Shown here: piece by piece, positions 1-64,000 of the stretch
How positions within the stretch are numbered: position 1 is the first letter of the stretch
Layout: the number at the start of each line of letters is the position of its first letter
DNA from: Promethearchaeota archaeon
Lineage (GTDB): Archaea > Asgardarchaeota > Lokiarchaeia > Sigyniarchaeales > SOKP01
Length of the DNA stretch: 64,000 nt
Direction of reading: 5' to 3'
Assembly (NCBI GenBank): GCA_019057865.1
Contig: JAHLWP010000017.1
Location: 1 to 64,000, forward strand
Notes under the pieces: generated by a model
The model's input: the letters and a program-made list of their open reading frames with translations, nothing else
What the model was told of the DNA's origin: nothing
The model's database searches: none
Position numbers and translations under genes: made by a program

Positions 1-17
1 ATGTACTTAGGACCACT

Positions 18-1976
18 ATGAAGCATTCTTCGATTGAATCACAGGCACAAGTAAGTGAGATGAAAAATAGTTTGCAGACCCAATCCTTAAAGGATGCGGG
101 GGGTCAGCTTGTTATGTCTACTCTTATGCTATTTAGTGGTTTCTTACTGGGTACATTTGTTCCTGTGGCTATAGCAGGTTCTTTAGCACCCGTTGTTATT
201 ACAATGGTGAATTCCAAGATTGCTAAGGATTGCTCAATTAAAACAATGCTTGAAGACTCGGTTGATATTCAGGCAGGGTTGGTTCCTCAGCCTTTGCAAC
301 AATGGTATTTTGAGTTTTCAGATGCGACTCAGTCAGTTTGGTATCATGATTTAGAACAGGCTTTACTTGATGTGACGAGAGCCCTTTCTGAACCACAAAA
401 ACCTGTTATCACTCAAGAGATGATTGATAAAATTAAAGCTTTAGGACCACAATCCCTTGTTGAGAAGATGGCGCTAGAGCAAGGGCTACCATTAGAGAGA
501 GTTGGAGACTTTTTCACCTTGTTACCTTCTCGAGGGGCTGCCCATCCATCGATTAAGTTGCTCGAAAGAATTCGTAATATACTCTCCAGTATTGCCTCAG
601 TTAAAAAGTGGGGTGGTAGAGTCACAGATGCAGAATTTCAACGAGTATTGGGTTTTGGAGATTCTTTCATTAAGAAAATTAATAAAAAGATATCAGCTGG
701 TGTAGGTCATAATTTTGATACCAATTCGCTGCAAAAGATGGAGTTAAAGATAAGATCTTTTTCTGAAAAAGGTTATTATCTTGCACGTGCTGCAGTAAAT
801 ATTTACTTGAGTAAATACGATAGTAAAGGGAGACTTATACATGATATAGGAAGAGTTTTTGCTCAACATTTGAAGAAGCCCATCTCTACTCGAAGTCTAT
901 CTAAATTAATTGGTAGATCATCTAGTTATTTGCAGGATTTTATAACAGGCATGCATTCTAAGACTGGTTTACCTCGTGAAGATATTTTTACACATTCAGT
1001 TTTACATATTTTAGTCGATATTTTTAATTTAAAGCATACAAAGATGGGTATTGATTCATGGGTTCTTGAAGATATTAAAGAAGAATGTTTTAATGTAGTT
1101 CAAGATTTTCTAATTGATGAAGGTAAGCTTGATAAATCAGCCAAAAAGCAATTTAAAGTAATTTTCAGTGTCACTCATACATTATCAAAAGCTACTAATT
1201 CTTTTTATTCACCAGCAAGGCTTAGTTTAGAGATGAGTCAACAACTTTATGGAGGAGATAATACACAAGTAATTACGACAAAATTAGTTGACGGTTCTAA
1301 AATTGATACCAAGCAATGCAAGTGGCTAAAACGTAAGCTTAGAGCTTACATATTACATGCGACTCCTGAGGTACTTGGAACTATTAGAGATATTAATTTG
1401 TATTATAAAAAGTCGAGTAGGACAAGGACAAAATATCATCCAAGATGGTATGATCCGGATATAGTAGCTGAGCATTTATATACTTTACTTATAGAACAAT
1501 TAGGATTTTGTGCTTTAACATTAGAACCACTTGAGGATAAATGTAAAGATCCACTTATTGGTTGGATAAGACATCATATTGATGAAGATACAATGAGCAT
1601 TGATCTTGATAAATTGGCAATAATTATTTCTAGGATTCATGTGAGTTCTAAATATTTACCTCATAAATATCAAGCAGGAGTGTCTAAGCGAGACGTATTG
1701 CGAGTTAGGGCTCGGATATTATATAATCGAAAAGTAATTAAGGATTTAATTGATTTAGATAAAAAGATTATTGATGAAAATGACTTACCACTAGCGTTTA
1801 GAAAGCAGTTTAGAAAGCAAGAGTATATTGATTTATTTATTAAACGTAGAAATGAATTCAGGCAAAGGGGTGAAGATATATTTTTTGAGCCAGGTGGTTT
1901 TTATGAGAATTTTTATCAACTATATAAAAATCAGTGGTTTTGGAGCACTCATTATCTCAACTTTTTAAAATTTTAA
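18..1976 (+). CDS. C-terminal part of a large protein: hydrophobic segment, degenerate HTH-like repeats, HNH-like nuclease domain (probably 5'-partial)
   Basis: Frame is open to the window edge (GTA CTT AGG ACC ACT ATG). Contains EQLGFCALTLEPL...IRHHIDEDTMSIDLDKLAIIISRIH (HNH-like) and HTH-like segments VTDAEFQRVLGFGDSFI and ISTRSLSKLIGRSSSYL. Confidence 0.6.
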   Translation: MKHSSIESQAQVSEMKNSLQTQSLKDAGGQLVMSTLMLFSGFLLGTFVPVAIAGSLAPVVITMVNSKIAKDCSIKTMLEDSVDIQAGLVPQPLQQWYFEFSDATQSVWYHDLEQALLDVTRALSEPQKPVITQEMIDKIKALGPQSLVEKMALEQGLPLERVGDFFTLLPSRGAAHPSIKLLERIRNILSSIASVKKWGGRVTDAEFQRVLGFGDSFIKKINKKISAGVGHNFDTNSLQKMELKIRSFSEKGYYLARAAVNIYLSKYDSKGRLIHDIGRVFAQHLKKPISTRSLSKLIGRSSSYLQDFITGMHSKTGLPREDIFTHSVLHILVDIFNLKHTKMGIDSWVLEDIKEECFNVVQDFLIDEGKLDKSAKKQFKVIFSVTHTLSKATNSFYSPARLSLEMSQQLYGGDNTQVITTKLVDGSKIDTKQCKWLKRKLRAYILHATPEVLGTIRDINLYYKKSSRTRTKYHPRWYDPDIVAEHLYTLLIEQLGFCALTLEPLEDKCKDPLIGWIRHHIDEDTMSIDLDKLAIIISRIHVSSKYLPHKYQAGVSKRDVLRVRARILYNRKVIKDLIDLDKKIIDENDLPLAFRKQFRKQEYIDLFIKRRNEFRQRGEDIFFEPGGFYENFYQLYKNQWFWSTHYLNFLKF

Positions 1977-1987
1977 TTATCTTTTTT

Positions 1988-2821
1988 TTAAAGTAAAAAG
2001 TTTTTAAGGTCTTTACTCATTTCGGAGTTTATTTTTTTATCAAAATTTTCAGAAGCATATTCTGCTTTATAAAATACTGGACAGTCCTTCTCAAAAAGCT
2101 TACATGTATATTCATTAGGATTATTTCTTGTTTTAGAGATAGTACATAAAAATCCATAAGGGCACATTTTGAGTTCGTGGCAAGGTTTAAAAAACTCAGG
2201 CCGTAAATATTTGCTAAGATGTCTAAACCGTATACGCTCAACAGTATCACTTAACTTTTGTTCGGGGAATTTTTTGGAATCTTCCGTAATTTCCTCAGAA
2301 ATATAAAAAACTGGACAATCATGACCAAAGATTTTACAAGTATATTTAGTCTGTTTCCTTCGAATCCTAAATGCTTCAGTTACACCACCATAAGGACACC
2401 AATTAAGATTATAACATGGTTTTTTTGCATTATCATTTACTATAATGCCTTTATTAAACCATCTTTTAGGATCTAAATTCTCCTGCATATCGTGATAACA
2501 ATCTTCACAAAACCATCTATCATAATAAGAATCGTAAATCATATCTTTATCAGAAATATCTCCCTTACAAAATCCTGAACAATGTAATATAGAATGATGA
2601 TAGGTATTTAAAAGATCATTATACTCTTTATTAAGTTGAATTCTTCTCTTTTCATCAATAGGAGAATATCCATTAAAATATCGATTTTTCCAAGCCATTT
2701 CACTAGATTTTGATATATTCTTAAGTCTTTTCTCAATTACAAGTGAAAGCATCCTCCTTAGATTTTTCCTAATATTTTTTAAACTTTCATGTTTTATTAC
2801 GATTTTTCGTCCATCTTTCAT
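1988..2821 (-). CDS. Cys-rich Zn-finger protein, paralog of 48803..49378, with a duplicated KPC-x5-CPYG...C-x2-F-x2-DCPVFY module
   Basis: N-terminal KIVIKHESLKNIRKNLR and SDKDMIY-x6-WFCEDC match the 48803 protein; internal repeat visible in the translation. Confidence 0.75.
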   Translation of the reverse strand: MKDGRKIVIKHESLKNIRKNLRRMLSLVIEKRLKNISKSSEMAWKNRYFNGYSPIDEKRRIQLNKEYNDLLNTYHHSILHCSGFCKGDISDKDMIYDSYYDRWFCEDCYHDMQENLDPKRWFNKGIIVNDNAKKPCYNLNWCPYGGVTEAFRIRRKQTKYTCKIFGHDCPVFYISEEITEDSKKFPEQKLSDTVERIRFRHLSKYLRPEFFKPCHELKMCPYGFLCTISKTRNNPNEYTCKLFEKDCPVFYKAEYASENFDKKINSEMSKDLKNFLL

Positions 2822-2934
2822 TTCTAAAGATAAAAAACTGATAAATATATTTTAACTGAAAATGAATATTCTAATGATAAAAAAAGAATTTTGATATATA
2901 AAATTAAAGGTTAATAAAGGATTAGAATATTAAT

Positions 2935-2961
2935 TATTGGTCCAATAAATTGGGCGTATAA
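2935..2961 (-). repeat. Stranded, synonymously recoded copy of the 3' end of the 3088..5343 gene (LYAQFIGPI)
   Basis: tta tac gcc caa ttt att gga cca ata versus ttg tat gct caa ttc atc ggt ccg ata at 3118..3144: 9/9 residues identical, 7/9 codons differ. Confidence 0.85.
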
Positions 2962-3087
2962 GCATTTTTTAAAGCTTACATGATTTTTTAATATTAAATT
3001 GATTATCTCTCAGGATAATGACCTGCTATCGATTCTCTTTAATTATATAGAGTTTTAAAAAGAAAGAATAGATTAAAAAAGACCTTT

Positions 3088-5343
3088 TTACTTTATAGGG
3101 CGAGAATTCGCCTGGAATATCGGACCGATGAATTGAGCATACAATTTTGCATACTGAGACTGATTGCTCACAATACTAATCATATCACCTTCTTTGGCAG
3201 TGTAAGGGCCGATTATGGTCTCTTCCGCGTCCCGGGTCACTGCGAAAAACTCACCGGCAGTGGATAATTGTCTGAATTGAATATTCCCAAGTTGCTTCAT
3301 CTTCGCGATAATGCCGGCATATTTGCTCAAATCCCATTGGGAGGTAAGCATGAATCGTGCCGCCTTTCTCTGAAAAGCAAATTCAGAAACGACTTGTAAA
3401 ATTTCAGGGATTACAACGGGAGTCACAATAATTATCGATGATTTTGTTCTATATACAGCATCTTTTATGGCTGCAATCATTGCATCGCGTCCAACTACAT
3501 GCCAAGTTGTAACTTTAGACCTTTCTGGAATTGAACTAGATGCATGATGGATATCCTTCAATTTATCTTCATTATTTTCAGCTAATTCTGTACTATCATC
3601 GATGGAATTCATGAATTGGAGCGTAAAATCAGCGATGGCATCTTTAATATTCTGTGTGGTGTCACGAGTAGTATTTGATAAACTATTTTGTAATGTTTTC
3701 GCATTTTCTTCATATTTGGATTTATGATCAGCTAGCATATCTGTTAAACCTTTATCTAATTCACTAGTTTCTCCATTCCATAATTGAATCTCGCTATTAA
3801 TTTTATCAGAGCAATCTCTTTTCCCTCCAGAAAATTTACTATCTACATCTCTAGTCCAGTTTTCATTAATTCTTTTAATTTCAGTGTCAAAATCAGTGTA
3901 ATGTCTTAAAGAGCCTTCTTTATGCCTATTAATTGTTTCGTCATATTGTTTATGATGTTGTTTTAAAGTACTTTCTGTAGAATCCTTTAACTTTAAGTTG
4001 GTATCAGAGCAGTCTTTTACACCACTTTGCAGTGTATTGTTAATTTCAGACGCCATATCTGTCGCTAAGCTCTCTAATTGTGCATCAATTGTCTCTTGAG
4101 CTTTGTAATCAAGATCAGTGGTTTCAGAGCCTAGTCCATCATTTTCTTTAGTCATTATATCAGTCACGTCGGTTTTTATCTGATCAGTTGTTTCTCTGGT
4201 CGTAGTAATATAATCCTCACTCGTTTTAACAAAATCATCTTTCATAGGTTCAGTGTAAGTTAATATATTTTGTATGGTAGTCTCATGTCTAGCTTTATAT
4301 TTTTTCTTTTTTCCAAGCCAGAAAAATCCTTTTTTAGCCATATCTTCTGAAAAATCAGTAAAACGATTAGCATGTTCTAGAAGATTATCAATTAAAGTAA
4401 GAGTCATACTTTTAAATTCATTAGTTTGATCAGTTAATATTCTATGTCTTTCATCAACAGTTGCTTTTAAGTTGGTTTGAAGTATATCAGTAGTGTTTTT
4501 CACATGATTCATATGCTCTTTTAATAGGCCAGAAATTCTTTCTTTTAAATCAGTAACTACCTTATCCATTCTCTCGAGATATTTTTCTAAAATCTGTTCC
4601 ATTTTTGGTTTTAGTTCCTTTGCAGTATTCTTATGTCTTTCTACGTGCTCATCTAACTCCATTTTCAATTCTTTATCTAAATTCTCCACACGAGTTGAAA
4701 AATCATTTAACAAATCTGCAATTAAAGTTGTTAAATTATCTTTTGTTTTATTGACAGTTGACTCATTGTCACCTACAGCTGTAGTTGAAATATTCTTTAA
4801 ATCAGTGTTTAATGTACCCATTATTGAGTGAATATTAGTCTCTAATTCTTTAGTAGTTTCTGTAAAGCGAGTTCTTGCATTATCAATTTTATTTTTCTTA
4901 ATATTATTTTTTGAGTCAGAATCTTCGAAAAATGCTTTAATTTGGCCATCAACAGCAGTTTCAACTTCTCCTATACTTTTGTTTTGTATAGCTTCAAGTT
5001 TTTCAAAACGGTTAGATTGATCTGCTAAGATATTATCTTTTATTTTAGCAATTTCATTTCTAAAGAGTTCTGATTCAGTTGTAAATAATTCGAAGTAGGG
5101 TTCAAGAGGGATGTATCTATCTACAATACCTTCAACTCTTTTAAGAAAACCTTTCTCAACTAACCAATTTGTAATTTCTAATACTTTCTCATAGGTTAAT
5201 TCCTCATGTTCCTCGGTTAGAGTCATGTATACTTCAGAAGCTGTTGCACGAGGCACTCTTAAATAAACTATATATATATTAATCTGTTCTTCAGCGAATC
5301 CATACCTCGTAAATACTTCTTTAGTGAATTCTTTTAACGACAT
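3088..5343 (-). CDS. TrmB-family-like regulator: N-terminal wHTH, about 500-aa helical insert, C-terminal PLD-like effector domain
   Basis: YGFAEEQINIYIVYL...ATASEV...LVEKGFL (TrmB HTH) and WHVVGRDAMIAAIKDAVYRTKSSIIIVTP (TrmB/PLD-like C-domain). Confidence 0.7.
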   Translation of the reverse strand: MSLKEFTKEVFTRYGFAEEQINIYIVYLRVPRATASEVYMTLTEEHEELTYEKVLEITNWLVEKGFLKRVEGIVDRYIPLEPYFELFTTESELFRNEIAKIKDNILADQSNRFEKLEAIQNKSIGEVETAVDGQIKAFFEDSDSKNNIKKNKIDNARTRFTETTKELETNIHSIMGTLNTDLKNISTTAVGDNESTVNKTKDNLTTLIADLLNDFSTRVENLDKELKMELDEHVERHKNTAKELKPKMEQILEKYLERMDKVVTDLKERISGLLKEHMNHVKNTTDILQTNLKATVDERHRILTDQTNEFKSMTLTLIDNLLEHANRFTDFSEDMAKKGFFWLGKKKKYKARHETTIQNILTYTEPMKDDFVKTSEDYITTTRETTDQIKTDVTDIMTKENDGLGSETTDLDYKAQETIDAQLESLATDMASEINNTLQSGVKDCSDTNLKLKDSTESTLKQHHKQYDETINRHKEGSLRHYTDFDTEIKRINENWTRDVDSKFSGGKRDCSDKINSEIQLWNGETSELDKGLTDMLADHKSKYEENAKTLQNSLSNTTRDTTQNIKDAIADFTLQFMNSIDDSTELAENNEDKLKDIHHASSSIPERSKVTTWHVVGRDAMIAAIKDAVYRTKSSIIIVTPVVIPEILQVVSEFAFQRKAARFMLTSQWDLSKYAGIIAKMKQLGNIQFRQLSTAGEFFAVTRDAEETIIGPYTAKEGDMISIVSNQSQYAKLYAQFIGPIFQANSRPIK

Positions 5344-5375
5344 AAATTTTTCTCCATATTTCGATTAAAAACAAA

Positions 5376-5409
5376 ATGAATTCTATATTAATATGAATTC
5401 TATATTAAT
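5376..5409. repeat. Perfect 17-bp tandem duplication (ATGAATTCTATATTAAT x2) upstream of the TrmB-like gene
   Basis: Read directly from the sequence. Confidence 0.85.
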
Positions 5410-5597
5410 ATTTTAATCTGAAAGGATTTAATAATATTTTCATAATGATTAAATAAAAACTTAAGGTTTTAAGCAGTTGATTTTTTCTTCTTAAATCTTC
5501 TCTGTAATTTTTCCTTTAATTGGGAAAAGTTATTCCTCAATCCTTTTTATATCAATTTAATTCTTTTAAGTTAGACCAAATTAGGTGTTTAAAGAAA

Positions 5598-6269
5598 ATG
5601 AAAAAATTTAATAAAATTTTACTGGGAGCTTTTGTTTTTATGGCACTAATTTCTATAGTTAACATAAGTAATGTAGTAGCAGCATCGCCTTTAGATATTC
5701 CAACAGATGAATATAGTGGTACTCTAGAGCCAGGCGAAAATGTAATACGATTTCGTAATCAAACACAGATACGTATAGATTGTGATCATTGTGTTTGTAT
5801 AAACATAGAATGTGAAGCTTTGAAGATTGGAGCAAAGGATTTTATATTAGAGCTTAGTACACCTGGCGATTGTCTAATGAGTATGAATTGTACTGAAGAA
5901 CAAGCTGAGCTTGGATTATTAAAAGGTCATAGGGTTCAAACAAGAACCCGTAATAGATATACTTATAGAGAAGGATTCTGTATTTCAATAGGATGTAATT
6001 GTTCAGAAATCCAAGCAAGATTACGCATTAAAGCATCAATCCATAATAGAAATGGTGTTTGGGCATATTATAAAGGTGACAAATGGGTTCCTGTTCCTAC
6101 AACAATTGAAGATGACTATTTAACTGCGGAAGTGGATCACTTTTCTTCGTGGACTATTTTAATTCCAATAGGTGTAGAAAATTTTGTATTTTATGTTGGT
6201 ATTGCTGCTATAATAGGAGTAATTGCTGTAGTTTCAGTTGCTTTTCTTAGAAAAAGAATACAACAATAA
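5598..6269 (+). CDS. Secreted, C-terminally membrane-anchored Cys-rich surface protein
   Basis: ATG at 5598 follows SD-like AGGTG; signal peptide MKKFNKILLGAFVFMALISIVNISNVVAA; VDHFSSWTIL motif; C-terminal TM helix plus RKR. Confidence 0.75.
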   Translation: MKKFNKILLGAFVFMALISIVNISNVVAASPLDIPTDEYSGTLEPGENVIRFRNQTQIRIDCDHCVCINIECEALKIGAKDFILELSTPGDCLMSMNCTEEQAELGLLKGHRVQTRTRNRYTYREGFCISIGCNCSEIQARLRIKASIHNRNGVWAYYKGDKWVPVPTTIEDDYLTAEVDHFSSWTILIPIGVENFVFYVGIAAIIGVIAVVSVAFLRKRIQQ

Positions 6270-6348
6270 GCAACCAATTTTTTAAAACTAAAATTTTTTT
6301 TATTTTTATTAATTAAATTAAGAAAATATTACCAAAAATTGAACTTAT

Positions 6349-7605
6349 TTGATTTTTAATAGAAGAATTACGAAGAAAAAGCATCGGTTAAAAATTTTAT
6401 TCGTATTTATTCTTATTCTTGAGTTTAATTTTTTTTTTTTTTATGTATTAGCTAGAGATAAAGATATTCTAGATTTTTGGACAGAAGATACAGTCAACCC
6501 TGGAGAACATGTTTCTTATTATTTTCCAAATAATATTATATTTGAAATTTCAACAGATTCTCTAATAGATCTCTATATAGAATATGATAACAATATAAAA
6601 AATCGCCAATCTTATTTTATGTTTAGCAACAATGAGTCTATGTCTTTAAATATAACGTCAAAAATAAGCATGAAAAGCTATGGTATCTCAAATATCCCCC
6701 CAAATCCAAAAAAAGGAAATTTTCAGTTGAGATACAAATATAATTGTATTTTTAGAATAAGGTCCAATACTTCAATTGAAAATTTAACTATTATGCATCG
6801 AAAAAATAGTTTTTATGGATTAAGACCTAGTATCAATTACTCTTTGGCGATATATGAAATATATCAAGACTCGTGGGAATTAATTGACACAGAAGAGAAG
6901 GTTAATGAATCAACATCTGAACCATATTTAGAAGGTACTCTTTTAGGTATTGGAGGAGGTATTGATTATTTTGTCACACTTTTTGAGTTTACTGTAGAAC
7001 CTTATGATTGGACATGGTTGATAATAACAATACTAATAACTGCTGTTAGTATTTTATCAATAGCATTATTAATATCAAAAAAAGATTATTTTCAGTATCT
7101 AAAAACAAGAACTATCTCAATTGAGAAAGGTGCTCATAGATTATCTTTAGATGAGGTTTTGGAAAACGAAAATCGAAGCAAAATTATTGAACTAATTTTA
7201 AATGAGCCTGGAATTCATTTTAATGAATTATTACGAAAGACAGGCCTTGCTGCTGGAAACATAGTATGGCACCTTGATATTCTTCAGACTTACAAAATAA
7301 TTGGAAAAAAGAGAGTAGGCAACTTTATTGCTTATTTTCCTTATTATCAAAAAAATCCTATTTCTAATATTGATTTAAAGTTACAAAAAAGTAAATTCAC
7401 TTTAGAAATACTAGAAATGATTGAGCAAGATCCAGGAATATGGAATAGTTTAATTACTAAAAAACTCAAGGTTGATCATAAAACAATACAATACCATATT
7501 AGGAAATTAGAGGAATTAGGCTTGATAAATTTTAAAAAAGAAGGAAGGAAGAAAAAAATATTTCCCAACTTAGATTCTGAATATTTCAATAGGAAGAAAT
7601 TGTAA
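6349..7605 (+). CDS. Membrane-spanning transcriptional regulator: ectodomain, TM helix, tandem cytoplasmic winged HTH domains
   Basis: N-terminal hydrophobic segment; TM WTWLIITILITAVSILSIALLIS; LENENRSKIIELILNEPGIHFNELLRKTGL...WHL and a second PGIWNSLITKKLKVDHKTIQYHI. Confidence 0.8.
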   Translation: MIFNRRITKKKHRLKILFVFILILEFNFFFFYVLARDKDILDFWTEDTVNPGEHVSYYFPNNIIFEISTDSLIDLYIEYDNNIKNRQSYFMFSNNESMSLNITSKISMKSYGISNIPPNPKKGNFQLRYKYNCIFRIRSNTSIENLTIMHRKNSFYGLRPSINYSLAIYEIYQDSWELIDTEEKVNESTSEPYLEGTLLGIGGGIDYFVTLFEFTVEPYDWTWLIITILITAVSILSIALLISKKDYFQYLKTRTISIEKGAHRLSLDEVLENENRSKIIELILNEPGIHFNELLRKTGLAAGNIVWHLDILQTYKIIGKKRVGNFIAYFPYYQKNPISNIDLKLQKSKFTLEILEMIEQDPGIWNSLITKKLKVDHKTIQYHIRKLEELGLINFKKEGRKKKIFPNLDSEYFNRKKL

Positions 7606-7848
7606 AAGCTTATTTTATTTATTCTTAATCAATTTATCATGATGTATTTATTCCATTTCAATGATATTGCTAATTATTCTCTAAAAAAGGAGAAAGAGTT
7701 TTAAATTTAAAATTTAAAATTATTAATTCTGAAACTCATTTAATATTAAATATTGTCATCATTTTAAATCATAGTTAATTTAAGATTTGATTTAATAATT
7801 TTTAATTCAATAAAATGATAATAATTATATTAAAAATAATGAACTGTA

Positions 7849-8355
7849 ATGATAGATCCCGAAATATTTTTGAAATTTCTAAAAAGTCGAAGGAGTATTC
7901 GAAATTTTCAAGAAAAACCAATTTCTGATAAAGAAATAGATATGATTCTAGAAGCAGGTCGATGGGCACCTTCAGCTAATAATCGACAACCATGGAAGTT
8001 TATAGTTATAAAAAATAAGGAAATTTTGAAAGCTATCTCTAAGATAGCACGTTATGGAAAATTTATAGAACAATCACCAGTAGTTATTGCAATTGTTGGT
8101 AAAAAGAAAGTAAGTTCTAAATGGTATTTACAAGATACTTCCTTAGTTTCAATGAATATGATGCTAATGGCATGGTCGTTAAATATTGGGACTTGTTGGA
8201 TTGGAAATTTAAATAGAGAAAAAGCAAAAGAAATATTAAAAGTATCTAAAGATGATTTTCTTTTAACAATATTACCATTTGGATATATTAAAGGAGAAAT
8301 CCCTCAACCAACCAATAGAAAAGATTTAGATAAAATTAAGAGAGAAATTGTTTAA
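7849..8355 (+). CDS. Nitroreductase family protein
   Basis: RRSIRNF, APSANNRQPWKF and GTCWIG motifs. Confidence 0.92.
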   Translation: MIDPEIFLKFLKSRRSIRNFQEKPISDKEIDMILEAGRWAPSANNRQPWKFIVIKNKEILKAISKIARYGKFIEQSPVVIAIVGKKKVSSKWYLQDTSLVSMNMMLMAWSLNIGTCWIGNLNREKAKEILKVSKDDFLLTILPFGYIKGEIPQPTNRKDLDKIKREIV

Positions 8356-8369
8356 AAATATTAGCTATA

Positions 8370-9539
8370 TTATATAATAAGTATTATTAAATCCTCAAGT
8401 TCCTCAGGAGCTTTAGTTAATTTCATGTATCCATCCTCAGTAATTAATACAGTATCAGAATGGCGAAATCCCCCTATATTAGGTATATAAATTCCAGGTT
8501 CAATACTAATTAACATATTTGGTTCAAGTTCATGATCGTATCCTTCGGCAATAAAAGGGGCTTCATGACCAGTAATACCTAGACCATGTCCCGTCCTATG
8601 AAGCAAAAAATCACCATAACCTTGTTCATTAATAAATTTTCGCACTTTTTTATCAATCTCACTCATTACAACTCCAGGTTTTAATAAATCATAAGCTAAA
8701 GACCTGGCGTTAAACATTACTTCAAACGGTTTTTTTGCTTTTTCAGGAATATTACCTAAAAAGAATGTTCTTTCAATTTCTACTCCATAACCATCAACCT
8801 GTGCTTGAATCATAGAAACAGGTGGTCCACCTTCTTCCATCTCAGCAAAAATATTTGGTACTAAATGAGGATCATGCGATATAGATGGTGGCTACACTAC
8901 TCCCATAGTGTCTGTTACTTTAAAATTAGCATTGGGTATATCTTGCACTATTTTGGAGGTCATAGCATCAGTAACTTCCTTATATAAAGCAAATTCGAGA
9001 ACTCTAGGCCGACATTTTTTGAGTAATACTCTGTGCCCCTTATTGGCAACCTTACACGCATGTATAGTCCTCCCAATCTCATAATCAGTTTTTATTATGC
9101 GCACTTCTTCGAGGATATCAGTAACTATTTGATAACCCGGTGTTTTATTAACAAAGCCGACAGGCATTATTGATTCTACTCCAACCTTTGCATCTTTTTC
9201 AATCAATTCTTGATAAAGATCATGCCAATTTTCCCCATCTCTGGCAGGAAATTCATAATAAGTCACAGTATCAACATCACATCTAACTCTCTCTTCAAAA
9301 TGTCCTTTTTCTAACAGTGGAATCAACATCTTCGGTAAACCTTCTATAGGTATTACCAAAATAAAAGGTCGTTCATGAACATAGAAAGCAAAGTTAGTTA
9401 AGTAATATATGTTCACAGGATCAGAAGATACATAGTAGTCCAAATCCTGCTCTTTCATCTTCTCTCTTACTCTTTCTAAACGATCAGACAACTCTTCTCT
9501 ACTTGGTGGAGAAGTAATAGCTTTTATTTTAGTACTCAT
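8370..9539 (-). pseudogene. Xaa-Pro peptidase (M24B) interrupted by one in-frame TAG at 8892..8894
   Basis: The two track ORFs are in the same frame and read MGVV*PPSISHDPH...; HRTGHGLG, HEAP and EPGIY metal motifs are intact. Confidence 0.8.
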
Positions 9540-9629
9540 TATTCTTTCCTACATTTTAATTATGTAATTATAATCATATAATATTAAATAATAAATATAG
9601 CTTTATTAGATGGTAAAGAATATAATAAG

Positions 9630-11222
9630 ATGAGCTTTGGATATTTTGGTTTAGTATTGCATGGTCATATTCCATGGTGTAAAAAATCTGGAACTTGGCC
9701 TGCAGGTGAAGAATGGGTCATGGAGGCTATGAACGAGACATATATTCCTATGTTAAATATTTTGAGGGAATTGAAAGAGGATGACATTAAAACAGCGATT
9801 ACTATAAATATTACGCCAATATTAGCTGAACAACTAGCAGATGAATACATGAAACAACGATTTTCAGAGTACATGGAAAATTTAATCTCAAGAGCAAAAA
9901 ATGATATTAATAGATTTGAAAACCATCCTGAACGAAGAAGAATTACTGAATTTCATTTAAGAAATTTTGAGCATGTATTAGATACTTTTTATCATAATTA
10001 TTATAGAGATATCTTAGGGAGTTTTAAATGGCTCCAAGATAAAGGGATGATTGAATTAATAACATGTGGAGCAACACACGGTTTTTTACCACTTTTTGAG
10101 AGCGATTCTGGAATTTTTTCTCAAATTCAGTTAGCCTTAGATACTCATAAAAAGTATTTCCAAAGAGAACCAAAAGGCATCTGGCTTCCTGAATGTGCTT
10201 ATCGGCCTAAAGAATACAGAGATGGTAAACTTCGAGAGAGTATTGATTATTGGTTGAATAATTCTGGTATAGAATACTTTTTTGTTGATTCTCATGGAGT
10301 TTTAAATGCTGAGATACTTGAGCAGAAGAATGAAATAGGATTAAATACAAATTTTGGATACAATTTAGAAACTGGTGTATCAGTATTTGGTAGAAATAAG
10401 AATATAAGTAGACAAGTTTGGGATGCAAAAATAGGATATCCTGGAAACGAACATTATAGAGAATTTCATAAAAAGGATCAAGAATCGGGATTACATTATT
10501 GGAGAATTACTAGTAAAAATTTAGGAACAGGGGAGAAACAATTATATAATATTGAAAAGTCAGAAGAAGTAGTTGAATCTCATGCAACTCACTTTGTTTC
10601 ATTGATTATCGAAGAGTTAAGACAATTCTCAGAAAAATTTTCAACAAACGGGATTATTGTCTCTCCTTACGATTTTGAACTTTATGGTCATTGGTGGATG
10701 GAGGGAATATTATGGTTAAAGAAAGTCTTTGAAATGATTCAAAACTATGAAGATATAGAAATGATCACTATTTCTGACTACATTTCCAAATATAAAGATA
10801 ATTTTTCAATAATTAGGATTGGAGAAAGCAGCTGGGGTGAAGGTGGTCATTTTCAAGTTTGGAAAAATCCGGAACATGGTTGGGTTTGGCCTTACATCAA
10901 TGGATCAATAAAGGAATTTGAAAATGTTTTAGAAGTTAACCCTAATCCCAATAATTGGGAAAGAAGGATCTTACAGCAGATAGCCAGAGAATTATTGTTA
11001 ATGGAAGGTAGTGATTGGCCTTTTCTACTCTATACTAAACAAGCAAAAGAATATGCAAATATGAGATTTCATCATCATCATCAAAGATTTAACAGGTTAA
11101 TTTGGCAAGCCAAAGATTTTAAAGATATCAACAGAATATCCTTAGAAACATTAGAGGAAATTGAATCCATAGATAGTTGTTTTCAAAATATAAACATTAA
11201 TTATTTTAAAAGAATTAAATAA
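9630..11222 (+). CDS. GH57 1,4-alpha-glucan branching enzyme
   Basis: LHGHIP, ATHGFLP, GIWLPECAY, PYDFELYGHWWMEG and SDWPF motifs. Confidence 0.93.
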   Translation: MSFGYFGLVLHGHIPWCKKSGTWPAGEEWVMEAMNETYIPMLNILRELKEDDIKTAITINITPILAEQLADEYMKQRFSEYMENLISRAKNDINRFENHPERRRITEFHLRNFEHVLDTFYHNYYRDILGSFKWLQDKGMIELITCGATHGFLPLFESDSGIFSQIQLALDTHKKYFQREPKGIWLPECAYRPKEYRDGKLRESIDYWLNNSGIEYFFVDSHGVLNAEILEQKNEIGLNTNFGYNLETGVSVFGRNKNISRQVWDAKIGYPGNEHYREFHKKDQESGLHYWRITSKNLGTGEKQLYNIEKSEEVVESHATHFVSLIIEELRQFSEKFSTNGIIVSPYDFELYGHWWMEGILWLKKVFEMIQNYEDIEMITISDYISKYKDNFSIIRIGESSWGEGGHFQVWKNPEHGWVWPYINGSIKEFENVLEVNPNPNNWERRILQQIARELLLMEGSDWPFLLYTKQAKEYANMRFHHHHQRFNRLIWQAKDFKDINRISLETLEEIESIDSCFQNININYFKRIK

Positions 11223-11264
11223 TATTTTTTCCTGGAATTAATAAATTCTTCATGAATTTCATGG

Positions 11265-11813
11265 CTATAAAATAAAGATTGCTGCTGCTAATACAGATGC
11301 CCATTCTTCCTCTTCTCTAACTGATGCATGAGAGGTAATATTTTTAGTCTCAACAATCTTTCCTCCCATTTTAAAGACTTCTCTTTTTTCATCATAGTTC
11401 GCATTGGGATCAAACGGAATTCCCAGAGTAGTTGCTAACATTTCTGCTGCTAGATCTTCAGCGATATCTCCAACTATTTCAGGATTCACACCAAAAGAAT
11501 GATGTTCACTCAAATACCCATATTGACCTTTATCAGCAGGTTTTGCTACTCCTATAGAAGCACAAATTAAACGATTATATTCATTGGAGTCTGCTCTTGC
11601 CAAAACAGTAAATACTATTTGACCGGGACGTAGTTGTTTTAATCCATCCTCACTATTTATCTCAATACAATAGGCAGGAAGTATTGAAGAGACATTGACC
11701 AGATTATATTTTTCAATTCCAGCATCTCTGAGAGCTTGTTCGAAAGCTGCTAGCTTAGTTTTGTGAAATCCTTGACCTTTAACAAAAAATACCTTTTTTG
11801 GGACGAGAGCCAT
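11265..11813 (-). CDS. pdaD: Pyruvoyl-dependent arginine decarboxylase
   Basis: AFEQALRDAGIEKYNLVNVSSILP self-cleavage motif and GYLSEHH. Confidence 0.92.
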   Translation of the reverse strand: MALVPKKVFFVKGQGFHKTKLAAFEQALRDAGIEKYNLVNVSSILPAYCIEINSEDGLKQLRPGQIVFTVLARADSNEYNRLICASIGVAKPADKGQYGYLSEHHSFGVNPEIVGDIAEDLAAEMLATTLGIPFDPNANYDEKREVFKMGGKIVETKNITSHASVREEEEWASVLAAAIFIL

Positions 11814-12067
11814 CGTTCATTCCTCCTAATATTATTAAATATTAATTAAGAATTAATTATAAATGGTAATATTTAAATTTACTTAAAATATAGAAATATA
11901 TTAATAATTTTAAATAATAAATCAAATTAAGTATAAGAATTCATTTATTCGGTAAAGTTAATTTGAGTTTATATGAAAAAAGAATGGTTTATAAAATTTA
12001 ATCACAAAGATCATTAGAAGCAAAAAAAGCTAATTTAATTCAAAAATTTAAACAGGATAATCTAAAT

Positions 12068-13365
12068 CTAAGCGTCCTCTAATTTTATCACATTATTCAA
12101 TTCTTCATAAGCTTTGTTTTTACTGTCTTCATCATGTTGACATTCTATTATCCTCCAAAATCTATATTCATGGTTAAGATAAGCAGGACAGTCCATTTTT
12201 ATATCATCAGGACAATTTGTAATCTGCCAGCATTGAAAATTAGTTTCTTCAAAAAATTTATGGAATTTTTTTGGCAACTTTTTATAATCAAACTGAGTCT
12301 CTTTAATGTAGTTGTCCAAATCATTTGAATTATAGGTGTTCCAAAATAGTATAATTTTATTCTTGTTTTCTTCCTTTATAAGGAAATCAAACATTCCTGC
12401 CATTGCTTTTCCCGTATAAGTAGTTTCTAAATCAAATCCTTTTTCTTTCCCTTCCAATTCAAATATGGTATCTACGGCTTTTTGCCCTCTAATTGTTTTC
12501 ACACCATATCCAGATCCCAAATAACATTTTATTAATTCAAAATCATCTTCAGTAACCTTTAATTTTGGGAAGTTTTTATCTTTTTTATGTAAATATTTAA
12601 GAGCTTTACTCGCATTTCTAGCTAAATTAGAGCTATTAACAATGAAATCTTTAACCACTGCTACTGCATAAACTTTAGTTTTAAGTCCTAGTAATTTACA
12701 ACCTGCTATTAATCCTGCTGCTGTTCCTGTAGTACCAGCTGCTATAAATATTATATCAGGTTCAGAGATTTGTCCTTTTTTAATTTGCTCATTTAACTCT
12801 AAAATTGCTTCTATAAAACCAACTATTCCTAAAGGAGTTCCTCTACCAATTAAAGGACTTCCTCCTGGAAGTATAAAATCATATTTACGGTGAAAAATCC
12901 AAAAAAATAAGGCTTTAATATATGTACTAACGTCTCTTTTACCAAAATGTAGTTTTGCTCCAAAATAATCATATAGTAATAATGATCGTTGTACATGCCA
13001 AGTGAGAGGTTGATTAAGAGAAATAAATCACATTTTAATGGGGGATTTAATATATTACAAGCAATTAAACAAGCTAATCCATGATTTGTGCCAATACCTC
13101 CACAAGTTATAATTGCTTTCTTCTTCTTTCTTTTAATTATATTTCCAAAGATGAATTCAAGCTTCCGGAGTTTATTACCACCATAAATTTGGTGATTTTT
13201 ATCATCTCGTTTAATGTAAATTTGACCATCCTCTAAATTAAAATATTTTTCTAGTTTAGTTAATCTTTCCACAGGTGTAGGCACATTAGTAAGTAGAGGT
13301 ATCCAAGGAACTTTTTCCTTCAGATTGGGATATTCTTTAAATAAGAGAGGTTCTATTCGTTCCAT
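12068..13365 (-). pseudogene. PLP-dependent ACC deaminase/D-cysteine desulfhydrase family enzyme with one frameshift near 13016 and a Cys-rich C-terminal extension
   Basis: KRDD...GGNKLRKLE; adding one T near 13016 gives FLFNQPLTWHVQ...PGGS...AAGTTGTAAGL, continuing into LETTYTGKAM. Confidence 0.8.
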
Positions 13366-13442
13366 ATTGATTAGAATACTGAATTAATAATAAAATTTTA
13401 TAATGAGAGAGAAAATTAGAATTTTGTTTAATATTTTAAGAT

Positions 13443-14219
13443 TTAGTGCTTTTCTTTCACAAACTTTTCAAGCCTCTGTTTCAGTTCTTCAGATTGACCT
13501 GTTAAAATCATTGCTCGTAATTCCTTGGCTAGTACCGATTCAAGATTGTCGTCTTGGTTTTCATTTATCAATTTTTTTGCCCATTTGAGAGCTAAATGAT
13601 CTTTTTGTACTATTGAATTTGCTGTACGTCTAAGAATTCTTTTTAGTCCTTCAGGCTTACAAACATGATTTACTAATCCGATATTAAGAGCTTCTTCAGC
13701 ATTAATTTCTGTGCCTAGATACATTAATTGTTTTGCTCGACCTTCACCAATAATTCTTGGCAATAATTTTGTAGATGCATTAGAAAAGAATAGTCCTACT
13801 CCTAGTTCTGGGAGCATTATCCTTGTATCATTTGCTGCGATTCTTAAATCACAATATAATAACTGCTCAAATCCTCCCCCAATAACCCAACCATGAAGAC
13901 CAGCAATAATCACTCCTGGATGAGCTATCATAGCTCTTGTTAAATTTTGAAAGGATTCCAAAAACTCTATAGCTTCAGCTAATCTTTCTCTACTTGTAAG
14001 TAGATCATATCCATATTTCAGGTCAGCACCTACAGTGAAATGTTTCCCATTAGCTGCATAAATAACACAAACGTCATTATTCTCAGCACTTTTTTTAAAA
14101 GCATTAATCAATTCTTTAAGAGTTACTAAATCTAAGGTATTTCGCTGTTCTGGTTTGTTTAGTGTTATTTTTCCAATATCTCCTTGTTTTTCATATAAGA
14201 TAATTTCTTTTTTCATCAT
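13443..14219 (-). CDS. Enoyl-CoA hydratase/isomerase
   Basis: ITLNKPEQRN, FTVGADL, GWVIGGGFE...CDLRIA, PELGVG; start more likely 14219/14216 than 14279. Confidence 0.9.
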   Translation of the reverse strand: MMKKEIILYEKQGDIGKITLNKPEQRNTLDLVTLKELINAFKKSAENNDVCVIYAANGKHFTVGADLKYGYDLLTSRERLAEAIEFLESFQNLTRAMIAHPGVIIAGLHGWVIGGGFEQLLYCDLRIAANDTRIMLPELGVGLFFSNASTKLLPRIIGEGRAKQLMYLGTEINAEEALNIGLVNHVCKPEGLKRILRRTANSIVQKDHLALKWAKKLINENQDDNLESVLAKELRAMILTGQSEELKQRLEKFVKEKH

Positions 14220-14319
14220 CTTTCTCCATATCAGATTCATTATGAATAAAAAGTTCTTATATAAGAAATTATTTTTCATTTTTATACAAAATTTAATTTT
14301 CAGTAAAAAACCATAAATA

Positions 14320-15939
14320 ATGATGAATAAAAAATTGGATATTCCTAAGTATGATTATCTATGGCAATATGTAAAACATTGGGCTTCGATAGATCCTGAA
14401 TTTCCTTTTATAAAATTCAAATGGAAAAAATACAATGCGAAAGAATTCTCTGATACAGTTGATCATTTAGCTGAAGCTTTTCTAGATCTAGGGGTAAAAA
14501 AAGGTGATACAATTGTAACAATATTACCCATGATTATAGAATATGTTTTAATATACTTTGCAGCTAATTCTATTGGTGCAATTTGTGTACCAATGGATGT
14601 CCGTTTTAGATCAGCAGATTATAGGCGTTTTATCCACCATGTAGACCCTAAATTAGTATTTCTAATAGGAAAAGCACGTGGATATAATATTGCCAATATT
14701 ATTAAAGAATTAAGTTCAGAGTTTAACTCTAAAATCAAATACTATATAATAGGAAGAGATGAATACGGAAATCCATTTGAAGAATTATTAACAAAAAACT
14801 ATAAATTAAGTAATGAATTAAAAGCAGTACAGTTAAAATTGAGTCCTGATGACGGTGCTCTAATTATCTTTACTGGTGGAACTACAGGTGTACCAAAAGC
14901 AGCAATGTTAACTCATAGAAACATTGCGCGAGCAAGTTATTTAGAAGCGAAGTACATTAAGGATAAAGGGGAGCCTTTAGGATTAAAACCTAGATTTAAA
15001 ATGATTAACAATTTTCCACCTAGTCATGTAGGCGGCTCTGTCGAAATCATGGGTACCATTATTGCTGCAGGATGTGAAATAATTTTACAAGAACAATGGA
15101 ATCCATATGCAGTGTTAAGAACAATAAGAAAATTAAAATTACAATTGATTGGTGGCGTTCCAACAATGTATGCAATAATGTTAAGTTTACCAGATTTAGA
15201 TAATTTTGATTTATCTTCATTAGTTTTAGCTGTAGTTAGTGGAGAGAAATTGAGCATGGAACTTTTAACTGGTATGAGAGATAAAATCTGCCCTAATATT
15301 ATCAATGCTTATGGAAGTACAGAATCAGGTCCAGAAGTTACATTTACAGATATAGGTGATCCATTAGAAGAATTAGCTAATGGTTATATTGGTAAATTAT
15401 TACCTGATCAGGAGATGAAAATAGTAGATGAGAATGATAATGAACTGAACTCAGGAGAAATTGGCGAAATGTTGTTTCGAGGTTCTTTAACTATACCCGG
15501 ATATTATAAAATGCCCGAGGAAAACAAAACAACTTTCACTATAGATGGTTGGTGCAGATCTGGAGATTTAGGTTATATCACTAAGGATAGTAGAATATAC
15601 ATTAAAGGAAGAAAGAAATTTATTATTCGAGTAGGCAGTTATACAGTATTACCATCTGAAGTAGAAAGTGTAGTTATTGAACACCCTAAAGTAGCTATGG
15701 TCGCAGCTGTTGGAGTTCCTGATAAAATTTATAATGAGGTAATATGGCTTGCTGTCGTCCCAGAATCCGGACAAGAAATCAATGAAATTGAAATAATAGA
15801 AATGTGCAAAAAAGATTTAGCAGATTTCAAAGTTCCTAAAAAAGTTATAATTAAGAAAGAACTTCCTATTACTCGTTTAGCTAAAATAGATAGACCAACG
15901 CTCCAAAAACAAATTATAGAAGAATTTAAGTTAGTTTAA
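14320..15939 (+). CDS. Acyl-CoA synthetase (class I adenylate-forming enzyme)
   Basis: FTGGTTGVPK, YGSTE, SGDLG and GRKK motifs. Confidence 0.92.
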   Translation: MMNKKLDIPKYDYLWQYVKHWASIDPEFPFIKFKWKKYNAKEFSDTVDHLAEAFLDLGVKKGDTIVTILPMIIEYVLIYFAANSIGAICVPMDVRFRSADYRRFIHHVDPKLVFLIGKARGYNIANIIKELSSEFNSKIKYYIIGRDEYGNPFEELLTKNYKLSNELKAVQLKLSPDDGALIIFTGGTTGVPKAAMLTHRNIARASYLEAKYIKDKGEPLGLKPRFKMINNFPPSHVGGSVEIMGTIIAAGCEIILQEQWNPYAVLRTIRKLKLQLIGGVPTMYAIMLSLPDLDNFDLSSLVLAVVSGEKLSMELLTGMRDKICPNIINAYGSTESGPEVTFTDIGDPLEELANGYIGKLLPDQEMKIVDENDNELNSGEIGEMLFRGSLTIPGYYKMPEENKTTFTIDGWCRSGDLGYITKDSRIYIKGRKKFIIRVGSYTVLPSEVESVVIEHPKVAMVAAVGVPDKIYNEVIWLAVVPESGQEINEIEIIEMCKKDLADFKVPKKVIIKKELPITRLAKIDRPTLQKQIIEEFKLV

Positions 15940-16044
15940 TCTAATATCAAATCTTATTTATAGTATTATTTTATATTTTTATTATTGAGTAAGGAAAATC
16001 TAAAATTACAATTTTTTCTATATTGTTTTATATAGTGATACAAT

Positions 16045-17571
16045 ATGGTTTTAGAGAAGCTGAAACCAACAATTGTTTGGAATATTTTTGAAAATGTCGT
16101 TGCTAGTACCCCTAGACCCTCCAAACATGAAGAGAAAATCCGCAATAAGATTAAGGACTGGATATCTGAGCAAAAAAGAATAACTAACATTAATTTTAAA
16201 ATCTATGAAGATAATATTGGAAATTTATTAATTAAGAGACCCGCTTCAAGAGGAATGGAATTAAGTCCTTCTATTTTACTTCAAGGACATCTAGATATGA
16301 TATGCGTCACAGAGCGGTCAGAAGGGTATAATTTTTTTGAAAAGGGGATTCCATTACGAATCCAAGATAATAATGAGTGGATAGATGCCGATGGAACAAC
16401 ATTAGGAGCAGATAACGGTATAGGAATAGCATTAGCACTTGCTCTTCTAATAGAAAAAGAAATTGAAGAACCTCATGGACTTATTGAGGTGCTTTTTACT
16501 GTTAATGAGGAAGATGGATTCACAGGAGCAACTAATCTTGATGTTAAAGCGCTTAATATTACAAGTAAATATATGATAAATTTAGATAGTGGACCGCAAG
16601 GAGAAATTATTATAGGGTCTGTTTGTGGAAGAAGAACTTATTTTAGGAAAAAGTTTGAATGGATAAAACCAGAATCAAAAGAGGATTTAATATTTATTGA
16701 ACTCGCTATTAATGGACTTTTAAGTGGCCATTCTGGAGGTGATATTCATCTTCCTAGAGCAAATGCAAATAAATTAGTAACTAAGATACTATCTGCTATA
16801 ATTCAAAAAATTGATATATATATTTGTAATTGGAATGGGGGTATCAAAGGGAATATTATTCCTAGTGAATCTAAAGTAAAATTTGCAATTAATTCAAAAG
16901 ATCAAAATTTATTTGAAAATTTAATTGATAAAGAAATTTCCGCCTATTATGACTATTATAAAAGTATTATATCTAATCCGCCCAAATTGGAGCCAAATTT
17001 ACAAATTGAATGGAAGACAGGAGAATCAGAAGATTTTCTATCTTTAATAGATACAAAAAATGTCATTTATACATCACACATCATTCCTCATGGAGTTATC
17101 CGTAATTCTCCTTTTTTTGAGAACTTTGTAGAGACTTCAAATAATTTTGCAACTGTTAAGACAGAAAATAATGAGATTGAATTTCAATTATATCCTCGTA
17201 GTATTATACGTACAGAACTAGATAATTTCTGTCGTAGAATGATTCACTTAGGAGAATTAACAGATTGGCAAATTACATTACGTTCCGTCTTACCTGAATG
17301 GAAACCACGACCAGAATCAAAGTTCCTAAGGTATGTTAAAGAACAATATGAAGATCTCTTAAAAAAACCAGTTAAAGTCAATGTAATACATGGAGGATTG
17401 GAGACTGGAATGATAAGTAAAAAAATTCCAGGAATAAATATGATCTCTATTGGTCCTACAATAATTGGGGAACACACAACTAATGAAAAAGTGAAAATAT
17501 CTGATGTTGGAAGGGTCTATGGATTATTAATTCAGATTATAAAGAATTTTCCAAAATCAATATTAACTTAA
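16045..17571 (+). CDS. pepD: Aminoacyl-histidine (beta-Ala-His) dipeptidase, M20C
   Basis: PRPSKHEE, QGHLDM, TTLGADNGIG, GHSG, HGGLETG. Confidence 0.9.
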   Translation: MVLEKLKPTIVWNIFENVVASTPRPSKHEEKIRNKIKDWISEQKRITNINFKIYEDNIGNLLIKRPASRGMELSPSILLQGHLDMICVTERSEGYNFFEKGIPLRIQDNNEWIDADGTTLGADNGIGIALALALLIEKEIEEPHGLIEVLFTVNEEDGFTGATNLDVKALNITSKYMINLDSGPQGEIIIGSVCGRRTYFRKKFEWIKPESKEDLIFIELAINGLLSGHSGGDIHLPRANANKLVTKILSAIIQKIDIYICNWNGGIKGNIIPSESKVKFAINSKDQNLFENLIDKEISAYYDYYKSIISNPPKLEPNLQIEWKTGESEDFLSLIDTKNVIYTSHIIPHGVIRNSPFFENFVETSNNFATVKTENNEIEFQLYPRSIIRTELDNFCRRMIHLGELTDWQITLRSVLPEWKPRPESKFLRYVKEQYEDLLKKPVKVNVIHGGLETGMISKKIPGINMISIGPTIIGEHTTNEKVKISDVGRVYGLLIQIIKNFPKSILT

Positions 17572-18465
17572 AATATAACCTTTGCCTTCTCGTTCTATCA
17601 ATTTATTTTTAATGAATTTATCAAAATGTTTTTGGATCATTATCATTTCAGCAATAATTTCATATTTCTTGAATTCACTATAATATTTATATATAAGATT
17701 TTTACCCTTAAAATCTATTACTAATATTGGTTTGGTCTCAGGGAAATTTGATAAAATGCGCTCATCACGTTTATGGATTACTGATTTGTACTTAATTAAT
17801 TCTTCTTTTATCTCTTTTCCGCCCTCAATTATTCCTCTATGACCAGTAGTAGCCATCTCTATATCTAAATCTATTAATTTATCGAGTGATTCTTCAAAAT
17901 CAATTAAATTTGAGTCAATACCCGCATAAAATACAAAATTAGTTAAATCAATATCTGCTAAGAAGGCTATTTTAGAATTCAGTTCTAAAAATGAACAATG
18001 ACCGGCTGTATGCCCAGGAGTATGAATTACTTTCAACTCATAATCACTACCAACTTTTATTATCTCATTGTCCGTTAAAGCTTTTTCTATTTTGGTATTA
18101 TCTAATTTGAAGCTTTCCCAAAGCCATTCAAATTCTTCTTCTGCTGGACTATTTGAGATACCATAATATTCATAAAATTTATCAACATTCTCTATCAGAA
18201 ATTTATCTTTTGAATGGATGAAAAAGTTGGCATTAGACAAAAGCCTATTACCTGAAGTATGATCTTCATGCCAATGCGAAAGTAATACATTTTTTATGGG
18301 GAATTGTCTTTTTAACTTTCTCAATAATCTACTTGAGATTCCTGTATCAATTAAATAATCTTCAATAAGTAAAGAGTGCGAGTAAGGATATTTTCCATTT
18401 CTTGCTCCTTTTATAAAATAAATATTCTTAAATTCATCTGAAATAAGTTCTAAAAAATTATCCAT
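17563..18465 (-). CDS. Metallo-beta-lactamase-fold hydrolase
   Basis: SHWHEDH, HTPGHTAGH, TGH. Confidence 0.9.
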   Translation of the reverse strand: MDNFLELISDEFKNIYFIKGARNGKYPYSHSLLIEDYLIDTGISSRLLRKLKRQFPIKNVLLSHWHEDHTSGNRLLSNANFFIHSKDKFLIENVDKFYEYYGISNSPAEEEFEWLWESFKLDNTKIEKALTDNEIIKVGSDYELKVIHTPGHTAGHCSFLELNSKIAFLADIDLTNFVFYAGIDSNLIDFEESLDKLIDLDIEMATTGHRGIIEGGKEIKEELIKYKSVIHKRDERILSNFPETKPILVIDFKGKNLIYKYYSEFKKYEIIAEMIMIQKHFDKFIKNKLIEREGKGYILS

Positions 18466-18715
18466 AACGATCCTTTAACTCAAGAATTTGAAAGATTTAA
18501 AGGTTTTTAATGTCTTAAATGTTTGGATTTATTTCTATTAGTTCCCTTATTTTTTTAAGTTAGTACACTAGTGGAACATTAATTTTTGAGTTTTAATTTT
18601 TATGAATTATTGGAGTTTTTATTGTTTTTTGAAAAATATAATATGGTTAAGTTTGTATTGACCATCTTAAATTACATTTAATTAAAATAGAAATAATCGA
18701 AGGGGTTTAATAAAA

Positions 18716-18880
18716 ATGCAATATTATTGTCCCAATTGTACGAGCATGAAAAAACCTAAAATAATAAGGTATTTTCCTCCCATAACAGTAAGGTGTTCGG
18801 ACTGTGGTTATATAAATTTTGAAATAAAATTTATCAAGGATGAGAAAACTAAATACACATCAATTCAATACTCTTATTAA
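18716..18880 (+). CDS. 54-aa zinc-ribbon microprotein (not in the ORF track)
   Basis: MQYYCPNCTSMKKPKIIRYFPPITVRCSDCGYINFE...; AGGGG SD-like motif upstream. Confidence 0.7.
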   Translation: MQYYCPNCTSMKKPKIIRYFPPITVRCSDCGYINFEIKFIKDEKTKYTSIQYSY

Positions 18881-18920
18881 TTCTCCTATATTTGGTGATA
18901 TAATTTTTTTTTTATTTATT

Positions 18921-19097
18921 CTATTTTAAAGCATAATAACAACGTTTTGGAGAATATACTTTTCCTTCTTCTCTTAATTCTTTTATTATTTTGGATACTT
19001 CTTTAGATTCTATACCTGTTTTTTCAGCAACTTCACCCGGTCTAAGTGGTTTATCAGTATTCTTAAAAATTTCTAACACTTTATCTTTAGCTACCAT
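18921..19097 (-). CDS. Small winged-HTH protein
   Basis: PLRPGEVAEKTGIESKEVSKIIKELREEGKVYSPKRCYY. Confidence 0.8.
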   Translation of the reverse strand: MVAKDKVLEIFKNTDKPLRPGEVAEKTGIESKEVSKIIKELREEGKVYSPKRCYYALK

Positions 19098-19216
19098 AAT
19101 TAATCCATAAACAATCTCTATTTTTAAAGACATCTATTGAATTCATAATTCATAAATATCTAACGAAATCATTATTAATTATTACTTTAAATCAATTTGA
19201 TATTTTAAAAAAAAAG

Positions 19217-20704
19217 TTAATAGCTTTTAGCAATATAAACAGTACATCCAGCAGGCTTTCCACATATTAAACAAGTTGCAAATTCATGCTTTTCCTCATC
19301 AACCCTTATACCTCGAACTTCTCCACCAATTTCTTTTTCAACCACTTCAGCACATCGATAGGCATCCATATCAATTGAGCAAAAACCACAGCAAACTATC
19401 TTTCCATTATTAATTGCTTCAATTGCAGCATCTTTTTCATATACACATTCAACTTGAGATTCAAAATCGATTATTGATTTTTCTTTTATCTCTTTAGTAT
19501 AATTTTCAGCGATTTTACCAATAAAATTTTGTAATTCTTCATCCTTTATCGTGAATTTTTCACCACTATGGCGTTTTACTATTACTACTTGATTTTTTTC
19601 AATATCTTTTGGTCCCACCTCAATTCTAATTGGAACTCCCTTTAATTCCCAATAATAAAATTTATTGCCAACTGACTCATCAGAATCATCAAGTTTAACA
19701 ACATACTCATCTTTGAATTTGTTGTAGATCATTTTCGCCTTAGATAGAATTAAATCTTCTTTACTTTTATAAATTATTGGGATTATAACAATTTGAACTG
19801 GTGCTAAGTCAAAAGGTAAAACCAAACCTTTATCATCTCCAAGGTAAGCGATCATTGCCCCATAGTTTCTACTTTGGGCAGGACCATAACAGGTCTGATA
19901 TCCAAATTTCTCATTACCATCTTTATCTACAAATTTAACATTAAAGGGTTTTGAAAAGTTTTGGCCTAGTAAATGAGTAGATGGTAATTGTAAGACTTTT
20001 CCTGATCCCATAAGAGCATCAGCAGCAAATGTCTTTAGAGCTCCAGCGAATTTATCCCACTGTGGACGTTCAAAAAAAATAATTGGTATTGCAAGTTCAT
20101 CTTGAAGCATCTGATATGTCATCTCCATATCCTGTTTAACTTGGCCCATTGCTCCTTCCATTGTTGCAAAGACATCATGAGCTTCAATCCAATGAAATTC
20201 TCTGCCCCTAAAAAAGGGTCTTGTCATTTTACCTTCATATCTCCAGACTTGACATGATAGATATCTTTTGAATGGTAAATCTTTATAACTTTGGATCCAT
20301 AAAGAATACATTTTATATAACGCGGTTTCACTTGTAGGACGCAGAGCTAAACGTTCTGCTAATTTACCAGAACTTCCAGCTTCAGTTACCCAAAATACTT
20401 CTGGAGCAAAACCTTCAACATGTTGAGCTTCTAATAGGAAATTTGACTCAGGGATTAATGAAGGCATAGTAAGAGGTAAATGATCATTTTTTTCTAACAA
20501 TGCCTCATATTTTCTATACATTTTATTTATCGTAATGGTCGCCCATTCACGATAAACAACAAATCCTTTAATATTATATCTAATATCAGCTAACTCTGCT
20601 TTATTAAGTAATTCAGTATACCAACCTGAAAAATCATCTTCTTTAGACACGGTAATTCCAGTTATAGGAACTTCTTTTTTCTTTTTTGCCATAGAGATCA
20701 TCAC
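19217..20704 (-). CDS. proS: Proline--tRNA ligase (archaeal/eukaryotic type)
   Basis: DFSGWY, RPTSET, REFHWIEAH, HLLGQNFSKPF, C-terminal AKSY. Confidence 0.97.
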   Translation of the reverse strand: MMISMAKKKKEVPITGITVSKEDDFSGWYTELLNKAELADIRYNIKGFVVYREWATITINKMYRKYEALLEKNDHLPLTMPSLIPESNFLLEAQHVEGFAPEVFWVTEAGSSGKLAERLALRPTSETALYKMYSLWIQSYKDLPFKRYLSCQVWRYEGKMTRPFFRGREFHWIEAHDVFATMEGAMGQVKQDMEMTYQMLQDELAIPIIFFERPQWDKFAGALKTFAADALMGSGKVLQLPSTHLLGQNFSKPFNVKFVDKDGNEKFGYQTCYGPAQSRNYGAMIAYLGDDKGLVLPFDLAPVQIVIIPIIYKSKEDLILSKAKMIYNKFKDEYVVKLDDSDESVGNKFYYWELKGVPIRIEVGPKDIEKNQVVIVKRHSGEKFTIKDEELQNFIGKIAENYTKEIKEKSIIDFESQVECVYEKDAAIEAINNGKIVCCGFCSIDMDAYRCAEVVEKEIGGEVRGIRVDEEKHEFATCLICGKPAGCTVYIAKSY

Positions 20705-20790
20705 CTATAATATTCTAAAAATTAAATATTTTATGAGAATTATACAATTTATACCGTTTTTCAGAAGAAATAAATAAAAAAGTATTACGA

Positions 20791-21534
20791 CTAAGTATCT
20801 GGTAATAACACAGCGTTAGTAATTACCTTACCTTGTTTATGTACCACCTTATATCCTTTTGAAACTAAGAATTTTTTTATTTCTTCTCCAATTTTAAACA
20901 ATTTCTCCCCATTCTGGGCATTATCCAAAACAATTTTAATTATGGATCGTGCTGACTCTAACTCTTTTTTATGTAAAGTTCCAACTGGCTTGATTTCGAT
21001 TTTAGAAGCACCACTAATAGTTGCAATCTTTTTCATTTCTACATCCAATGATCCAAAGGTGAAGAATTCTCTACTCCGTCGTTTTAACTTTTCTGCTAAA
21101 ATCTTTTCTAAATTGTTTCTTGAATCCTGATCATAAAAAGCAGTTAATTCCTTTGTACATATAGTTCTATATTTTCCAGAAATTAGATTCTCTTTATCCT
21201 CAATAAATGTTATTAAATTATTATAATATTTCGGGTCAATTTTTTGAAAGTTTTCGATATTTCTTACTAAATCTGTCAATTTGTCAATTAAATCGTAATA
21301 AAATTTTAAGGATGATTTAATAGCTAATTTATCATTCATTTCTTTAACTTCAGGATAGTACTTTTTTAGAATTAAATTAATATTTTTATTAAACTCAGCA
21401 CATAATTTCGCTATATCATCAACATTTTTAACTGATTTTTTATTTAAAATTCTAAGTAAGGTTCTTTCTAAGAGTGGTAATTCCTTGAAAATTTGATTGA
21501 TTTTATCTCGATATTTTTTTTCTATATAGCTCAT
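20791..21534 (-). CDS. Hypothetical protein
   Basis: 247-aa ORF co-oriented with proS; no recognisable motif. Confidence 0.65.
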   Translation of the reverse strand: MSYIEKKYRDKINQIFKELPLLERTLLRILNKKSVKNVDDIAKLCAEFNKNINLILKKYYPEVKEMNDKLAIKSSLKFYYDLIDKLTDLVRNIENFQKIDPKYYNNLITFIEDKENLISGKYRTICTKELTAFYDQDSRNNLEKILAEKLKRRSREFFTFGSLDVEMKKIATISGASKIEIKPVGTLHKKELESARSIIKIVLDNAQNGEKLFKIGEEIKKFLVSKGYKVVHKQGKVITNAVLLPDT

Positions 21535-21665
21535 TACTTATAAAAAAGATAATAGTTATCATATATAATATTAATTTTTTAAAAATAGTAGAGAAAAAGA
21601 TTTAATAAAGAAATAATTGTGCTGCTGACATAACAGCTCCACTTATAATGGGAACCGTAAAATTA

Positions 21666-22085
21666 TCATTCTTGGATTAATGGTATTTTCTTAATATCTT
21701 TTGAATCTATTACTTTTTCGAGGATTTTTGAAAATCCATGAAAGTTAGAAATTTCTCCATTAAAATCCTTTAAATCATTCTTAAATTTTTTTATGAAATT
21801 ATCAATTATCTTATCAGCTAAAGATTCTAATAATTCTCTATCAAAGGATTTATTATCACATTTAAATATAATATGCAACCCTGATTGATGTGTATAAAAG
21901 AAAAATATAGAATTATCTAAAGAAATGGTCCTTAGACTTTCTTTAAACTGATTTTTAGTAAAACGACAAAGTAAATCGAAATAACTCGCTAGTGATTGAT
22001 GATCTTTAAAATTTTTACTTCTTGAGAAGTTATGATAAAATAATGCTATTCCTGCTCTATTGATTATCATTAACTGTTGAATCAT
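21666..22085 (-). CDS. Longin-like domain protein
   Basis: MIQQLMIINRAGIALFYHNF...FIKKF...FNGEISNF pattern typical of Asgard longins. Confidence 0.7.
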   Translation of the reverse strand: MIQQLMIINRAGIALFYHNFSRSKNFKDHQSLASYFDLLCRFTKNQFKESLRTISLDNSIFFFYTHQSGLHIIFKCDNKSFDRELLESLADKIIDNFIKKFKNDLKDFNGEISNFHGFSKILEKVIDSKDIKKIPLIQE

Positions 22086-22408
22086 ATCAAATAAATTAAA
22101 AGGACTTATTTATTTTTAGCATTAATTCTAAAATATTGTATAAATACACTTACAACCCTATTAATATTAGAAATATTTTTATCGCTTAATACTACATAAA
22201 ACTAATATTTAAATTTATTTTATTAGTTAATCAATAAAAAACATCAGTGATTTTTGTCGGGTCTTAATAATCAGTTATATTTTTTATGTTTTTAAGCAAT
22301 TTTATATTGAAGAAATTGAAATAAATATTTCCTGAGATTTTTGAAAAAAATAAAAAAACTCTGTTCTAATCACTCAGAACATAGATAACTTTCATTTAAT
22401 TAAACAGA

Positions 22409-23338
22409 TTACTGAAGTTTGTTCTTAATTTGCTTGGAACGACTACGAAGTGTAACTTCGGTCACTTTGGCGATTGCACTTACTTCTGCTTGTGTCTTCC
22501 TGCAATTACCTGCTTTAGCTGCCATATAGATAACACTTGCTGCCAATCCTTTAGGATCTTTTCCTGTTCGCAAGAGTCCGTTTCTAGAGGCTTGTACAAG
22601 CATATTAATTGCCTTTTTCTGAGTCTCCATTGGCAAACCAAGGTCGTTCCCAAACCGAAATACTAGTTGTTCTGCAGTTATGGGCCGATACTTTAAGTTC
22701 AAATCGGGCAAAATTTCTTTTACAACCATCCCTAAAGAGCGGTGTACAGTTCGTCTTGGGGTCATAGAAGCTTCACATACTTCCTCAAGTAATCGTGGAA
22801 ATTCATGTACTCGGATTGCGGCATATAAAGAAGCAGCGATAAATCCATCAATTGATCTTCCCATTGTGAGCTTTTTCTTTGCCACAACAGAATAGATTTT
22901 CCATGCAGTTTCCTTAATATACTCTGGTATATTCATCTTCGATGTGAGCATTTTAAGTTTGGGCTTAGCTTCCCAGAAATTTCGCTCAATACTTGAAATT
23001 AATGAATTCTGAATTTTCGATAGTCGAGAAAATAACGTTTTTCCCTTTGCTCCGATTAAACGACCTTTTGAATCAATTTTAGAGTTAGGCAACATAGTAC
23101 GAGGTCCAAACTCCCTCCACCTTGGCTCTGTTCTGCGACGCTTATTCACTTCTTCGATGGTATAAGCGCGCCTCTCATTTCCCACCAAATTTCTACCACT
23201 AATCATACCACAATTAATACAAACAGCATCTCCATCACGAGATTCGATGCTTGGGTTGCCACAGCATTGATCTGGACTGCAACTAGCCTCTTCTGAAGTA
23301 GTTTTTGCTGATCGTAGGCGGTCTTTGTAATTACTCAA
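22409..23338 (-). CDS. tfb: Transcription initiation factor IIB
   Basis: Zn ribbon CC...CINCG, two cyclin repeats, GKDPKGLAA, VTEVTLRSR. Confidence 0.95.
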   Translation of the reverse strand: MSNYKDRLRSAKTTSEEASCSPDQCCGNPSIESRDGDAVCINCGMISGRNLVGNERRAYTIEEVNKRRRTEPRWREFGPRTMLPNSKIDSKGRLIGAKGKTLFSRLSKIQNSLISSIERNFWEAKPKLKMLTSKMNIPEYIKETAWKIYSVVAKKKLTMGRSIDGFIAASLYAAIRVHEFPRLLEEVCEASMTPRRTVHRSLGMVVKEILPDLNLKYRPITAEQLVFRFGNDLGLPMETQKKAINMLVQASRNGLLRTGKDPKGLAASVIYMAAKAGNCRKTQAEVSAIAKVTEVTLRSRSKQIKNKLQ

Positions 23339-23693
23339 TTTTATTCACTTTTTAGTACTTTTTTTTTCGATTGTTTTAATTTTGATCTTTTACAATAATG
23401 TTTTTCATAATTCTTATAGTATAATGTAAAACTTGAATACTTAAATTTAACAGTTTTAAATTATAAATATTTATTTTTTTTTGAAATTAACAATTGTAAT
23501 GTAATATATTCATCACCCCTATTTAAAAACATTTTTATCCAAAAATGTTATATTTCCCAGAACAAATAAAATATGGGCAATCTGTGGGAATTTCTATATT
23601 CTTATATTTCATAATAAGCTGAAAAATTTTGCAGTATGAAGGCGAAAGAAGTAAAATTACAAAATTAATCTGAATTAAGATATAGACTTGCAA

Positions 23694-24974
23694 TTATATC
23701 TTCAATAATGGTAAGATCTGCGGACTATTTGGTAGAATTAAAATATTTGAATTCTTTCCATGTTTTTTAAGTGATAATTGGATAGCTTCCTCAACTTTTT
23801 TTGCGTATTTTAAGCCAATATTACCCAATTCATTTTCATTTAATTTAGAAACGACATATATCTCTGCTTTCATAAGTATTCTTGCTAAGATTTGGATCTC
23901 CCATTGATCAGGGACAACAATTTCTTTATTTAGAATTTTATGGTAAATATCTTCTGGCTTCATATCCGAGAAAAGTAATTCTCGAAATTCATCTTGACCT
24001 TCACCTATTCCATCACTACATTCATTTACAGAAATTATAGTCCCTCTTTCCTTTACAACCATTTCTCCTATAGCCATGCTCTTAACTGCTTGATATAAAT
24101 TGAGATCTAACGGATAACCTCCATTTCCACAGATTACTATATCATAAGGACCCGTAATTTCTTTAAATACTTTTTTTAATTGATAATCAACAAGTTTTTC
24201 ATGAACTTTTTCTAAATCTCCAGCAGCAATTTGTGTGATCCTATGTTTTTCATCTATACATATATTAATAGTAAAATCTACACCAACAAGTCTAGCTATT
24301 TCTATTGCATTTTTATGCATGGGGTTCTTTTTGTAGATCCCAAATTGAGAATAGGGAGATGAAATATTTTCAGCTGAATGATTCAATTGAATCGTTTCAG
24401 CACCAGCGATACCAGGAACTAGAGCCTTACATCCTCCAGAAAATCCAAAGAAGAAGTGAGGCTCCACATATCCAGTTAATATTTTCACATCACTTTCATA
24501 GTAATATTTGTTAATGTAAATAGGAATATGATTTGACGTTTTTCCTAAATATTGTAATGAGTCTTTATCTGTTGCTTTATGATCTATTACTTTTAGACGA
24601 TTTTTTAACTTATTTCCTAAAATTCTTCCTAATTCTTCTTCACGAGAGGGACGATGTAACCCAGTGGCTATTAAAGCAATAATATTTTTATCCTCAATCC
24701 CATATGAGTTTAATTCTTCTATTAATGCTTCCAATATCAAATGAGAAGGAACAGGTCGAGTCGCATCGCTTACAACTATGCAAATTTGATTCAAGTTCTG
24801 CTTTTCTCTAACGATACTCTTAAGAGGGGAGCATGAGATTGGATTATTTATAGCTTTTTTAATTTTTTCTATAGGATTTTCAATTATATTTTGAGATTTT
24901 GGTCGTAAAATATCAACATTCCAGGATGCATCTAAAGATATTTCTAATCCAGTTTTCCCATAATCAAATTTCAT
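23694..24974 (-). CDS. larA: Nickel-dependent lactate racemase family
   Basis: SDATRP, ATGLHR, EPHFFFGFSGG, GGYPLDLNLYQAVK, DQW. Confidence 0.92.
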   Translation of the reverse strand: MKFDYGKTGLEISLDASWNVDILRPKSQNIIENPIEKIKKAINNPISCSPLKSIVREKQNLNQICIVVSDATRPVPSHLILEALIEELNSYGIEDKNIIALIATGLHRPSREEELGRILGNKLKNRLKVIDHKATDKDSLQYLGKTSNHIPIYINKYYYESDVKILTGYVEPHFFFGFSGGCKALVPGIAGAETIQLNHSAENISSPYSQFGIYKKNPMHKNAIEIARLVGVDFTINICIDEKHRITQIAAGDLEKVHEKLVDYQLKKVFKEITGPYDIVICGNGGYPLDLNLYQAVKSMAIGEMVVKERGTIISVNECSDGIGEGQDEFRELLFSDMKPEDIYHKILNKEIVVPDQWEIQILARILMKAEIYVVSKLNENELGNIGLKYAKKVEEAIQLSLKKHGKNSNILILPNSPQILPLLKI

Positions 24975-24981
24975 AACATTT

Positions 24982-26721
24982 TCACTTCCTCATATGAATT
25001 ATTTCACGAGCTTTCTCAAAAATTTCGTGTGTGTCAATCCCAGCAGGGCAAGTTGTATGACAGAGTGCACATAAAGTACATGTATTAAGAATATCTGATA
25101 TTACTTCAGTCAGGTCTAAATCACCATATACTAACCCATTTAAAATGCTCAATCGACCTCTTGGACTATAAGCTTCTAATAGATAATGGATTCTTGATGG
25201 ACATGTAGCGATACAAAATCCACATCTCATACATTTTAAACTTAACAGCTTATCATTTTGGTTTTTTAACAATCGTGTTTTCCTAGATTTTCTTATTGGT
25301 TGCTTTTCCCCTTTTCCAATGCCAGGATTCAAAATTCTATTTGGATCAAAGAGTTCTTTAATTTTAATCATGATATCGATAATTTCAGGTCCATGTTCTA
25401 ACTCTAGATATGGGGTCTTAATTTTTCCTATTCCATGTTCACCAGTTAAACTACCTCCAGCAGGAATTATAATTTCTTTATATAAGAATTCAATTGCTTG
25501 TTCAAAATCTATTATATCTTGTTCATCATTTTCGTTAAATAAAAAAGTAGGATGTAAATTCCCTTCCATATGGCAAATAATAGCTACTAATAAATTTTTT
25601 GCTTTAATTTCTTCTGGTATTTTTTCAATCTTTTTTATAATATCTGCAAAATGAGTTAACTGAATAGTACAATCTTCCACACAGGTATTTGGTCTTAATC
25701 TGGATAAAGCAGGCAGATTTGCCTTTCTTGCTAGTATAAGTCTTTCTCTCTCTTCATTGTTTTTAGCAATCTTATGATAAACTGGATTTTTTTGAATAAT
25801 GACATCGAATAAGATCGAAAAATTTTCTTCAACCTCGTTGACACTATCTCCATCCACCTCAGCTAATAAAACGTATCCGTTAGGGAAATCTAAAAATTCT
25901 CCACCTAAGTAATCAGTAACCGCTTTCAAAACGAGTTTATCCATAAATTCTAATAAGTTTGGAATAATGCCTTTTTTACGTATTTTTAATACTGCATTTT
26001 GCAAATCTTGAAGATCCTCAAAAATAAACAAACCTAATTTTCTTGCTTTAGGTAGAGGTCTAATTCTGAGACTAATCTTGGTAATAACTCCTAAAGTTCC
26101 CTCAGAACCGATGAATAAATCTTTTAAATTATAAGAAGATACGGATTTTAAAACGTTTGTACCTAAATTCAAAATATTTCCATCAGGGAGGACTACTTCT
26201 AAATATAGAACGTAATTTTTCGTGACACCATATTTAAATGCCTGTATTCCTCCAGCATTAGTTGCAACCATTCCTCCTATTGTTGCAACTGAGCTTGAAC
26301 CGGGATCTGGAGGAAAAAAATATCCAAACGGTTCTAACTTTTCGTTTAAATCGTCACAGATGACTCCTGGCTCCACTTCAACAAGATTATTCTCAATATC
26401 AATTTTAATTATTTTATTTATTCTGGATAAGTCAAGAACAATACCATTATAAGGTGTCATCGCCCCTGCAGATAAGCTGGTTCCATTACCTCTGGGAGTG
26501 ACAGGAACTCTATATTTATTTGCTAATTTTAAAATTTTAGAAATTTGTAAAGAATTTTGAGGTAATAAGATTAAATCAGGGATCCAATCTCTTTCAAATA
26601 TCGTTCCTCCAAAAGAATAAGCCCATCGAATTTCAAAGTTATCAAAACATGATTCTTCTCCTACAATTTGTTCAAATTGTGCAATTACTTGCTTTGAAAT
26701 TTTATTATATTTTGTAGTCAT
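24982..26721 (-). CDS. FAD-linked 2-hydroxyacid (D-lactate/glycolate) dehydrogenase, GlcD-like, fused to a 2x[4Fe-4S] domain
   Basis: PRGNGTSLSAG, FFPPDPGS, GSEGTLGVIT, GEHGIG; CMRCGFC...CP and CTLCALC...CP. Confidence 0.9.
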   Translation of the reverse strand: MTTKYNKISKQVIAQFEQIVGEESCFDNFEIRWAYSFGGTIFERDWIPDLILLPQNSLQISKILKLANKYRVPVTPRGNGTSLSAGAMTPYNGIVLDLSRINKIIKIDIENNLVEVEPGVICDDLNEKLEPFGYFFPPDPGSSSVATIGGMVATNAGGIQAFKYGVTKNYVLYLEVVLPDGNILNLGTNVLKSVSSYNLKDLFIGSEGTLGVITKISLRIRPLPKARKLGLFIFEDLQDLQNAVLKIRKKGIIPNLLEFMDKLVLKAVTDYLGGEFLDFPNGYVLLAEVDGDSVNEVEENFSILFDVIIQKNPVYHKIAKNNEERERLILARKANLPALSRLRPNTCVEDCTIQLTHFADIIKKIEKIPEEIKAKNLLVAIICHMEGNLHPTFLFNENDEQDIIDFEQAIEFLYKEIIIPAGGSLTGEHGIGKIKTPYLELEHGPEIIDIMIKIKELFDPNRILNPGIGKGEKQPIRKSRKTRLLKNQNDKLLSLKCMRCGFCIATCPSRIHYLLEAYSPRGRLSILNGLVYGDLDLTEVISDILNTCTLCALCHTTCPAGIDTHEIFEKAREIIHMRK

Positions 26722-26794
26722 ATTGAAAAACTAAATATTAGCCTTTTTTTATTTGGTAAAAAGAATTCTGATTAATATTTTTGCTTGTTATTGA

Positions 26795-27682
26795 TCATAA
26801 AGTAGTAAATTCATTCCCATCAAAACCCCAAGATCTAAGAATCTTTTCAGTATCAGTTATAATCTTTTCAATAAATTCCTTTACAGGAACTATTTTATCG
26901 ATATGTCCAATTGCCATTGAACCTGCTACAGAATCTTTTAATTCAAAATGAAATGTTTTTTTATGGAATTTTTCATCAAATATATTTTGAGTTATTAATT
27001 TCTCTTTCCATGACGCCGATGCAGGGCTTTCTATTGTTGCTAAAATAGCAGTACCAAAACACACAGCCTCAGCACCCATAGCTAAGGCTCCCAGAAAACC
27101 TCTAGCATCTCCTAGTCCGCCAGCAGCAATGATAGGTATTTTAAGCAATTTTTTAGCCATTGTTATGTTTATTAATGTTGTATTTTGAAGAGGATTTTTG
27201 AATCCAGTACCCTCAACACCAACTATTGTCACCGCATCAGCACCCTGTCTTTCGGCTGATATTGCATGTTTTATTGTGGCACATTTATGAAACCAATAAC
27301 AACCGGCATCATGTAGTTTCTTTCCTATTTTAGGTGCCTGATAGGCTGAAGTTGTACAAACATTAACTCCTGCTTCAATAGCTAAATCAACGAACTCTAA
27401 ATATGATTCTTCTGATCTTCCCTTCCCTCCCATCTTTTCAATGAGATAGGGTGGCATTATTGAAAAATTCACACCCCATGGTTTGTTAGTTAACATCTTC
27501 ATTTTGTCAATTTCAGCTTGAAATATTTTAATAGTTTTAAAGTTAATTGCTGTGAGAATACCAAAACCGCCTGCATTTGAGAAAGCTGCAGCAAATTCAG
27601 CTTTTCCTAATCCTACAAAAGCACCCATTATTATTGGGTATTTAGTATCCATCATTTCTGAAATTCTTGTTTTCCAAATCAT
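26795..27682 (-). CDS. Nitronate monooxygenase / FabK-like flavoprotein
   Basis: KYPIIMG, SNAGGFGIL, IIAAGGLGDARG, GAEAVCFGT. Confidence 0.88.
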   Translation of the reverse strand: MIWKTRISEMMDTKYPIIMGAFVGLGKAEFAAAFSNAGGFGILTAINFKTIKIFQAEIDKMKMLTNKPWGVNFSIMPPYLIEKMGGKGRSEESYLEFVDLAIEAGVNVCTTSAYQAPKIGKKLHDAGCYWFHKCATIKHAISAERQGADAVTIVGVEGTGFKNPLQNTTLINITMAKKLLKIPIIAAGGLGDARGFLGALAMGAEAVCFGTAILATIESPASASWKEKLITQNIFDEKFHKKTFHFELKDSVAGSMAIGHIDKIVPVKEFIEKIITDTEKILRSWGFDGNEFTTL

Positions 27683-27852
27683 CTTTTTTCGTTCTCAGAA
27701 AATTTATAGTGAAATTAGATAATAGATTCTGATGTTTTTCTTATAATAATTTGTTTGTTCTCTGTAGTAATATAATTTTTCCAAAAAAAAGATATTTTAA
27801 ATAGAATTAATATAATAGTTGTGTATAAGAATATAGGCTTTAAGGGATTTTT

Positions 27853-28251
27853 TTGGGAAAAATTTTAAATGATATATGGATCTTAACAGAAAGTGGCGTA
27901 ACTGTTTATAATCGTGTCCTTGATCCAAGGATTAACCCCCAACTGTTTGGAGCACTTATGAGTGCATTAAATTTATTTGCAGAACAACTGTCTAATGGTG
28001 GTATTTCGAATTTTGAGTTAAGTAATTTACGATTTACAATTATTAAAAGAAATCATTTTATTTTTGTAGCAAATTCATCAAATAAATCAAAAGAGAAAAA
28101 AGTTTTAAATGAGTTAAGTCGTATTTCAGATAAATTTTTTGAATTATATTCAGAAGAAGTTTTAGAGAAATGGGATAATGATATTAACATCTTTGCAAAT
28201 TTTAAAATTGAGATAAAAGACTCATTAGAAGAAACTACAAAAAAGTTCTAA
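27853..28251 (+). CDS. Longin-like domain protein
   Basis: DIWILTESGVTVYNR...QLFGALMSAL...FFELY...WDNDINIF. Confidence 0.75.
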   Translation: MGKILNDIWILTESGVTVYNRVLDPRINPQLFGALMSALNLFAEQLSNGGISNFELSNLRFTIIKRNHFIFVANSSNKSKEKKVLNELSRISDKFFELYSEEVLEKWDNDINIFANFKIEIKDSLEETTKKF

Positions 28252-28401
28252 AAAGCTTATATGCAAAATTCTTCAATATTATCTCAATATTTTATTTCTT
28301 ATTGTCAATAATAGAAAAAAATTTAAGAAGAATTAGATTCTTAATTATTAACCTAAATTAAAAATAATTTTTTAAAAGTAAAATAATCAAATTAAACTAA
28401 T

Positions 28402-28731
28402 ATGGATAAAGAAGAGCACACTAAAAGGAAAAATTTTTCAAATAATCCTAATTTTCATAGAAGTTTGAAAGGAGAACGAACTATTGAAAAATACAGTTCA
28501 CTTTCCTCAGATTATCTTAGTGATAATATTAAAAACATATCAAGACCAAAATTTTTAGGTTCTATTCATTTAAAAAACGACACAAATATTAACAATCATT
28601 CAGTTGTAAATTTATTAAAGGGAGAATTAGAAGGAAGATTAACAAAATCTTTAAACCCAATCACCAAAACTCTAATAATCTTAGCACTTGTCTTTAATAT
28701 TATCTGGTTCTTCTTAATTTACTTCTTTTAG
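28402..28731 (+). CDS. Hypothetical tail-anchored membrane protein
   Basis: Single hydrophobic helix at the extreme C-terminus. Confidence 0.6.
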   Translation: MDKEEHTKRKNFSNNPNFHRSLKGERTIEKYSSLSSDYLSDNIKNISRPKFLGSIHLKNDTNINNHSVVNLLKGELEGRLTKSLNPITKTLIILALVFNIIWFFLIYFF

Positions 28732-28887
28732 AAGAGAAAATAAGATAAATACACCACTGGATTAAAAAATTTAAAATCAAATTTATTTGGAAAAAATATT
28801 ATCTCTTTTTAATAAAAGATTTTTTTTAGAATTTTTAATTCATAACTAATATTACATAAAATTTCAACTTTAAAGGGTAGTTCTTAA

Positions 28888-30357
28888 TTGATTTATGATA
28901 TTATTATTATTGGTGGTGGCGTAATTGGTTGTTGTATTGCACGTACTCTGTCAAAATATGATTTAGAAATAGGTTTATTGGAAAAAGAAGCTGAACTTGC
29001 ATCTGGAACAACAAAAGGAAATTCTGGAGTTGTCCATGCTGGTTATGCAGCCCCAAGAGAATACATAAAGAGAAGTTTATGTATTAGAGGAAATAAACTA
29101 TACACTCAAGCTGCTGAAGAATTAAATTTTCCATTTCAAAGAATTGGATCCTTTGTAGTTGCTTTGGAGGATAACCAAATTAAATTATTAGAGGAGCAAA
29201 GAAGACAAGGAATACAAGATGGAGTTCCTGGATTAGAAGTAATTTTAGATAAAGAGAAAATAAAATATATGGAACCTAATATAAATGATGAAGTTGTTGG
29301 TGTACTCCACGCTCCTACTGCCGGTATTGTAAGTCCTTATGAAATGACATTTGCATTAGCAGATAATGCGGCTATGAACGGAGTTAAATGTTTTTTGAAT
29401 CAAAAAGTTAGAAGGATTAAACATCAGGATTATACTTTCACAATTAAAACAAAAACGAAAGAACTTAAATCACGTAATGTTATTAATGCTGCTGGTTTAT
29501 ATGCGGCAAGAATTTCTAAATTAATAGGTTTAGATTATTTCGAAATTATGCCCAGGAAAGGGGAATATATTTTATTTGATAGAAATGCACTTAATTTAAA
29601 CAAAATATTATTTCCAACTCCTACAAAGGTATCTAAAGGGATTTTAGTATGTCCAACTTGTCATGAAAACACATTTGTTGGTCCTAATGCTCAGAATATT
29701 ACTGATAAGAAAGATATATCTACTACTGAAGCCGGATTAAAAGAACTTTTAGAAGCTGGTAGAAAGTTAGTACCAAATTTACCTGTAAGAAGTTCTATTA
29801 GAAATTTTGCTGGATTAAGAGCAGTTCCTGATACTTATGATTTTATTATAGATAATACAGATGTTTATGGTTTTATAAATGTAGCTGGAATCTTATCTCC
29901 GGGATTAACTTCTAGCTATGCAATAGCAGAAAAAGTTGTAGAATTCCTTGAATTATTAGGTGTTGAACTAAAAGTTAAAGAGAATTACAATCCAATTCGC
30001 CCAAAACCAGAGAGATTTAGAGATTTTTCGCAAGAGGAACTTGATCAGAAGATAAAAGAAGACCCATCATGGGGAAGAATCATTTGTCGATGCGAGACAA
30101 TCCCAGAGAGAGAGATTTTAAATGCCATTCACGCTCCAGTAGGAGCAACTACTATAGATGGTGTAAAGTTCAGATGTAGACCAGGTATGGGTCGTTGTCA
30201 AGGCGGATTCTGTCGACCACGAGTCATCGAAATTCTATCACGAGAGTTAAACATTCCATATGAAGAAGTAACAAAAAGAGGAGAAGACACAAATCTCTTA
30301 GTAGCTAAAACTAAAGATTTTATATTAAATAAATTAGAAAAAGGTGTTGAGGAGTGA
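28888..30357 (+). CDS. FAD-dependent glycerol-3-phosphate dehydrogenase-like oxidoreductase with C-terminal BFD-like [2Fe-2S] domain
   Basis: GGGVIG, TTKGNSGVVHAG, SPGLTSS, CRCE...GRCQGGFC. Confidence 0.85.
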   Translation: MIYDIIIIGGGVIGCCIARTLSKYDLEIGLLEKEAELASGTTKGNSGVVHAGYAAPREYIKRSLCIRGNKLYTQAAEELNFPFQRIGSFVVALEDNQIKLLEEQRRQGIQDGVPGLEVILDKEKIKYMEPNINDEVVGVLHAPTAGIVSPYEMTFALADNAAMNGVKCFLNQKVRRIKHQDYTFTIKTKTKELKSRNVINAAGLYAARISKLIGLDYFEIMPRKGEYILFDRNALNLNKILFPTPTKVSKGILVCPTCHENTFVGPNAQNITDKKDISTTEAGLKELLEAGRKLVPNLPVRSSIRNFAGLRAVPDTYDFIIDNTDVYGFINVAGILSPGLTSSYAIAEKVVEFLELLGVELKVKENYNPIRPKPERFRDFSQEELDQKIKEDPSWGRIICRCETIPEREILNAIHAPVGATTIDGVKFRCRPGMGRCQGGFCRPRVIEILSRELNIPYEEVTKRGEDTNLLVAKTKDFILNKLEKGVEE

Positions 30358-31652
30358 AACAATATAAAGCAGATGTAGTTATTATAGGATCTGGTGCAGC
30401 AGGATTAGCAGCAGCAATAGAGATTAAAAAAGCAAACTTAAGTGTCATAATTATCGAGAGAGATAAAGAATTAGGTGGAATCACCTTGCAATGTATTCAT
30501 AATGGGTTTGGACTAAAAGAATTTCAGGAAGAATTAACTGGTCCAGAATATATCCAACGATTTATCAACCAAGTTAAGGAACTAGAGATTCCCTACATGT
30601 TAAATACTATGGTCATTGAAATTACTAAAGATAAAAAAGTTTATGCTGTTAATAATGAAGAAGGTCTTGTTGAAATGAAAGCAAAAGCAATAATTTTAGC
30701 AATGGGATGTCGAGAAAGAACAAGAGGTGCAATTAATATACCTGGATTTAGACCAGCTGGAATATATACAGCGGGTCAAGCTCAAAGATTTGTAAATATT
30801 GAAGGATATTTACCGGGGAATACATTAGTTATTTTAGGGAGTGGAGATATAGGAATGATTATGGCAAGAAGATTAACATGGGAGGGATGTAAGGTTAAAG
30901 CTGTAGTTGAAATTTTACCTTATGTAAGTGGATTATTAAGAAATCAAGTACAATGTTTAGAAGATTATGATATTCCACTTATTACTAGCTACACAGTTAC
31001 CAAAATTCATGGTAGAGATAGAGTGAAAGGAGTAACAATATCTAAAGTTGATAGAAATTTTGATAGAATCATTGGCTCAGACAAATTTATTGAATGTGAT
31101 ACTCTACTGTTATCAGTAGGGCTAATCCCTGAAAACGAATTGTCTCTAAGTGCTGGGGCAGAACTTTCAAAGAATGGAGGTCCAATTGTTGACAACAATT
31201 TGGAAACAACAATTGAAGGAATATTTGCCTGCGGGAATGTTTTACAAGTACATGATTTAGTTGACTTAGTAACTGCCGAAGCAAAGAGAGCGGGGCAAAA
31301 TGCAGTAGAATATATTAAAAATAGATATGGTAAAGCATCAAAAGAAAAAGAAATAATTAAGTGTCTAGCAGGAGAAAATGTCAATTATGTTAAACCAGAT
31401 ATTATCAAAAAAAGAGATTTGGAGAATGACATAATTTTTACACTACGAGTGAATTACCCTGATAGAAGGGTGCTTATTCAATTAAAAGATAATAACAATA
31501 ATGTAATTTACAAAAGAAAGAAAATATATGTAATCCCCAGCGAAATGGTTGAGTTAAATGTTAATTTAGAGAAAAATGGCATAGATTCTAAATGCAAATC
31601 TATTACAATTGAAGTTATACCTCGTCCAGAGGTATTAATTGAAGAGGAGTGA
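30354..31652 (+). CDS. Pyridine nucleotide-disulfide oxidoreductase (second subunit of the G3PDH-like operon)
   Basis: GSGAAG, QCIHNGFG, GCRERTRG, GNVLQVHDLVD; GTGA overlap with the previous gene. Confidence 0.88.
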   Translation: MKQYKADVVIIGSGAAGLAAAIEIKKANLSVIIIERDKELGGITLQCIHNGFGLKEFQEELTGPEYIQRFINQVKELEIPYMLNTMVIEITKDKKVYAVNNEEGLVEMKAKAIILAMGCRERTRGAINIPGFRPAGIYTAGQAQRFVNIEGYLPGNTLVILGSGDIGMIMARRLTWEGCKVKAVVEILPYVSGLLRNQVQCLEDYDIPLITSYTVTKIHGRDRVKGVTISKVDRNFDRIIGSDKFIECDTLLLSVGLIPENELSLSAGAELSKNGGPIVDNNLETTIEGIFACGNVLQVHDLVDLVTAEAKRAGQNAVEYIKNRYGKASKEKEIIKCLAGENVNYVKPDIIKKRDLENDIIFTLRVNYPDRRVLIQLKDNNNNVIYKRKKIYVIPSEMVELNVNLEKNGIDSKCKSITIEVIPRPEVLIEEE

Positions 31653-32044
31653 TCAAAAATATGTCAGAAAGTAGTCAAAGCGTAATAAAAGTGATAAGAT
31701 GTATTGTTTGTCCAACCGGTTGTGAGATTCAAGTAAAACAGGGTCAGAAGGGTGATATTTCATTTGAGGGTTATACCTGTGAAAGAGGGTTGGAATATGC
31801 AGAGCAGGAATATTATGAACCAAAAAGGATTCTTACAACTACAATACGGGTTGAAAATGGATTATTACCTTTAATTCCAATAAGAACAGATAAACCAATC
31901 TTAAAAGATAAAATAAAAAATGCACTAAAAGAAATTGCTAAGACTAAAGTAAAAGCACCTATTAAAATGGGAGATATATTAATTGAAAACATCCTAGAAT
32001 TAGGAGTTAATATTATTGCAAGTCGGAATTTAATAGAAAGATAA
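31649..32044 (+). CDS. DUF1667 small Cys-rich subunit
   Basis: CIVCPTGC...GYTCERG..YA. Confidence 0.88.
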   Translation: MIKNMSESSQSVIKVIRCIVCPTGCEIQVKQGQKGDISFEGYTCERGLEYAEQEYYEPKRILTTTIRVENGLLPLIPIRTDKPILKDKIKNALKEIAKTKVKAPIKMGDILIENILELGVNIIASRNLIER

Positions 32045-32112
32045 TATCAACAAATAATATTATTGTATTTTAAGATAATTTCATCTTAATAAGGTATTAC
32101 ATTTTGTCAGAT

Positions 32113-32211
32113 ATGGATCAGGTATACAAGGTTCACAAGAATTTATATATTGGAGCATATTGGCCTAGATTAAATTTTAAAAAATTCAAAAAAATAGAAA
32201 AAAAAAATTAA
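32113..32211 (+). pseudogene. Possible truncated N-terminus of a dual-specificity phosphatase
   Basis: MDQVYKVHKNLYIGAYWP, then runs into an A-tract and stops. Confidence 0.3.
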
Positions 32212-32629
32212 AAATCTATTACTTTAATACCTTTTTCCAGAAGTAAATATCCATTTCCAGTTATACTATAAGCAAGTACACTTATTTTCTCAAGAACTTC
32301 AAATGTTGCTTTATTTTCTTTAATGGCATTTGATAATTCATCCAATAACCAATTAATTTATTAAAGAATTTTGAATCAATAGTAATTGGTTGTTTTCCTT
32401 GTCTTGCTATTGCAATACCTTTTAAAATTGTATTATAACAATTTACTAACATAAAGTGCATAAAAATTAAATGTTGATTGAATTCAATATTATAGATTCT
32501 GTTAATAATTGAATGGATTGCGCTTAAATAATAAAGAGATTCATCCATATCTGCAGTAACTTTCATTTTCTCAATAACAAATTGAATCTTTTTAATAATT
32601 CTATCTTTATTTTCTCCTGATAATTTCAT
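32208..32629 (-). pseudogene. Hypothetical protein with a frameshift near 32349
   Basis: Alternative frame continues LLDELSNAIKENKATFEVLEKISVLAYSITGNGYLLLEKGIKVIDF*. Confidence 0.55.
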
Positions 32630-32727
32630 CTTATTACTCCCATGTTTTACCAATTTGTAACGCATCTTGACCCTTACTTAAAGAAGTATCTTGAATAATT
32701 TCATCGTTAATCTCGCCTGTTCCTGCG

Positions 32728-33102
32728 TTAAATAATGGTTGTGGCGATTCTGTTTTGGTTTCCAAAAAAACTTACTGTTATTCCCTCACTCATTGTTAGA
32801 TAGGTAAGCTCTCCTGCGCTTATTGGGGGCTTTCTAATATCAGAGAACTCTTTTTTTCTCGAATGTATTGGTTTTACAAAATTTAGTAGAGTATTAATCA
32901 TTCTTCTTCCTAATTTGCTTATTTCATAGAAGGAATATTTATCAGCAAATTCATTTCTATTATAAAAGTTGTATATTAATCCGTATCGCATAAGAGTTTT
33001 AATATGATGGCTTAAGTTATTCTTAACTATTTCAAGCTCTTTACTTATTTCAATAAATGATTTAGGTCCTTTTTTTAATAAATAAATTGTAATAAGAGAG
33101 AA
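32728..33102 (-). pseudogene. 5'-truncated ArsR-type winged-HTH regulator
   Basis: Frame extends upstream of the track ATG (IYLLKKGPKSFIEISKELEIVKNNLSHHIKTLMRYGLI) but reaches a stop with no start codon. Confidence 0.6.
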
Positions 33103-33206
33103 TTAGATATTGAAAAAAACTAAAAAGTCTTTTAAAGGAAAAGAATCCAAAAAGAAAAAAAAAAAATTTGGGATATTTTATAGATAACGCCACTTATTTT
33201 CATTTA

Positions 33207-35168
33207 TCAAATCAATGTTTCCAAAAGTGCGATCAATGCATCAATCATCGCGCATAACTCTTGCTGTGTTTCTGGATCGATTATCCAATCGTTCCTAGGA
33301 TTGCCACCGAGAGATCCATCACATTTTGGACGAATATCATGCTTTAATTTGAGTATCGCTTCTTCATACATACCATTATTTATCAATTCGATTACTTCAT
33401 TGAGTTTTTCCGAAAATGCGGTCTTACGTTGATTAGCATTATTTATAAAAACCTCATCGGGTAGGTTTTGTATATAATCGTTAACCTCTGGAAATTGGCT
33501 GGAAACAGGATAAAACCACACTTTATCCATTGGATTCGATTGAAAACCAGTGAACTTGCTACTGTACGCATCATAATTTCTTCTTACAAAACCCCAAGCC
33601 CATGGAAAGACTTCTTCAATCAGTCGTTGTTGAATGTTATCATATAAAACCTTTCTTTCTGCTGGATTTATAGTAATTAAGGCTTCTCCCATCCATTCCT
33701 GTACTAAATCATCATCTACTTGCGCGAAATTATTTACAGAATTCTTGGAGAACAATGAATTTATAATATTGCTCGGATCGATATAATCTGGAACCCAACC
33801 TAACCAAAAAAGTTCTAACATATCTCTATGATATGGTGGCATATCAAAGAGCCTATACATAAACTCTGGCCATGTCATACCATCATCTACCACTGTGATT
33901 CCAATTTTTCCGAGATTATCTTGTAATAAAACCAACATGTCCTCTCGGAAAGTATTACCTCTATTATATGTATAATTAAACGTGGCAAATGGAGCGGTTT
34001 CTTCTTGATCTACCCAATAAGTGTCATCGTACACGTTAAAATCTACACCGAATCCCATGGATTGCATGACTTGTCTTGCTCGTGTAAGATTTAGGATGGG
34101 GACATTAAATGACCAGTTGGCATACGTAACACCTAATGGAATAGGAGATTTCAACCTTACAGCCTCTCCTCCTAAGAGCTCATCAATCATATATGTATAA
34201 TTAATGGCATAAGAAATCGCTTCTCGAAATGAAACATTTATAAGCCTGTTGTTCATCCCAAGAAATCGAATTGTTGCGTCTTGTCCAGCATCTACAAGGG
34301 TGATATCTGGATGATCTCTGAATTCTTGGAGCCTTGAAATATCGGGAGTTTTTATGAAGTCAATAATCCCATCTAATAATGCTTGATTTCTCATATAGCT
34401 ATCTGGAATAATTGAAAATGTTAATTCGTCAATATATGGAGCACCCGCCCAGTAATTTTCATATGCGTGCATGGTGACTTCAACACCTACCTCATAATTA
34501 TCATATACAAAAGGACCCGTCCCAACTAAATCTCCAGTTGCCCTATCAATATAATTCTCTGGAGGTGTTGATGCAGGTGACATGATTCCTGATCCACTAA
34601 AACATAATAAGGCTTCAAATGGCGCAAATGGTTTATTTAACACAAATTTTACGGTATAATCATTGTCAACGATCTCTACCTTGTTAATTATCGGTGTTCC
34701 ATCAGGCCAAAGATATAATGTAGAAAACGGGGTTGTAGGTATCTCTGGTGGTAATGTACCATCTATGTTCATAAAATATACCAATCTATCAAAATTCCAT
34801 TTAACGGCTGTAGCATTGAACGGGGTTCCATCATGAAATGTGACACCCATTTTAAGTGGAACTGTGTAATTTAACCCATCTATTGACCATGTGCCAAAAT
34901 CCGATGCTAATCTCGGGATGGGGGCAAGTTCAGGATCGAATAAATCGTAGGCATATAACGTTTCGACAACTTGCTCAATAACATCAGATGAAGAACTATC
35001 CCACGCACTATGTGGATCTAGATCTCCAGGACCAGAATAGGTACCATATATTAGTTTAACAGGATCTTGAGTTTGACCACGTACTTCTGTTGAAATATAA
35101 GAAAGCATTGAAAGAGTTAAAAGAGTGAGAACAATAATCGAAATTCGAATTTTTTTCATTTTTTTCAC
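33207..35168 (-). CDS. Family-5 (peptide/nickel) ABC substrate-binding protein with a C-terminal helical extension
   Basis: Signal peptide; DLDP, FHDGTPFNATAVKWNFDR, GTGPF, WVPDYIDP. Confidence 0.92.
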   Translation of the reverse strand: MKKMKKIRISIIVLTLLTLSMLSYISTEVRGQTQDPVKLIYGTYSGPGDLDPHSAWDSSSSDVIEQVVETLYAYDLFDPELAPIPRLASDFGTWSIDGLNYTVPLKMGVTFHDGTPFNATAVKWNFDRLVYFMNIDGTLPPEIPTTPFSTLYLWPDGTPIINKVEIVDNDYTVKFVLNKPFAPFEALLCFSGSGIMSPASTPPENYIDRATGDLVGTGPFVYDNYEVGVEVTMHAYENYWAGAPYIDELTFSIIPDSYMRNQALLDGIIDFIKTPDISRLQEFRDHPDITLVDAGQDATIRFLGMNNRLINVSFREAISYAINYTYMIDELLGGEAVRLKSPIPLGVTYANWSFNVPILNLTRARQVMQSMGFGVDFNVYDDTYWVDQEETAPFATFNYTYNRGNTFREDMLVLLQDNLGKIGITVVDDGMTWPEFMYRLFDMPPYHRDMLELFWLGWVPDYIDPSNIINSLFSKNSVNNFAQVDDDLVQEWMGEALITINPAERKVLYDNIQQRLIEEVFPWAWGFVRRNYDAYSSKFTGFQSNPMDKVWFYPVSSQFPEVNDYIQNLPDEVFINNANQRKTAFSEKLNEVIELINNGMYEEAILKLKHDIRPKCDGSLGGNPRNDWIIDPETQQELCAMIDALIALLETLI

Positions 35169-35373
35169 TTTTAATTTTTTTCATTTTTTTTTTTTTAAAT
35201 TAATGTATCAATAACCTGATCTATGATCGGTTATTTGCCTAATCTATGGTTATTTCTGGAAATAGCCATTTCACATTTTTATTAAGCCAAAATAATTAAT
35301 CATTAGCTTATATTTAAAATTTTTGTTATATTTGTTTTACCTTTTTTAAATTGCCAGACATGATAAAATCATC

Positions 35374-35775
35374 TCAACTCTTCTGATTTTTATCTTTTAA
35401 CATGTTGAAGTAGCGTTTCAAGCGATTTGGTCCTTCTTGGATCAGATCTAATGAAATGTCTCGGCCTTTCCTACTCTCATAAGATGCCATATCAAGTACA
35501 TTTTCTTTTACCACTTCAGTGCTAATATCATTATGTGGATCATCTAAATAACTGGGCAATCCTTCAGAAAGCCAGTGATATCGTCTTGCTTTCTTGATTT
35601 TACCATCAAGACCTTGTTGTATTATTCCCCAATTATTTTCAGAAACAATCATTAAATGATGATATATATTAAATCCATCTTGAACAGCAGCATCATAATA
35701 TTCTTTATAGTATTTAGCGAGTTCTCTATCAATTTTTTTGACAGAGTATTCATACAATCCAATCTTGAATGGCAC
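35374..35775 (-). pseudogene. Internal fragment of a DUF763-family gene
   Basis: AAVQDGFNIYHH...WGIIQQG...ARRYHWLS; both ends missing. Confidence 0.65.
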
Positions 35776-36029
35776 AGAATTAAAAGTTGTTTTATTTATA
35801 GCTAAGAAATATATCTGTAGAAATTGTGGAAGAGAAGTTTAAGGCTCAAAATAAAATTTCTTTTTTTATTAATTTTATTATCTTTTTTTATACTTTTTTT
35901 GATTAAAATACTTTAGTAAATAATAAAATGATTCTAAAACATCTTAATTAGATTTTTAACTATAATATAATTTACATTGTTAATCAGAAATTAAAATCTT
36001 CTTTTGCGGTGTGCTTATAGATTCCTCGA

Positions 36030-37106
36030 ATGAGAATAAAGAAAGGTATTCAATACATTAGAAATTTTCTTTTAAATAATTTTACAAACAATAAGATTCC
36101 TTATTCTGCTCAAATAGAGTTAACTTTAAGATGTAATGCTAAATGTCCTTTTTGTTCAATTCATTCTATCCCAGAATCTTATTTAAGCAAAGATATGAGT
36201 ACTGAACAAGTTAAGAATTTAATTGATCAAATTGCAGATTTAGGGGTTTTAGCATTATCATTTACGGGTGGTGAACCTACATTAAGAAAAGATTTACCCG
36301 AATTGATTTACCACACGGGAATAATTAATAATTTTATGAATGGTATCGCTACTAATGGATACTTATTGCCAAAAATATTTAAAGAATATGAATTAGAAGG
36401 ATTAGATTATATACTTCTTTCACTTGATTATCCTAAAGCAGAATTACATGATAATAAACGAGGGATTAAAGTATTTGATAAAGTCATTGAATCTATAGAT
36501 CTTGCCAATAAAAGAGACATAAAAGTTATCATCAGTACTGTAGTTATGAAAGATAACATTTATTATTTAAGCGATATGTGTGAGTTAGCAGAAGAATTAA
36601 ATTGTTCAATTGAATTATATCCATGTGAAGATATTATACGAGATTTTCCTAATGAAAGCTTTCAGATTGACGATATTCATGATCTAATCCCAAGTATATC
36701 TGTTTGGGCAGATATAATCAGATCTTTAAGAACAAAATTCAAAAATATATTAACTGACCCTGTAAGTATTGAAATTATTGAAAAAGGAGGATTTGGAGGG
36801 TTTCCAAACTATTATCAAAAACTTTTACGTTGTCATGTAGCGGAAGCTTATTTATTTGTTAGTCATGATGGATATATTAATTATCCTTGTAAAATCCATC
36901 CAATAGAAAGCTTCAATGCTTTAATACATCCAATAAAAAGAATCTACAATTCAACTGAAGTAAGAGAAATAATGAAAAACCATGATAACTATAATTTTTG
37001 CCAAAAATGTCGTTTGGGATGTGCAATTGTATCGAGTTTACCAGCTCGCTGGAAAACGGTTTATGCAAAATATATTAAAGGATTTTTAGATGGAAACTTG
37101 AGATAA
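36030..37106 (+). CDS. Radical SAM protein with SPASM/twitch-like C-terminus
   Basis: CNAKCPFC, FTGGEPTLR, TNG, C...PC...CQKCRLGC. Confidence 0.9.
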   Translation: MRIKKGIQYIRNFLLNNFTNNKIPYSAQIELTLRCNAKCPFCSIHSIPESYLSKDMSTEQVKNLIDQIADLGVLALSFTGGEPTLRKDLPELIYHTGIINNFMNGIATNGYLLPKIFKEYELEGLDYILLSLDYPKAELHDNKRGIKVFDKVIESIDLANKRDIKVIISTVVMKDNIYYLSDMCELAEELNCSIELYPCEDIIRDFPNESFQIDDIHDLIPSISVWADIIRSLRTKFKNILTDPVSIEIIEKGGFGGFPNYYQKLLRCHVAEAYLFVSHDGYINYPCKIHPIESFNALIHPIKRIYNSTEVREIMKNHDNYNFCQKCRLGCAIVSSLPARWKTVYAKYIKGFLDGNLR

Positions 37107-37219
37107 TTGATTTATAGTCACATAAAGAACACTTTCAGTTAAATTTTCTTTAACCTAAGAAAATAAATAATCAAAAAATTTAATTGAAATTATATTTTTC
37201 TTAATATAGTGATAAAACT

Positions 37220-37834
37220 ATGTCAAATGCCTTAATAATACTCATTATTTTGTTTATAACCATTGGTATGACAATTTTCAGTATGCTTTTTAATAAGATA
37301 CTGGGTTTAAAAAAAGAAGAAATGAAAAATCTCAGAGAACAGGCATTAAAACTTCGAGAACGTATGAGAAATGCACAAGTTTTGGGAGACCCTCAATTAT
37401 TGATACAGATACAAAGAGAAACTATGCAGTTAACCAGTCAAATGATGAAAAAACAATTATTACCAATGTGTTTAAGATGTTTTATTTTTATAGGAATTTT
37501 TACAACTCTTAGCTTTATACTCGCTGATTACGATAGTGGTTTATTACCATTTCCTCTTTGGATTTTCGGTAGTGGTTGGTTCGCTATATATTTTATTTTT
37601 TCTATCACTTTTTCATTAATAATTTTTGGAATAAAGAAATTGTACAAAAGATTCGTTCAAAAAGAAACTAAATCAAAGAGCTACTTACGAGAGATTATGG
37701 GGATTTTATCTCCAACTCAAAAAACATCTGGAATCTCATACCAACTTTCAGATCCTACACAATCTCAAACAACCAGCCAGACATCATCTGAAACAGTGGA
37801 ATCTTGGAAAGATCGCATCAAAAATTCAGATTAA
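37220..37834 (+). CDS. EMC3/TMCO1 (DUF106, Oxa1-superfamily) membrane protein
   Basis: TM1, coiled coil ending MMKKQLLPM, two more TMs, GWFAIYFIFS. Confidence 0.75.
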   Translation: MSNALIILIILFITIGMTIFSMLFNKILGLKKEEMKNLREQALKLRERMRNAQVLGDPQLLIQIQRETMQLTSQMMKKQLLPMCLRCFIFIGIFTTLSFILADYDSGLLPFPLWIFGSGWFAIYFIFSITFSLIIFGIKKLYKRFVQKETKSKSYLREIMGILSPTQKTSGISYQLSDPTQSQTTSQTSSETVESWKDRIKNSD

Positions 37835-37880
37835 TAAAATTTAAAAATAACCTAATTATAAATATAAAAATTTGATCTAA

Positions 37881-38090
37881 GACAATGATCATCCATTAAT
37901 ATGTATACTTCCATTTTCATTTAAGCATAATAGAGGAAATATTTATCCTATTCAAGCAAAAAATAATTTAATTAAAAAAAAGGAAGATAATCTATTAGGA
38001 ATAAAACTCTATCCAAATTGTAAATCAAAAATTTTAGATCCTAATGCAAAATTCTGTGCTCAATGTGGAATAGAACTAAAATATAGCTAA
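37881..38090 (+). pseudogene. Start-less remnant of a zinc-ribbon protein
   Basis: ...KLYPNCKSKILDPNAKFCAQCGIEL; first Cys lost, no start codon. Confidence 0.4.
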
Positions 38091-38105
38091 ATAGGTCAGA
38101 ATAAA

Positions 38106-38588
38106 ATGGATGATAATAACAATATTAAAAGGCAAATGTTCCTCTACTTTACATTTGCATTATTAATGATTATATTAAATTATGCAATCCAAAAGGGCAA
38201 TCAATTAGTAATTGAACCATTTATTTGTCAAAATTTCGAAGATAATGATTTCATTCAGACATTTTATTGTTCAATTAATCCATATAATATGCCAGAATTA
38301 ATTGGAAGCATTGTAGCAGTAGGTATTACATACATTATAAAGTTTTTTCTGGATAAATTTATAGTTTTTAAAAAAACTGAAAAAGAATTAAAGGAGACTT
38401 CAATAGAATTCCTTAAATATTTTGGATTTGCGATACTTACTACGATTCAAAATATTGGAATTCAGTTTTTATTAACAAATTTCATGAATGCACCATTAGA
38501 GATAAGTTTTATAATCGCATTATCTATTGGTTATTTTACAAAATTTTTCTTAGATAGAAAATTTGTCTTTAAAAAAATTCAAGAATAA
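38106..38588 (+). CDS. GtrA-family membrane protein
   Basis: Four TMs, duplicated KFFLD(K/R)xxVFKK, EFLKYFGF. Confidence 0.8.
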   Translation: MDDNNNIKRQMFLYFTFALLMIILNYAIQKGNQLVIEPFICQNFEDNDFIQTFYCSINPYNMPELIGSIVAVGITYIIKFFLDKFIVFKKTEKELKETSIEFLKYFGFAILTTIQNIGIQFLLTNFMNAPLEISFIIALSIGYFTKFFLDRKFVFKKIQE

Positions 38589-38623
38589 AAAAATTTAATA
38601 GATCGGAAGGTGATTTTAATCAT

Positions 38624-39691
38624 ATGTCAGATGATCATGAAAATCATGAAGAAGAAGATAAATCCATAGTTGATGCATTATCGACATTAGGCTGGGTGGA
38701 GGAAAAAGAAGAAGAGGAGGGATCACCTCTAGGAACAGAAGACAATCTCATGGAACAACTTAATCTCTTCATGAATGAAAATAAGAAACTAACTGAAGAT
38801 TTAAATGAAAAAAATAAAACCATAAAAGAATTAAAGACAAACGTACAAGAACTCACCCAAAAGATTGAAGATAATGCAACTCAAGGTCAAGCCATTCAAA
38901 AACTTTATGAAACAATTGAAGATAAAAATGATGAGATTGAAAAATTAAATAAAATTAAAACTGATCAAATAGAAAAAATTAAGGATTTTACTTCTCAAAT
39001 TGAAACGATTAATTCTGAACAAACTCAAAATCAGGATTTATTAGAACAACTACAGGAAAAGGAAAATAAAATTAAAGATTTAAAAGAACAACTTCAATAT
39101 CTTGAAACTGATACCATACAAAAATCTAAGTTTGAAAAAGCTGAAGTTCTTTTAGAAAGAAAAGATGAAATAATAACAGAAAAAGAAAAAGCTATCTTTG
39201 ACATTGAAAATTCGTTAAAATCTGCTAATCAAAAAATTCATGATCTAAAACGGCAACTTGAAACTTTTTCTTTATTGAAGAAAGATTTAGAGAAAAAAGA
39301 TGAACGAATTAAACAATTAGTAGTAGAAATTGAAGAATTGAAACAAAAAAATATAACTAATTCAGCGCTTATAAGTCGGCTTGAAGAACGATTAGAAGAA
39401 GCTCAAGAAAAATCGGGTCATATAACTGGTAAGTTTGAAGTAGAATTAGCTCATATGAGGAATATAATTGATGGAAAAGACTCAGAAATTAAAGAATTAA
39501 AAGAAAAAGCATTTGGGATGGAAAATAAATTAAGTGAAACAGAAAAAATAGAGGAAAAATTATTATCTGACATTCAGGATATTAAAGATGACAAATTAAA
39601 ATTAGAGTCTGAATTAGAAAAGAAAGATCAAGAATTAGTAGAATTAAAGAAAAAAATTAAACTAATGCGAAGAGATTTATCAAAATCGTAA
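38624..39691 (+). CDS. Long coiled-coil protein
   Basis: E/K/L/Q heptad-rich over about 310 aa after an acidic N-terminus. Confidence 0.75.
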   Translation: MSDDHENHEEEDKSIVDALSTLGWVEEKEEEEGSPLGTEDNLMEQLNLFMNENKKLTEDLNEKNKTIKELKTNVQELTQKIEDNATQGQAIQKLYETIEDKNDEIEKLNKIKTDQIEKIKDFTSQIETINSEQTQNQDLLEQLQEKENKIKDLKEQLQYLETDTIQKSKFEKAEVLLERKDEIITEKEKAIFDIENSLKSANQKIHDLKRQLETFSLLKKDLEKKDERIKQLVVEIEELKQKNITNSALISRLEERLEEAQEKSGHITGKFEVELAHMRNIIDGKDSEIKELKEKAFGMENKLSETEKIEEKLLSDIQDIKDDKLKLESELEKKDQELVELKKKIKLMRRDLSKS

Positions 39692-39733
39692 TTATTCTTG
39701 ATGCTCTTCATTCTTTTAAAAAATTAAAGAAAC

Positions 39734-39875
39734 TCAAAATAAATTTTTTGAGTTATGCAAATATTATTGAGGGTACTGTGATTGTGAGATTATTTTTAAT
39801 GCAAAATCTCGGTTATTAAAATATTGAATCTATTTTCCTAAATATTTCACATATTAAGCTTTTTTTAAAAAAGAT
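39734..39875 (+). repeat. Imperfect direct repeat of 49285..49428 (decayed DUF2695 gene 3' end plus junction motif)
   Basis: Translates QNKFFELCKYY*GYCDCEIIFNAK; about 80-85% identical by hand alignment; ends in TAAGCTTTTTTTAAAAAAGAT. Confidence 0.9.
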
Positions 39876-40151
39876 GAACCGCACTATTTGGTATCAGTGG
39901 AGTATGATAAAAATCTTAGAATCTACTTCTTTTCTATAAGTGGTCTGCTATTAAGAGGAGAGAATTTTGTAATAACTCTCAAATTAAGGAAGAAGATTAA
40001 AAAAAATACAGTGAAAGAGTACAGCATTCCATAAATTCTTCAAAACCAAGATAAACAGTTTGATATTTATCAAACTATAGTAAAAATATTTAAATATAAG
40101 AGAATTATAAATTTAGATAAGGCAAAATGAATTAATATAATTAGGGAAAAA

Positions 40152-40520
40152 ATGATAATACCAGAAATATGTTTAGCCTGCAAATGGGCAATTGGAAATG
40201 ATTGTCGCTATGATAATGATTGCTGGAGTCTTTCTCCAAGTATCACCTGTTTTGAGCCTAAGTTTGATTCCTCATATTCTAATCCAAGAAATTTTCTAAA
40301 CCAATGGCTAATAGTAGAAACTATCATGGAAAATTTGGCAAAAGTAATAACTAAAAAAAATTCAATTGATTATCAATTAAAGACTCAACTAAAAGCCATT
40401 ATAGAACATTATTATGCTGTAAAAAAACTTAAAAAATTATATAAAGCACTCCAAAAAGATTTTGAAAAATACTCTCATATTTTTAACAAAAGCCTTAAGA
40501 TTCTAACATTGGAAGACTAG
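40152..40520 (+). CDS. Hypothetical protein with Cys-rich N-terminus
   Basis: CLACKW...C...C...CFEPK; island context. Confidence 0.55.
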   Translation: MIIPEICLACKWAIGNDCRYDNDCWSLSPSITCFEPKFDSSYSNPRNFLNQWLIVETIMENLAKVITKKNSIDYQLKTQLKAIIEHYYAVKKLKKLYKALQKDFEKYSHIFNKSLKILTLED

Positions 40521-40649
40521 AAAAAAATAAAGGAATTACACCCTTAACCATTATTAATTGTAGAAGAAAATTAAAAAAAGACTTATATAATCAAGAACAG
40601 CAAATTTTTATAGAAGAAAAGAAAAGAATTCCGAAATGAAATAGAAAAA

Positions 40650-40901
40650 ATGTTTGATTACTTCGTAGAAATCGGCATTCTTGAAGAAGCAGAAGAAAAT
40701 GGGGAATCCATATTTCGAATAAAAGATCCCGAAGTCATATCTTTTAACCAAGTTGAACTAATAGAATTTCTAAATCAAAAAAGGTTGGATGCCATCATGA
40801 ACAAGTGCCAAGAAGCCAATGATAAACGCATTGAGGAGTTTAAAAAGGATCCTAACATTACCTTTCATGAGCCATCAGTAAGTAAAAAAAGAAAACAATA
40901 A
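40650..40901 (+). CDS. Hypothetical small protein
   Basis: 83-aa ORF with ATG start. Confidence 0.5.
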   Translation: MFDYFVEIGILEEAEENGESIFRIKDPEVISFNQVELIEFLNQKRLDAIMNKCQEANDKRIEEFKKDPNITFHEPSVSKKRKQ

Positions 40902-40916
40902 TATTTCACTTTGCAA

Positions 40917-41198
40917 TCAATAAGTACTGTGAAAATCTCCTTCACATACCTTATTTTCTTCACGCTTTAATTTTTTCAATAATTCATAATAGTTAGGAGT
41001 GGGATATTCCTCTAGGATTTTTGACCTATTTATGAGTATAGATCTAATAGCTTCCCTATTAGGCACATTCTTCATTATTAATAAGTGAGTAGTGGGAATG
41101 TAATGCTTAAAATCCCAACCATTATCCAAAATAAATTGTACATAAAAGGGGTGGCTCAATGGTAATTCTTGATTAAAAGTGACAAGTAAAAACCACAA
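40917..41198 (-). CDS. Hypothetical small protein
   Basis: 93-aa ORF downstream of the TFB fragment; start uncertain. Confidence 0.45.
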   Translation of the reverse strand: MWFLLVTFNQELPLSHPFYVQFILDNGWDFKHYIPTTHLLIMKNVPNREAIRSILINRSKILEEYPTPNYYELLKKLKREENKVCEGDFHSTY

Positions 41199-41236
41199 AA
41201 TTTACTAATAACTCAAGTTTGTAATGTTAGATATTT

Positions 41237-41704
41237 CTAATGCTCCCGTATCCGTGCTCGTATGGTAGCGTCAGTGAGTTCCGATACCTTTCCCAGTTCT
41301 ACCTGTGTAATCTTTATATTATTCTTTCTATACACTAAATAAATTGAAGCTGCCGCATACCCACAAGGATTCTTCCCATTAATAACAGAGGAAGGTAGGT
41401 TTTTCTGTATAAACTGGATAGCCAAGTGTTCCACATACGATTCCAATCCAAGTTCGGATACAAATTTCGGAATGTAGTCAACAGGATCTTTTTGATAAGA
41501 GCTTAAGCCCAACTTTTTTACTATAAGAGTAAAGCACTTTTTAATATGCTTAAAGGAATTAGTGGCATTATTTTTAATAGGACTCGTATTTTCTGCTATT
41601 TCCTTAAGAGTAATCGGATACCTTTCCTTCTTACAACAATAATATAGACAGGCAGACGCTATGCCGAGTATACTTCTTCCTCTCATCAACTTTTTCTTAA
41701 GCAC
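41237..41704 (-). pseudogene. 5'-truncated TFB paralog (cyclin repeats only)
   Basis: RGRSILGIASACLY, GKNPCGYAAASIY, ITQVELGKVSELTDATIRAR; upstream frame closes with no Zn ribbon. Confidence 0.75.
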
Positions 41705-41855
41705 CTGTAAATATAATCGTGCTGCCGAATTATAGATAGTGTCGCTACTACACCAGAAGATGATCTTAGATTCAAATTTTGCATAAATATAGCTCTAAAT
41801 CATTTATATTATATTTTTACTAAAGGATAGCTTTAAATGTAAAAATAACTTCAAG

Positions 41856-44318
41856 ATGCATAATCCAAAATCAAAAAAAAAGAAGATTTTTATGAGACTA
41901 CATTTAAATAAAGTTATTACAATCTTAATACTATTCCTTTTATGTGCAAATATTATCATTCCAATGTCTACCTTTCTAGATAATAATAGATCAATCTTTT
42001 TGACGGATCATTCGCAATCCTACTCAAATATCAGTAACGGTTCTGGAGCTCTAACTTTAAAGGTTGGTGCAGCTTCTGGCCCTCGTGATCTTGATCCGAT
42101 CAATTCATGGGATAGTTTTTCAAATGATGTGATTGAACAAGTAGCAGAAGGTCTATTTTCTTACAATTATTCTGATGTTAACTTACCCCGAATAAATTTA
42201 CTCGCCCAAAGTTATTGGTGGGAAAATAATGTGACCCTTCGAGTACAATTAAGGCAAGGCATTCAATTCCACGATGGTACTTCATTTAATGCCACAGCTG
42301 CTAAATGGAACTTCGATAGGATAAATTATTTTATAAACGCTACAGGAACCCTTCCAGGAACTGTTCCGATTGCTCAAACGGAATCATTATGGAGGCTACC
42401 AAATGGCGAACCGATTATCAATAATACCGCGACTGTTGGTGATTATAATATTACCATCACTTTGAATGGTGTCTTTTCACCTTTCTTAGATTTACTATGC
42501 TATACAAATGCTTATATGCTTTCCCCAACCTCAACTCCGGCTACGGACTGGATAGTTCTTACAACAGGAGACTTGGTTGGAACCGGTCCTTTTACGTATG
42601 TTTCTTATACACCAGATGTAGAAGTGAGATTTACACGATTTGATAATTATTGGAGAGGACCAGCATATTTCTATACCTTGATTTTTGTTATCATCGAAGA
42701 TGCAACAGCCCGAAGTAATGCTATGCTAACTGGAATGATTGATTACGTATTTAGGCCTTTACCTTCTCTATATGATATTTTTGAAGCAAATACTACCATT
42801 ACAGTAAAAAGGTTTACCGAAGAAACTGGAAAGGCCAGCTTGATTTACCACTACCTTGGTATTAACAATCATAGAATTAACAAGACTATGAGACAGGCTA
42901 TGGCTTGGGCTTTTCCTTACGATTATATGCTTGAGGTAATGTTAGAAGGATTTTTAGGAATACGAGCTTATTCACCAATTTCTCCTGGTTTCGGGCCAAT
43001 TTATAATGAATCTGTTAATTATCCTTACTTTGATTTAGCGAAGGCAAGGCAAATATTACTTGATGCCGGAGTTGTTTCTGGTTTAACTGCAAATAATGAT
43101 ACTACCGGTCCCGTAGCAGATGCATGGAAAGCCGCTGGTATTGCCACCTATAACTATACCGCTAATATTGGTAATGCTTTTAGAGAAGGTCTGTTGGTGG
43201 TTCTCCAAGACGCTTTCAGCCAAATCGGTATTACAGTAACGGACAATCTAATGACTTGGTCAGAATTCCTTGACATCTTACTAAATCCAAGTAGACATGA
43301 TGAATTAGAACTCTATTTCATAGGTTGGTTCCCTGATTATCTCGATCCTTGGAACATGTTAGATCCATTATTTAATCCTGCCTCAGCATCGAATTCTGCA
43401 CAAGTGAATGATCCATACCTAACCGCCTTGTTGCAAGCTATGCTAGAAGAACTTGACCCAGATGTTAAAAATGACCTGGTTAAACACGCTCAATGGTATT
43501 TTGCTGAAAATAGCTTCCACCTATATGCATATCACCCCACTATTACTGCTGTTCATGCTGCAAACTTGAAAGGAGTAGCTTATAACGCTATGGATAAATG
43601 GCAGGCATATCCTATCTATCGTGAGTTAGGACCTATACCCGGTCCTTTTACATTACTATCTACTGCAGAAGATCCGGATGAGGATGGTGAATTTGATTTA
43701 GTATGGTCAGATGCTGAGGGTGCTGTGAACTATTCAATATATCAATATCATAATTTTATAACCGAAATTAATGGAAGTTTAATACCTTTAGCTACTGAAA
43801 TTACTGATCTTACAATACATTTAAGTGGATATGCTACAGGTACCTATTATTTTATTGTAGTTGCCCATAATGAGTATGGAGATACGCTTTCCAATTGTAA
43901 GGAGATAATAGTAGATCTTCCTCTTCCAGGCAATTTCATACTATTATCTAATGCGGGAGATCCTGATGATGACGGCGAATTTGATTTAGTATGGTCAGAT
44001 GCTGAGGGTGCTGTGAACTATTCAGTATATCAATATCATAACTTTATAACCGAAATTAATGGAAGTTTAATACCATTAGCTACTGAAATTACTGATCTTA
44101 CAATACCTTTAAGTGAATATACTAATGGAACTTATTATTTTGTTGTAGTTGCCCATAATGAGTATGGGGATACCCTTTCCAATTGTATTGAAGTAGAGGT
44201 CGCTATTCCTCCTACAAAGGGAGAACCAGAGATTCCAGGATACAATTTATTATTAATTGTTGCTGCTTTAGGTGCCACCATAACCCTGCTGCTTAAAAAA
44301 AAGCATAGCACAATATAA
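41856..44318 (+). CDS. Family-5 ABC substrate-binding protein with two FN3-like repeats and a Loki-CTERM-like anchor
   Basis: FHDGTSFNATAAKWNFDR, GTGPF; C-terminal EIPGYNLLLIVAALGATITLLLKKK. Confidence 0.92.
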   Translation: MHNPKSKKKKIFMRLHLNKVITILILFLLCANIIIPMSTFLDNNRSIFLTDHSQSYSNISNGSGALTLKVGAASGPRDLDPINSWDSFSNDVIEQVAEGLFSYNYSDVNLPRINLLAQSYWWENNVTLRVQLRQGIQFHDGTSFNATAAKWNFDRINYFINATGTLPGTVPIAQTESLWRLPNGEPIINNTATVGDYNITITLNGVFSPFLDLLCYTNAYMLSPTSTPATDWIVLTTGDLVGTGPFTYVSYTPDVEVRFTRFDNYWRGPAYFYTLIFVIIEDATARSNAMLTGMIDYVFRPLPSLYDIFEANTTITVKRFTEETGKASLIYHYLGINNHRINKTMRQAMAWAFPYDYMLEVMLEGFLGIRAYSPISPGFGPIYNESVNYPYFDLAKARQILLDAGVVSGLTANNDTTGPVADAWKAAGIATYNYTANIGNAFREGLLVVLQDAFSQIGITVTDNLMTWSEFLDILLNPSRHDELELYFIGWFPDYLDPWNMLDPLFNPASASNSAQVNDPYLTALLQAMLEELDPDVKNDLVKHAQWYFAENSFHLYAYHPTITAVHAANLKGVAYNAMDKWQAYPIYRELGPIPGPFTLLSTAEDPDEDGEFDLVWSDAEGAVNYSIYQYHNFITEINGSLIPLATEITDLTIHLSGYATGTYYFIVVAHNEYGDTLSNCKEIIVDLPLPGNFILLSNAGDPDDDGEFDLVWSDAEGAVNYSVYQYHNFITEINGSLIPLATEITDLTIPLSEYTNGTYYFVVVAHNEYGDTLSNCIEVEVAIPPTKGEPEIPGYNLLLIVAALGATITLLLKKKHSTI
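43641..44187 (+). repeat. Intragenic tandem duplication, period 288 bp (96 aa)
   Basis: GAATTTGATTTAGTATGG at 43689 and 43977; near-identical DGEFDLVWSDAEGAVNYS...HNEYGDTLSNC. Confidence 0.95.
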
Positions 44319-44678
44319 AAAATCTAAATTTTTTTTTTATTTTATCATATAAAAAGCTTTCTAACACGAGATAAAAAAATTATAATTAATATTTAATTAT
44401 TCTACTTAACCTAAAATTATTATTTAAATATAATGCCAGATAATAAAGTGCCTGAACCAGTTGATGGACTCAAATTCATAGACACGCATTGCCATTTACC
44501 TTTATTGTTGAAGAAGAGCAAAATATTGCTATAAATGATGAGACTTCTAGTAAAATCATCAATAAAAAAGAGAGCAGTCTACAAATCAATAAATTTGAAA
44601 GAATCATAATGGATATTGGAATCCTTATTAAAGGAGGATATAAAATTGATTGAAAGGTAAATTCAGAATCCGATTTCA

Positions 44679-45763
44679 ATGAAAATTCCTTTGGAAAAAA
44701 CGAAGGAAAAGGTAAGAAGATTGAAAATTATTGGAGAATCGATATCTGGTATACCTGAACTACAATCAGGTGCAGAAGTTCCTGTTAGATTGATGCCAGA
44801 AGGTACACAATATGAAAAGGGAGATATCATAGTATTTTATAGAGATGAAATAAAAATCATCCATCGAGTTGAGTATATCCAAGAATCTAAGGGAAAGATA
44901 TTCTATGTTACTACAGGATTAAATGCTGAAACCAATCAATATGTAGACAGTAGTCTTGTTTCCCAAGATGATGTTATTGGAAAGGTTGATCACTCGAAAG
45001 AGGCTTACCTAGAACTTAATGAAATGATAGCAAGAAGATATGTACCATTCATAATAGCTTATAGAATGACTCATAATTTAGAAGTTGAATTAACGAATTT
45101 TATGGAGAAGAAAGAAGCAGTATTACAAAACGCTTTAAATATAGTAATGAAGAAGGGTAAAAAAGAGGATTACAATTAATATCATCTAGAAATTCGAATA
45201 AGGAATTAACTTTTGAGGAATTTACATCAGCATATAAAGAAGCATGGATTAAAATGGGAAAATATGGAAATGCTAAATTAACATGGAAACATGTTGGTAT
45301 TAACAATGATGGTTGTGGTAAAACATTTATAAACAGTTACAATAATCTTAGAGATAATATTAGTAATTGTCCAACATGCGATAGTCCATGGAAAAATCAA
45401 AACAAAACTCATAAAATATTAGAAGTTCTATTCGGACAGGAGTTTGGAGAAGAAGTTTATTTAAGAGATATTAAAGAAATCATAGATAATATTGAAACCA
45501 ATCCCAAATACAAAAAATATAGGAGACAAATGGATGTATTCCAGATGAGGTTAGATGATAATGCTAAATTGAATATTAAAGATAAAAATGGAAATTATAT
45601 TAAGTTAGCAGTTGAATCTCAGGGATCTCAACATTACGAAAATGATAAAGGTTGGAAAGCAATCTTGTTTTTTACAATTTTGATGGTAAAGAAAGAATTA
45701 AAAATAATTTTATCTAAATTTCTTAAAAAACAAAATGAATTATTGTTTTTCAACTCTCTTTAA
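44679..45763 (+). pseudogene. Remnant 3' part of a large protein: S26 signal-peptidase-like domain, Zn ribbon, PD-(D/E)xK nuclease; frameshift in the A6 run at 45159..45164
   Basis: GES...GDIIVF...IIHRV...TTGLN...VIGKV; one added A gives GKKRGLQLIS...KLTWK...CGKTF...CPTC...RLDD...LAVESQGSQHY. Confidence 0.65.
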
Positions 45764-46074
45764 AATTATATTATACTAAAAATAGTTGAATATAATAATT
45801 TCGATTGGCATTTTAATTTTAAAGCATAATGAGAAAAAAAATTAAATAAATATATTTTAGTTGCTGAAATTCAAAAGCTCAGAATTCCTTGCTCATTAGA
45901 ATTTAGATCCGAAAAGTTTGTTTATTTTCTATATCCGTATGACATTAATGAGAGGATATGATTTCTCAAATCTAAATTAAACGATATTGATAACTATTTT
46001 AAAAATTATCAAAACAAACCCATAAAAAATGATCAAGTAATAAGTGATTCCTTCTTTCTAAATTGTATATATAT

Positions 46075-46178
46075 TAAGCTTATTTTTAAAAAAGATAAAA
46101 ATAAATAATTGATTTTGATTTTCGGGGCTATTTCTCACGCCATTGGATATCACACTGACCACAGAGATATTTCTTTCC
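46075..46178 (-). repeat. Stranded copy of the gelsolin gene 3' end plus downstream 53 bp (repeat of 49406..49509)
   Basis: GKKYLCGQCDIQWREK* versus GKKYRCGLCSVEWREK*; non-coding part about 90% identical. Confidence 0.9.
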
Positions 46179-46358
46179 ATCTTTAATCAATATTCCTCTG
46201 GAAATAGTACTGTTGTTCTTGATCGATCTGCTTCTGTATATATAAGAATAAGATGAAATAATTCTTAAATCATGTTCTAATGAATAAAGATTCTCCTTAA
46301 AATCTTGCTCTGGAATCTCTCCAAAATCTCCCAATAAATGCCTTTTAAGGCAATTCAT
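46128..46358 (-). pseudogene. Chimeric ORF: truncated plasmid/ICE-type RHxxGDWG protein joined to the gelsolin 3' relic
   Basis: FCQFVMNCLKRHLLGDFGEIPEQDFKENLYSL...RIISSY, then a switch to GKKYLCGQC. Confidence 0.6.
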
Positions 46359-46474
46359 TACAAATTGACAAAAAGAGGGTTCTTTTTCTATTCTTTTATG
46401 TATTTGAAGAATAAAAATAATTTTACCATAATCAAATAACTTTAGGTTTTCTATTTGTCTTAAGTAATAACTTT

Positions 46475-46789
46475 TTAAAGCTCTCTCTTTCTTATAATAG
46501 GTTCTTTTTGTGGTAAAAGGTCGTATTCATCTAAGAGCATAGCATAATTTTGCATTTCTTCCTTACCAAAAAAATTTAAATAATCCTTATATTCTTGCTC
46601 TGTTTCAAAAGATGGTGGTCTCTTGCGTCCAGAATAACATAAGGCAGAATCTATTATATGTCTCTTTAAATCTGCTTTTTCTCTTGTAAAGTGGCGTATG
46701 TCATATCTTCCTTTATAGATATTTCCATCTTCAAATTTAACTTCAAAAAAGGTCTTCAAATATCCATATTTATCTTCTTTGGTCAACAT
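46475..46789 (-). CDS. Mobile-element protein, possibly LPD25-like
   Basis: GYLKTFFEVKFEDGNIYKGRYDI resembles my recollection of the LPD25 motif; needs HMM confirmation. Confidence 0.45.
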   Translation of the reverse strand: MLTKEDKYGYLKTFFEVKFEDGNIYKGRYDIRHFTREKADLKRHIIDSALCYSGRKRPPSFETEQEYKDYLNFFGKEEMQNYAMLLDEYDLLPQKEPIIRKREL

Positions 46790-46828
46790 TTGTGTTGTTA
46801 TCTTTCAGTTAGCTCACCATATTTACAA

Positions 46829-47005
46829 TCAATAATTCAGATCATTATCACATCCAGAACAATGATAACATACCTCATATAACTCTTCCTCTGAAAGTTT
46901 CTCAAAGCAATCTCGACAAAAACAACAACAATCATCATACGATCCTTTATACTCCTCAAATTTTCCACATTCCTCACATTTTTCAACCCTAACTTTCCAA
47001 GACAT
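46829..47005 (-). CDS. 58-aa metal-binding microprotein with 10 Cys (not in the ORF track)
   Basis: MSWKVRVEKCEECGKFEEYKGSYDDCCCFCRDCFEKLSEEELYEVCYHCSGCDNDLNY; GGTGAG SD upstream. Confidence 0.65.
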   Translation of the reverse strand: MSWKVRVEKCEECGKFEEYKGSYDDCCCFCRDCFEKLSEEELYEVCYHCSGCDNDLNY

Positions 47006-47024
47006 ATATCAAATCTCACCAATT

Positions 47025-47237
47025 TTACTTAATATCATAATAGGCTTCTTGTAAAAAGAAATCAGTATTTCTCTGAATATAATTATCTATTATCTCTGGA
47101 ATTCTAATCTCCAAATTTTCAATAAGATCTTCGTAATCTACTCCTTTAACTTCGGCAAAATCTTTTATCTTTTCAGTAGGAATCTTAATAACAAAATTTA
47201 CATTTACTCTAGAAGTATCATTCTTCTTCCCATTCAT
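47025..47237 (-). CDS. Small virus/plasmid-like hypothetical protein
   Basis: Starts 2 bp after the stop of the upstream small ORF. Confidence 0.6.
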   Translation of the reverse strand: MNGKKNDTSRVNVNFVIKIPTEKIKDFAEVKGVDYEDLIENLEIRIPEIIDNYIQRNTDFFLQEAYYDIK

Positions 47238-47239
47238 TC

Positions 47240-47404
47240 CTAATTATCCCTCTTCTTTCTCATTACTTTTACAATTTCAAAAGAATTACTAACATATTCT
47301 CTTGGTAATTCCACATTTTCGGCTTCCATAATGGCTTCCTCTTCACTTTCTGCCTTAAAAGTATATTCCAAATTTATATTTATAATAACGGTAAATTTAG
47401 CCAT
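47240..47404 (-). CDS. 54-aa virus-like protein with an AESEEEA motif (not in the ORF track)
   Basis: MAKFTVIININLEYTFKAESEEEAIMEAENVELP...; GGAG SD upstream. Confidence 0.6.
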   Translation of the reverse strand: MAKFTVIININLEYTFKAESEEEAIMEAENVELPREYVSNSFEIVKVMRKKRDN

Positions 47405-47595
47405 TTAATCATACTCCGTACAACGCCAATTAGGATTAAATTTAACATCCGTATTTTTTACTATTTTTATTTTTTAGAAGATTTTAACCTAACTCCCATA
47501 TATTGATGTTCAAAACGGTCTATAAATATGATTTTTAGAGGGAAGACTTAAAAAAAGAAACGACAAAAAAAAAAAAATAATTATTTTTTCATTTC

Positions 47596-48270
47596 TTAAA
47601 AAGGAAAATAATAGATCCCGATGGTTATAAAAAATCCTACTATATAAGAACCAATAAAAAGAGTTAATCCTGAATAAATGAATTTGTAATCTGAATTTCT
47701 TGCTCCATGAATAACAAACAGACCAAATGAAATACTTAATAATATATTGAAGAAAGATTGAAGAACTGCTATTAATTTTTGGAAATCTGTAGTACCTGGT
47801 TCAAGATGTAACAAATATTTGAACATATGAGCAATTCCCCAGTTTAGAGTAATTAAACTCAATCCATAATAAATCAACCATAATATAGATGCTGCCAATA
47901 AATACAATCCAAATGCTTCCTTATTAATACGTGAATACATAAAAAGTAAGAGACTGGCTACGAAAAGGGGAATAGTAGTGATTAGTCCTATAAATATAAA
48001 ATAATTCACAACCATAGTCCTTTCTTCCTCAGTTAGGTATACATAATAAAAACCTTCTGGCAAAAAAAGAGGTATAAATCCACAAATCATACCTAGTAAT
48101 GCAAACACACTCAAACAATCAAGTTCATGAGAGCTTTCTCTATGTTCCTTAGCTGAAAGAAAGATAAATAAATATAAAATGAAGTTAATTATAGTACCTA
48201 TAATCAGAGGTAATCCTAAATGCATAAAATACTCGGGATCATATTGTAAATATTCAAATTTAAGAGTCAT
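47596..48270 (-). CDS. Multi-pass membrane protein (about 6 TMs)
   Basis: Hydrophobicity pattern. Confidence 0.75.
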   Translation of the reverse strand: MTLKFEYLQYDPEYFMHLGLPLIIGTIINFILYLFIFLSAKEHRESSHELDCLSVFALLGMICGFIPLFLPEGFYYVYLTEEERTMVVNYFIFIGLITTIPLFVASLLLFMYSRINKEAFGLYLLAASILWLIYYGLSLITLNWGIAHMFKYLLHLEPGTTDFQKLIAVLQSFFNILLSISFGLFVIHGARNSDYKFIYSGLTLFIGSYIVGFFITIGIYYFPF

Positions 48271-48432
48271 GATTATCTTCTTTTAATTAATTGAAGGGAT
48301 TTCTTAGTTTAATTTATTGAGTGATATAATAAAAAAAAATATATTAAGATTCCCCTAGGTTTTTTTTATTTTACTATTGTTATATCCGTCTTTCAAGGAA
48401 ATTCCCAATATAAGTTATCAGATGGTAGAACA

Positions 48433-48732
48433 GTGTTAGAATGGTGGAAGTATGGTAGTTCCATTGCAAGGAAGGTTCATTCATCAAAGATGTTTTCAGA
48501 TAGATTAAAAAGTTTTAATGAGCGAATAGAGTATTTAGTTGATCATAATTATGATTATGAAGCTTGGTTGAATAAATTTTATAGTAATAATTCACCCGAT
48601 TGGATTGCAAAAGGCAAGATTCAAATGGATCAATATCAGTGGATGGTGGACAAATTAAAACACTTGCGTTATTATGTTCACTTAGAGGATATTGATCTTG
48701 TAAGGGAGTTGTGGGGAATCTGGACACCATAA
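48433..48732 (+). pseudogene. Probable orphan C-terminal tail of a larger protein
   Basis: Frame extends upstream (QGNSQYKLSDGRTVLEWW) with no good start; weak similarity to the tail of 18..1976. Confidence 0.4.
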
Positions 48733-48802
48733 AATTTAAGGTCTCGATAAGATTATATATCTAAATTATTTTATTTATTTAGTTATCTGTTTTTTTATTG
48801 TT

Positions 48803-49378
48803 ATGAAGAAGGAAAGAGCAATCATAATTAAAGATCCACGGCTTCAGAAAATTAGAAATGAATTGAGAACCTTACTAAAGTTATGGAAGGAAGATATAGT
48901 AAATTCTCTTAGGGTTAAGGCTTCTGAGTATTCTGAAGGGGGTGATGACCAAAAATCTAGAGATACTCGAAGGAAGATCTCAGAATTAGATTTGTTACTA
49001 AAATTATCCATTTGTACCTGTCTACATTGTGGTCATAGCGATAAGGATATGATATATATCCCTAAAATGAAGCAATGGCTTTGTATTGAATGTAATTCGG
49101 AACGCGTATATTTTGAGAAATTGAGAAGTGAGCTTCGAACAGATATGAACATGGATGACATACGAGAATTTTTGGACAGGTTGATGGGAGATGAGGGCAT
49201 CGGTCTAACACGCTTCGGGTCGAGATGCCATGGGTTTACTTACTCTAAGAGGATTCTGGATAAGATGGGAATCGATAAGGGGATTCAGGATAAATTTTTT
49301 GAGTTATGTAAATACTATGGAGGGTATTGTGATTGTGAGATTATTTTTAATGCAAAGCCTCAATTATTACAAGAATGA
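48803..49378 (+). CDS. Zn-finger protein (paralog of 1988..2821) with C-terminal DUF2695 domain
   Basis: AIIIKDPRLQKIRNELR; CLHCGHSDKDMIY-x6-WLCIEC; GGYCDCEIIFN. Confidence 0.8.
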   Translation: MKKERAIIIKDPRLQKIRNELRTLLKLWKEDIVNSLRVKASEYSEGGDDQKSRDTRRKISELDLLLKLSICTCLHCGHSDKDMIYIPKMKQWLCIECNSERVYFEKLRSELRTDMNMDDIREFLDRLMGDEGIGLTRFGSRCHGFTYSKRILDKMGIDKGIQDKFFELCKYYGGYCDCEIIFNAKPQLLQE

Positions 49379-49458
49379 ACCCATTTTCCCAGTTTATTCA
49401 CATAATAAGCTTTTTTTTAAAAATAGATAAAAATAAATAATTGATTTAAATTTTCGGG

Positions 49459-50472
49459 TTATTTTTCTCTCCACTCTACTGAACACAGTCCGCAGCGGTA
49501 TTTTTTACCGTACATCCTCGGGTAGTCGAGTATAACATTGCTTTTATCAATACTTTCATGAATTAGATCCTTATTTTCATTCCCACATTCAGGGCATTTT
49601 CGGCGACCTTCTATCTTTTCAATAGTTATTATCGAATCATCAACTTTACCCGGTATTCCCGGCGCAGCACCAGAAGCACTTGGGGGTCTAGGTTTGGAAG
49701 CAGCAATTATATCTGCTTTTATTTCTTCTGGAGTAACCTCTCTTATTTCTGCTTTACGTTCTGGCTGAATTTCTGCTACAGCTTTATCTGCTGCGGTCTC
49801 AGGCTCTAATACAGATTCAGCACGTAATTGTACTGCATCAGATTCTTTGTAATCTACTCCTCTTTCTAGAGCTGCAAAGAACTCGGCATCATCCCCCTCT
49901 TCATAAATTGTTTCGTTTTGTAAACCAGCTCGATCGGCATCGATTTGTCTGGCCCATTGACCTGATTTTACACGTTCTTTAACATTGGAGTCCCCTCCAT
50001 GCCAAATATATACTTTGTTACCCAAATCTGCTACATAACAATCCTCTGATTCTAAGGATTCTTTAGAAAATGGAACTTGTATCATTTTCATGGTATTAAT
50101 ACCTTCAAATTCTTCAGATGAGACGCGATATAAAACATTTTTCCACTCTGAGAAACCTGCCCAATCACCGGTGCTTACATCTTTTAGTAAGGTTTTTGCC
50201 ATATTTTTTTCAACAACTTTCATTGCCCCCATAGTATTAACTAATTTTAAAAACTCAGAAGTTTCTTGATTTTGATCCACTGTAATAATTCTAGCTGCTC
50301 CCCCTCTTTCTTGATCTAATTTGCGAGCTTGAGCAGCTCCTGCAGTTTTCTCGTCTACAGAACACTTGCTCCCGATCCAAACATAAATTGTACGTTCATC
50401 ATCTAAAAGGTATGTATCTCCCGTGGAAAACACTGGTTTTTTTACTTCTTTTAGTTCCCCTTTATCAATCAA
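49459..50472 (-). CDS. Two-domain gelsolin-like actin regulator with Pro/Ala linker and C-terminal Zn ribbon
   Basis: FSTGDTYLLD...IYVWIGSKCSVDEK and LESEDCYVADLGNKVYIWHG...VKER; CPECG...CGLC. True start may be ATA at 50484. Confidence 0.9.
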   Translation of the reverse strand: MIDKGELKEVKKPVFSTGDTYLLDDERTIYVWIGSKCSVDEKTAGAAQARKLDQERGGAARIITVDQNQETSEFLKLVNTMGAMKVVEKNMAKTLLKDVSTGDWAGFSEWKNVLYRVSSEEFEGINTMKMIQVPFSKESLESEDCYVADLGNKVYIWHGGDSNVKERVKSGQWARQIDADRAGLQNETIYEEGDDAEFFAALERGVDYKESDAVQLRAESVLEPETAADKAVAEIQPERKAEIREVTPEEIKADIIAASKPRPPSASGAAPGIPGKVDDSIITIEKIEGRRKCPECGNENKDLIHESIDKSNVILDYPRMYGKKYRCGLCSVEWREK

Positions 50473-50598
50473 ATAAAGTTTTATAATAAATTCACCTTTT
50501 AGTTTTTTTTAAAATTTATATACATTATAAAAGAATCCTTATAAAAAGTTTGATAATATTACTAATATTTTAATTATAAATTTCGAGAAAAAAATAGA

Positions 50599-51978
50599 CT
50601 AAAATTCATCTAAAGCTAAATTAATTCTTTCAATTAGTTTTGGGATTTCATTAATATCAACAGAGCAATAAGCAATTCGGATTCCATTTACATTTTCATC
50701 TAATTTTTCTATTGGTATAATTCCTACTTTATATTTTTTTAATAAGTGATCAGCGAATTCAGTTGCTTTAATCTTATCTGGATCTAAATTTACAAATAGA
50801 AAAAAACCTCCCGAATTGGGGTCAATTGAAATTTTTGGATTATTTATTTTAGCTAACTCAGAATTTATTTTTTTATATCTTTCATGCAAGATATTTTTCA
50901 CTTTCTCTCTTGATTTAATGATTTGATGGATACCCTTTTCATTAAATAATTTTTGAGTTAATACTTGATAAAAATGATTACAATTCGAGATTGTAGCCCG
51001 AATAAAACCTTCTAATTTATTCTCGATCTCTTTTTTTAGAATTTCTAATTCTTCATCAGTCTCAAACCAATTTTCTTTTAATCCAATGGTGATAAATCCG
51101 ACTCTACCACCATATATTAAGAATTCTTTAGTTATTCCGTCCAATTTAATTGGAATTACGTTTTCCTCTAATTGATGGAGATCATAAAAAACAGATCTAT
51201 TTAAAACATTATCAGTATATACATATGGTTCATACGCATCATCAACAAGTATTATTATTGGTTTTTCAAGAGATTCTTGACTCTCTTTTAATAATTTAAC
51301 AAGTTGCTTACTCTCCTCTTTTGTAGGAACGTAGCCAGTAGGGTTATTCGGAAAATTTAATAAAATTAAAATTTTATCTTGAGTAGTTCCTACATCATAG
51401 ATTGCATCGTTTAATCCATCAAGATTTAGATTTTGGTCTTCAAAAAATTCAAAAAACTTAATTCTAGCACCAATAAATTTACAAATTATATTGTCATAAT
51501 TACCCCATCTCTTATTTGGCATGATTATTTTTTCACCAGGATTTAAAAATAAATTGCAACTTTGAAATATGCCATTAGTGACTCCGTTTGTAATTATTGG
51601 AGTTGTAATATATTTTTTTAAATTTTTTATCTTTGTATTCTCTTTTTCATCATCATAAAATGATTTTTTGAGTAACCATTCCTTCCAAATTTCTCTTGTT
51701 TCAAGTAACCCGCCGATAGAAGGATATGTTACAATTTCGTGTATCTTTAAATTCGAATATTCAGATATTTCTTTAAGATAGCATGGCATCCAATCCGAAC
51801 TACCTCCATCAATGAAATCTTTTTCAAAACCATAAGCAGAACCTATTGTACCAATTAATTCTGCTTCACTTTTTGCCCTTCTTGCCCAATAAAAAATCCC
51901 CTCTGGTAAAAAAATCCTTTTTCCAATATCAGAAAACGTTTTATATAAAGGAGTTTTTTGAATATATTTAAATTTCAT
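50599..51978 (-). CDS. Class I/II PLP-dependent aminotransferase
   Basis: NFPNNPTGY, DDAY, DGITKE...GGRVGF. Confidence 0.9.
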   Translation of the reverse strand: MKFKYIQKTPLYKTFSDIGKRIFLPEGIFYWARRAKSEAELIGTIGSAYGFEKDFIDGGSSDWMPCYLKEISEYSNLKIHEIVTYPSIGGLLETREIWKEWLLKKSFYDDEKENTKIKNLKKYITTPIITNGVTNGIFQSCNLFLNPGEKIIMPNKRWGNYDNIICKFIGARIKFFEFFEDQNLNLDGLNDAIYDVGTTQDKILILLNFPNNPTGYVPTKEESKQLVKLLKESQESLEKPIIILVDDAYEPYVYTDNVLNRSVFYDLHQLEENVIPIKLDGITKEFLIYGGRVGFITIGLKENWFETDEELEILKKEIENKLEGFIRATISNCNHFYQVLTQKLFNEKGIHQIIKSREKVKNILHERYKKINSELAKINNPKISIDPNSGGFFLFVNLDPDKIKATEFADHLLKKYKVGIIPIEKLDENVNGIRIAYCSVDINEIPKLIERINLALDEF

Positions 51979-52065
51979 ATTTGTGTTAAAGGCTTCGTAA
52001 ATTTTTTACTAAAAATTGTCCATAAAATAAATATTTAAGTATATAGAAACACTATATAAAAAATT

Positions 52066-52536
52066 ATGAGTAAACAAAATATTTCAGATGATTCTGAACA
52101 GGAGAAACGTAAAGATAGTGCTTTATCAGGAGGATGGAATGACTTTATAAATGGAATTAAGAATAACTTTAACGACTTTCAAAAATCACTCGAAAGTCAA
52201 TCACAGAAAAATAAAGAATTATGGGAAAAAAATAAAGATAAAATTAATACATTTTTCACAAATATGAAGCAAAAATGGGATAAAAAAATTCAAGTACTGA
52301 ATTCTGATATTGAGAAAAGTAAGTTAGAAACTAAAGAACAATGGAATGGTTATAAAGAAAAAGTTAAGCAAGATTTCAAAAAATGGGAAGAAAAAACACG
52401 TGAAGACTGGCAAGAAGGCATCAAATCATTCAGAAAAGGATTTTTCAAAGCTTATTTTTGGGCTCTACTATTAATACTCCCTATTCTTTTAATAGTTATT
52501 GTAGTATTAGTTATAGTAAATAGATATTTAGGATGA
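52066..52536 (+). CDS. Amphipathic helical-repeat protein with C-terminal TM anchor
   Basis: Periodic W/F residues in a charged helix; C-terminal hydrophobic helix. Confidence 0.65.
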   Translation: MSKQNISDDSEQEKRKDSALSGGWNDFINGIKNNFNDFQKSLESQSQKNKELWEKNKDKINTFFTNMKQKWDKKIQVLNSDIEKSKLETKEQWNGYKEKVKQDFKKWEEKTREDWQEGIKSFRKGFFKAYFWALLLILPILLIVIVVLVIVNRYLG

Positions 52537-52609
52537 TAAATCTACTACTTATTAATCTTAACATCTATTGGAATAGAGAATATATCAAAGTATCTTATCT
52601 TGAAAAATA

Positions 52610-53269
52610 ATGATTGAAATTCTTACAATATCTTTTATAGTCGCTTTAACAGGGGCTTTATCTCCTGGTCCTGTTTTAACTTTTACAATTTATAAATCTC
52701 TAAATAGTGAAAAGGGTTACTTAGCGGGATTTTTTATAGTTTTAGGTCATGCTTCCTTAGAATTTTCTTTGATCCTTTTTTTATTATTGGGTGCTTCTCT
52801 ACTTTTCCAAAATTTAGTATTTCTAATAATATTAGGCATTGTAGGAGGAATTTGTTTAGTATTATTTGGAATTCTGTCCATACGAGATGTCTATAAAAAG
52901 CAATATGAGTTAGATTTTAATATATCTGATGAAAATTTAAAGAATTTTAAAGGAAATAGTTTTATTGGAGGTATATTTTATTCAATAACTAATCCTTATT
53001 GGGAGTTTTGGTGGGCAATGGTTGGTTTAACAATAATGATTGATTTAAATGTGTCTTTTGAAAACCCAATGGGGCTTTTACTATTCTTTATTGGACATGA
53101 ATTAGGAGATTTTGTATGGTACATCCCAATTTCTATATTCGTATATTTTGGGGGTAAATCTTTAAATCCCAAGGTTTACAAATATGTTTTGATAGTATGC
53201 GGAGTATTCATGATAATTTTTGGAATCTACCTATCTATTAATATTATCATTTTTCCTCCTAAAATATGA
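52610..53269 (+). CDS. LysE-family translocator
   Basis: GALSPGP, GHASLE, NPYWEFWW. Confidence 0.88.
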   Translation: MIEILTISFIVALTGALSPGPVLTFTIYKSLNSEKGYLAGFFIVLGHASLEFSLILFLLLGASLLFQNLVFLIILGIVGGICLVLFGILSIRDVYKKQYELDFNISDENLKNFKGNSFIGGIFYSITNPYWEFWWAMVGLTIMIDLNVSFENPMGLLLFFIGHELGDFVWYIPISIFVYFGGKSLNPKVYKYVLIVCGVFMIIFGIYLSINIIIFPPKI

Positions 53270-53273
53270 AATC

Positions 53274-55337
53274 TTAAAATTCCTCATTTCCATTATCTTC
53301 GAAAAGTTCTGAATATGGTTCAAGAAAATGATTCTGACACATTGGACATGAGTTATATTTAGATAACCAAAAAGCAACACAAAGATAATGATAAGTACTT
53401 GCACAAAACGGACAAGTTATAACTTTATCTCTTGCAAAGTTAATAAATTTATGACAAACTGTACATTGAACATCTGATTGGGCTATTCCCTTTCTAATTT
53501 TAACTCGTGTAGATAAAATTTTCTCCAATTTAGATAATTCTACTTGATAAAGACCTAAAGAATGATTAAGTTGATTAAGCTTTGAATTTATTTCAACAAT
53601 TCTTTCTTTTAACTCGTCTTCACTTAATCGTTCTGCTAAAAACGATGATAAAGCAAAATTAAGTGGTAATTCTTCAAAATTTTCAGTCTGTTCCGTAATT
53701 TCCGTAATCGTTGCGAATAAAAGCCCTTCCTTTTCAATCAATTCTTTAAAGCTTTTGAATAATTTATTTAATAATAACGATATAAGAAATGCTAACTGTT
53801 GCCTTTTCCGATTAAAATTATCTTCCCAAAATTTGATGATTTGATAAAGGTCAACATCATGTGATTTAACGGAATCTAACTTTTTATAGACCTCATCTTT
53901 AATTATTTGGATTCTTTTATTACAATCACTTAAAATTTCTCTGATATGTTTTAATTGGGGAAATTCCTCTTTTATTATTAACGACGTTTGATCCTCATAT
54001 GTTCTAATTAAATCATTCACAGCTGAGATTTTCTCAGTAATAAAATCTCTAATGTCAACTCGTAATTCCTCATTCTTAACAGTTTCAATAAAATTTAAAT
54101 ATTCATTTTTTCTACGGAAAATCTCAGATGCAACATTTGAAAGAATTTTTTTTAATGAGTTTGTTATATTCTCATATGGTTTTAAATGATTTTCAAATCT
54201 TAATATCCAATCTTCAATATTATCAATTATCGAAGAAAAATTATCAATCTTTCTATAATAATAATTCGCAATTTCTTCAAATTCTGTTGATTGATTTACA
54301 TCATTAATCTTTTCTTGAAATTTCTTTTCTATACCATTAATATATATTTCTACAATTTGAGGAAAAAAAATACCAATGTTCTGATCCAGAATCGATTTTA
54401 TATTAGTTTTACTATCCTTTTCTGAGAGAAGAAACTCTTCAATTTCATCAAGAATATTTCTCAATTTATCTTTAATTATACTTATAGCTAAAGGACGCGC
54501 AAAATCTTTTAAATGTTGTATGACTTCTTTCCTTTCAAGAATATTTATAAACGCTTCTCCCTCATATTCTTCAAAAATATTGTTTTTATAGAGGAGGTAA
54601 ATTAGATCTGAATAAGGTTTAATGTTTCCTTCATCTTTAGATAAATAATGCTGAAACAATTCATCAAAATGGAATGATAAAATCCCTTCATCTTTATGTT
54701 TTTTTCCTTTTTTAGGAAAAACATCATTTAAACTTCTTATGAATACATAAAGATCCTTAATGTCATTCCAGTTTTCAAGTGTATTTGGCAATTTATTTAA
54801 TTTAAAGTTTAAATTTTTAATTTTGTTTGCCTCAATCCATAAATAAATCTCATTATCGTAGTTTATTTCAATTTTTATAAGAGAATTTTTAAGAGTAGAA
54901 TGTATACTACTATACTCATCAATTAGATTTTTCAAGTTTGATAATAAAGCTTCTAAAAATGATTTTTTTTTGAATAATCTTTTAATATTCCGACTATTTG
55001 AATTTAAATTTTGTAGATTTTTTGAAATAAGGTTTAGTTCTTCAACAATTTTTGATTTTAAATGATAATAATTAAGGTTGCCATTTGATATTAACTCCTC
55101 AGAATTTAGCAAATATAGATCCAAAAAAACTTTCAATTCATTTAAGTAATTTGAATATAAGTTAAGAATTGGAGTTGAAAGTTGTAATTTTGATTTTATA
55201 TATTCCTCTATTTCAGATTCTCCAGCATTTTCTGTTTCAAAATTTGCTAGCTTCTTTTTTATCTCTAATAATTCTTCTTTAGTAAACCCACTTATTTCCT
55301 TAGTACCATCGAATACATTATTGAAAAGATTCAACAT
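53274..55337 (-). CDS. Helical/coiled-coil protein with C-terminal RING-type (C4HC3) finger; putative E3 ligase
   Basis: CTVC...CPFC-x4-HYLC-x3-WL-x5-CPMC. Confidence 0.7.
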   Translation of the reverse strand: MLNLFNNVFDGTKEISGFTKEELLEIKKKLANFETENAGESEIEEYIKSKLQLSTPILNLYSNYLNELKVFLDLYLLNSEELISNGNLNYYHLKSKIVEELNLISKNLQNLNSNSRNIKRLFKKKSFLEALLSNLKNLIDEYSSIHSTLKNSLIKIEINYDNEIYLWIEANKIKNLNFKLNKLPNTLENWNDIKDLYVFIRSLNDVFPKKGKKHKDEGILSFHFDELFQHYLSKDEGNIKPYSDLIYLLYKNNIFEEYEGEAFINILERKEVIQHLKDFARPLAISIIKDKLRNILDEIEEFLLSEKDSKTNIKSILDQNIGIFFPQIVEIYINGIEKKFQEKINDVNQSTEFEEIANYYYRKIDNFSSIIDNIEDWILRFENHLKPYENITNSLKKILSNVASEIFRRKNEYLNFIETVKNEELRVDIRDFITEKISAVNDLIRTYEDQTSLIIKEEFPQLKHIREILSDCNKRIQIIKDEVYKKLDSVKSHDVDLYQIIKFWEDNFNRKRQQLAFLISLLLNKLFKSFKELIEKEGLLFATITEITEQTENFEELPLNFALSSFLAERLSEDELKERIVEINSKLNQLNHSLGLYQVELSKLEKILSTRVKIRKGIAQSDVQCTVCHKFINFARDKVITCPFCASTYHYLCVAFWLSKYNSCPMCQNHFLEPYSELFEDNGNEEF

Positions 55338-55444
55338 AAAAATACTATGTATTAATAGATTAGCTTATAATAATTAGAAATATATTATACAATAAATTCT
55401 TAATGATTAAAAAGAAATTATTTCTTAAGAAGGAGGGCTCTAAA

Positions 55445-56062
55445 TTATTCTCCTAACTCTTTTATTTCTATAAATTTTTCTTCAGCACCATCTTTAGTTA
55501 TTATCAGAAGATCAATACCATTACCACTCATAGCATCTCGTTTAATCGAGGTACTAATTGCTTTTTCCACTAATTTTTCCCCTTCTGCAACTGTCATATC
55601 TGATCTATATTCTAGTTCTAAAATACCAATTGAAAGAAGCATTCCTGTTCCTGCTGTTCCATAATCTTCAGGCATTAATGAACCAAGGGCATCTAAAACA
55701 TATAATTTAGGGCCATCTTTATCCATTCCAGCTATAATTATATTCGTATACAAGGGCATCATTTTTCTTGAATACAAATAATTTGAAACCAACTTGCCTA
55801 AACTCTTAGTAGTAATTTTCTCTCCTGCATCTAAAAAATATAAATTTGCCTGAGCTTGTAAAATCTTAACTAAAATTTGGAAATCTCCAATTAATCCGTA
55901 TGCTGCTAATCCAATATAATCAGTTATCTTAAAGACTTTCTTTGTTGATTTACTTATCACAGTGTATCCAAGCGTACCACGCCTATCATTTCCAAGCACA
56001 ACACCATCCTTACATTTTATTGCTACACCACAAGCACCGGGGACAATTATTTGTTGAGCCAT
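55445..56062 (-). CDS. psmB: Proteasome beta subunit lacking the catalytic Thr1
   Basis: CKDGVVLGNDRR, KKVFKI, GLIGD, RDAMSGNG; PGACGV replaces GTTTV. Confidence 0.9.
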   Translation of the reverse strand: MAQQIIVPGACGVAIKCKDGVVLGNDRRGTLGYTVISKSTKKVFKITDYIGLAAYGLIGDFQILVKILQAQANLYFLDAGEKITTKSLGKLVSNYLYSRKMMPLYTNIIIAGMDKDGPKLYVLDALGSLMPEDYGTAGTGMLLSIGILELEYRSDMTVAEGEKLVEKAISTSIKRDAMSGNGIDLLIITKDGAEEKFIEIKELGE

Positions 56063-56350
56063 ATAAATTTACCTATTAGAATTTAATTGTTAAAATATAG
56101 AGTTCTTTTGATAATATAAAATAATCAGAATTAATTAAAATTTTTCTTTTAAATTATAAAATTTTACTCAATACATGAAAAAATAAATTATATTTATTAT
56201 AATTCTACATATATTATTTTTCATATTTAATTTAACCATGTGAATTATAGATTGAAGATAATTTTAACTTGTTAATTCAATTATGACTAAATGTTTATGA
56301 TCAGATAATTCATAATATGATATTAAGTGGCGATTATTTCTATCGATAAA

Positions 56351-56710
56351 ATTTTTTTTAATTCCTTATTGAATTATAATAAAACCTATATTATGAATGA
56401 ATTATTCAATATTAATATTTGAACAATTTTGATACTAAAAAAACTCATTCATATTTTTATTATGATCATTGAGTTAGTGATCCTATATAGGATGGTAATA
56501 TATTTATTGTGGATTGCTAATTTTCATTAAAGTTTTTTTAATTCCCCATTAAACCATAATAAAAACCAATTTAAAGACCATTTACTCAATCTTGTTATTT
56601 GAATTATTTTGATACTAACAAAATTAATTCATATTCTTTGTATGATCAACAAACACGTGATCATAGAAAGTTACCATTTAATTGAAATATTAATTTTTTG
56701 TCGTAATTTT
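56351..56710. repeat. Imperfect 180-bp tandem repeat with TATGATCA-N9-TGATC(A/C)TA palindromes upstream of the histone gene
   Basis: Gap-free alignment of 56351.. with 56531..; palindromes at 56461..56485 and 56641..56665. Confidence 0.8.
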
Positions 56711-56864
56711 TTTTCCATTTAACTCTTTTTATTCTTCTGATTCGCCATAACATTTAAATAACTCTTCACATATAATACTATCTAAGAAACTTTAAAAATA
56801 AATTAAAAAAAAATTAAAACCTTAGAGTTTAAAATTAAAAATTAAAAAGTGGAGGAAAAAAATT

Positions 56865-57083
56865 ATGGCAAAAAAGAAACATTCCTTTGCATGGAGCCCA
56901 ATTCGTCGACTGATGAAACAACAAGGTGCAACGATTGTAGCTCGAAATGCGGTTGATCTATTAATTGATCATTTAGAAAAGACAGCCTTGAAATTAACTG
57001 AACAAGCAAGATCATTCACAACCCATGCAAATCGTAAAAAGATTACCAAAAACGATTTACTCTTGTCTATAAAATACAAATAA
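56865..57083 (+). CDS. Archaeal histone
   Basis: PIRRLMK..GATIVARNAV...HANRKKITKNDL; strong GGAGG SD. Confidence 0.93.
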   Translation: MAKKKHSFAWSPIRRLMKQQGATIVARNAVDLLIDHLEKTALKLTEQARSFTTHANRKKITKNDLLLSIKYK

Positions 57084-57225
57084 GTTAATTTTTAATAATC
57101 AAAAAAATAATATATTCCTTTTTTTTCCTTTTTTATTTCTTTATTATTTAAACTTAAAGTGAGTTTCAAGCAGATTGAAATCAATTTCTCTAAATTAATC
57201 CTTTGATAGTTAGAGTTTAAAAGAT

Positions 57226-57963
57226 TTGAATAAAAATAATAGTAACCAAAATGTATTTTTTAGTTCTTTAATTAATAATCATAGTGTATTACATGTGAGA
57301 GAAGAAATGCAAATGGTTCAAAAAACCGAGGAAAATAACCAAATCCAAGTGAATGGGAAAGCAAAAGAGAATCTTTTCCGCGCTATGGAAATAATGATGC
57401 AAAATCTCGAAGCTAATGTGATTCACCTTAAGAAAAACAAGTACTTCAAACACACGCAGAAATTTATTGAATTAGTATATGATGGTATAATTAATAAGAG
57501 GAAACTTTTCTTATTGGCTTCAGGAAGGAGTGCATTCATTTTGCAATGCTTTGCTACACGTCTTGTACATTTTAACGCTGAGGTTTATATGGTAACTAAT
57601 TTAGGTTCAATACCGGCACTTACAAATAATGATATTTTGATAGTTTTATCAGGTTCAGGAACAACTGAGATTGTTGTGTCCTTATTGAAAAACTATGTGA
57701 ATACAGTCCAACCCTACGGTATAGTCTCCATAACATCCCACCCAGAATCAATTATTGGTAGAATTTCTGAAATTACAATCAAACTAAAAGGTCGAACAAA
57801 AAGGGATAAACCTGAGGCAGGAGATGATGCTATATTAACTCCTGAGGGCACAAATTTTGAGATTGCTGCATTTGTGTATCTTGATTCAATAATAGCAGAA
57901 TTAGCTATTAAATTAGGAAAGACAGATGAAGATATGCTTAAAAAACATTCTCAAGCAACCTAA
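57226..57963 (+). CDS. hxlB: 6-phospho-3-hexuloisomerase (SIS domain); start probably 57307/57313
   Basis: ASGRS...FATRLVH, LSGSGTT, ITSHPES, PEGTNFE. Confidence 0.8.
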   Translation: MNKNNSNQNVFFSSLINNHSVLHVREEMQMVQKTEENNQIQVNGKAKENLFRAMEIMMQNLEANVIHLKKNKYFKHTQKFIELVYDGIINKRKLFLLASGRSAFILQCFATRLVHFNAEVYMVTNLGSIPALTNNDILIVLSGSGTTEIVVSLLKNYVNTVQPYGIVSITSHPESIIGRISEITIKLKGRTKRDKPEAGDDAILTPEGTNFEIAAFVYLDSIIAELAIKLGKTDEDMLKKHSQAT

Positions 57964-58047
57964 CTTTCTTTTTTCTTCTTTTTTTAATAAGAATTCCCTT
58001 TTTCTTGTAAAGTAATAATTAATAGGTATTTTGCATAATTATTAATA

Positions 58048-58110
58048 GCGCCGATTTATAGTGTTTTTATGAGAATTTAATTTGATGAATAAAAATCTCC
58101 AAATCGGCGC
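58048..58110. other. Long hairpin between convergent genes
   Basis: GCGCCGATTT (58048) pairs with AAATCGGCGC (58101); inner TTTTTAT/ATAAAAA stem. Confidence 0.65.
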
Positions 58111-58115
58111 ACATT

Positions 58116-58985
58116 TTACATTAATAAGGCGCCAATTGCAGCACAAAATTCTGAATTGTTTAAGAATATTGCTTTTTTTTTGTTAATCTTACAGATTAGT
58201 GATAACATTTTCTTTGCTAACCTATTTTCTTTTAAAAATCCACCACAAAAGACAATACTTAAAATATCATTATTGTCAGCCATCAAGTTTGCCATTGTGC
58301 CTATATTTTCCCCGATCATGCTTATTATGGAATTAATAAAATCCTCTTTTTTCAAATTATTCATGGTAAAACTAAGATCAATCTTTCCTAAGGATGCCGC
58401 TGTAAACTCCCTAAATAGTAAATCAACTCTATCATCTTCAGGAGCATAAATATCAGAAACTTTTAAATCAACATTATATCTATTTCCTTTTTTGGCTAGG
58501 TTTAATGCCTCTTGGAAATTATCCGAATTGAATAAAATTCTAATCAGTCCCATAAAAAAACCTCCTCCCATAGCAGTACCTCCCAAGTGCTCAATAGAAT
58601 CTTTTTTAGAAACCATCGAAGTTCCAGTTCCGATGGTCACGATTAATGAAGGAGATAATTCTTTCTTTTTTTCTAATAAATAAAGGATTTCAATTCCTTT
58701 AACATTAGCTTCAAATTCATTTATTAATTTTGTTTCAACTGTTTTTGAATAGTTTCGATATAAATTGAAGCTTTTTCCTCCTGTAAAATTAATTTTTTTA
58801 AATTGTTTTACATTCGACTCTAAAGCTATTTTGAGTGAAGTTAAATCAGTTTGAGTTAGAAAGTAAGATAATTGTAATTTATCACCATTTAAATATGCAA
58901 TTTTGGAAAGAGTTTGTCCCATATCGACTCCAATTGTATCTGCTGGTATTTGAACATTTAGATTATCTATGTTTATACAGAACAT
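58116..58985 (-). CDS. coaW: Type II pantothenate kinase (CoaW/fumble family)
   Basis: GVDMGQTLSK, TGGKS, NEF, IGTGTS, GGTAMGGG, VDLKVSDIY, TAASLGK, AIGA. Confidence 0.85.
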   Translation of the reverse strand: MFCINIDNLNVQIPADTIGVDMGQTLSKIAYLNGDKLQLSYFLTQTDLTSLKIALESNVKQFKKINFTGGKSFNLYRNYSKTVETKLINEFEANVKGIEILYLLEKKKELSPSLIVTIGTGTSMVSKKDSIEHLGGTAMGGGFFMGLIRILFNSDNFQEALNLAKKGNRYNVDLKVSDIYAPEDDRVDLLFREFTAASLGKIDLSFTMNNLKKEDFINSIISMIGENIGTMANLMADNNDILSIVFCGGFLKENRLAKKMLSLICKINKKKAIFLNNSEFCAAIGALLM

Positions 58986-59075
58986 CTTTTTTATCCCTTA
59001 ACTTAAAATTCTAATCTTTCATTATTTTATATTAATATTTCAATTTAATAAATCAATTTTGTAAATCATTCTTAC

Positions 59076-60548
59076 ATGATAGATCAGCCAAGCTTAGAAA
59101 ATGTTGAAGTTGCAATAATTAAGGGAAATACCCCAAAAGAGGGTGTTCTGGAAGGAATTGAGAAACTTGGGGGAATCTCCAAATTTATTAATAAAGGAGA
59201 TCAAGTTTTCATTAAATTTAATTTAAATTTACCTCATGGCTTTCCAACAAATACTAATTTTAACGTATTAAAGGCATTAATTAAATCTTGTAAGAAAGCA
59301 GGGGCTAACAAAATCTACTTGGGAAGTTTTCCAGTTAAAGGTTTTTCAATTTATGCAATTTCAAATTTATTAGGGCTTCATAACTATTTTGAAACTCTTG
59401 GAGCAGAATTAGTATATTTAGATAATAGTAACTATTATAACCAGAAAGGAATAAAACCAGATAAATTAAAAGAAATTAAGGAAAAATCATTTTCAAAGGT
59501 TGAAGTATATAACAATGAAGTAAAATTTCCAAACATAGTCCTTAATTCAGATAAATTAATATTAGTAAATCAAGTTAATGTAGAGCCTTTATTCAAATAT
59601 AATTTATCAATATTAAATTACTATTCAATCATTCCAAATGCATATCAGGAAATTGATAAGAATGTACGGGCAGGAAAGGATTATTTATTTCTTGATCAAT
59701 ACAAACAAGATCTAGTTTCAAAAATTATTGACATTTCTACAATAAAAAAACCCGATTTAGTAATAAATGATTTATTTTATATAATGGAAGAAGCTGGTCC
59801 GTATATTTATAAGGATTCAAAACTAAAAACTACAGGCTTAGTTATTGTTGGTAATGATCCTATTGCTGTTGATTTAATTACGTTAAATCTAATGAATATT
59901 AATAAGGTTGATAGTAAACTAATTTTGGAAGCTCAAAATAAAAGAGTAGGTATTACAGATATTTCAAAAATAAATATCTTGGGAGAAAAATTCGAAGATA
60001 TTAGTATAAATGTTTCTTTATGTGCATCGAAGCTTGAAAATATTAAAACACCAAATTTTTCAATTAGATCAGGCAGGTTTTGTTCAGGATGTTCAAAACA
60101 GGCTTATCATTTTTTAAATTTTATCAAAATGCATATGGTAAAAGATTTAAAATATAATCCAAAAAATTCGTTTTTGATTGGGGAAAATCCCTTAGATCCA
60201 GAACATTTTGAACATATTATTTTATTTGGAGATTGTTGTATTAATAGCACAAAAGATCGTAGTTTTAGAAAAGATATAAAGAGATCTCATAAAAATGTCG
60301 CAAATGAATCAAAACAGAAAAAATTTAAAAAAGTAAAATCCACAAAAAAGGGAAAAACTAAGGTAAAATTAAATAAAAAAATATTGGAATTGCCAGGATG
60401 CCCACCCGACATATTTAGCTCTCTAGAACTATTATTAGATTATTATGGAAAAAAAAACTCTCCAAATTTAAAGTTCATTAGTGAAATAATAAAATCATGG
60501 AGATCTCAACAAACTAAAGAAAAATTAGAGTTATGGGAGGCGCTCTAA
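59076..60548 (+). CDS. DUF362-family Fe-S protein
   Basis: LGGISKFINKGDQVFIKFN, DPIAVD, CSGC, GDCC, PGCPP. Confidence 0.8.
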   Translation: MIDQPSLENVEVAIIKGNTPKEGVLEGIEKLGGISKFINKGDQVFIKFNLNLPHGFPTNTNFNVLKALIKSCKKAGANKIYLGSFPVKGFSIYAISNLLGLHNYFETLGAELVYLDNSNYYNQKGIKPDKLKEIKEKSFSKVEVYNNEVKFPNIVLNSDKLILVNQVNVEPLFKYNLSILNYYSIIPNAYQEIDKNVRAGKDYLFLDQYKQDLVSKIIDISTIKKPDLVINDLFYIMEEAGPYIYKDSKLKTTGLVIVGNDPIAVDLITLNLMNINKVDSKLILEAQNKRVGITDISKINILGEKFEDISINVSLCASKLENIKTPNFSIRSGRFCSGCSKQAYHFLNFIKMHMVKDLKYNPKNSFLIGENPLDPEHFEHIILFGDCCINSTKDRSFRKDIKRSHKNVANESKQKKFKKVKSTKKGKTKVKLNKKILELPGCPPDIFSSLELLLDYYGKKNSPNLKFISEIIKSWRSQQTKEKLELWEAL

Positions 60549-60549
60549 A

Positions 60550-64000: not shown

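Follow-up and report, generated by a model that had tools for sequence, protein, structure and literature searches.

The window analysed here, a stretch of 64,000 nucleotides from a metagenome-assembled genome of a Promethearchaeota archaeon (5% contamination), carries two loci, one at a TrmB-like core gene and one at a gelsolin gene, and every feature that a first-pass annotation had named at them is present (Table 1). Both loci are leftovers of one giant-protein nuclease system, apparently not of an integrase element. As that annotation had stated, no integrase or recombinase gene occurs in the window; the five PF00589 matches of the genome all lie on other contigs, and no recombinase was detected among the core genes scanned or in the scanned part of the flanking islands. 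The window starts at base 1 of its contig, so the sequence further left is unreadable in this genome. Unitigs of the source run cross the relic and the gelsolin-Zn junctions with 0 differences and even depth (in the same, not independent, data set), and the TrmB layout also occurs in independent samples (L336 and L337), which together contradict the misassembly that had been named as a possible explanation.

Table 1. Features of the TrmB-like and gelsolin loci (positions in the window)
Feature	Position	Strand	Remarks
Giant surface protein, C-terminal end	3..1976	+	Hydrophobic hairpin, helical region, HNH tip; open at contig start; first annotated as 18..1976
Zn-finger partner gene	1988..2821	-	Family N-domain and two Cys-rich repeats; faces the nuclease
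TrmB-like gene end, stranded copy of 9 codons	2935..2961	-	Peptide identical, 7 third positions changed
TrmB-like core gene	3088..5343	-	GC3 0.46 in last 100 codons vs 0.18; rank 3 of 2943
TrmB-like gene, 3'-terminal 26 codons	3088..3165	-	Synonymous hypervariable segment; candidate nuclease target
Coiled-coil gene, bordering the empty gelsolin site on the left	38624..39691	+	30-130 nt from gelsolin end in most relatives
Layered 9.8-kb insert	39692..49458		Not present in relatives; remains of three nested cassettes, plus captured cargo
Older Zn partner gene, decayed 3' remnant (DUF2695 half) with junction	39726..39860	+	
Orphan tail, frameshifted	44679..45763	+	S24/S26-like peptidase and Vsr/PD-(D/E)xK-like nuclease; intact homologue in G006 (L082)
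Displaced native gelsolin end and UTR	46075..46178	-	17 codons (46128-46178); UTR type as in close relatives
Giant end, HNH-tipped type, catalytic part deleted	48379..48732	+	Last about 100-120 codons
Zn-finger partner gene with C-terminal DUF2695	48803..49378	+	
Gelsolin core gene	49459..50472	-	3' end replaced, about last 45-50 codons

At the TrmB-like locus, the HNH nuclease tip (about 1434-1667) carries the motif RHH..H, and its fold matches to the HNH domains of Cap5, Cas9 and McrA are weak but consistent (best Z 6.2). Atlas features for the tip stay below 0.9 and provide a lead only. The protein matches the C3 giant tail (79% over aa 1-170) and a giant of 10,175 aa that a close strain carries at its TrmB site (L338; 64%); these share a body, while their tips vary (HNH, LAGLIDADG-like or Vsr-like). 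Its counterpart runs further left in L336 and L337, and a metagenome scan with 3-1976 as query gave no matches. The nuclease-tipped tails seen by the first-pass annotation are thus present, but their membership in surface giants of 10-15k aa had been missed. The Zn gene faces the nuclease rather than following it; in L342 and L343 this site has the canonical arrangement, with both genes co-oriented. Non-HNH tips at the site have a different partner, a 201-aa gene.

The stranded TrmB copy ends short of the stop codon and, at 27 nt, is too short to decide between native and live ends (4 vs 7 differences); an independent TrmB relic in G006 starts 4 codons later. Recoding of the live end is pronounced among 8 near-conspecific strains, with a mean synonymous distance of 0.517 in the last 26 codons vs 0.047 in codons 1-600, as expected from the initial claim of recoded ends. 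This 11-fold acceleration is limited to the cassette-proximal 26 codons, and the end of a control gene reaches 0.059. No general synonymous excess was found at 3' ends (0.098, 0.101 and 0.103 for the first 40, middle and last 40 codons, respectively). The hypervariable ends keep clade-specific residues found in only 3/30 alleles of the genus, indicating that the variation was not imported from other sampled species. The signature of diversity-generating retroelements is absent, as the differences at third positions hit all four bases and not adenine only. Close strains carry differing cassettes and also empty sites at this gene, and each empty-site strain has its own different gene end.

At the gelsolin locus, the displaced copy differs from the L356 allele at 7/51 nt vs 17/51 for the live end; being nearer to the native end of close relatives, it indicates that the live end was replaced, in agreement with the original proposal. 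The relic is followed by a stretch of about 55 nt in which the 3' UTR is near-identical to that of the live gene. This UTR was considered as element-borne, an idea dropped because closer empty-site strains carry the same UTR; likewise, a non-native origin of the relic, suggested by comparison with G012 alone, was overturned by closer strains such as that with the L356 allele. Empty sites in relatives, another expectation of the first reading, were found at both loci. The suspected arrays of toxin/immunity-like tails correspond to the layered remains of the insert, whose captured cargo includes a TFIIB-like gene, an ABC solute-binding protein and small ORFs. Its giant end (48433-48732) matches the 14,832-aa giant at 51% and longer gelsolin-site tails in L306 and L307 at 71%. 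The Zn genes at 1988-2821 and 48803-49378 are homologous (~100 aa, 33%, E 9e-9), supporting the proposed Zn family at both loci, but for the relic placed at 39734 the match is confined to the DUF2695 half (39726-39821, 78% to the second Zn gene, one stop). At four different loci, the 48803 clade adjoins genes with a terminal GKxYxCxxC motif, which occurs in 3/3674 genes. Fold and Atlas searches with the Zn protein returned DUF2695 and weak rows only, matching no known immunity family or fold.

Complete giants in relatives include proteins of 12,736, 12,455 and 14,832 aa, all ending in the same HNH family and accompanied by a Zn gene. They possess N-terminal membrane anchors, a long LamG/Ig-like stalk, a hydrophobic hairpin ~1000 aa before the end and an exchangeable nuclease tip of 500-1000 aa, with a TM-like segment ahead of every tip. 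Giants match one another at 47-76% over thousands of residues, with a constant N-terminal region and a variable C-terminal end, and every complete giant seen has a nuclease at its end, joined at a fixed junction behind the hairpin; these nucleases belong to several unrelated types. One tip is LAGLIDADG-like by a weak Pfam match (E 0.009), a class missing from the toxin survey text. In intact loci, the gene for a surface protein of ~570 aa, together with a small wHTH gene, lies divergent from a ~100-aa gene, followed by the giant, a tip-specific partner gene and a conserved host gene; four complete cases consist of a single gene of 10-15k aa, then the partner, then a protein gene.

The partner follows the tip in 37/47 HNH matches of the genus (hand count), and tips and partners co-vary (Mantel rho 0.52). 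Tip clades track host genes, forming rps11, actin and psmB clades. In places, close tips adjoin different genes (L053 vs L059, L037 and several loci of the 48803 clade), so a strict target model must invoke relocation. Zn genes often occur as orphans, also at actin, and form arrays (six copies in G014); orphan C-terminal cassettes with partners lie in the window (39726-49378). Partners are retained after tip decay, and stalks are deleted where tip and partner remain. Stand-alone members of the HNH family occur at rps11 (544 aa) and at an isomerase (874 aa), and one is located between a gene and a duplicate of that gene's last 194 codons. A search for an actin relic at the distal end of the complete G003 element was negative. 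The data do not support one element family marked by the Zn gene, as first envisaged: this gene is the partner of HNH tips alone, non-HNH tips at the TrmB site have the 201-aa partner, and 22/30 relics flank unrelated cargo.

Across the genome, an exact 8-aa self-copy within 1 kb was found for 13/3655 genes vs 0 in an other-gene control, indicating that the TrmB-type copy is not due to chance. Non-paralogous 3' relics (score of at least 60) number 35 downstream, 8 upstream and 0 on the opposite strand. The anticipated association of relics with such nucleases was detected (8/30 vs a 2% background, p about 1e-7); since the genomes are related, the p-values given here overstate significance. Elsewhere in the genome, replaced ends with a displaced native end were also found for ACS (11 vs 50 of 213 nt) and for MoxR (2 vs 9 of 48 nt). 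Cassettes of this kind are present at actin and rps11 too, their commonest sites, in line with repeated entry at conserved gene ends. These two genes have the highest GC3 among 178 conserved genes (0.34 vs a median of 0.16), r-protein-like genes otherwise having a median of 0.18; high expression was rejected as the cause for rps11, given the values of rps4 (0.13) and rps13 (0.16). GC3 patches also lie on the cassette-facing side of gyrB (5'), C39_5144 (3') and SMC (3'), but over all 17 nucleases the proximal-end test was not significant (4/17 in the top decile, p 0.08). If these sites are hot spots of recombination, GC-biased conversion could have raised their GC3. The rps11 alleles of carriers are no more alike than those of non-carriers, at sites near saturation.

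Collectively, the best reading is that a Promethearchaeal system of giant-protein nucleases has left its decayed ends in the window, and that its nucleases, contact-delivered and sequence-specific, would target the end of the neighbouring gene and be escaped by recoding; we assign this whole reading a probability of about 0.5. The stalk may deliver the tip into a touching relative, where the tip, a putative homing-type nuclease, would cut near the adjacent end of the conserved gene. Survival would depend on a synonymously rewritten gene end, which may resist re-cutting, and/or on the partner gene. Repair of the break from foreign DNA, with the conserved gene as the single homologous anchor, would install the donor's recoded end together with the tip-partner cassette and strand the old end downstream, and would not require an integrase. 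Repeated rounds, along with loss of the costly stalk, could account for the layering of tails, for partners left as orphans and for the hypervariability of gene ends. More tentatively, the system may represent a kin-directed, contact-delivered and sequence-specific nuclease weapon against essential genes (actin, rps11, gelsolin and the TrmB-like gene), with resistance by synonymous recoding and cassette spread by break repair. Such a weapon would combine a polymorphic toxin with a homing gene drive and would shape the codon usage of Asgard core genes.

Several known systems resemble parts of this one. Bacterial polymorphic toxin systems (CdiA/CdiI, Rhs and T6SS effector-immunity arrays; PMC3482391, PMC5361080) share the long stalk, the exchangeable C-terminal nuclease, the dedicated downstream partner, and the orphan tails and partner arrays left by successive displacement. 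In contrast, the scaffold here is archaeal, membrane-anchored and 10-15k aa long, the recombination anchor is an essential host gene rather than the toxin gene, the tips are homing-like, and the neighbouring host gene is synonymously hypervariable. In fungal mitochondrial mORFs (Allomyces atp6; Glomus atp6, atp9, cox2 and nad3; PMC3630166), a foreign end replaces the native one, which is stranded behind a nuclease ORF; relatives have empty alleles and an integrase is absent. The gelsolin locus likewise has a live foreign 3' end, a displaced native end and empty alleles in relatives. An intact stand-alone endonuclease ORF between duplicated ends is present at other genome loci but not in the window, which holds truncated giant tails only, with the TrmB nuclease beyond the relic. 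Unlike mORFs, the present system is chromosomal and archaeal, with layered arrays; its nuclease is transcribed toward the host gene, is accompanied by a partner and forms the tip of a giant surface protein. Free-standing phage nucleases of intronless homing (T4 Seg/Mob; PMC2988022) also adjoin a conserved gene whose carriers have a differing allele, and their sites lie hundreds to thousands of bases away (PMC2988022); here, the host is cellular, the carrier is a giant with a partner gene, there is no known co-infection route, and cleavage is predicted from sequence. Aloposons of Heimdallarchaeum (PMC8813620) are likewise Asgard mobile DNA with giant genes, but comprise two tandem genes of 3-6k aa, tRNA sites and a MinD/ParA gene, in place of one nuclease-tipped gene beside protein genes.

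A rather unlikely alternative is a polymorphic toxin-immunity system of the classical kind, in which the tips would be non-specific DNases and the Zn gene would encode the immunity protein, with interspecies spread by homology-facilitated illegitimate recombination anchored in the conserved neighbour, as proposed for Vibrio T6SS arrays (PMC5361080); recoded ends would then be foreign alleles with GC3 lifted by GC-biased conversion. The partner's position and co-variation with the tip, the orphan partners and arrays, a SuFu-domain gene in one island and the unrelated cargo beside most relics are consistent with it, and a partner acting as protein immunity would make recoding unnecessary, a point against sequence-specific targeting. 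However, close strains retain clade-specific residues within the hypervariable segment, empty-site strains too have differing ends, the stand-alone cytoplasmic members behave like homing cassettes, a LAGLIDADG-like tip exists, and the starts of the two independent TrmB relics lie no more than 4 codons apart, all of which argue against this alternative.

Purely intracellular homing appears improbable. Free-standing homing nucleases with an accessory gene would have been fused in frame to giant adhesins, as in known in-phase mORF fusions (PMC3630166), the last hydrophobic segment holding the nuclease in the producer's cytoplasm until an S24/S26-like domain releases it, with homing after DNA exchange and no toxin delivery. 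Stand-alone relatives with end duplications and the TM-like segment before every tip agree with this scenario, but unrelated nucleases at a fixed junction in all complete giants seen, partners outliving decayed tips, and stalk loss with tip and partner retained do not. Chance repeats or assembly artefacts can be regarded as extremely improbable despite the shortness of the TrmB relic and the contamination level, given the self-copy and relic controls, the unitigs, and identical layouts in other samples and genomes.

A literature search, with most subscription papers outside its reach, returned no account of such giants or of recoding driven by toxins; new here are the link between giants and end-replacing cassettes and the recoding at strain level. 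Even under a duller reading, the 11-fold synonymous excess where the protein end itself is invariant provides a footprint of conflict that can be measured. If the preferred reading is true, toxins and homing elements would be tied through one nuclease pool, and the target of a nuclease would be predictable from its neighbour gene, which may provide new long-site nucleases. Asgard archaea would gain a kin-competition system, and the mosaic, oddly coded genes of their most conserved proteins, Lokiactin included, would be explained, with a bearing on phylogenies and on the gene-flow estimates drawn from them.

Two relics (stranded copies of a gene's last codons), two Zn-finger partner genes, a third Zn-finger relic and three tails (C-terminal ends of large proteins) reported in the first-pass annotation were all confirmed at their positions in the source genome (a 4.26-Mb MAG with 29% GC, whose named relatives belong to the Promethearchaeota), and unitigs from the source run cross the junctions with 0 differences, arguing against misassembly. 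The window covers bases 1-64000 of contig C30; because it opens on the contig's first base, the leftward extension of ORF 3-1976 is unreadable there. Tracing the gene upstream of the Zn-finger family, which is present in 43/54 genus genomes, reached single ORFs of 12,736, 12,455 and 14,832 aa. These giants harbor N-terminal transmembrane clusters, a stalk with LamG/Ig/lectin matches and one hydrophobic segment ~1000 residues before the C-terminal end. Each has three genes on its 5' side: one of ~100 aa, a divergent wHTH-like one, and one for a ~570-aa surface protein. The first 170-190 residues of 3-1976 are shared with a LAGLIDADG-like-tipped tail on contig C3; a giant of 10,175 aa with a Vsr-like tip, convergent with the TrmB gene of a close strain, has them too. 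The HNH tip family (motif RHH..H; nearest folds, at weak scores, the Cap5, Cas9 and McrA HNH domains) occurs in 49/161 class genomes, every one within a single family. By hand count, a co-oriented Zn-finger gene lies directly 3' of the HNH tip in 37 of 47 genus matches, and tip similarity co-varies with partner similarity (rho 0.52); the Vsr-like tip has another partner, a 201-aa gene found orphaned in the relative G012. Architecture, tip exchange and tip-specific partners are directly observed, and the whole is laid out as in polymorphic toxin systems.

At gelsolin, the gap to the coiled-coil gene is 30-130 nt in most relatives, where the site is empty, versus 9.8 kb in the window, where the insert consists of three layers. 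The gelsolin relic differs at 7-12/51 nt from strains at 0.09-0.10 synonymous distance, the live end differs from the same strains at 13-17/51, and the last 45 live codons are closer in type to G012; therefore, the native end was displaced. This end replacement is likewise clear at two other nuclease loci of the source genome. When the final 30 residues of each of 3674 genes were searched for, 35 downstream and 8 upstream non-paralogous relics scored at least 60, with none on the opposite strand, and a second, distinct control supported the short TrmB relic (13 genes against 0). Relics had been proposed to mark one nuclease-bearing element family genome-wide. They are indeed enriched near these nucleases (8/30 vs 2% background), but unrelated cargo lies beside 22/30, so such replacement is common practice in the lineage as a whole and not one element's mark.

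Local synonymous hypervariation is evident at TrmB, where mean synonymous distance among eight strains is 0.047 over codons 1-600 versus 0.517 over the last 26, and polymorphic codons make up 96% of the last 26 versus 19%; a neighbouring gene's end gave 0.059 in the same comparison. Occupants of the site vary: an HNH tail with a flipped or a co-oriented Zn-finger gene, a complete Vsr-like giant, or orphan partners; other strains have nothing there, and their ends differ mutually as well. All eight strains retain two residues found in just 3/30 genus alleles, which argues against import from other sampled species for that part. Actin is 99.7% identical to the G012 protein with a synonymous codon difference of 0.27, versus 0.02 for equally conserved genes, and actin and rps11 have the highest GC3 among 178 conserved genes. 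Local GC3 patches at TrmB 3', gyrB 5' and C39_5144 3' rank 3, 6 and 7 of 2943, each on a side occupied by cassettes in some genome; the proximal-end GC3 test across all 17 nucleases was not significant, and the genomes compared are kin and hence non-independent. The GC3 part could come from GC-biased conversion.

Cassettes recur at a limited conserved gene set: actin (9 loci), rps11 (at least 9), gelsolin (the source genome, G018, G052 and three metagenome contigs), TrmB-like, psmB, gyrB and ATPase B. Tip clades largely track the host gene, with exceptions. The rps11 tip clade consists of a free-standing 544-aa nuclease, and another free-standing HNH-family member, of 874 aa, has an isomerase gene on one side and, on the other, a duplicate of that gene's last 194 codons, indicating that one nuclease pool supplies giants and small homing-like cassettes.

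Separately, many genomes encode a second Lokiactin copy (82-96% identity), and actin is inverted relative to flanking genes in several lineages (L039, L045-L048, L051 and the source genome). In G022, the last 15 actin codons are copied, inverted, on the gene's 5' side. In G023 (L043), a 444-aa fusion combines the initial 282 residues of a different gene with actin's final 128, and a Zn-finger gene comes after it; full Lokiactin was not found in this 81%-complete genome. rps11 is seemingly split or interrupted, possibly by small introns, in G022, G042, G050, G006 and G023 (L041 and L091 among the loci), and some split copies adjoin Zn-finger genes.

Features located in the window, elsewhere in the source genome (G000) and in relatives
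Feature	Location	Observation
Giant C-terminal end	window 48379-48732	End of a giant like those of 12,455-14,832 aa
Orphan gene end KKYxCxxC	window 35804-35833	Same type as gelsolin tail
TFIIB-repeat fragment	window 41237-41704	Within insert; ~10 TFIIB-like paralogues in genome
~47-nt dispersed repeat	window 44652-44698	Six further copies, 89-95% identity (C75 x2, C71 x2, C34, C37); provides apparent start codon of ORF 44679; also in island beside rps11 cassette
FrhB-like gene	G000 C31:48135-62563	3' half replaced; old end 13 kb away, behind heterodisulfide-reductase cluster; cargo without nuclease
Inverted actin	G000 C31:63919-65064
RNA polymerase A' and A''	G000 C27:27716-30322 and 26510-27709	A', 19/25 synonymous patch vs G012; A'', GC-rich end; no cassette beside these genes in source genome
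Second Lokiactin, G067	L048:2620-6493	Abuts Zn-finger gene and HNH tail; possibly spare allele
SuFu plus TPR gene	L105:2205-3785	Adjoins ~570-aa surface protein gene; decayed element

We favor, at a probability of about one half, a reading in which the tips are contact-delivered, sequence-specific nucleases: a delivered tip would cut the neighbouring gene's end, recoding of that end would confer resistance, and the cassette may spread through one-sided break repair. An explanation by non-specific toxins relocated through anchored recombination, as proposed for Vibrio arrays (PMC5361080), appears rather unlikely; that intracellular homing nucleases became fused to adhesins is improbable. The likeness to a polymorphic toxin locus is at the protein level, and that to a fungal mORF (PMC3630166) or phage intronless homing (PMC2988022) is at the DNA level. 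Identity with the aloposon (PMC8813620) or with a DGR was rejected.

A literature search turned up neither a description of the giants nor one of host-gene recoding linked to toxins. The system is real and joins two known kinds, and it may, at somewhat less than even odds, be a new kind of targeted weapon.

Follow-up and report, generated by a model that had tools for sequence, protein, structure and literature searches.

A synonymously re-spelled copy of a gene end within a variable island of a Loki-type Asgard archaeon

In E. coli, the gnd gene lies beside the rfb O-antigen cluster and is subject to hitch-hiking and co-transfer with this hypervariable locus. T4-like phages have free-standing homing endonucleases (the seg and mob genes) and marker exclusion, and integrative elements typically show duplicated gene ends on either side of an island. 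In the T6SS clusters of Vibrio cholerae, effector-immunity modules are displaced sequentially (Kirchberger et al. 2017, PMC5361080); the same paper cites Jackson et al. (2009, PMC2935791) for C-terminal displacement at rhs genes. The mechanism proposed in PMC5361080 is homology-facilitated illegitimate recombination, which, as cited there and in PMC3240628, has been demonstrated by experiment with transformable bacteria and with conjugating E. coli (de Vries and Wackernagel 2002; Prudhomme et al. 2002; Meier and Wackernagel 2003).

Here we describe a locus of a Loki-type Asgard archaeon at which a short copy of the end of a conserved gene (hereafter, the relic) lies downstream of that gene; the window is the whole stretch of 64,000 nt that was analysed. 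As in the T6SS and rhs cases, the conserved part of the gene would be the homologous anchor, a new 3' end and neighbouring gene(s) would be gained, and the older 3' piece would be pushed downstream, with arrays resulting from repeated events. Unlike in those cases, the gene encodes no toxin, its tail does not act as a variable functional tip, a swapped tail has the same amino acids and only synonymous codon differences, the relics are 9-20 codons long, the host is an Asgard archaeon, and in this genome (G000) the live end and the relic have no cargo between them. Rhs/CDI/T6SS polymorphic toxin arrays are marked by a toxin tip with a cognate immunity gene; here the tail does not vary in amino acids, and Pfam searches of the cargo and island ORFs returned no toxin or immunity family. 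The likeness to homology-facilitated illegitimate recombination would lie in one homologous anchor (the 3' part of the gene), one illegitimate joint and a loss of recipient DNA, here the native last codons and 144 nt; the differences are that the process is inferred here from scars only and that the joints cluster at one place. To our knowledge, nothing is known of this process for Asgard archaea. The locus resembles gnd/rfb in being a conserved gene by a hypervariable island, mosaic, with synonymous divergence rising sharply toward the island, whereas gnd is not known to carry stranded tail copies and the islands beside it hold polysaccharide genes on which diversifying selection acts. Homing of the T4-like kind would account for site-specific borders, co-conversion gradients and protective synonymous target differences, but searches of the cassettes found no endonuclease domain, and phage homing is not known to leave a duplicated gene end.

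The live gene and its relic

The live gene is single-copy in its own genome and colinear in those other genomes of the genus that were found to carry it. Its product starts with a putative winged helix, runs on through a long helical middle and ends in a conserved domain of about 250 aa. The N-terminus has a sub-threshold match to Pfam TrmB (PF01978; E 0.0068, 16.7 bits against a cut-off of 25.6), a profile search of PDB sequences found only weak AspA matches (E 0.3), and the NCBIfam search yielded no relevant family. For the C-terminal 250 aa the Pfam search gave no family, so that no TrmB-type sugar-binding/effector domain was found there, and a profile of 15 orthologs had zero matches to PDB sequences at E up to 1. 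The amino acids of the gene tail are invariant genus-wide.

Table 1 Features around the 3' end of the live gene (window positions unless a contig is named).
Feature	Position	Strand	Remarks
Island part on this contig	1..3087	.	Absent from L115 and G012
Orphan ORF, 652 aa	18..1976	+	Convergent with cargo gene; frame open to contig start
Cargo gene, 277 aa, Cys-rich	1988..2821	-	Two Cys4 modules (KPC..CPYG..TCKIFGHDCPVFY)
Relic, nine codons LYAQFIGPI re-spelled	2935-2961	-	Headless and tailless; independent assembly agrees
Inverted repeat TAAGC-N10-GCTTA	2959-2978	.	Overlaps relic 5' border; sole such site in window
Spacer, live stop to relic	2962..3087	-	126 nt, no ORF, oligo-T runs at its start
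Live gene, 751 aa	3088..5343	-	Conserved Loki-type archaeal regulator-like gene
Putatively imported live-gene end, last 22 nt (ANSRPIK and stop)	3088..3109	-	6 synonymous sites vs L115
Last 100 codons of live gene	3091..3390	-	GC3 0.48; genus-wide gene property, native here
Live LYAQFIGPI, codons -18 to -10 from stop	3118-3144	-	DNA identical to L115
Fae-like gene, ancestral neighbour	contig C48 from 9694 onward

The first-pass annotation had reported a nine-codon repeat past the stop with seven of the nine third positions changed, and this was borne out, at a distance of 126 nt. The relic is in the same frame as the live copy, 183 nt downstream of it. The two differ at 7/27 nt, all synonymous and all at third positions (the chance of 7 random changes all falling there is 4e-5), and their longest identical run is 5 nt. 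Homology stops sharply past the ninth codon, where the live gene continues as FQANSRPIK and the relic as INILILY, each followed by a stop; the relic is inside a 32-codon open frame that has no start codon and ends after 7 further codons. With all 7 differences synonymous, the relic is a true coding-derived fragment from a different, once functional allele of the gene tail.

Sources within the genome were considered and rejected: the C-terminal 170 aa are encoded only once, which leaves no paralog as a source, and no DNA repeat of the region occurs at any other place in the genome. A donor search across 115 alleles revealed no live allele close to any relic and none matching the putatively imported gene end, the best live allele having 3-4 mismatches in 27 to the relic of this genome. 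Related loci searched for spacer, relic or promoter DNA gave no match, and the spacer beyond its first ~50 nt was unmatched in every related locus compared. The oligo-T runs at its start are a terminator-like feature in archaea.

A contig from run X3, a separate study, spans 2840-3190 without a single difference, which rules out that faulty assembly of this genome created the junction. The public runs, covered at the level of contigs, on which rare circular or empty-site forms do not show, had short loose ends at 2882, 2900 and 2914 and no joints.

Relics of this kind are not confined to one gene. In a genome scan of 2906 ORFs of at least 150 aa, 8-mers from the last 60 aa were sought within 3 kb downstream, and identical 8-mers were found at 35 loci on the same strand vs 0 on the opposite-strand control, a contrast that also supports the relic described here as real. 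A quick genome-wide scan indicated about a dozen further such loci in this genome, the actin gene included.

The island and the breakpoint in the gene end

The nearest relative is a metagenome contig (L115), 97.3% identical in the live gene. Its order is the gene, then 144 nt, then the Fae-like gene, with neither island nor relic, and its final 117 nt are 100% identical to C48:9694-9810. If the two contigs (C30, C48) adjoin, the island would be at least 12.8 kb long. A second relative (G012) is syntenic with window 3089-19699 at 86-96%, the synteny ending at the stop codon; window 1-3087 had no match in G012 or G056. The content 3' of the gene differs in nearly every species.

A breakpoint analysis, which the first-pass annotation had suggested, did find recombination breakpoints in the gene, along which the phylogeny is mosaic. 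Compared with L115, this genome has 3 differences in the segment from -300 to -23 and 6, all synonymous, in the last 22 nt (Fisher p = 5.6e-6), and the allele switch is confined to the last 8-24 codons (-73 to -22 nt), giving a crossover interval of 3110-3160. The X3 assembly graph branches at 3161-3190, where a unitig with relic and tail (2840-3190, depth 35) joins a common unitig (3161-3405, depth 102). X4 and X5 each carry the island form plus a form diverging right at 3089, and donor-like and recipient-like variants co-occur in the same sediments. Everything downstream of the allele switch, relic included, belongs to a strain-variable island. Since the live LYAQFIGPI is identical in DNA to that of L115 it is native, and since the relic lies in DNA absent from both L115 and G012, import with the island is likelier than an old native end; the relic most likely arrived with the island.

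Island genes and relics in other lineages

The cargo gene starts 114 nt past the relic, and its family also occurs downstream of this gene in G055, L173/L174 and L180. A homolog search with the 652-aa ORF was empty.

Headless tail copies were found on the same strand downstream of this gene in five or six other lineages, 0.09-1.5 kb past the stop. The relics of L173/L174 and L180 comprise 20 codons and the stop, with the Cys-rich cargo in between; that of G063 reads YTQFIGFIFQANS followed by a stop, with a 266-aa ORF between live end and relic; those of G006 and L188 read FIGPIFQADSR and RLYSQFIGPIF, and that of L126 is weak. A six-frame profile search of 1.39 Mb gave above-noise partial matches only in the named relic lineages or at contig ends. 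Most relic 5' borders are located at codons -20 to -17 (this genome, L188, G006, G063, L174 and L180); the others are at -13 (L126) and +17 (G012). In G012, the post-stop region is present as a 72-nt direct repeat on both sides of a 203-aa ORF, with the distal copy the L115-like one, and this locus is a clean displacement case.

The relics of L174 and L180 differ from their live ends at 23/63 and 15/63 nt with 1 amino acid change, and the longest identical live-relic run in these two is 8 nt. Compared with each other, the two relics differ at 19/63 nt with 0 amino acid changes, which requires either that functional tails were captured independently or that the relic is under selection. In L174 and L180 the cargo gene is ~20 codons short at its end and runs directly up to the relic, and L174 differs from its relative L148 by synonymous changes packed densely into codons -22 to -15.

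The short inverted repeat that the first-pass annotation had noted at the relic border, and likened to a TAAGC(T)nAAA junction motif, is present and does overlap the border, but as a single site: the motif TAAGCTTTWAAA is not enriched (5 observed vs 6.8 expected) and the repeat was not seen when sought at the relic borders of other lineages, so the likeness was set aside. The AAGCTT inside the repeat also starts the L174 relic and would read as Lys-Leu codons. The palindrome TATTGGNCCAATA was likewise rejected as a repeated site, with just two occurrences in the genome.

Origin of the relic

The region 3' of the gene is a recurrent insertion/replacement hotspot in the genus, and the relic is probably a tail fragment of another allele that was stranded by turnover of the island or its cassettes (tail displacement). 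Incoming DNA from related lineages would bring its own version of the gene end together with neighbouring genes. When a scar is first formed, a homologous crossover within the 3' part of the gene would be paired with an illegitimate joint on the other side, in the manner of homology-facilitated illegitimate recombination, and the older tail or post-stop region would be left headless downstream. In this genome, the whole island with its relic was most likely brought in later by an ordinary double crossover, in the gene tail at 3110-3160 and beside the Fae-like gene (C48:9694), in which case the live gene would be native down to its last codons. For tail displacement speak a partial copy on the same strand downstream, divergence that is mainly synonymous, and a variable locus with a breakpoint. 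Cargo between the live and the stranded end is seen in L174/L180 and G063 and is missing in this genome, where only 126 nt separate live end and relic, so that an extra deletion or a cargo-less event is required. Further points stand against it: the relic here also lacks the last nine codons, the 115 alleles include no donor for the relic or the imported end, the island is spread over two contigs that are only assumed to adjoin, and the L174 and L180 relics differ from each other without amino acid change. Relics also start at -20 to -17 in at least four independent cases, a clustering that random illegitimate joints do not predict.

The first-pass annotation suggested that the 3' segment of the live gene, rich in GC (about 3100-3420), came from foreign DNA, which would leave the AT-ending relic as the remnant of the native end. 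Its hand-counted GC values (33/60 at 3181-3240, 12/60 at 4381-4440) are both exact, the relic is indeed more AT-ending than the live codons (7/9 vs 5/9), and GC3 sets the tail strongly apart within this genome, with GC3 in the remainder of the gene at 0.21 and only 0.19% of 100-codon windows reaching the level of the last 100 codons. GC3 along the gene is not uniform, the tail being raised, but the rise is genus-wide and no foreign mark: it is found in 62/62 distinct genus orthologs (0.345 in the last 100 codons vs 0.235), and the GC-rich stretch 3181-3240 falls within the -300 to -23 segment, which is 98.9% identical in the island-free L115. A GC3-rich end kept across the genus thus carries no information on foreign origin, and a sharp local rise of GC3 alone is no evidence of foreign DNA. 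Identity to G012 does drop from 98-99% to 78-83% in the last ~300 nt of the gene (82.7% between G012 and this genome or L115, against 94-98% upstream), as a foreign end could explain, but this divergence is better accounted for by G012's own cassette gain; the relic DNA is absent from L115 and G012, and the live nine codons are those of L115 while the relic is 7 sites off. A foreign live end is very unlikely on these data. GC-biased conversion as a general trait of relic-bearing tails was rejected too, as the other such genes here have no consistent GC3 rise. Also highly improbable is an att duplication made by a tyrosine or serine recombinase element that integrated in the 3' end of the gene carrying a tail mimic. 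Duplicated gene ends would fit such an element, and a recombinase gene could sit in the gap of the incompletely assembled island; however, live and relic copies share no identical core here or in L174/L180, the relic is near the live end and not at the far end of the island, and no recombinase came up in Pfam searches of the seven ORFs of C48:1-9693 (island with the assembly gap), of the 277-aa ORF, of the 652-aa ORF and of the one-gene cassettes found in L174/L180 and G063. That the relic is no scar and instead a functional site, such as a palindromic operator before the cargo promoter, or a translated peptide, is scarcely credible. It does contain a perfect 6-1-6 palindrome (TATTGG-A-CCAATA) some 60-110 nt upstream of the AT-rich promoter region of the cargo, and the L174 and L180 relics retain the peptide despite their 19 nt differences. 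The palindrome, however, follows from I-G-P-I codons with AT-rich choice, the relic here has no start codon and soon runs into a stop, and several relics have amino-acid changes and truncations. The cargo ORF of L180 is in another frame than the relic, which excludes a read-through fusion of the two.

The clustering of the relic borders might instead reflect a homing-type tail swap by a sequence-specific nuclease, encoded on the island or elsewhere. The nuclease would cut the conserved K-L-Y-S-Q-F-I-G-P coding DNA at about codon -19, repair would proceed from a donor with a synonymously re-spelled, uncuttable tail plus cargo, and the recipient tail, from the cut onward, would end up joined behind the cargo. 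Besides the shared borders, the truncated cargo abutting the L174 and L180 relics and the synonymous patch between L174 and L148 are consistent with such a swap, as is the fusion, in other proteins, of the Cys4 module of the cargo to true HNH domains. On the other side, Pfam detected no HNH in the 277-aa or 652-aa protein at E up to 1, a single-sequence AF2 model of the 652-aa C-terminus was unusable (pLDDT 42), and tblastn with four HNH proteins against ~100 downstream flanks recovered the Zn-ribbon module only. Borders also occur at -13 and +17, and part of the clustering may come from detectability (a relic needs at least 8-9 aa) and from common descent of some relics (G000/L188, G006/L126, L174/L180). 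We regard a homing swap as unlikely. The broader proposition, that Loki-type Asgard archaea have integrase-free, sequence-directed insertion of single-gene cassettes into conserved gene ends, is likewise unlikely; such insertion would apparently extend to actin. A fixed cut would fall at the K-L-Y codons, ~19 codons ahead of the stop, a donor would serve as the template for repair, the re-spelled tail would preserve the protein, block re-cutting and limit cassette loss via repeat recombination, and the recipient tail would be stranded from the cut onward.

With tail displacement as the preferred reading, the locus shows gene content being turned over beside a conserved gene in the archaea most closely related to eukaryotes. 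The turnover would work through recombination with the tail of the gene itself as the handle; no integrase is visible, and the scars left behind are datable. Since such scars recur at this gene in several species and at about a dozen further loci of this genome, they could serve to map insertion hotspots and gene flow between Loki lineages. If the clustered relic borders do represent a specific cut, they would point to a new kind of mobile-cassette mechanism.

A recoded relic behind the live gene

The live gene (3088-5343(-)), a single-copy gene in this genome (G000), encodes 751 aa. Its 'TrmB-like' label comes from a Pfam match below threshold (16.7 bits vs a cut-off of 25.6), and nothing clear emerged when its N- and C-terminal profiles were compared with PDB sequences and NCBIfam. 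The nine-codon recoded repeat reported in the first-pass annotation was found 126 nt after the stop. The relic and the live 27-mer differ at 7 positions, all of them synonymous third positions, and the chance that seven random substitutions in 27 nt all land on third positions is 4e-5. The longest run common to both copies is 5 nt, so they lack an identical core. Similarity drops off sharply after the ninth codon (live FQANSRPIK*, relic INILILY*), no convincing gene similarity was detected 5' of the relic, and a TAAGC-N10-GCTTA inverted repeat lies at 2959-2978. A contig from an unrelated study (sequencing run X3) spans 2840-3190 with zero differences.

To survey tail copies genome-wide, identical 8-mers shared by the last 60 aa of each of 2906 ORFs (≥150 aa) and the following 3 kb were recorded, giving 35 loci on the same strand vs none in the opposite-strand control. 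For about a dozen of these ORFs, a short headless copy of the ORF's own final 8-25 codons follows within 3 kb on the same strand, in several cases recoded (3-13 nt differences). An actin-like gene, for example, has a second copy of its last 21 codons and stop 829 nt further downstream; the copy carries 12 synonymous differences and leaves the amino acids unchanged, and a 113-aa ORF lies in between. Given the third-position statistic, the strand control and the agreement of the X3 contig, the relic is real and is former coding sequence that was under selection.

Positions of the live gene copies, tail relics and associated features (G, genomes of the genus; L, metagenome contigs; C, contigs within a genome, of G000 unless stated)
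Feature	Location	Strand	Remarks
LYAQFIGPI, live copy (codons -18 to -10)	window 3118-3144	-	
LYAQFIGPI, relic	window 2935-2961	-	frame as live gene, 183 nt downstream
277-aa Cys-rich protein	window 1988-2821	-	N-terminal ~110-aa domain and two Cys4 module copies
Actin-like gene, 381 aa	C31, stop 63919	-	outside the window
Relic of actin-like gene	C31, 63024-63089	-	outside the window
Example ORF ends with tail copies (strand coordinates)	C52 53023; C66; C37 32589; C82 16679; C3; C42; C5 998	+; -; +; +; -; -; +	
Split gene pieces, G006	C1:2121572-2123140 and C1:1508917-1510305		
G006 relic FIGPIFQADSR	557 nt after stop		
G063 relic YTQFIGFIFQANS*	1.5 kb after stop		266-aa ORF in between
L173/L174 relic SKLYSQFIGPIFQANSRPIK*	about 880 nt after stop		23/63 nt differ, 1 aa change
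L180 relic, 20 codons and stop as in L173/L174	about 880 nt after stop		15/63 nt differ, 1 aa change
L188 relic RLYSQFIGPIF	93 nt after stop		
L126 relic IGPIFQADS	131 nt after stop		weak

GC3-rich tail and breakpoints in the gene

The GC counts made by hand in the first-pass annotation (33/60 and 12/60) were exact on recount, and the compositional shift is real: GC3 is 0.48 in the last 100 codons (3091-3390(-)) vs 0.21 in the remainder, and only 0.19% of the 100-codon windows in G000 reach 0.48. The rise is genus-wide, as it was detected in all 62 distinct full-length orthologs (mean 0.345 vs 0.235), G000 being the third highest. The raised tail GC3 is therefore a conserved property of the gene and not a sign of recent import. 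The proposal that the live 3' end is foreign, with the relic as the old native end, was not borne out, given the rise in every ortholog and a GC-rich tail allele common to G000 and its nearest relative, L115. The other relic-bearing genes of G000 showed no consistent GC3 rise, so a simple link between recombination and GC3 is not supported. High GC3 (0.36-0.45) was also observed in the G000 actin gene, which is presumably highly expressed.

Contig C55 of genome G012 is syntenic with window 3089-19699 (86-96%), and the synteny ends exactly at the stop codon. Identity between the two genes is 98-99% over the first 1125 nt, about 93% over the next ~700 nt and 78-82% over the last ~230 nt, where 13-17 of 30 third positions differ with hardly any amino acid change. 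L115, found in a metagenome scan, is closer to G000 than G012 is (97.3% over the gene). The two are 98.9% identical over -300 to -23 (nt counted back from the gene end), and the final 22 nt hold six synonymous differences (Fisher p = 5.6e-6). Past the gene, L115 has 144 nt of intergenic sequence and a convergent Fae-like gene, and the final 117 nt of L115 match C48:9694-9810 of G000 at 100%. Measured against L115, its nearest island-free relative, G000 thus retains the native gene to a point between nt -73 and -22 (window 3160-3109); the native final codons are gone, as is the 144-nt spacer. The replacement comprises window 1-3087 and C48:1-9693, which together make up at least 12.8 kb of island provided that the contigs are neighbors, as we infer, and the relic sits within this island-specific DNA. 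The segment-wise identities form a mosaic among G000, L115 and G012, and the phylogeny along the gene is thus not congruent. A breakpoint within the gene was indeed found; relative to L115, the switch is confined to nt -73 to -22 and the GC-rich tail is native.

The branch point is supported by run X3, in which a unitig at depth 35 covers the relic plus the end of the gene (2840-3190) and joins a shared unitig at depth 102 (3161-3405). The island form is present in runs X4 and X5, together with a more abundant one that branches off right at 3089. Contigs of many MAGs in the genus very often stop 0.1-5 kb past the gene (e.g., G021, G059, G066, G056, G001, G022, G044, G016 and, at window position 1, G000), which fits a strain-variable or repeated, assembly-breaking region.

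A 203-aa ORF follows the gene in G012, and the post-stop region flanks it on both sides as 72-nt direct repeats (84.7% alike). In L115 the repeat is single (90.6% to the distal G012 repeat) and there is no ORF. G012 thus acquired a cassette and a foreign ~300-nt gene end, and the native post-stop region was moved downstream in a clean displacement. The 3' divergence between G000 and G012, which the idea of the first-pass annotation would have placed in G000, is explained by G012's own displacement. The displaced repeat starts inside a post-stop hairpin. Most orthologs have this hairpin immediately past the stop (e.g., L012, L014, L017 and L115), with stems such as 8-bp TTCTGGCA/TGCCAGAA and 7-bp TTGGAAA/TTTCCAA; read in frame it is a 12-codon extension, FWQ...W*. 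G000 is without it (window 3050-3087).

Recurrence of tail relics and their cargo

Other genomes of the genus in which the gene was found are colinear (76-97% aa identity), and the named relatives of the neighboring gene belong to 'Promethearchaeota archaeon Loki'. The final 19 residues, KLY[S/A]QFIGPIFQANSRPIK, are near-invariant among orthologs. Relics were sought in the gene's flanks, over as much as 15 kb in 38 genomes of the genus and 10 kb in 80 metagenome contigs, and the further headless tail copies detected were all downstream and on the gene's strand. A profile search (1.39 Mb, six frames) had above-noise partial matches only at the listed relics or contig ends, with the G000 relic barely above noise. 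In six of seven cases, the relic starts at codons -20 to -17. In G006, a single-contig genome, the gene is represented by two pieces that overlap in sequence (aa 1-523 and aa 289-751) and lie 612 kb from each other; a tail relic follows the C-terminal piece.

In L174 and L180, a homolog of the 277-aa Cys-rich gene of G000 separates the live end from the relic; this ORF is missing the final ~20 codons and directly adjoins the relic. Read-through from this cargo ORF into the relic is excluded in L180, as the frames differ. Between the two relics, 19 of 63 nt differ and no amino acid changes, although their cargo is 87% identical; either functional alleles thus supplied tails on more than one occasion, or the relic is under some constraint. 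The 277-aa family was observed behind the live gene in four lineages, and its N-terminal domain is multi-copy in the genus (1-7 matches per genome).

Origin of the tail scar

An integrase signature was not found: the live copy and the relic lack an identical core, and the island ORFs scanned and the one-gene cassettes yielded no recombinase. The Cys4 module of the cargo sits before a true HNH endonuclease domain in other proteins (P0025-P0028); no HNH domain was detectable in the 277-aa cargo, a 652-aa orphan ORF or about 100 downstream flanks (Pfam, tblastn), and the AF2 model of the orphan C-terminus was of unusable quality. With neither integrase nor nuclease found, the default explanation is recombination between related lineages: co-occurring relatives would recombine with the 3' part of the gene as anchor, and an illegitimate joint would form when a scar first arises. 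The same model of gene-anchored recombination plus an illegitimate joint has been proposed for T6SS effector-immunity arrays and rhs genes (PMC5361080). The island and relic most likely entered G000 by two crossovers, one within the final 8-24 codons and the other beside the Fae-like gene, and the scar is probably older than this transfer. Three points are not simply accommodated by recombination between lineages, namely the lack of cargo between live end and relic in G000, the absence of the final nine codons from the relic and the clustered relic starts. Because of the clustering, we keep a sequence-specific cut in a homing-like process as a minority reading next to recombination between lineages.

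In sum, the relic is a genuine tail scar, short and recoded, that marks a hotspot; what the first-pass annotation observed is confirmed, and its interpretation holds in part. The conspicuous GC3-rich tail is native, and relics of this one gene with almost the same border occur in several Loki lineages.

What the first reader, a model, noticed from the sequence alone, without database searches (positions are those of the whole stretch)
39734..49509. One junction repeated three times: serial insertions at the gelsolin 3' end
TAAGC(T-rich)AAAAA(T)AGAT occurs at about 39855, 46075 and 49406. The 39855 copy extends left as a decayed DUF2695 gene end (matching 49285..49428). The 46075 copy extends right through 53 bp of non-coding DNA into the gelsolin tail (matching 49406..49509). 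The non-coding part is about 90% identical, yet 7 of 10 degenerate codons for identical residues differ, so coding third positions diverged more than the adjacent spacer. Inference: at least three successive related arrivals sharing a conserved cis-acting end and diversified target-site codons, at an actin-regulator gene.
Basis: partly seen in the sequence, partly recalled or inferred. Interest (0 to 1): 0.8.

Follow-up and report, generated by a model that had tools for sequence, protein, structure and literature searches.

The report
Repeated tail swaps in Asgard gelsolin
In Loki-type Asgard archaea the end of the actin-regulating gelsolin gene is repeatedly swapped for a relative's version whenever a probable toxin-antidote gene is picked up next to it, leaving the old gene end stranded; the stranded pieces start at nearly the same codons in three related genes, which hints at a sequence-specific cut.

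Summary
The three copies are real and mark a 9.7-kb insert between a coiled-coil gene and a Loki2DGel gelsolin; most relatives have the empty site (40-90 bp gap). The incoming end is the stub of a giant (up to 14,832 aa) protein with an HNH-like tip, a DUF2695-fusion gene (probable immunity), a spacer and a replacement gelsolin end. A genome 98.6% identical in the flank shows one event cleanly: stranded native tail, 8-codon stub, DUF gene, foreign zinc-ribbon domain (AU p=0.0002). Five stranded gelsolin tails and three from two paralogous genes begin 13-21 codons from the stop, at or just before Y-[GA]-K-K; tRNA-type micro-introns sit at the same motif. No recombinase or shared far end was found, and divergence fades one-sidedly into the gelsolin body. 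Best reading (0.6): one-sided homologous recombination with a non-homologous joint at a fixed spot; a site-specific nuclease cut is possible (0.3), an eroded integrative element less so (0.2). The repeated motif is largely the gelsolin terminator of the donor lineage, not a shown att site. Two arrivals are certain, three likely. The scan noted displaced gene ends in two other Asgard genomes.

The parts
38624..39691 (+). Coiled-coil gene, left chromosomal flank
   Evidence: Adjacent and convergent to gelsolin in relatives
39692..39724 (.). Left part of the native spacer; joint to the insert at a short TAAA microhomology
   Evidence: Alignment to empty sites and to L208
39725..39878 (+). End A: last ~33 codons of a DUF2695-fusion gene (one nonsense codon) plus left half of the donor-type spacer
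   Evidence: 94/99 identical to the DUF allele of L210, 90/99 to L208, 83/99 to the intact window copy
39873..44420 (.). Cargo: 3' stub of a small gene, two small ORFs, TFB fragment (41237-41746, -), solute-binding protein gene (41856-44318, +)
   Evidence: Pfam and own-genome paralogs at 64-89%
44508..45699 (+). Broken second nuclease module (S24/S26-like domain, CxxC, PD-(D/E)XK-like motif); contains the 35-bp genome repeat at 44653
   Evidence: 79% nt identity to an intact 441-aa ORF in G045 that is followed by a small gene; repeat; nuclease class read from the sequence only
46045..46127 (.). End B spacer (clear from 46071; weaker similarity back to 46045)
   Evidence: 87% to L208; 16/26 upstream matches to A, P about 0.0015
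46128..46180 (-). Stranded gelsolin tail, 17 codons, foreign ('E') allele
   Evidence: 8-9 differences from the tails of L060 and L208; starts at the same codons as four other stranded tails
46185..48270 (-). Cargo of the last arrival: gene stub with a paralog on C55, small ORFs, 224-aa membrane protein gene
48379..48732 (+). Last ~117 codons of a giant protein; the HNH-like motif itself is missing from the stub
   Evidence: 67% to L097, 51% to the 14,832-aa ORF of G040
48803..49378 (+). Intact DUF2695-fusion gene: helical/CxxC-CxxC domain plus DUF2695; probable immunity gene
   Evidence: Pfam; N-terminal domain follows the HNH-like module at about a dozen loci; function inferred
49379..49458 (.). 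End C spacer, T-tract plus A-tract between two convergent stops
49459..50472 (-). Loki2DGel gelsolin; last ~190 nt (49459-49647) encode the swappable zinc-ribbon domain, here the native allele
   Evidence: PDB 7WHG, E 2e-159; PMC9433394
35801..35842 (+). Orphan tail of a paralogous zinc-ribbon gene, beginning at the same motif (outside the finding's coordinates)
   Evidence: also in L208

Best explanation
The site is a recombination hotspot that captures a probable immunity gene. SHOWN: in some relatives a giant protein with an HNH-like tip and its DUF2695-fusion partner lie convergent to gelsolin. Recipients gain the partner gene, a variably short stub of the giant gene, the donor spacer and the donor's zinc-ribbon 3' end; the recipient's own last 16-21 codons are left stranded at the far side. 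The same anatomy recurs at two paralogous zinc-ribbon genes. INFERRED: DNA from a relative recombines homologously in the conserved gelsolin body (one side only) and is joined non-homologously, often at a microhomology, to the recipient's tail at or just before the Y-[GA]-K-K codons. Each new arrival pushes the previous end away; deletions erode the cargo, and the partner gene is kept because it protects against the toxin. The window records two certain and probably three such arrivals. Why the joint is fixed is open: a sequence-specific break (about half of this probability) or a passive hotspot (A-rich lysine codons, loss of longer repeats).
For: Empty site in most relatives. L208, 98.6% identical in the left flank: stranded tail 1 of 48 nt from the native L058/L059 tail, 8-codon giant stub, DUF gene, foreign domain. 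Domain tree puts that allele with a distant clade; AU p=0.00016 against grouping with window and L057. One-sided gradient window/L208 in synonymous differences: last 60 codons 25/45, gelsolin body 38/252, next gene 6/381, coiled-coil 10/283. Gelsolin 3' excess at P<0.01 in 6 of 16 close pairs (not all independent), in none of the control gene ends. Stranded tails in window, L208, G018, L070, L099 and at paralogs in L266, L262 and window 35801; nothing shared upstream of them. Giant stubs of very different length. No tyrosine or serine recombinase or RT near the site or on the giant-gene contigs tested. HNH-type fold is the top class in two structure searches.
Against: The window's resident domain is the native allele beside a donor-type spacer, which needs a later back-conversion or a mosaic donor (a mosaic is seen in L079). 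Plain homology-facilitated illegitimate recombination does not predict joints clustered within six codons (P about 0.001 under a uniform model). The G018 insert is split by a contig break and ends in a gene also found 22 kb upstream of the G040 giant gene, so a very large element cannot be excluded. Toxin and immunity functions are not shown; the fold match is modest (Z 5.7, rmsd 2.7, 94 residues).
Confidence: 0.6

Rival explanations
1. Homing-like version of the best explanation: a nuclease (most simply the giant protein's HNH tip, possibly delivered from a neighbouring cell) cuts DNA encoding the Y-[GA]-K-K-[YH]-x-C-x-x-C motif; repair from the donor brings in a recoded or intron-protected allele plus the immunity gene, and the other broken end is rejoined.
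For: Eight stranded tails in three gene families start at this motif. Canonical bulge-helix-bulge 29-nt inserts interrupt the same motif in G007 and G047; in L262 the resident allele has a 27-nt insert there and the stranded tail differs at most wobble positions. One-sided co-conversion gradient. HNH-type fold.
Against: No cleavage data. Most recipients hold no intact HNH domain. Polymorphic-toxin nucleases are usually non-specific (general knowledge). No micro-intron found at this motif in gelsolin itself in 135 genomes with the pattern used. The DUF gene also sits beside a RING gene, and at unrelated places.
Confidence: 0.3
2. A large site-specific integrative element targets the gelsolin 3' end with its core near Y-G-K-K, restores the gene with its own copy (as phage 21/e14 do at icd), and has since lost its integrase end; the window holds eroded tandem insertions.
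For: Fixed start of stranded tails; near-perfect 36-44 bp direct repeats in L070 and L266; possible >60-kb insert in G018; plasmid-like small ORFs at 46.2-47.4 kb.
Against: No integrase at any filled site or giant-gene contig tested; no shared sequence on the far side of five stranded tails; replacement reaches ~130 nt upstream of the supposed core, with patches further into the gene body; three paralogous targets, in both orientations; no viral-contig relative.
Confidence: 0.2
3. Count only: two arrivals, not three. Ends A and B are halves of one earlier end, split by a 6.2-kb insertion that duplicated about 28 bp of the spacer.
For: A has the DUF end but no tail, B the tail but no DUF end; they overlap in 28 nearly identical bases and both resemble L208's single end.
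Against: B resembles A and C for another 26 nt back to the DUF stop position but at only 14-16/26 (P about 0.0015), unlike a duplication of equal age; A's DUF allele is closer to L210 than to L208.
Confidence: 0.3
4. The 46128 tail is the remnant of a separate full-length paralog, or the region is mis-assembled.
For: Six other genes in the genome end in this domain; no reads could be laid.
Against: The tail carries the gelsolin-specific spacer and is nearest to gelsolin alleles of sister genomes; the same anatomy occurs in independent assemblies; internal repeats are at most 91% identical.
Confidence: 0.04

Closest known systems
Sequential displacement arrays of toxin/immunity modules (Vibrio T6SS clusters, rhs C-terminal displacement), attributed to homology-facilitated illegitimate recombination (PMC5361080)
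   Same: One homologous anchor, one non-homologous joint, serial arrivals, toxin lost and immunity gene kept, no integrase.
   Different: The anchor and the displaced piece belong to a housekeeping actin-regulator gene, not to the toxin gene; the joint recurs at one coding motif in three paralogous families; host is an Asgard archaeon.
Integrative elements that split and restore a target gene, leaving a displaced fragment (Islander, PMC4383910, for tRNA genes; phage 21 and e14 at icd from my own knowledge)
   Same: Restored gene 3' end with synonymous differences and a displaced fragment at the far end.
   Different: No integrase, no conserved far end, replacement extends well upstream of the displaced piece, several target genes.
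Free-standing HNH homing endonucleases (intronless and collaborative homing; from my own knowledge)
   Same: Nuclease gene next to a conserved coding target, recoded or intron-interrupted donor alleles, co-conversion gradient.
   Different: The HNH-like domain is the tip of a giant surface-type protein with a dedicated partner gene; old gene ends are stranded rather than cleanly replaced; cleavage untested.
Polymorphic toxin systems (PMC3482391)
   Same: Giant protein with Ig-like and LamG domains, variable C-terminal nuclease, small downstream partner, orphan modules.
   Different: Family not in Pfam; secretion route, toxicity and immunity not shown.
Aloposons of Heimdallarchaeum (PMC8813620)
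   Same: Giant genes in Asgard archaea with the insertion site downstream of the giant gene.
   Different: Aloposons have twin 3,000-6,000 aa genes, tRNA targets and an upstream ParA/MinD cassette; here one 11,000-15,000 aa gene beside protein-coding gene ends.
Loki2DGel (PDB 7WHG, PMC9433394)
   Same: The target gene is its ortholog: two gelsolin domains, linker, predicted zinc domain.
   Different: The paper gives no function for the zinc domain and does not mention its exchange.

Membership tests
Homology-facilitated illegitimate recombination / displacement array | Homologous exchange on one side only | tested here: met
   Gradient into gelsolin body, none into coiled-coil gene
Homology-facilitated illegitimate recombination / displacement array | Non-homologous joint, often at a microhomology, with variable truncation of incoming DNA | tested here: met
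   L208, L262, window 39725; stubs from 8 to >540 codons
Homology-facilitated illegitimate recombination / displacement array | Joint position not sequence-specific | tested here: not met
   Five gelsolin tails within six codons, P about 0.001 under a uniform model; survival bias not excluded
Homology-facilitated illegitimate recombination / displacement array | DNA uptake or transfer and RadA dependence | not testable with these tools
   No experiment possible
Site-specific integrative element | Own tyrosine or serine recombinase | tested here: not met
   None in the insert or on giant-gene contigs of G040, G003, G109, G079; contigs are incomplete, so lost or unassembled ends remain possible
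Site-specific integrative element | Restored target plus displaced fragment with fixed boundary | tested here: met
Site-specific integrative element | Conserved element arm next to the displaced fragment | tested here: not met
   Five unrelated sequences
Site-specific integrative element | Excised circle | not testable with these tools
Free-standing homing endonuclease | HNH nuclease fold with conserved histidines | tested here: inconclusive
   Two invariant His in 13 sequences; best structural matches are HNH domains but Z at most 5.7; no Pfam HNH hit
Free-standing homing endonuclease | Sequence-specific cleavage of the naive allele, resistance of the donor allele | not testable with these tools
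   Only indirect: co-located joints, micro-introns and wobble changes
Polymorphic toxin system | Large trafficking/stalk region with variable C-terminal enzyme | tested here: met
   14,832-aa ORF with Ig-like, LamG, DUF2341 hits; other 11,000-13,000 aa frames
Polymorphic toxin system | Small partner gene directly downstream, orphan modules | tested here: met
   About a dozen loci
Polymorphic toxin system | Toxicity and neutralisation by the partner | not testable with these tools
   Needs expression tests
Aloposon | Twin giant genes, tRNA target, upstream ParA/MinD cassette | tested here: not met
   Single giant ORF and protein-coding neighbours; ParA cassette not searched separately
Diversity-generating retroelement | Adenine-specific differences between template and variable repeat, RT nearby | tested here: not met
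   Differences at all four bases; no RT on this contig

The most novel reading that the evidence does not exclude
A giant Asgard surface toxin whose HNH tip cuts the DNA motif shared by Loki zinc-ribbon domains acts like a homing drive between cells: the cut forces the victim to repair from the attacker's DNA, which installs a resistant (recoded or micro-intron-bearing) zinc-ribbon allele and the immunity gene, so that cell-cell conflict keeps rewriting the end of an actin regulator and favours tRNA-type introns in coding genes.
Probability: 0.25. Interest if true: 0.9.

Novelty: new variant of a known kind. Interest (0 to 1): 0.66.

Why it matters
It shows a route by which a domain of an Asgard actin regulator moves between lineages as a by-product of acquiring a conflict gene; trees of such domains will not follow the gene body. 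It also exposes a family of 11,000-15,000-residue Loki proteins with nuclease-like tips and a partner family (DUF2695 fusions) for which I found no paper. The clustered joints give a direct test: one domain, two DNA substrates. If the cut is specific, toxin warfare, homing and the spread of micro-introns in Asgard coding genes would be linked.

Tried and rejected
Integrase, serine recombinase, RT near the site: none; the genome's own integrases belong to other elements. The 469-aa gene in the G018 insert is an IS66-like transposase found in scattered copies, not the driver. DGR: rejected. I first read a 25-30 nt insert in a paralog as an insertion scar; it is a bulge-helix-bulge micro-intron candidate. 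I first suspected the 35-bp repeat at 44653 to be the att site; it lies inside the second nuclease module and not at any gelsolin joint. Viral contig scans with the DUF gene and a cargo gene: nothing. Foldseek on both models: no match at E<=0.001. Complex prediction of HNH domain with partner domain: no verdict. Micro-intron in the gelsolin motif: none found with the pattern used. Pattern search of 135 genomes found no further intact orphan tails but misses decayed ones such as G018.
Full report
OBSERVATION. End A (39725-39878) is a DUF2695 gene end with a nonsense codon plus half a spacer; end B (46071-46180) is a spacer plus 17 gelsolin codons; end C (49276-49509) is the intact DUF gene end, spacer and gelsolin tail. 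Seven of ten degenerate sense codons differ between the B and C tails, against 89% identity in the spacer. The host is a Loki-type Promethearchaeota genome of 4.26 Mb and 29% G+C. The target gene is the ortholog of Loki2DGel (PDB 7WHG, E 2e-159), whose linker is followed by a predicted zinc domain (PMC9433394).

EMPTY SITE. In most relatives the coiled-coil gene and gelsolin are convergent and 40-90 bp apart, including the genome with a 95% identical gelsolin. The window therefore carries about 9.7 kb of extra DNA. It keeps 33 bp of the native spacer on the left. The A-tract half of the motif lies behind 48 of 58 gelsolin genes, so it is best read as the gelsolin terminator (inference); the TAAGC and the bases next to the stop are features of a donor lineage.

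WHAT ARRIVES. Window 48379-48732 is the last 117 codons of a giant protein: 67% identical to an ORF of over 540 codons beside gelsolin in L097 and 51% to a 14,832-aa ORF in G040. Related tips end frames of 11,000-13,000 aa in three more genomes. The giant has Ig-like and LamG hits. Its C-terminal domain has two invariant histidines, folds confidently (pLDDT 82) and is matched first by HNH domains (Cap5 Z 5.7, Cas9 HNH, McrA): consistent, but modest. At about a dozen loci this tip is directly followed by a gene for the N-terminal domain of the DUF2695-fusion protein, the layout of a polymorphic toxin and its immunity gene (PMC3482391). The function is inferred. The window also holds a broken second nuclease module (44508-45699) and fragments of ordinary genes.

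ONE EVENT SEEN CLEANLY. L208 is 98.6% identical to the window over the left 9.8 kb. Between its coiled-coil gene and gelsolin lie the complete native spacer, a stranded tail that differs by 1 of 48 bases from the native tail of L058/L059, eight codons of the giant gene joined at a microhomology, the intact DUF gene and the donor spacer. Its resident gelsolin differs from the window's by 26-33% over the last 200 nt but mostly 2-6% (patches to 16%) before. A tree of the domain places this allele with a distant clade, and the data reject grouping it with the window and L057 (AU p=0.00016). L060, L104 and L079 keep the foreign domain without the insert, as expected after deletion between the repeats (inference). 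The swapped unit is thus the whole domain, while only the last 16-21 codons are stranded.

RECURRENCE. Stranded gelsolin tails occur in the window, L208, G018, L070 and L099. DUF genes or stubs face the gelsolin stop in six lineages. Two paralogous zinc-ribbon genes show the same anatomy: L266 (gene, giant stub, DUF, spacer, 44-bp repeat of the tail) and L262 (gene, DUF, synonymous-diverged tail), and the window has an orphan paralog tail at 35801. All eight begin at or up to five codons before the K-K of Y-[GA]-K-K-[YH]. For the five gelsolin tails the clustering has P about 0.001 under a uniform model, which ignores preferential loss of longer repeats. Canonical bulge-helix-bulge inserts interrupt the same motif in G007 and G047; similar inserts in G036 and L262 did not pass my strict test. 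Synonymous divergence in the last 60 gelsolin codons exceeds the body at P<0.01 in 6 of 16 close pairs (pairs overlap) and in no control gene end. For window/L208 the values fall from 25/45 to 38/252 to 6/381 on the gelsolin side and stay at 10/283 in the coiled-coil gene.

MECHANISM. The one-sided gradient, the variable truncation of the giant gene, microhomologies at several joints, the lack of any shared far end and the lack of a recombinase fit one-sided homologous recombination with a non-homologous second joint, the process proposed for Vibrio T6SS immunity arrays (PMC5361080). I give this 0.6. It does not by itself explain the fixed joint. A sequence-specific break is the simplest addition, and the HNH-like tip is the nearest candidate (0.3 for a specific cut; 0.25 for the full toxin-as-homing-drive reading), but most recipients lack an intact nuclease and nothing shows cleavage. 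An eroded integrative element remains possible (0.2), mainly because G018 may hold a very large insert.

THE WINDOW'S HISTORY. End C with its cargo displaced tail B: certain. End A carries a third DUF allele (94/99 to L210, 90/99 to L208, 83/99 to C). A and B may be separate arrivals (0.65-0.7) or one end split by a 6.2-kb insertion (0.3). Unexplained: the resident domain is native although the spacer beside it is donor-type; back-conversion, as in the mosaic L079, or a mosaic donor would account for it.

VERDICT. A new variant of displacement arrays, notable for its target and its fixed joint. I found no paper on it. Earlier notes of this scan report displaced gene ends at two other Asgard hotspots and nucleases paired with micro-introns in this genome; these are unchecked leads, not support.

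Noticed in passing
window 44653-44687; G000 C34:5367 and 7999, C37:38606 and 41023, C71:153278 and 156848, C75:148151 and 149651: A 35-45 bp palindrome-rich repeat with 9 copies in the genome (0 for shuffled controls); eight form same-orientation pairs around one or two cargo genes. It also lies in frame at the start of orphan nuclease modules in G045 and G063 and upstream of the radical SAM gene in L060 and L104. Possible cassette or recombination site.
   Followed up: partly
G040:C3:19347-63845; G003:C7; G109:C77; G079:C69: Open frames of 11,000-14,800 codons ending in related HNH-like tips; in G003 the partner gene faces the 3' end of an actin gene.
   Followed up: partly
L145:6370-6396, L175:5140-5167, L187:5300-5329, L262:9760-9790: 27-30 nt inserts, two with canonical bulge-helix-bulge shape, in the Y-A-K-K motif of zinc-ribbon genes.
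   Followed up: partly
L097:544-1228, L139, L211, L213, L214: The DUF gene also faces the 3' end of the RING-finger gene; these sites share their own spacer, and L097 appears to hold a second, decayed copy of the RING C-terminus.
   Followed up: partly
window 32282-35842: A second island (solute-binding protein gene, DUF763 fragment) replaces the zinc-ribbon gene that precedes the radical SAM gene in relatives; only its last 13 codons remain. Same in L208.
   Followed up: partly
window 43632-44207: Tandem 288-bp domain duplication (86%) at the C-terminus of the solute-binding protein; its N-terminal part is 89% identical to a copy on C41.
   Followed up: no
G000 C34:2405-2854: A partner-domain gene without DUF2695 faces the 3' end of a ribosomal protein S11-like gene.
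   Followed up: no
G109:C77:100876-101606: Two tandem, nearly identical partner genes follow the giant gene.
   Followed up: no
G000 C11:10261-10734: A 1,033-aa open frame with a reverse-transcriptase domain, of defence-type size.
   Followed up: no
window 56346-56648: 180-bp-period repeat between the proteasome beta and histone genes, also in L208.
   Followed up: no
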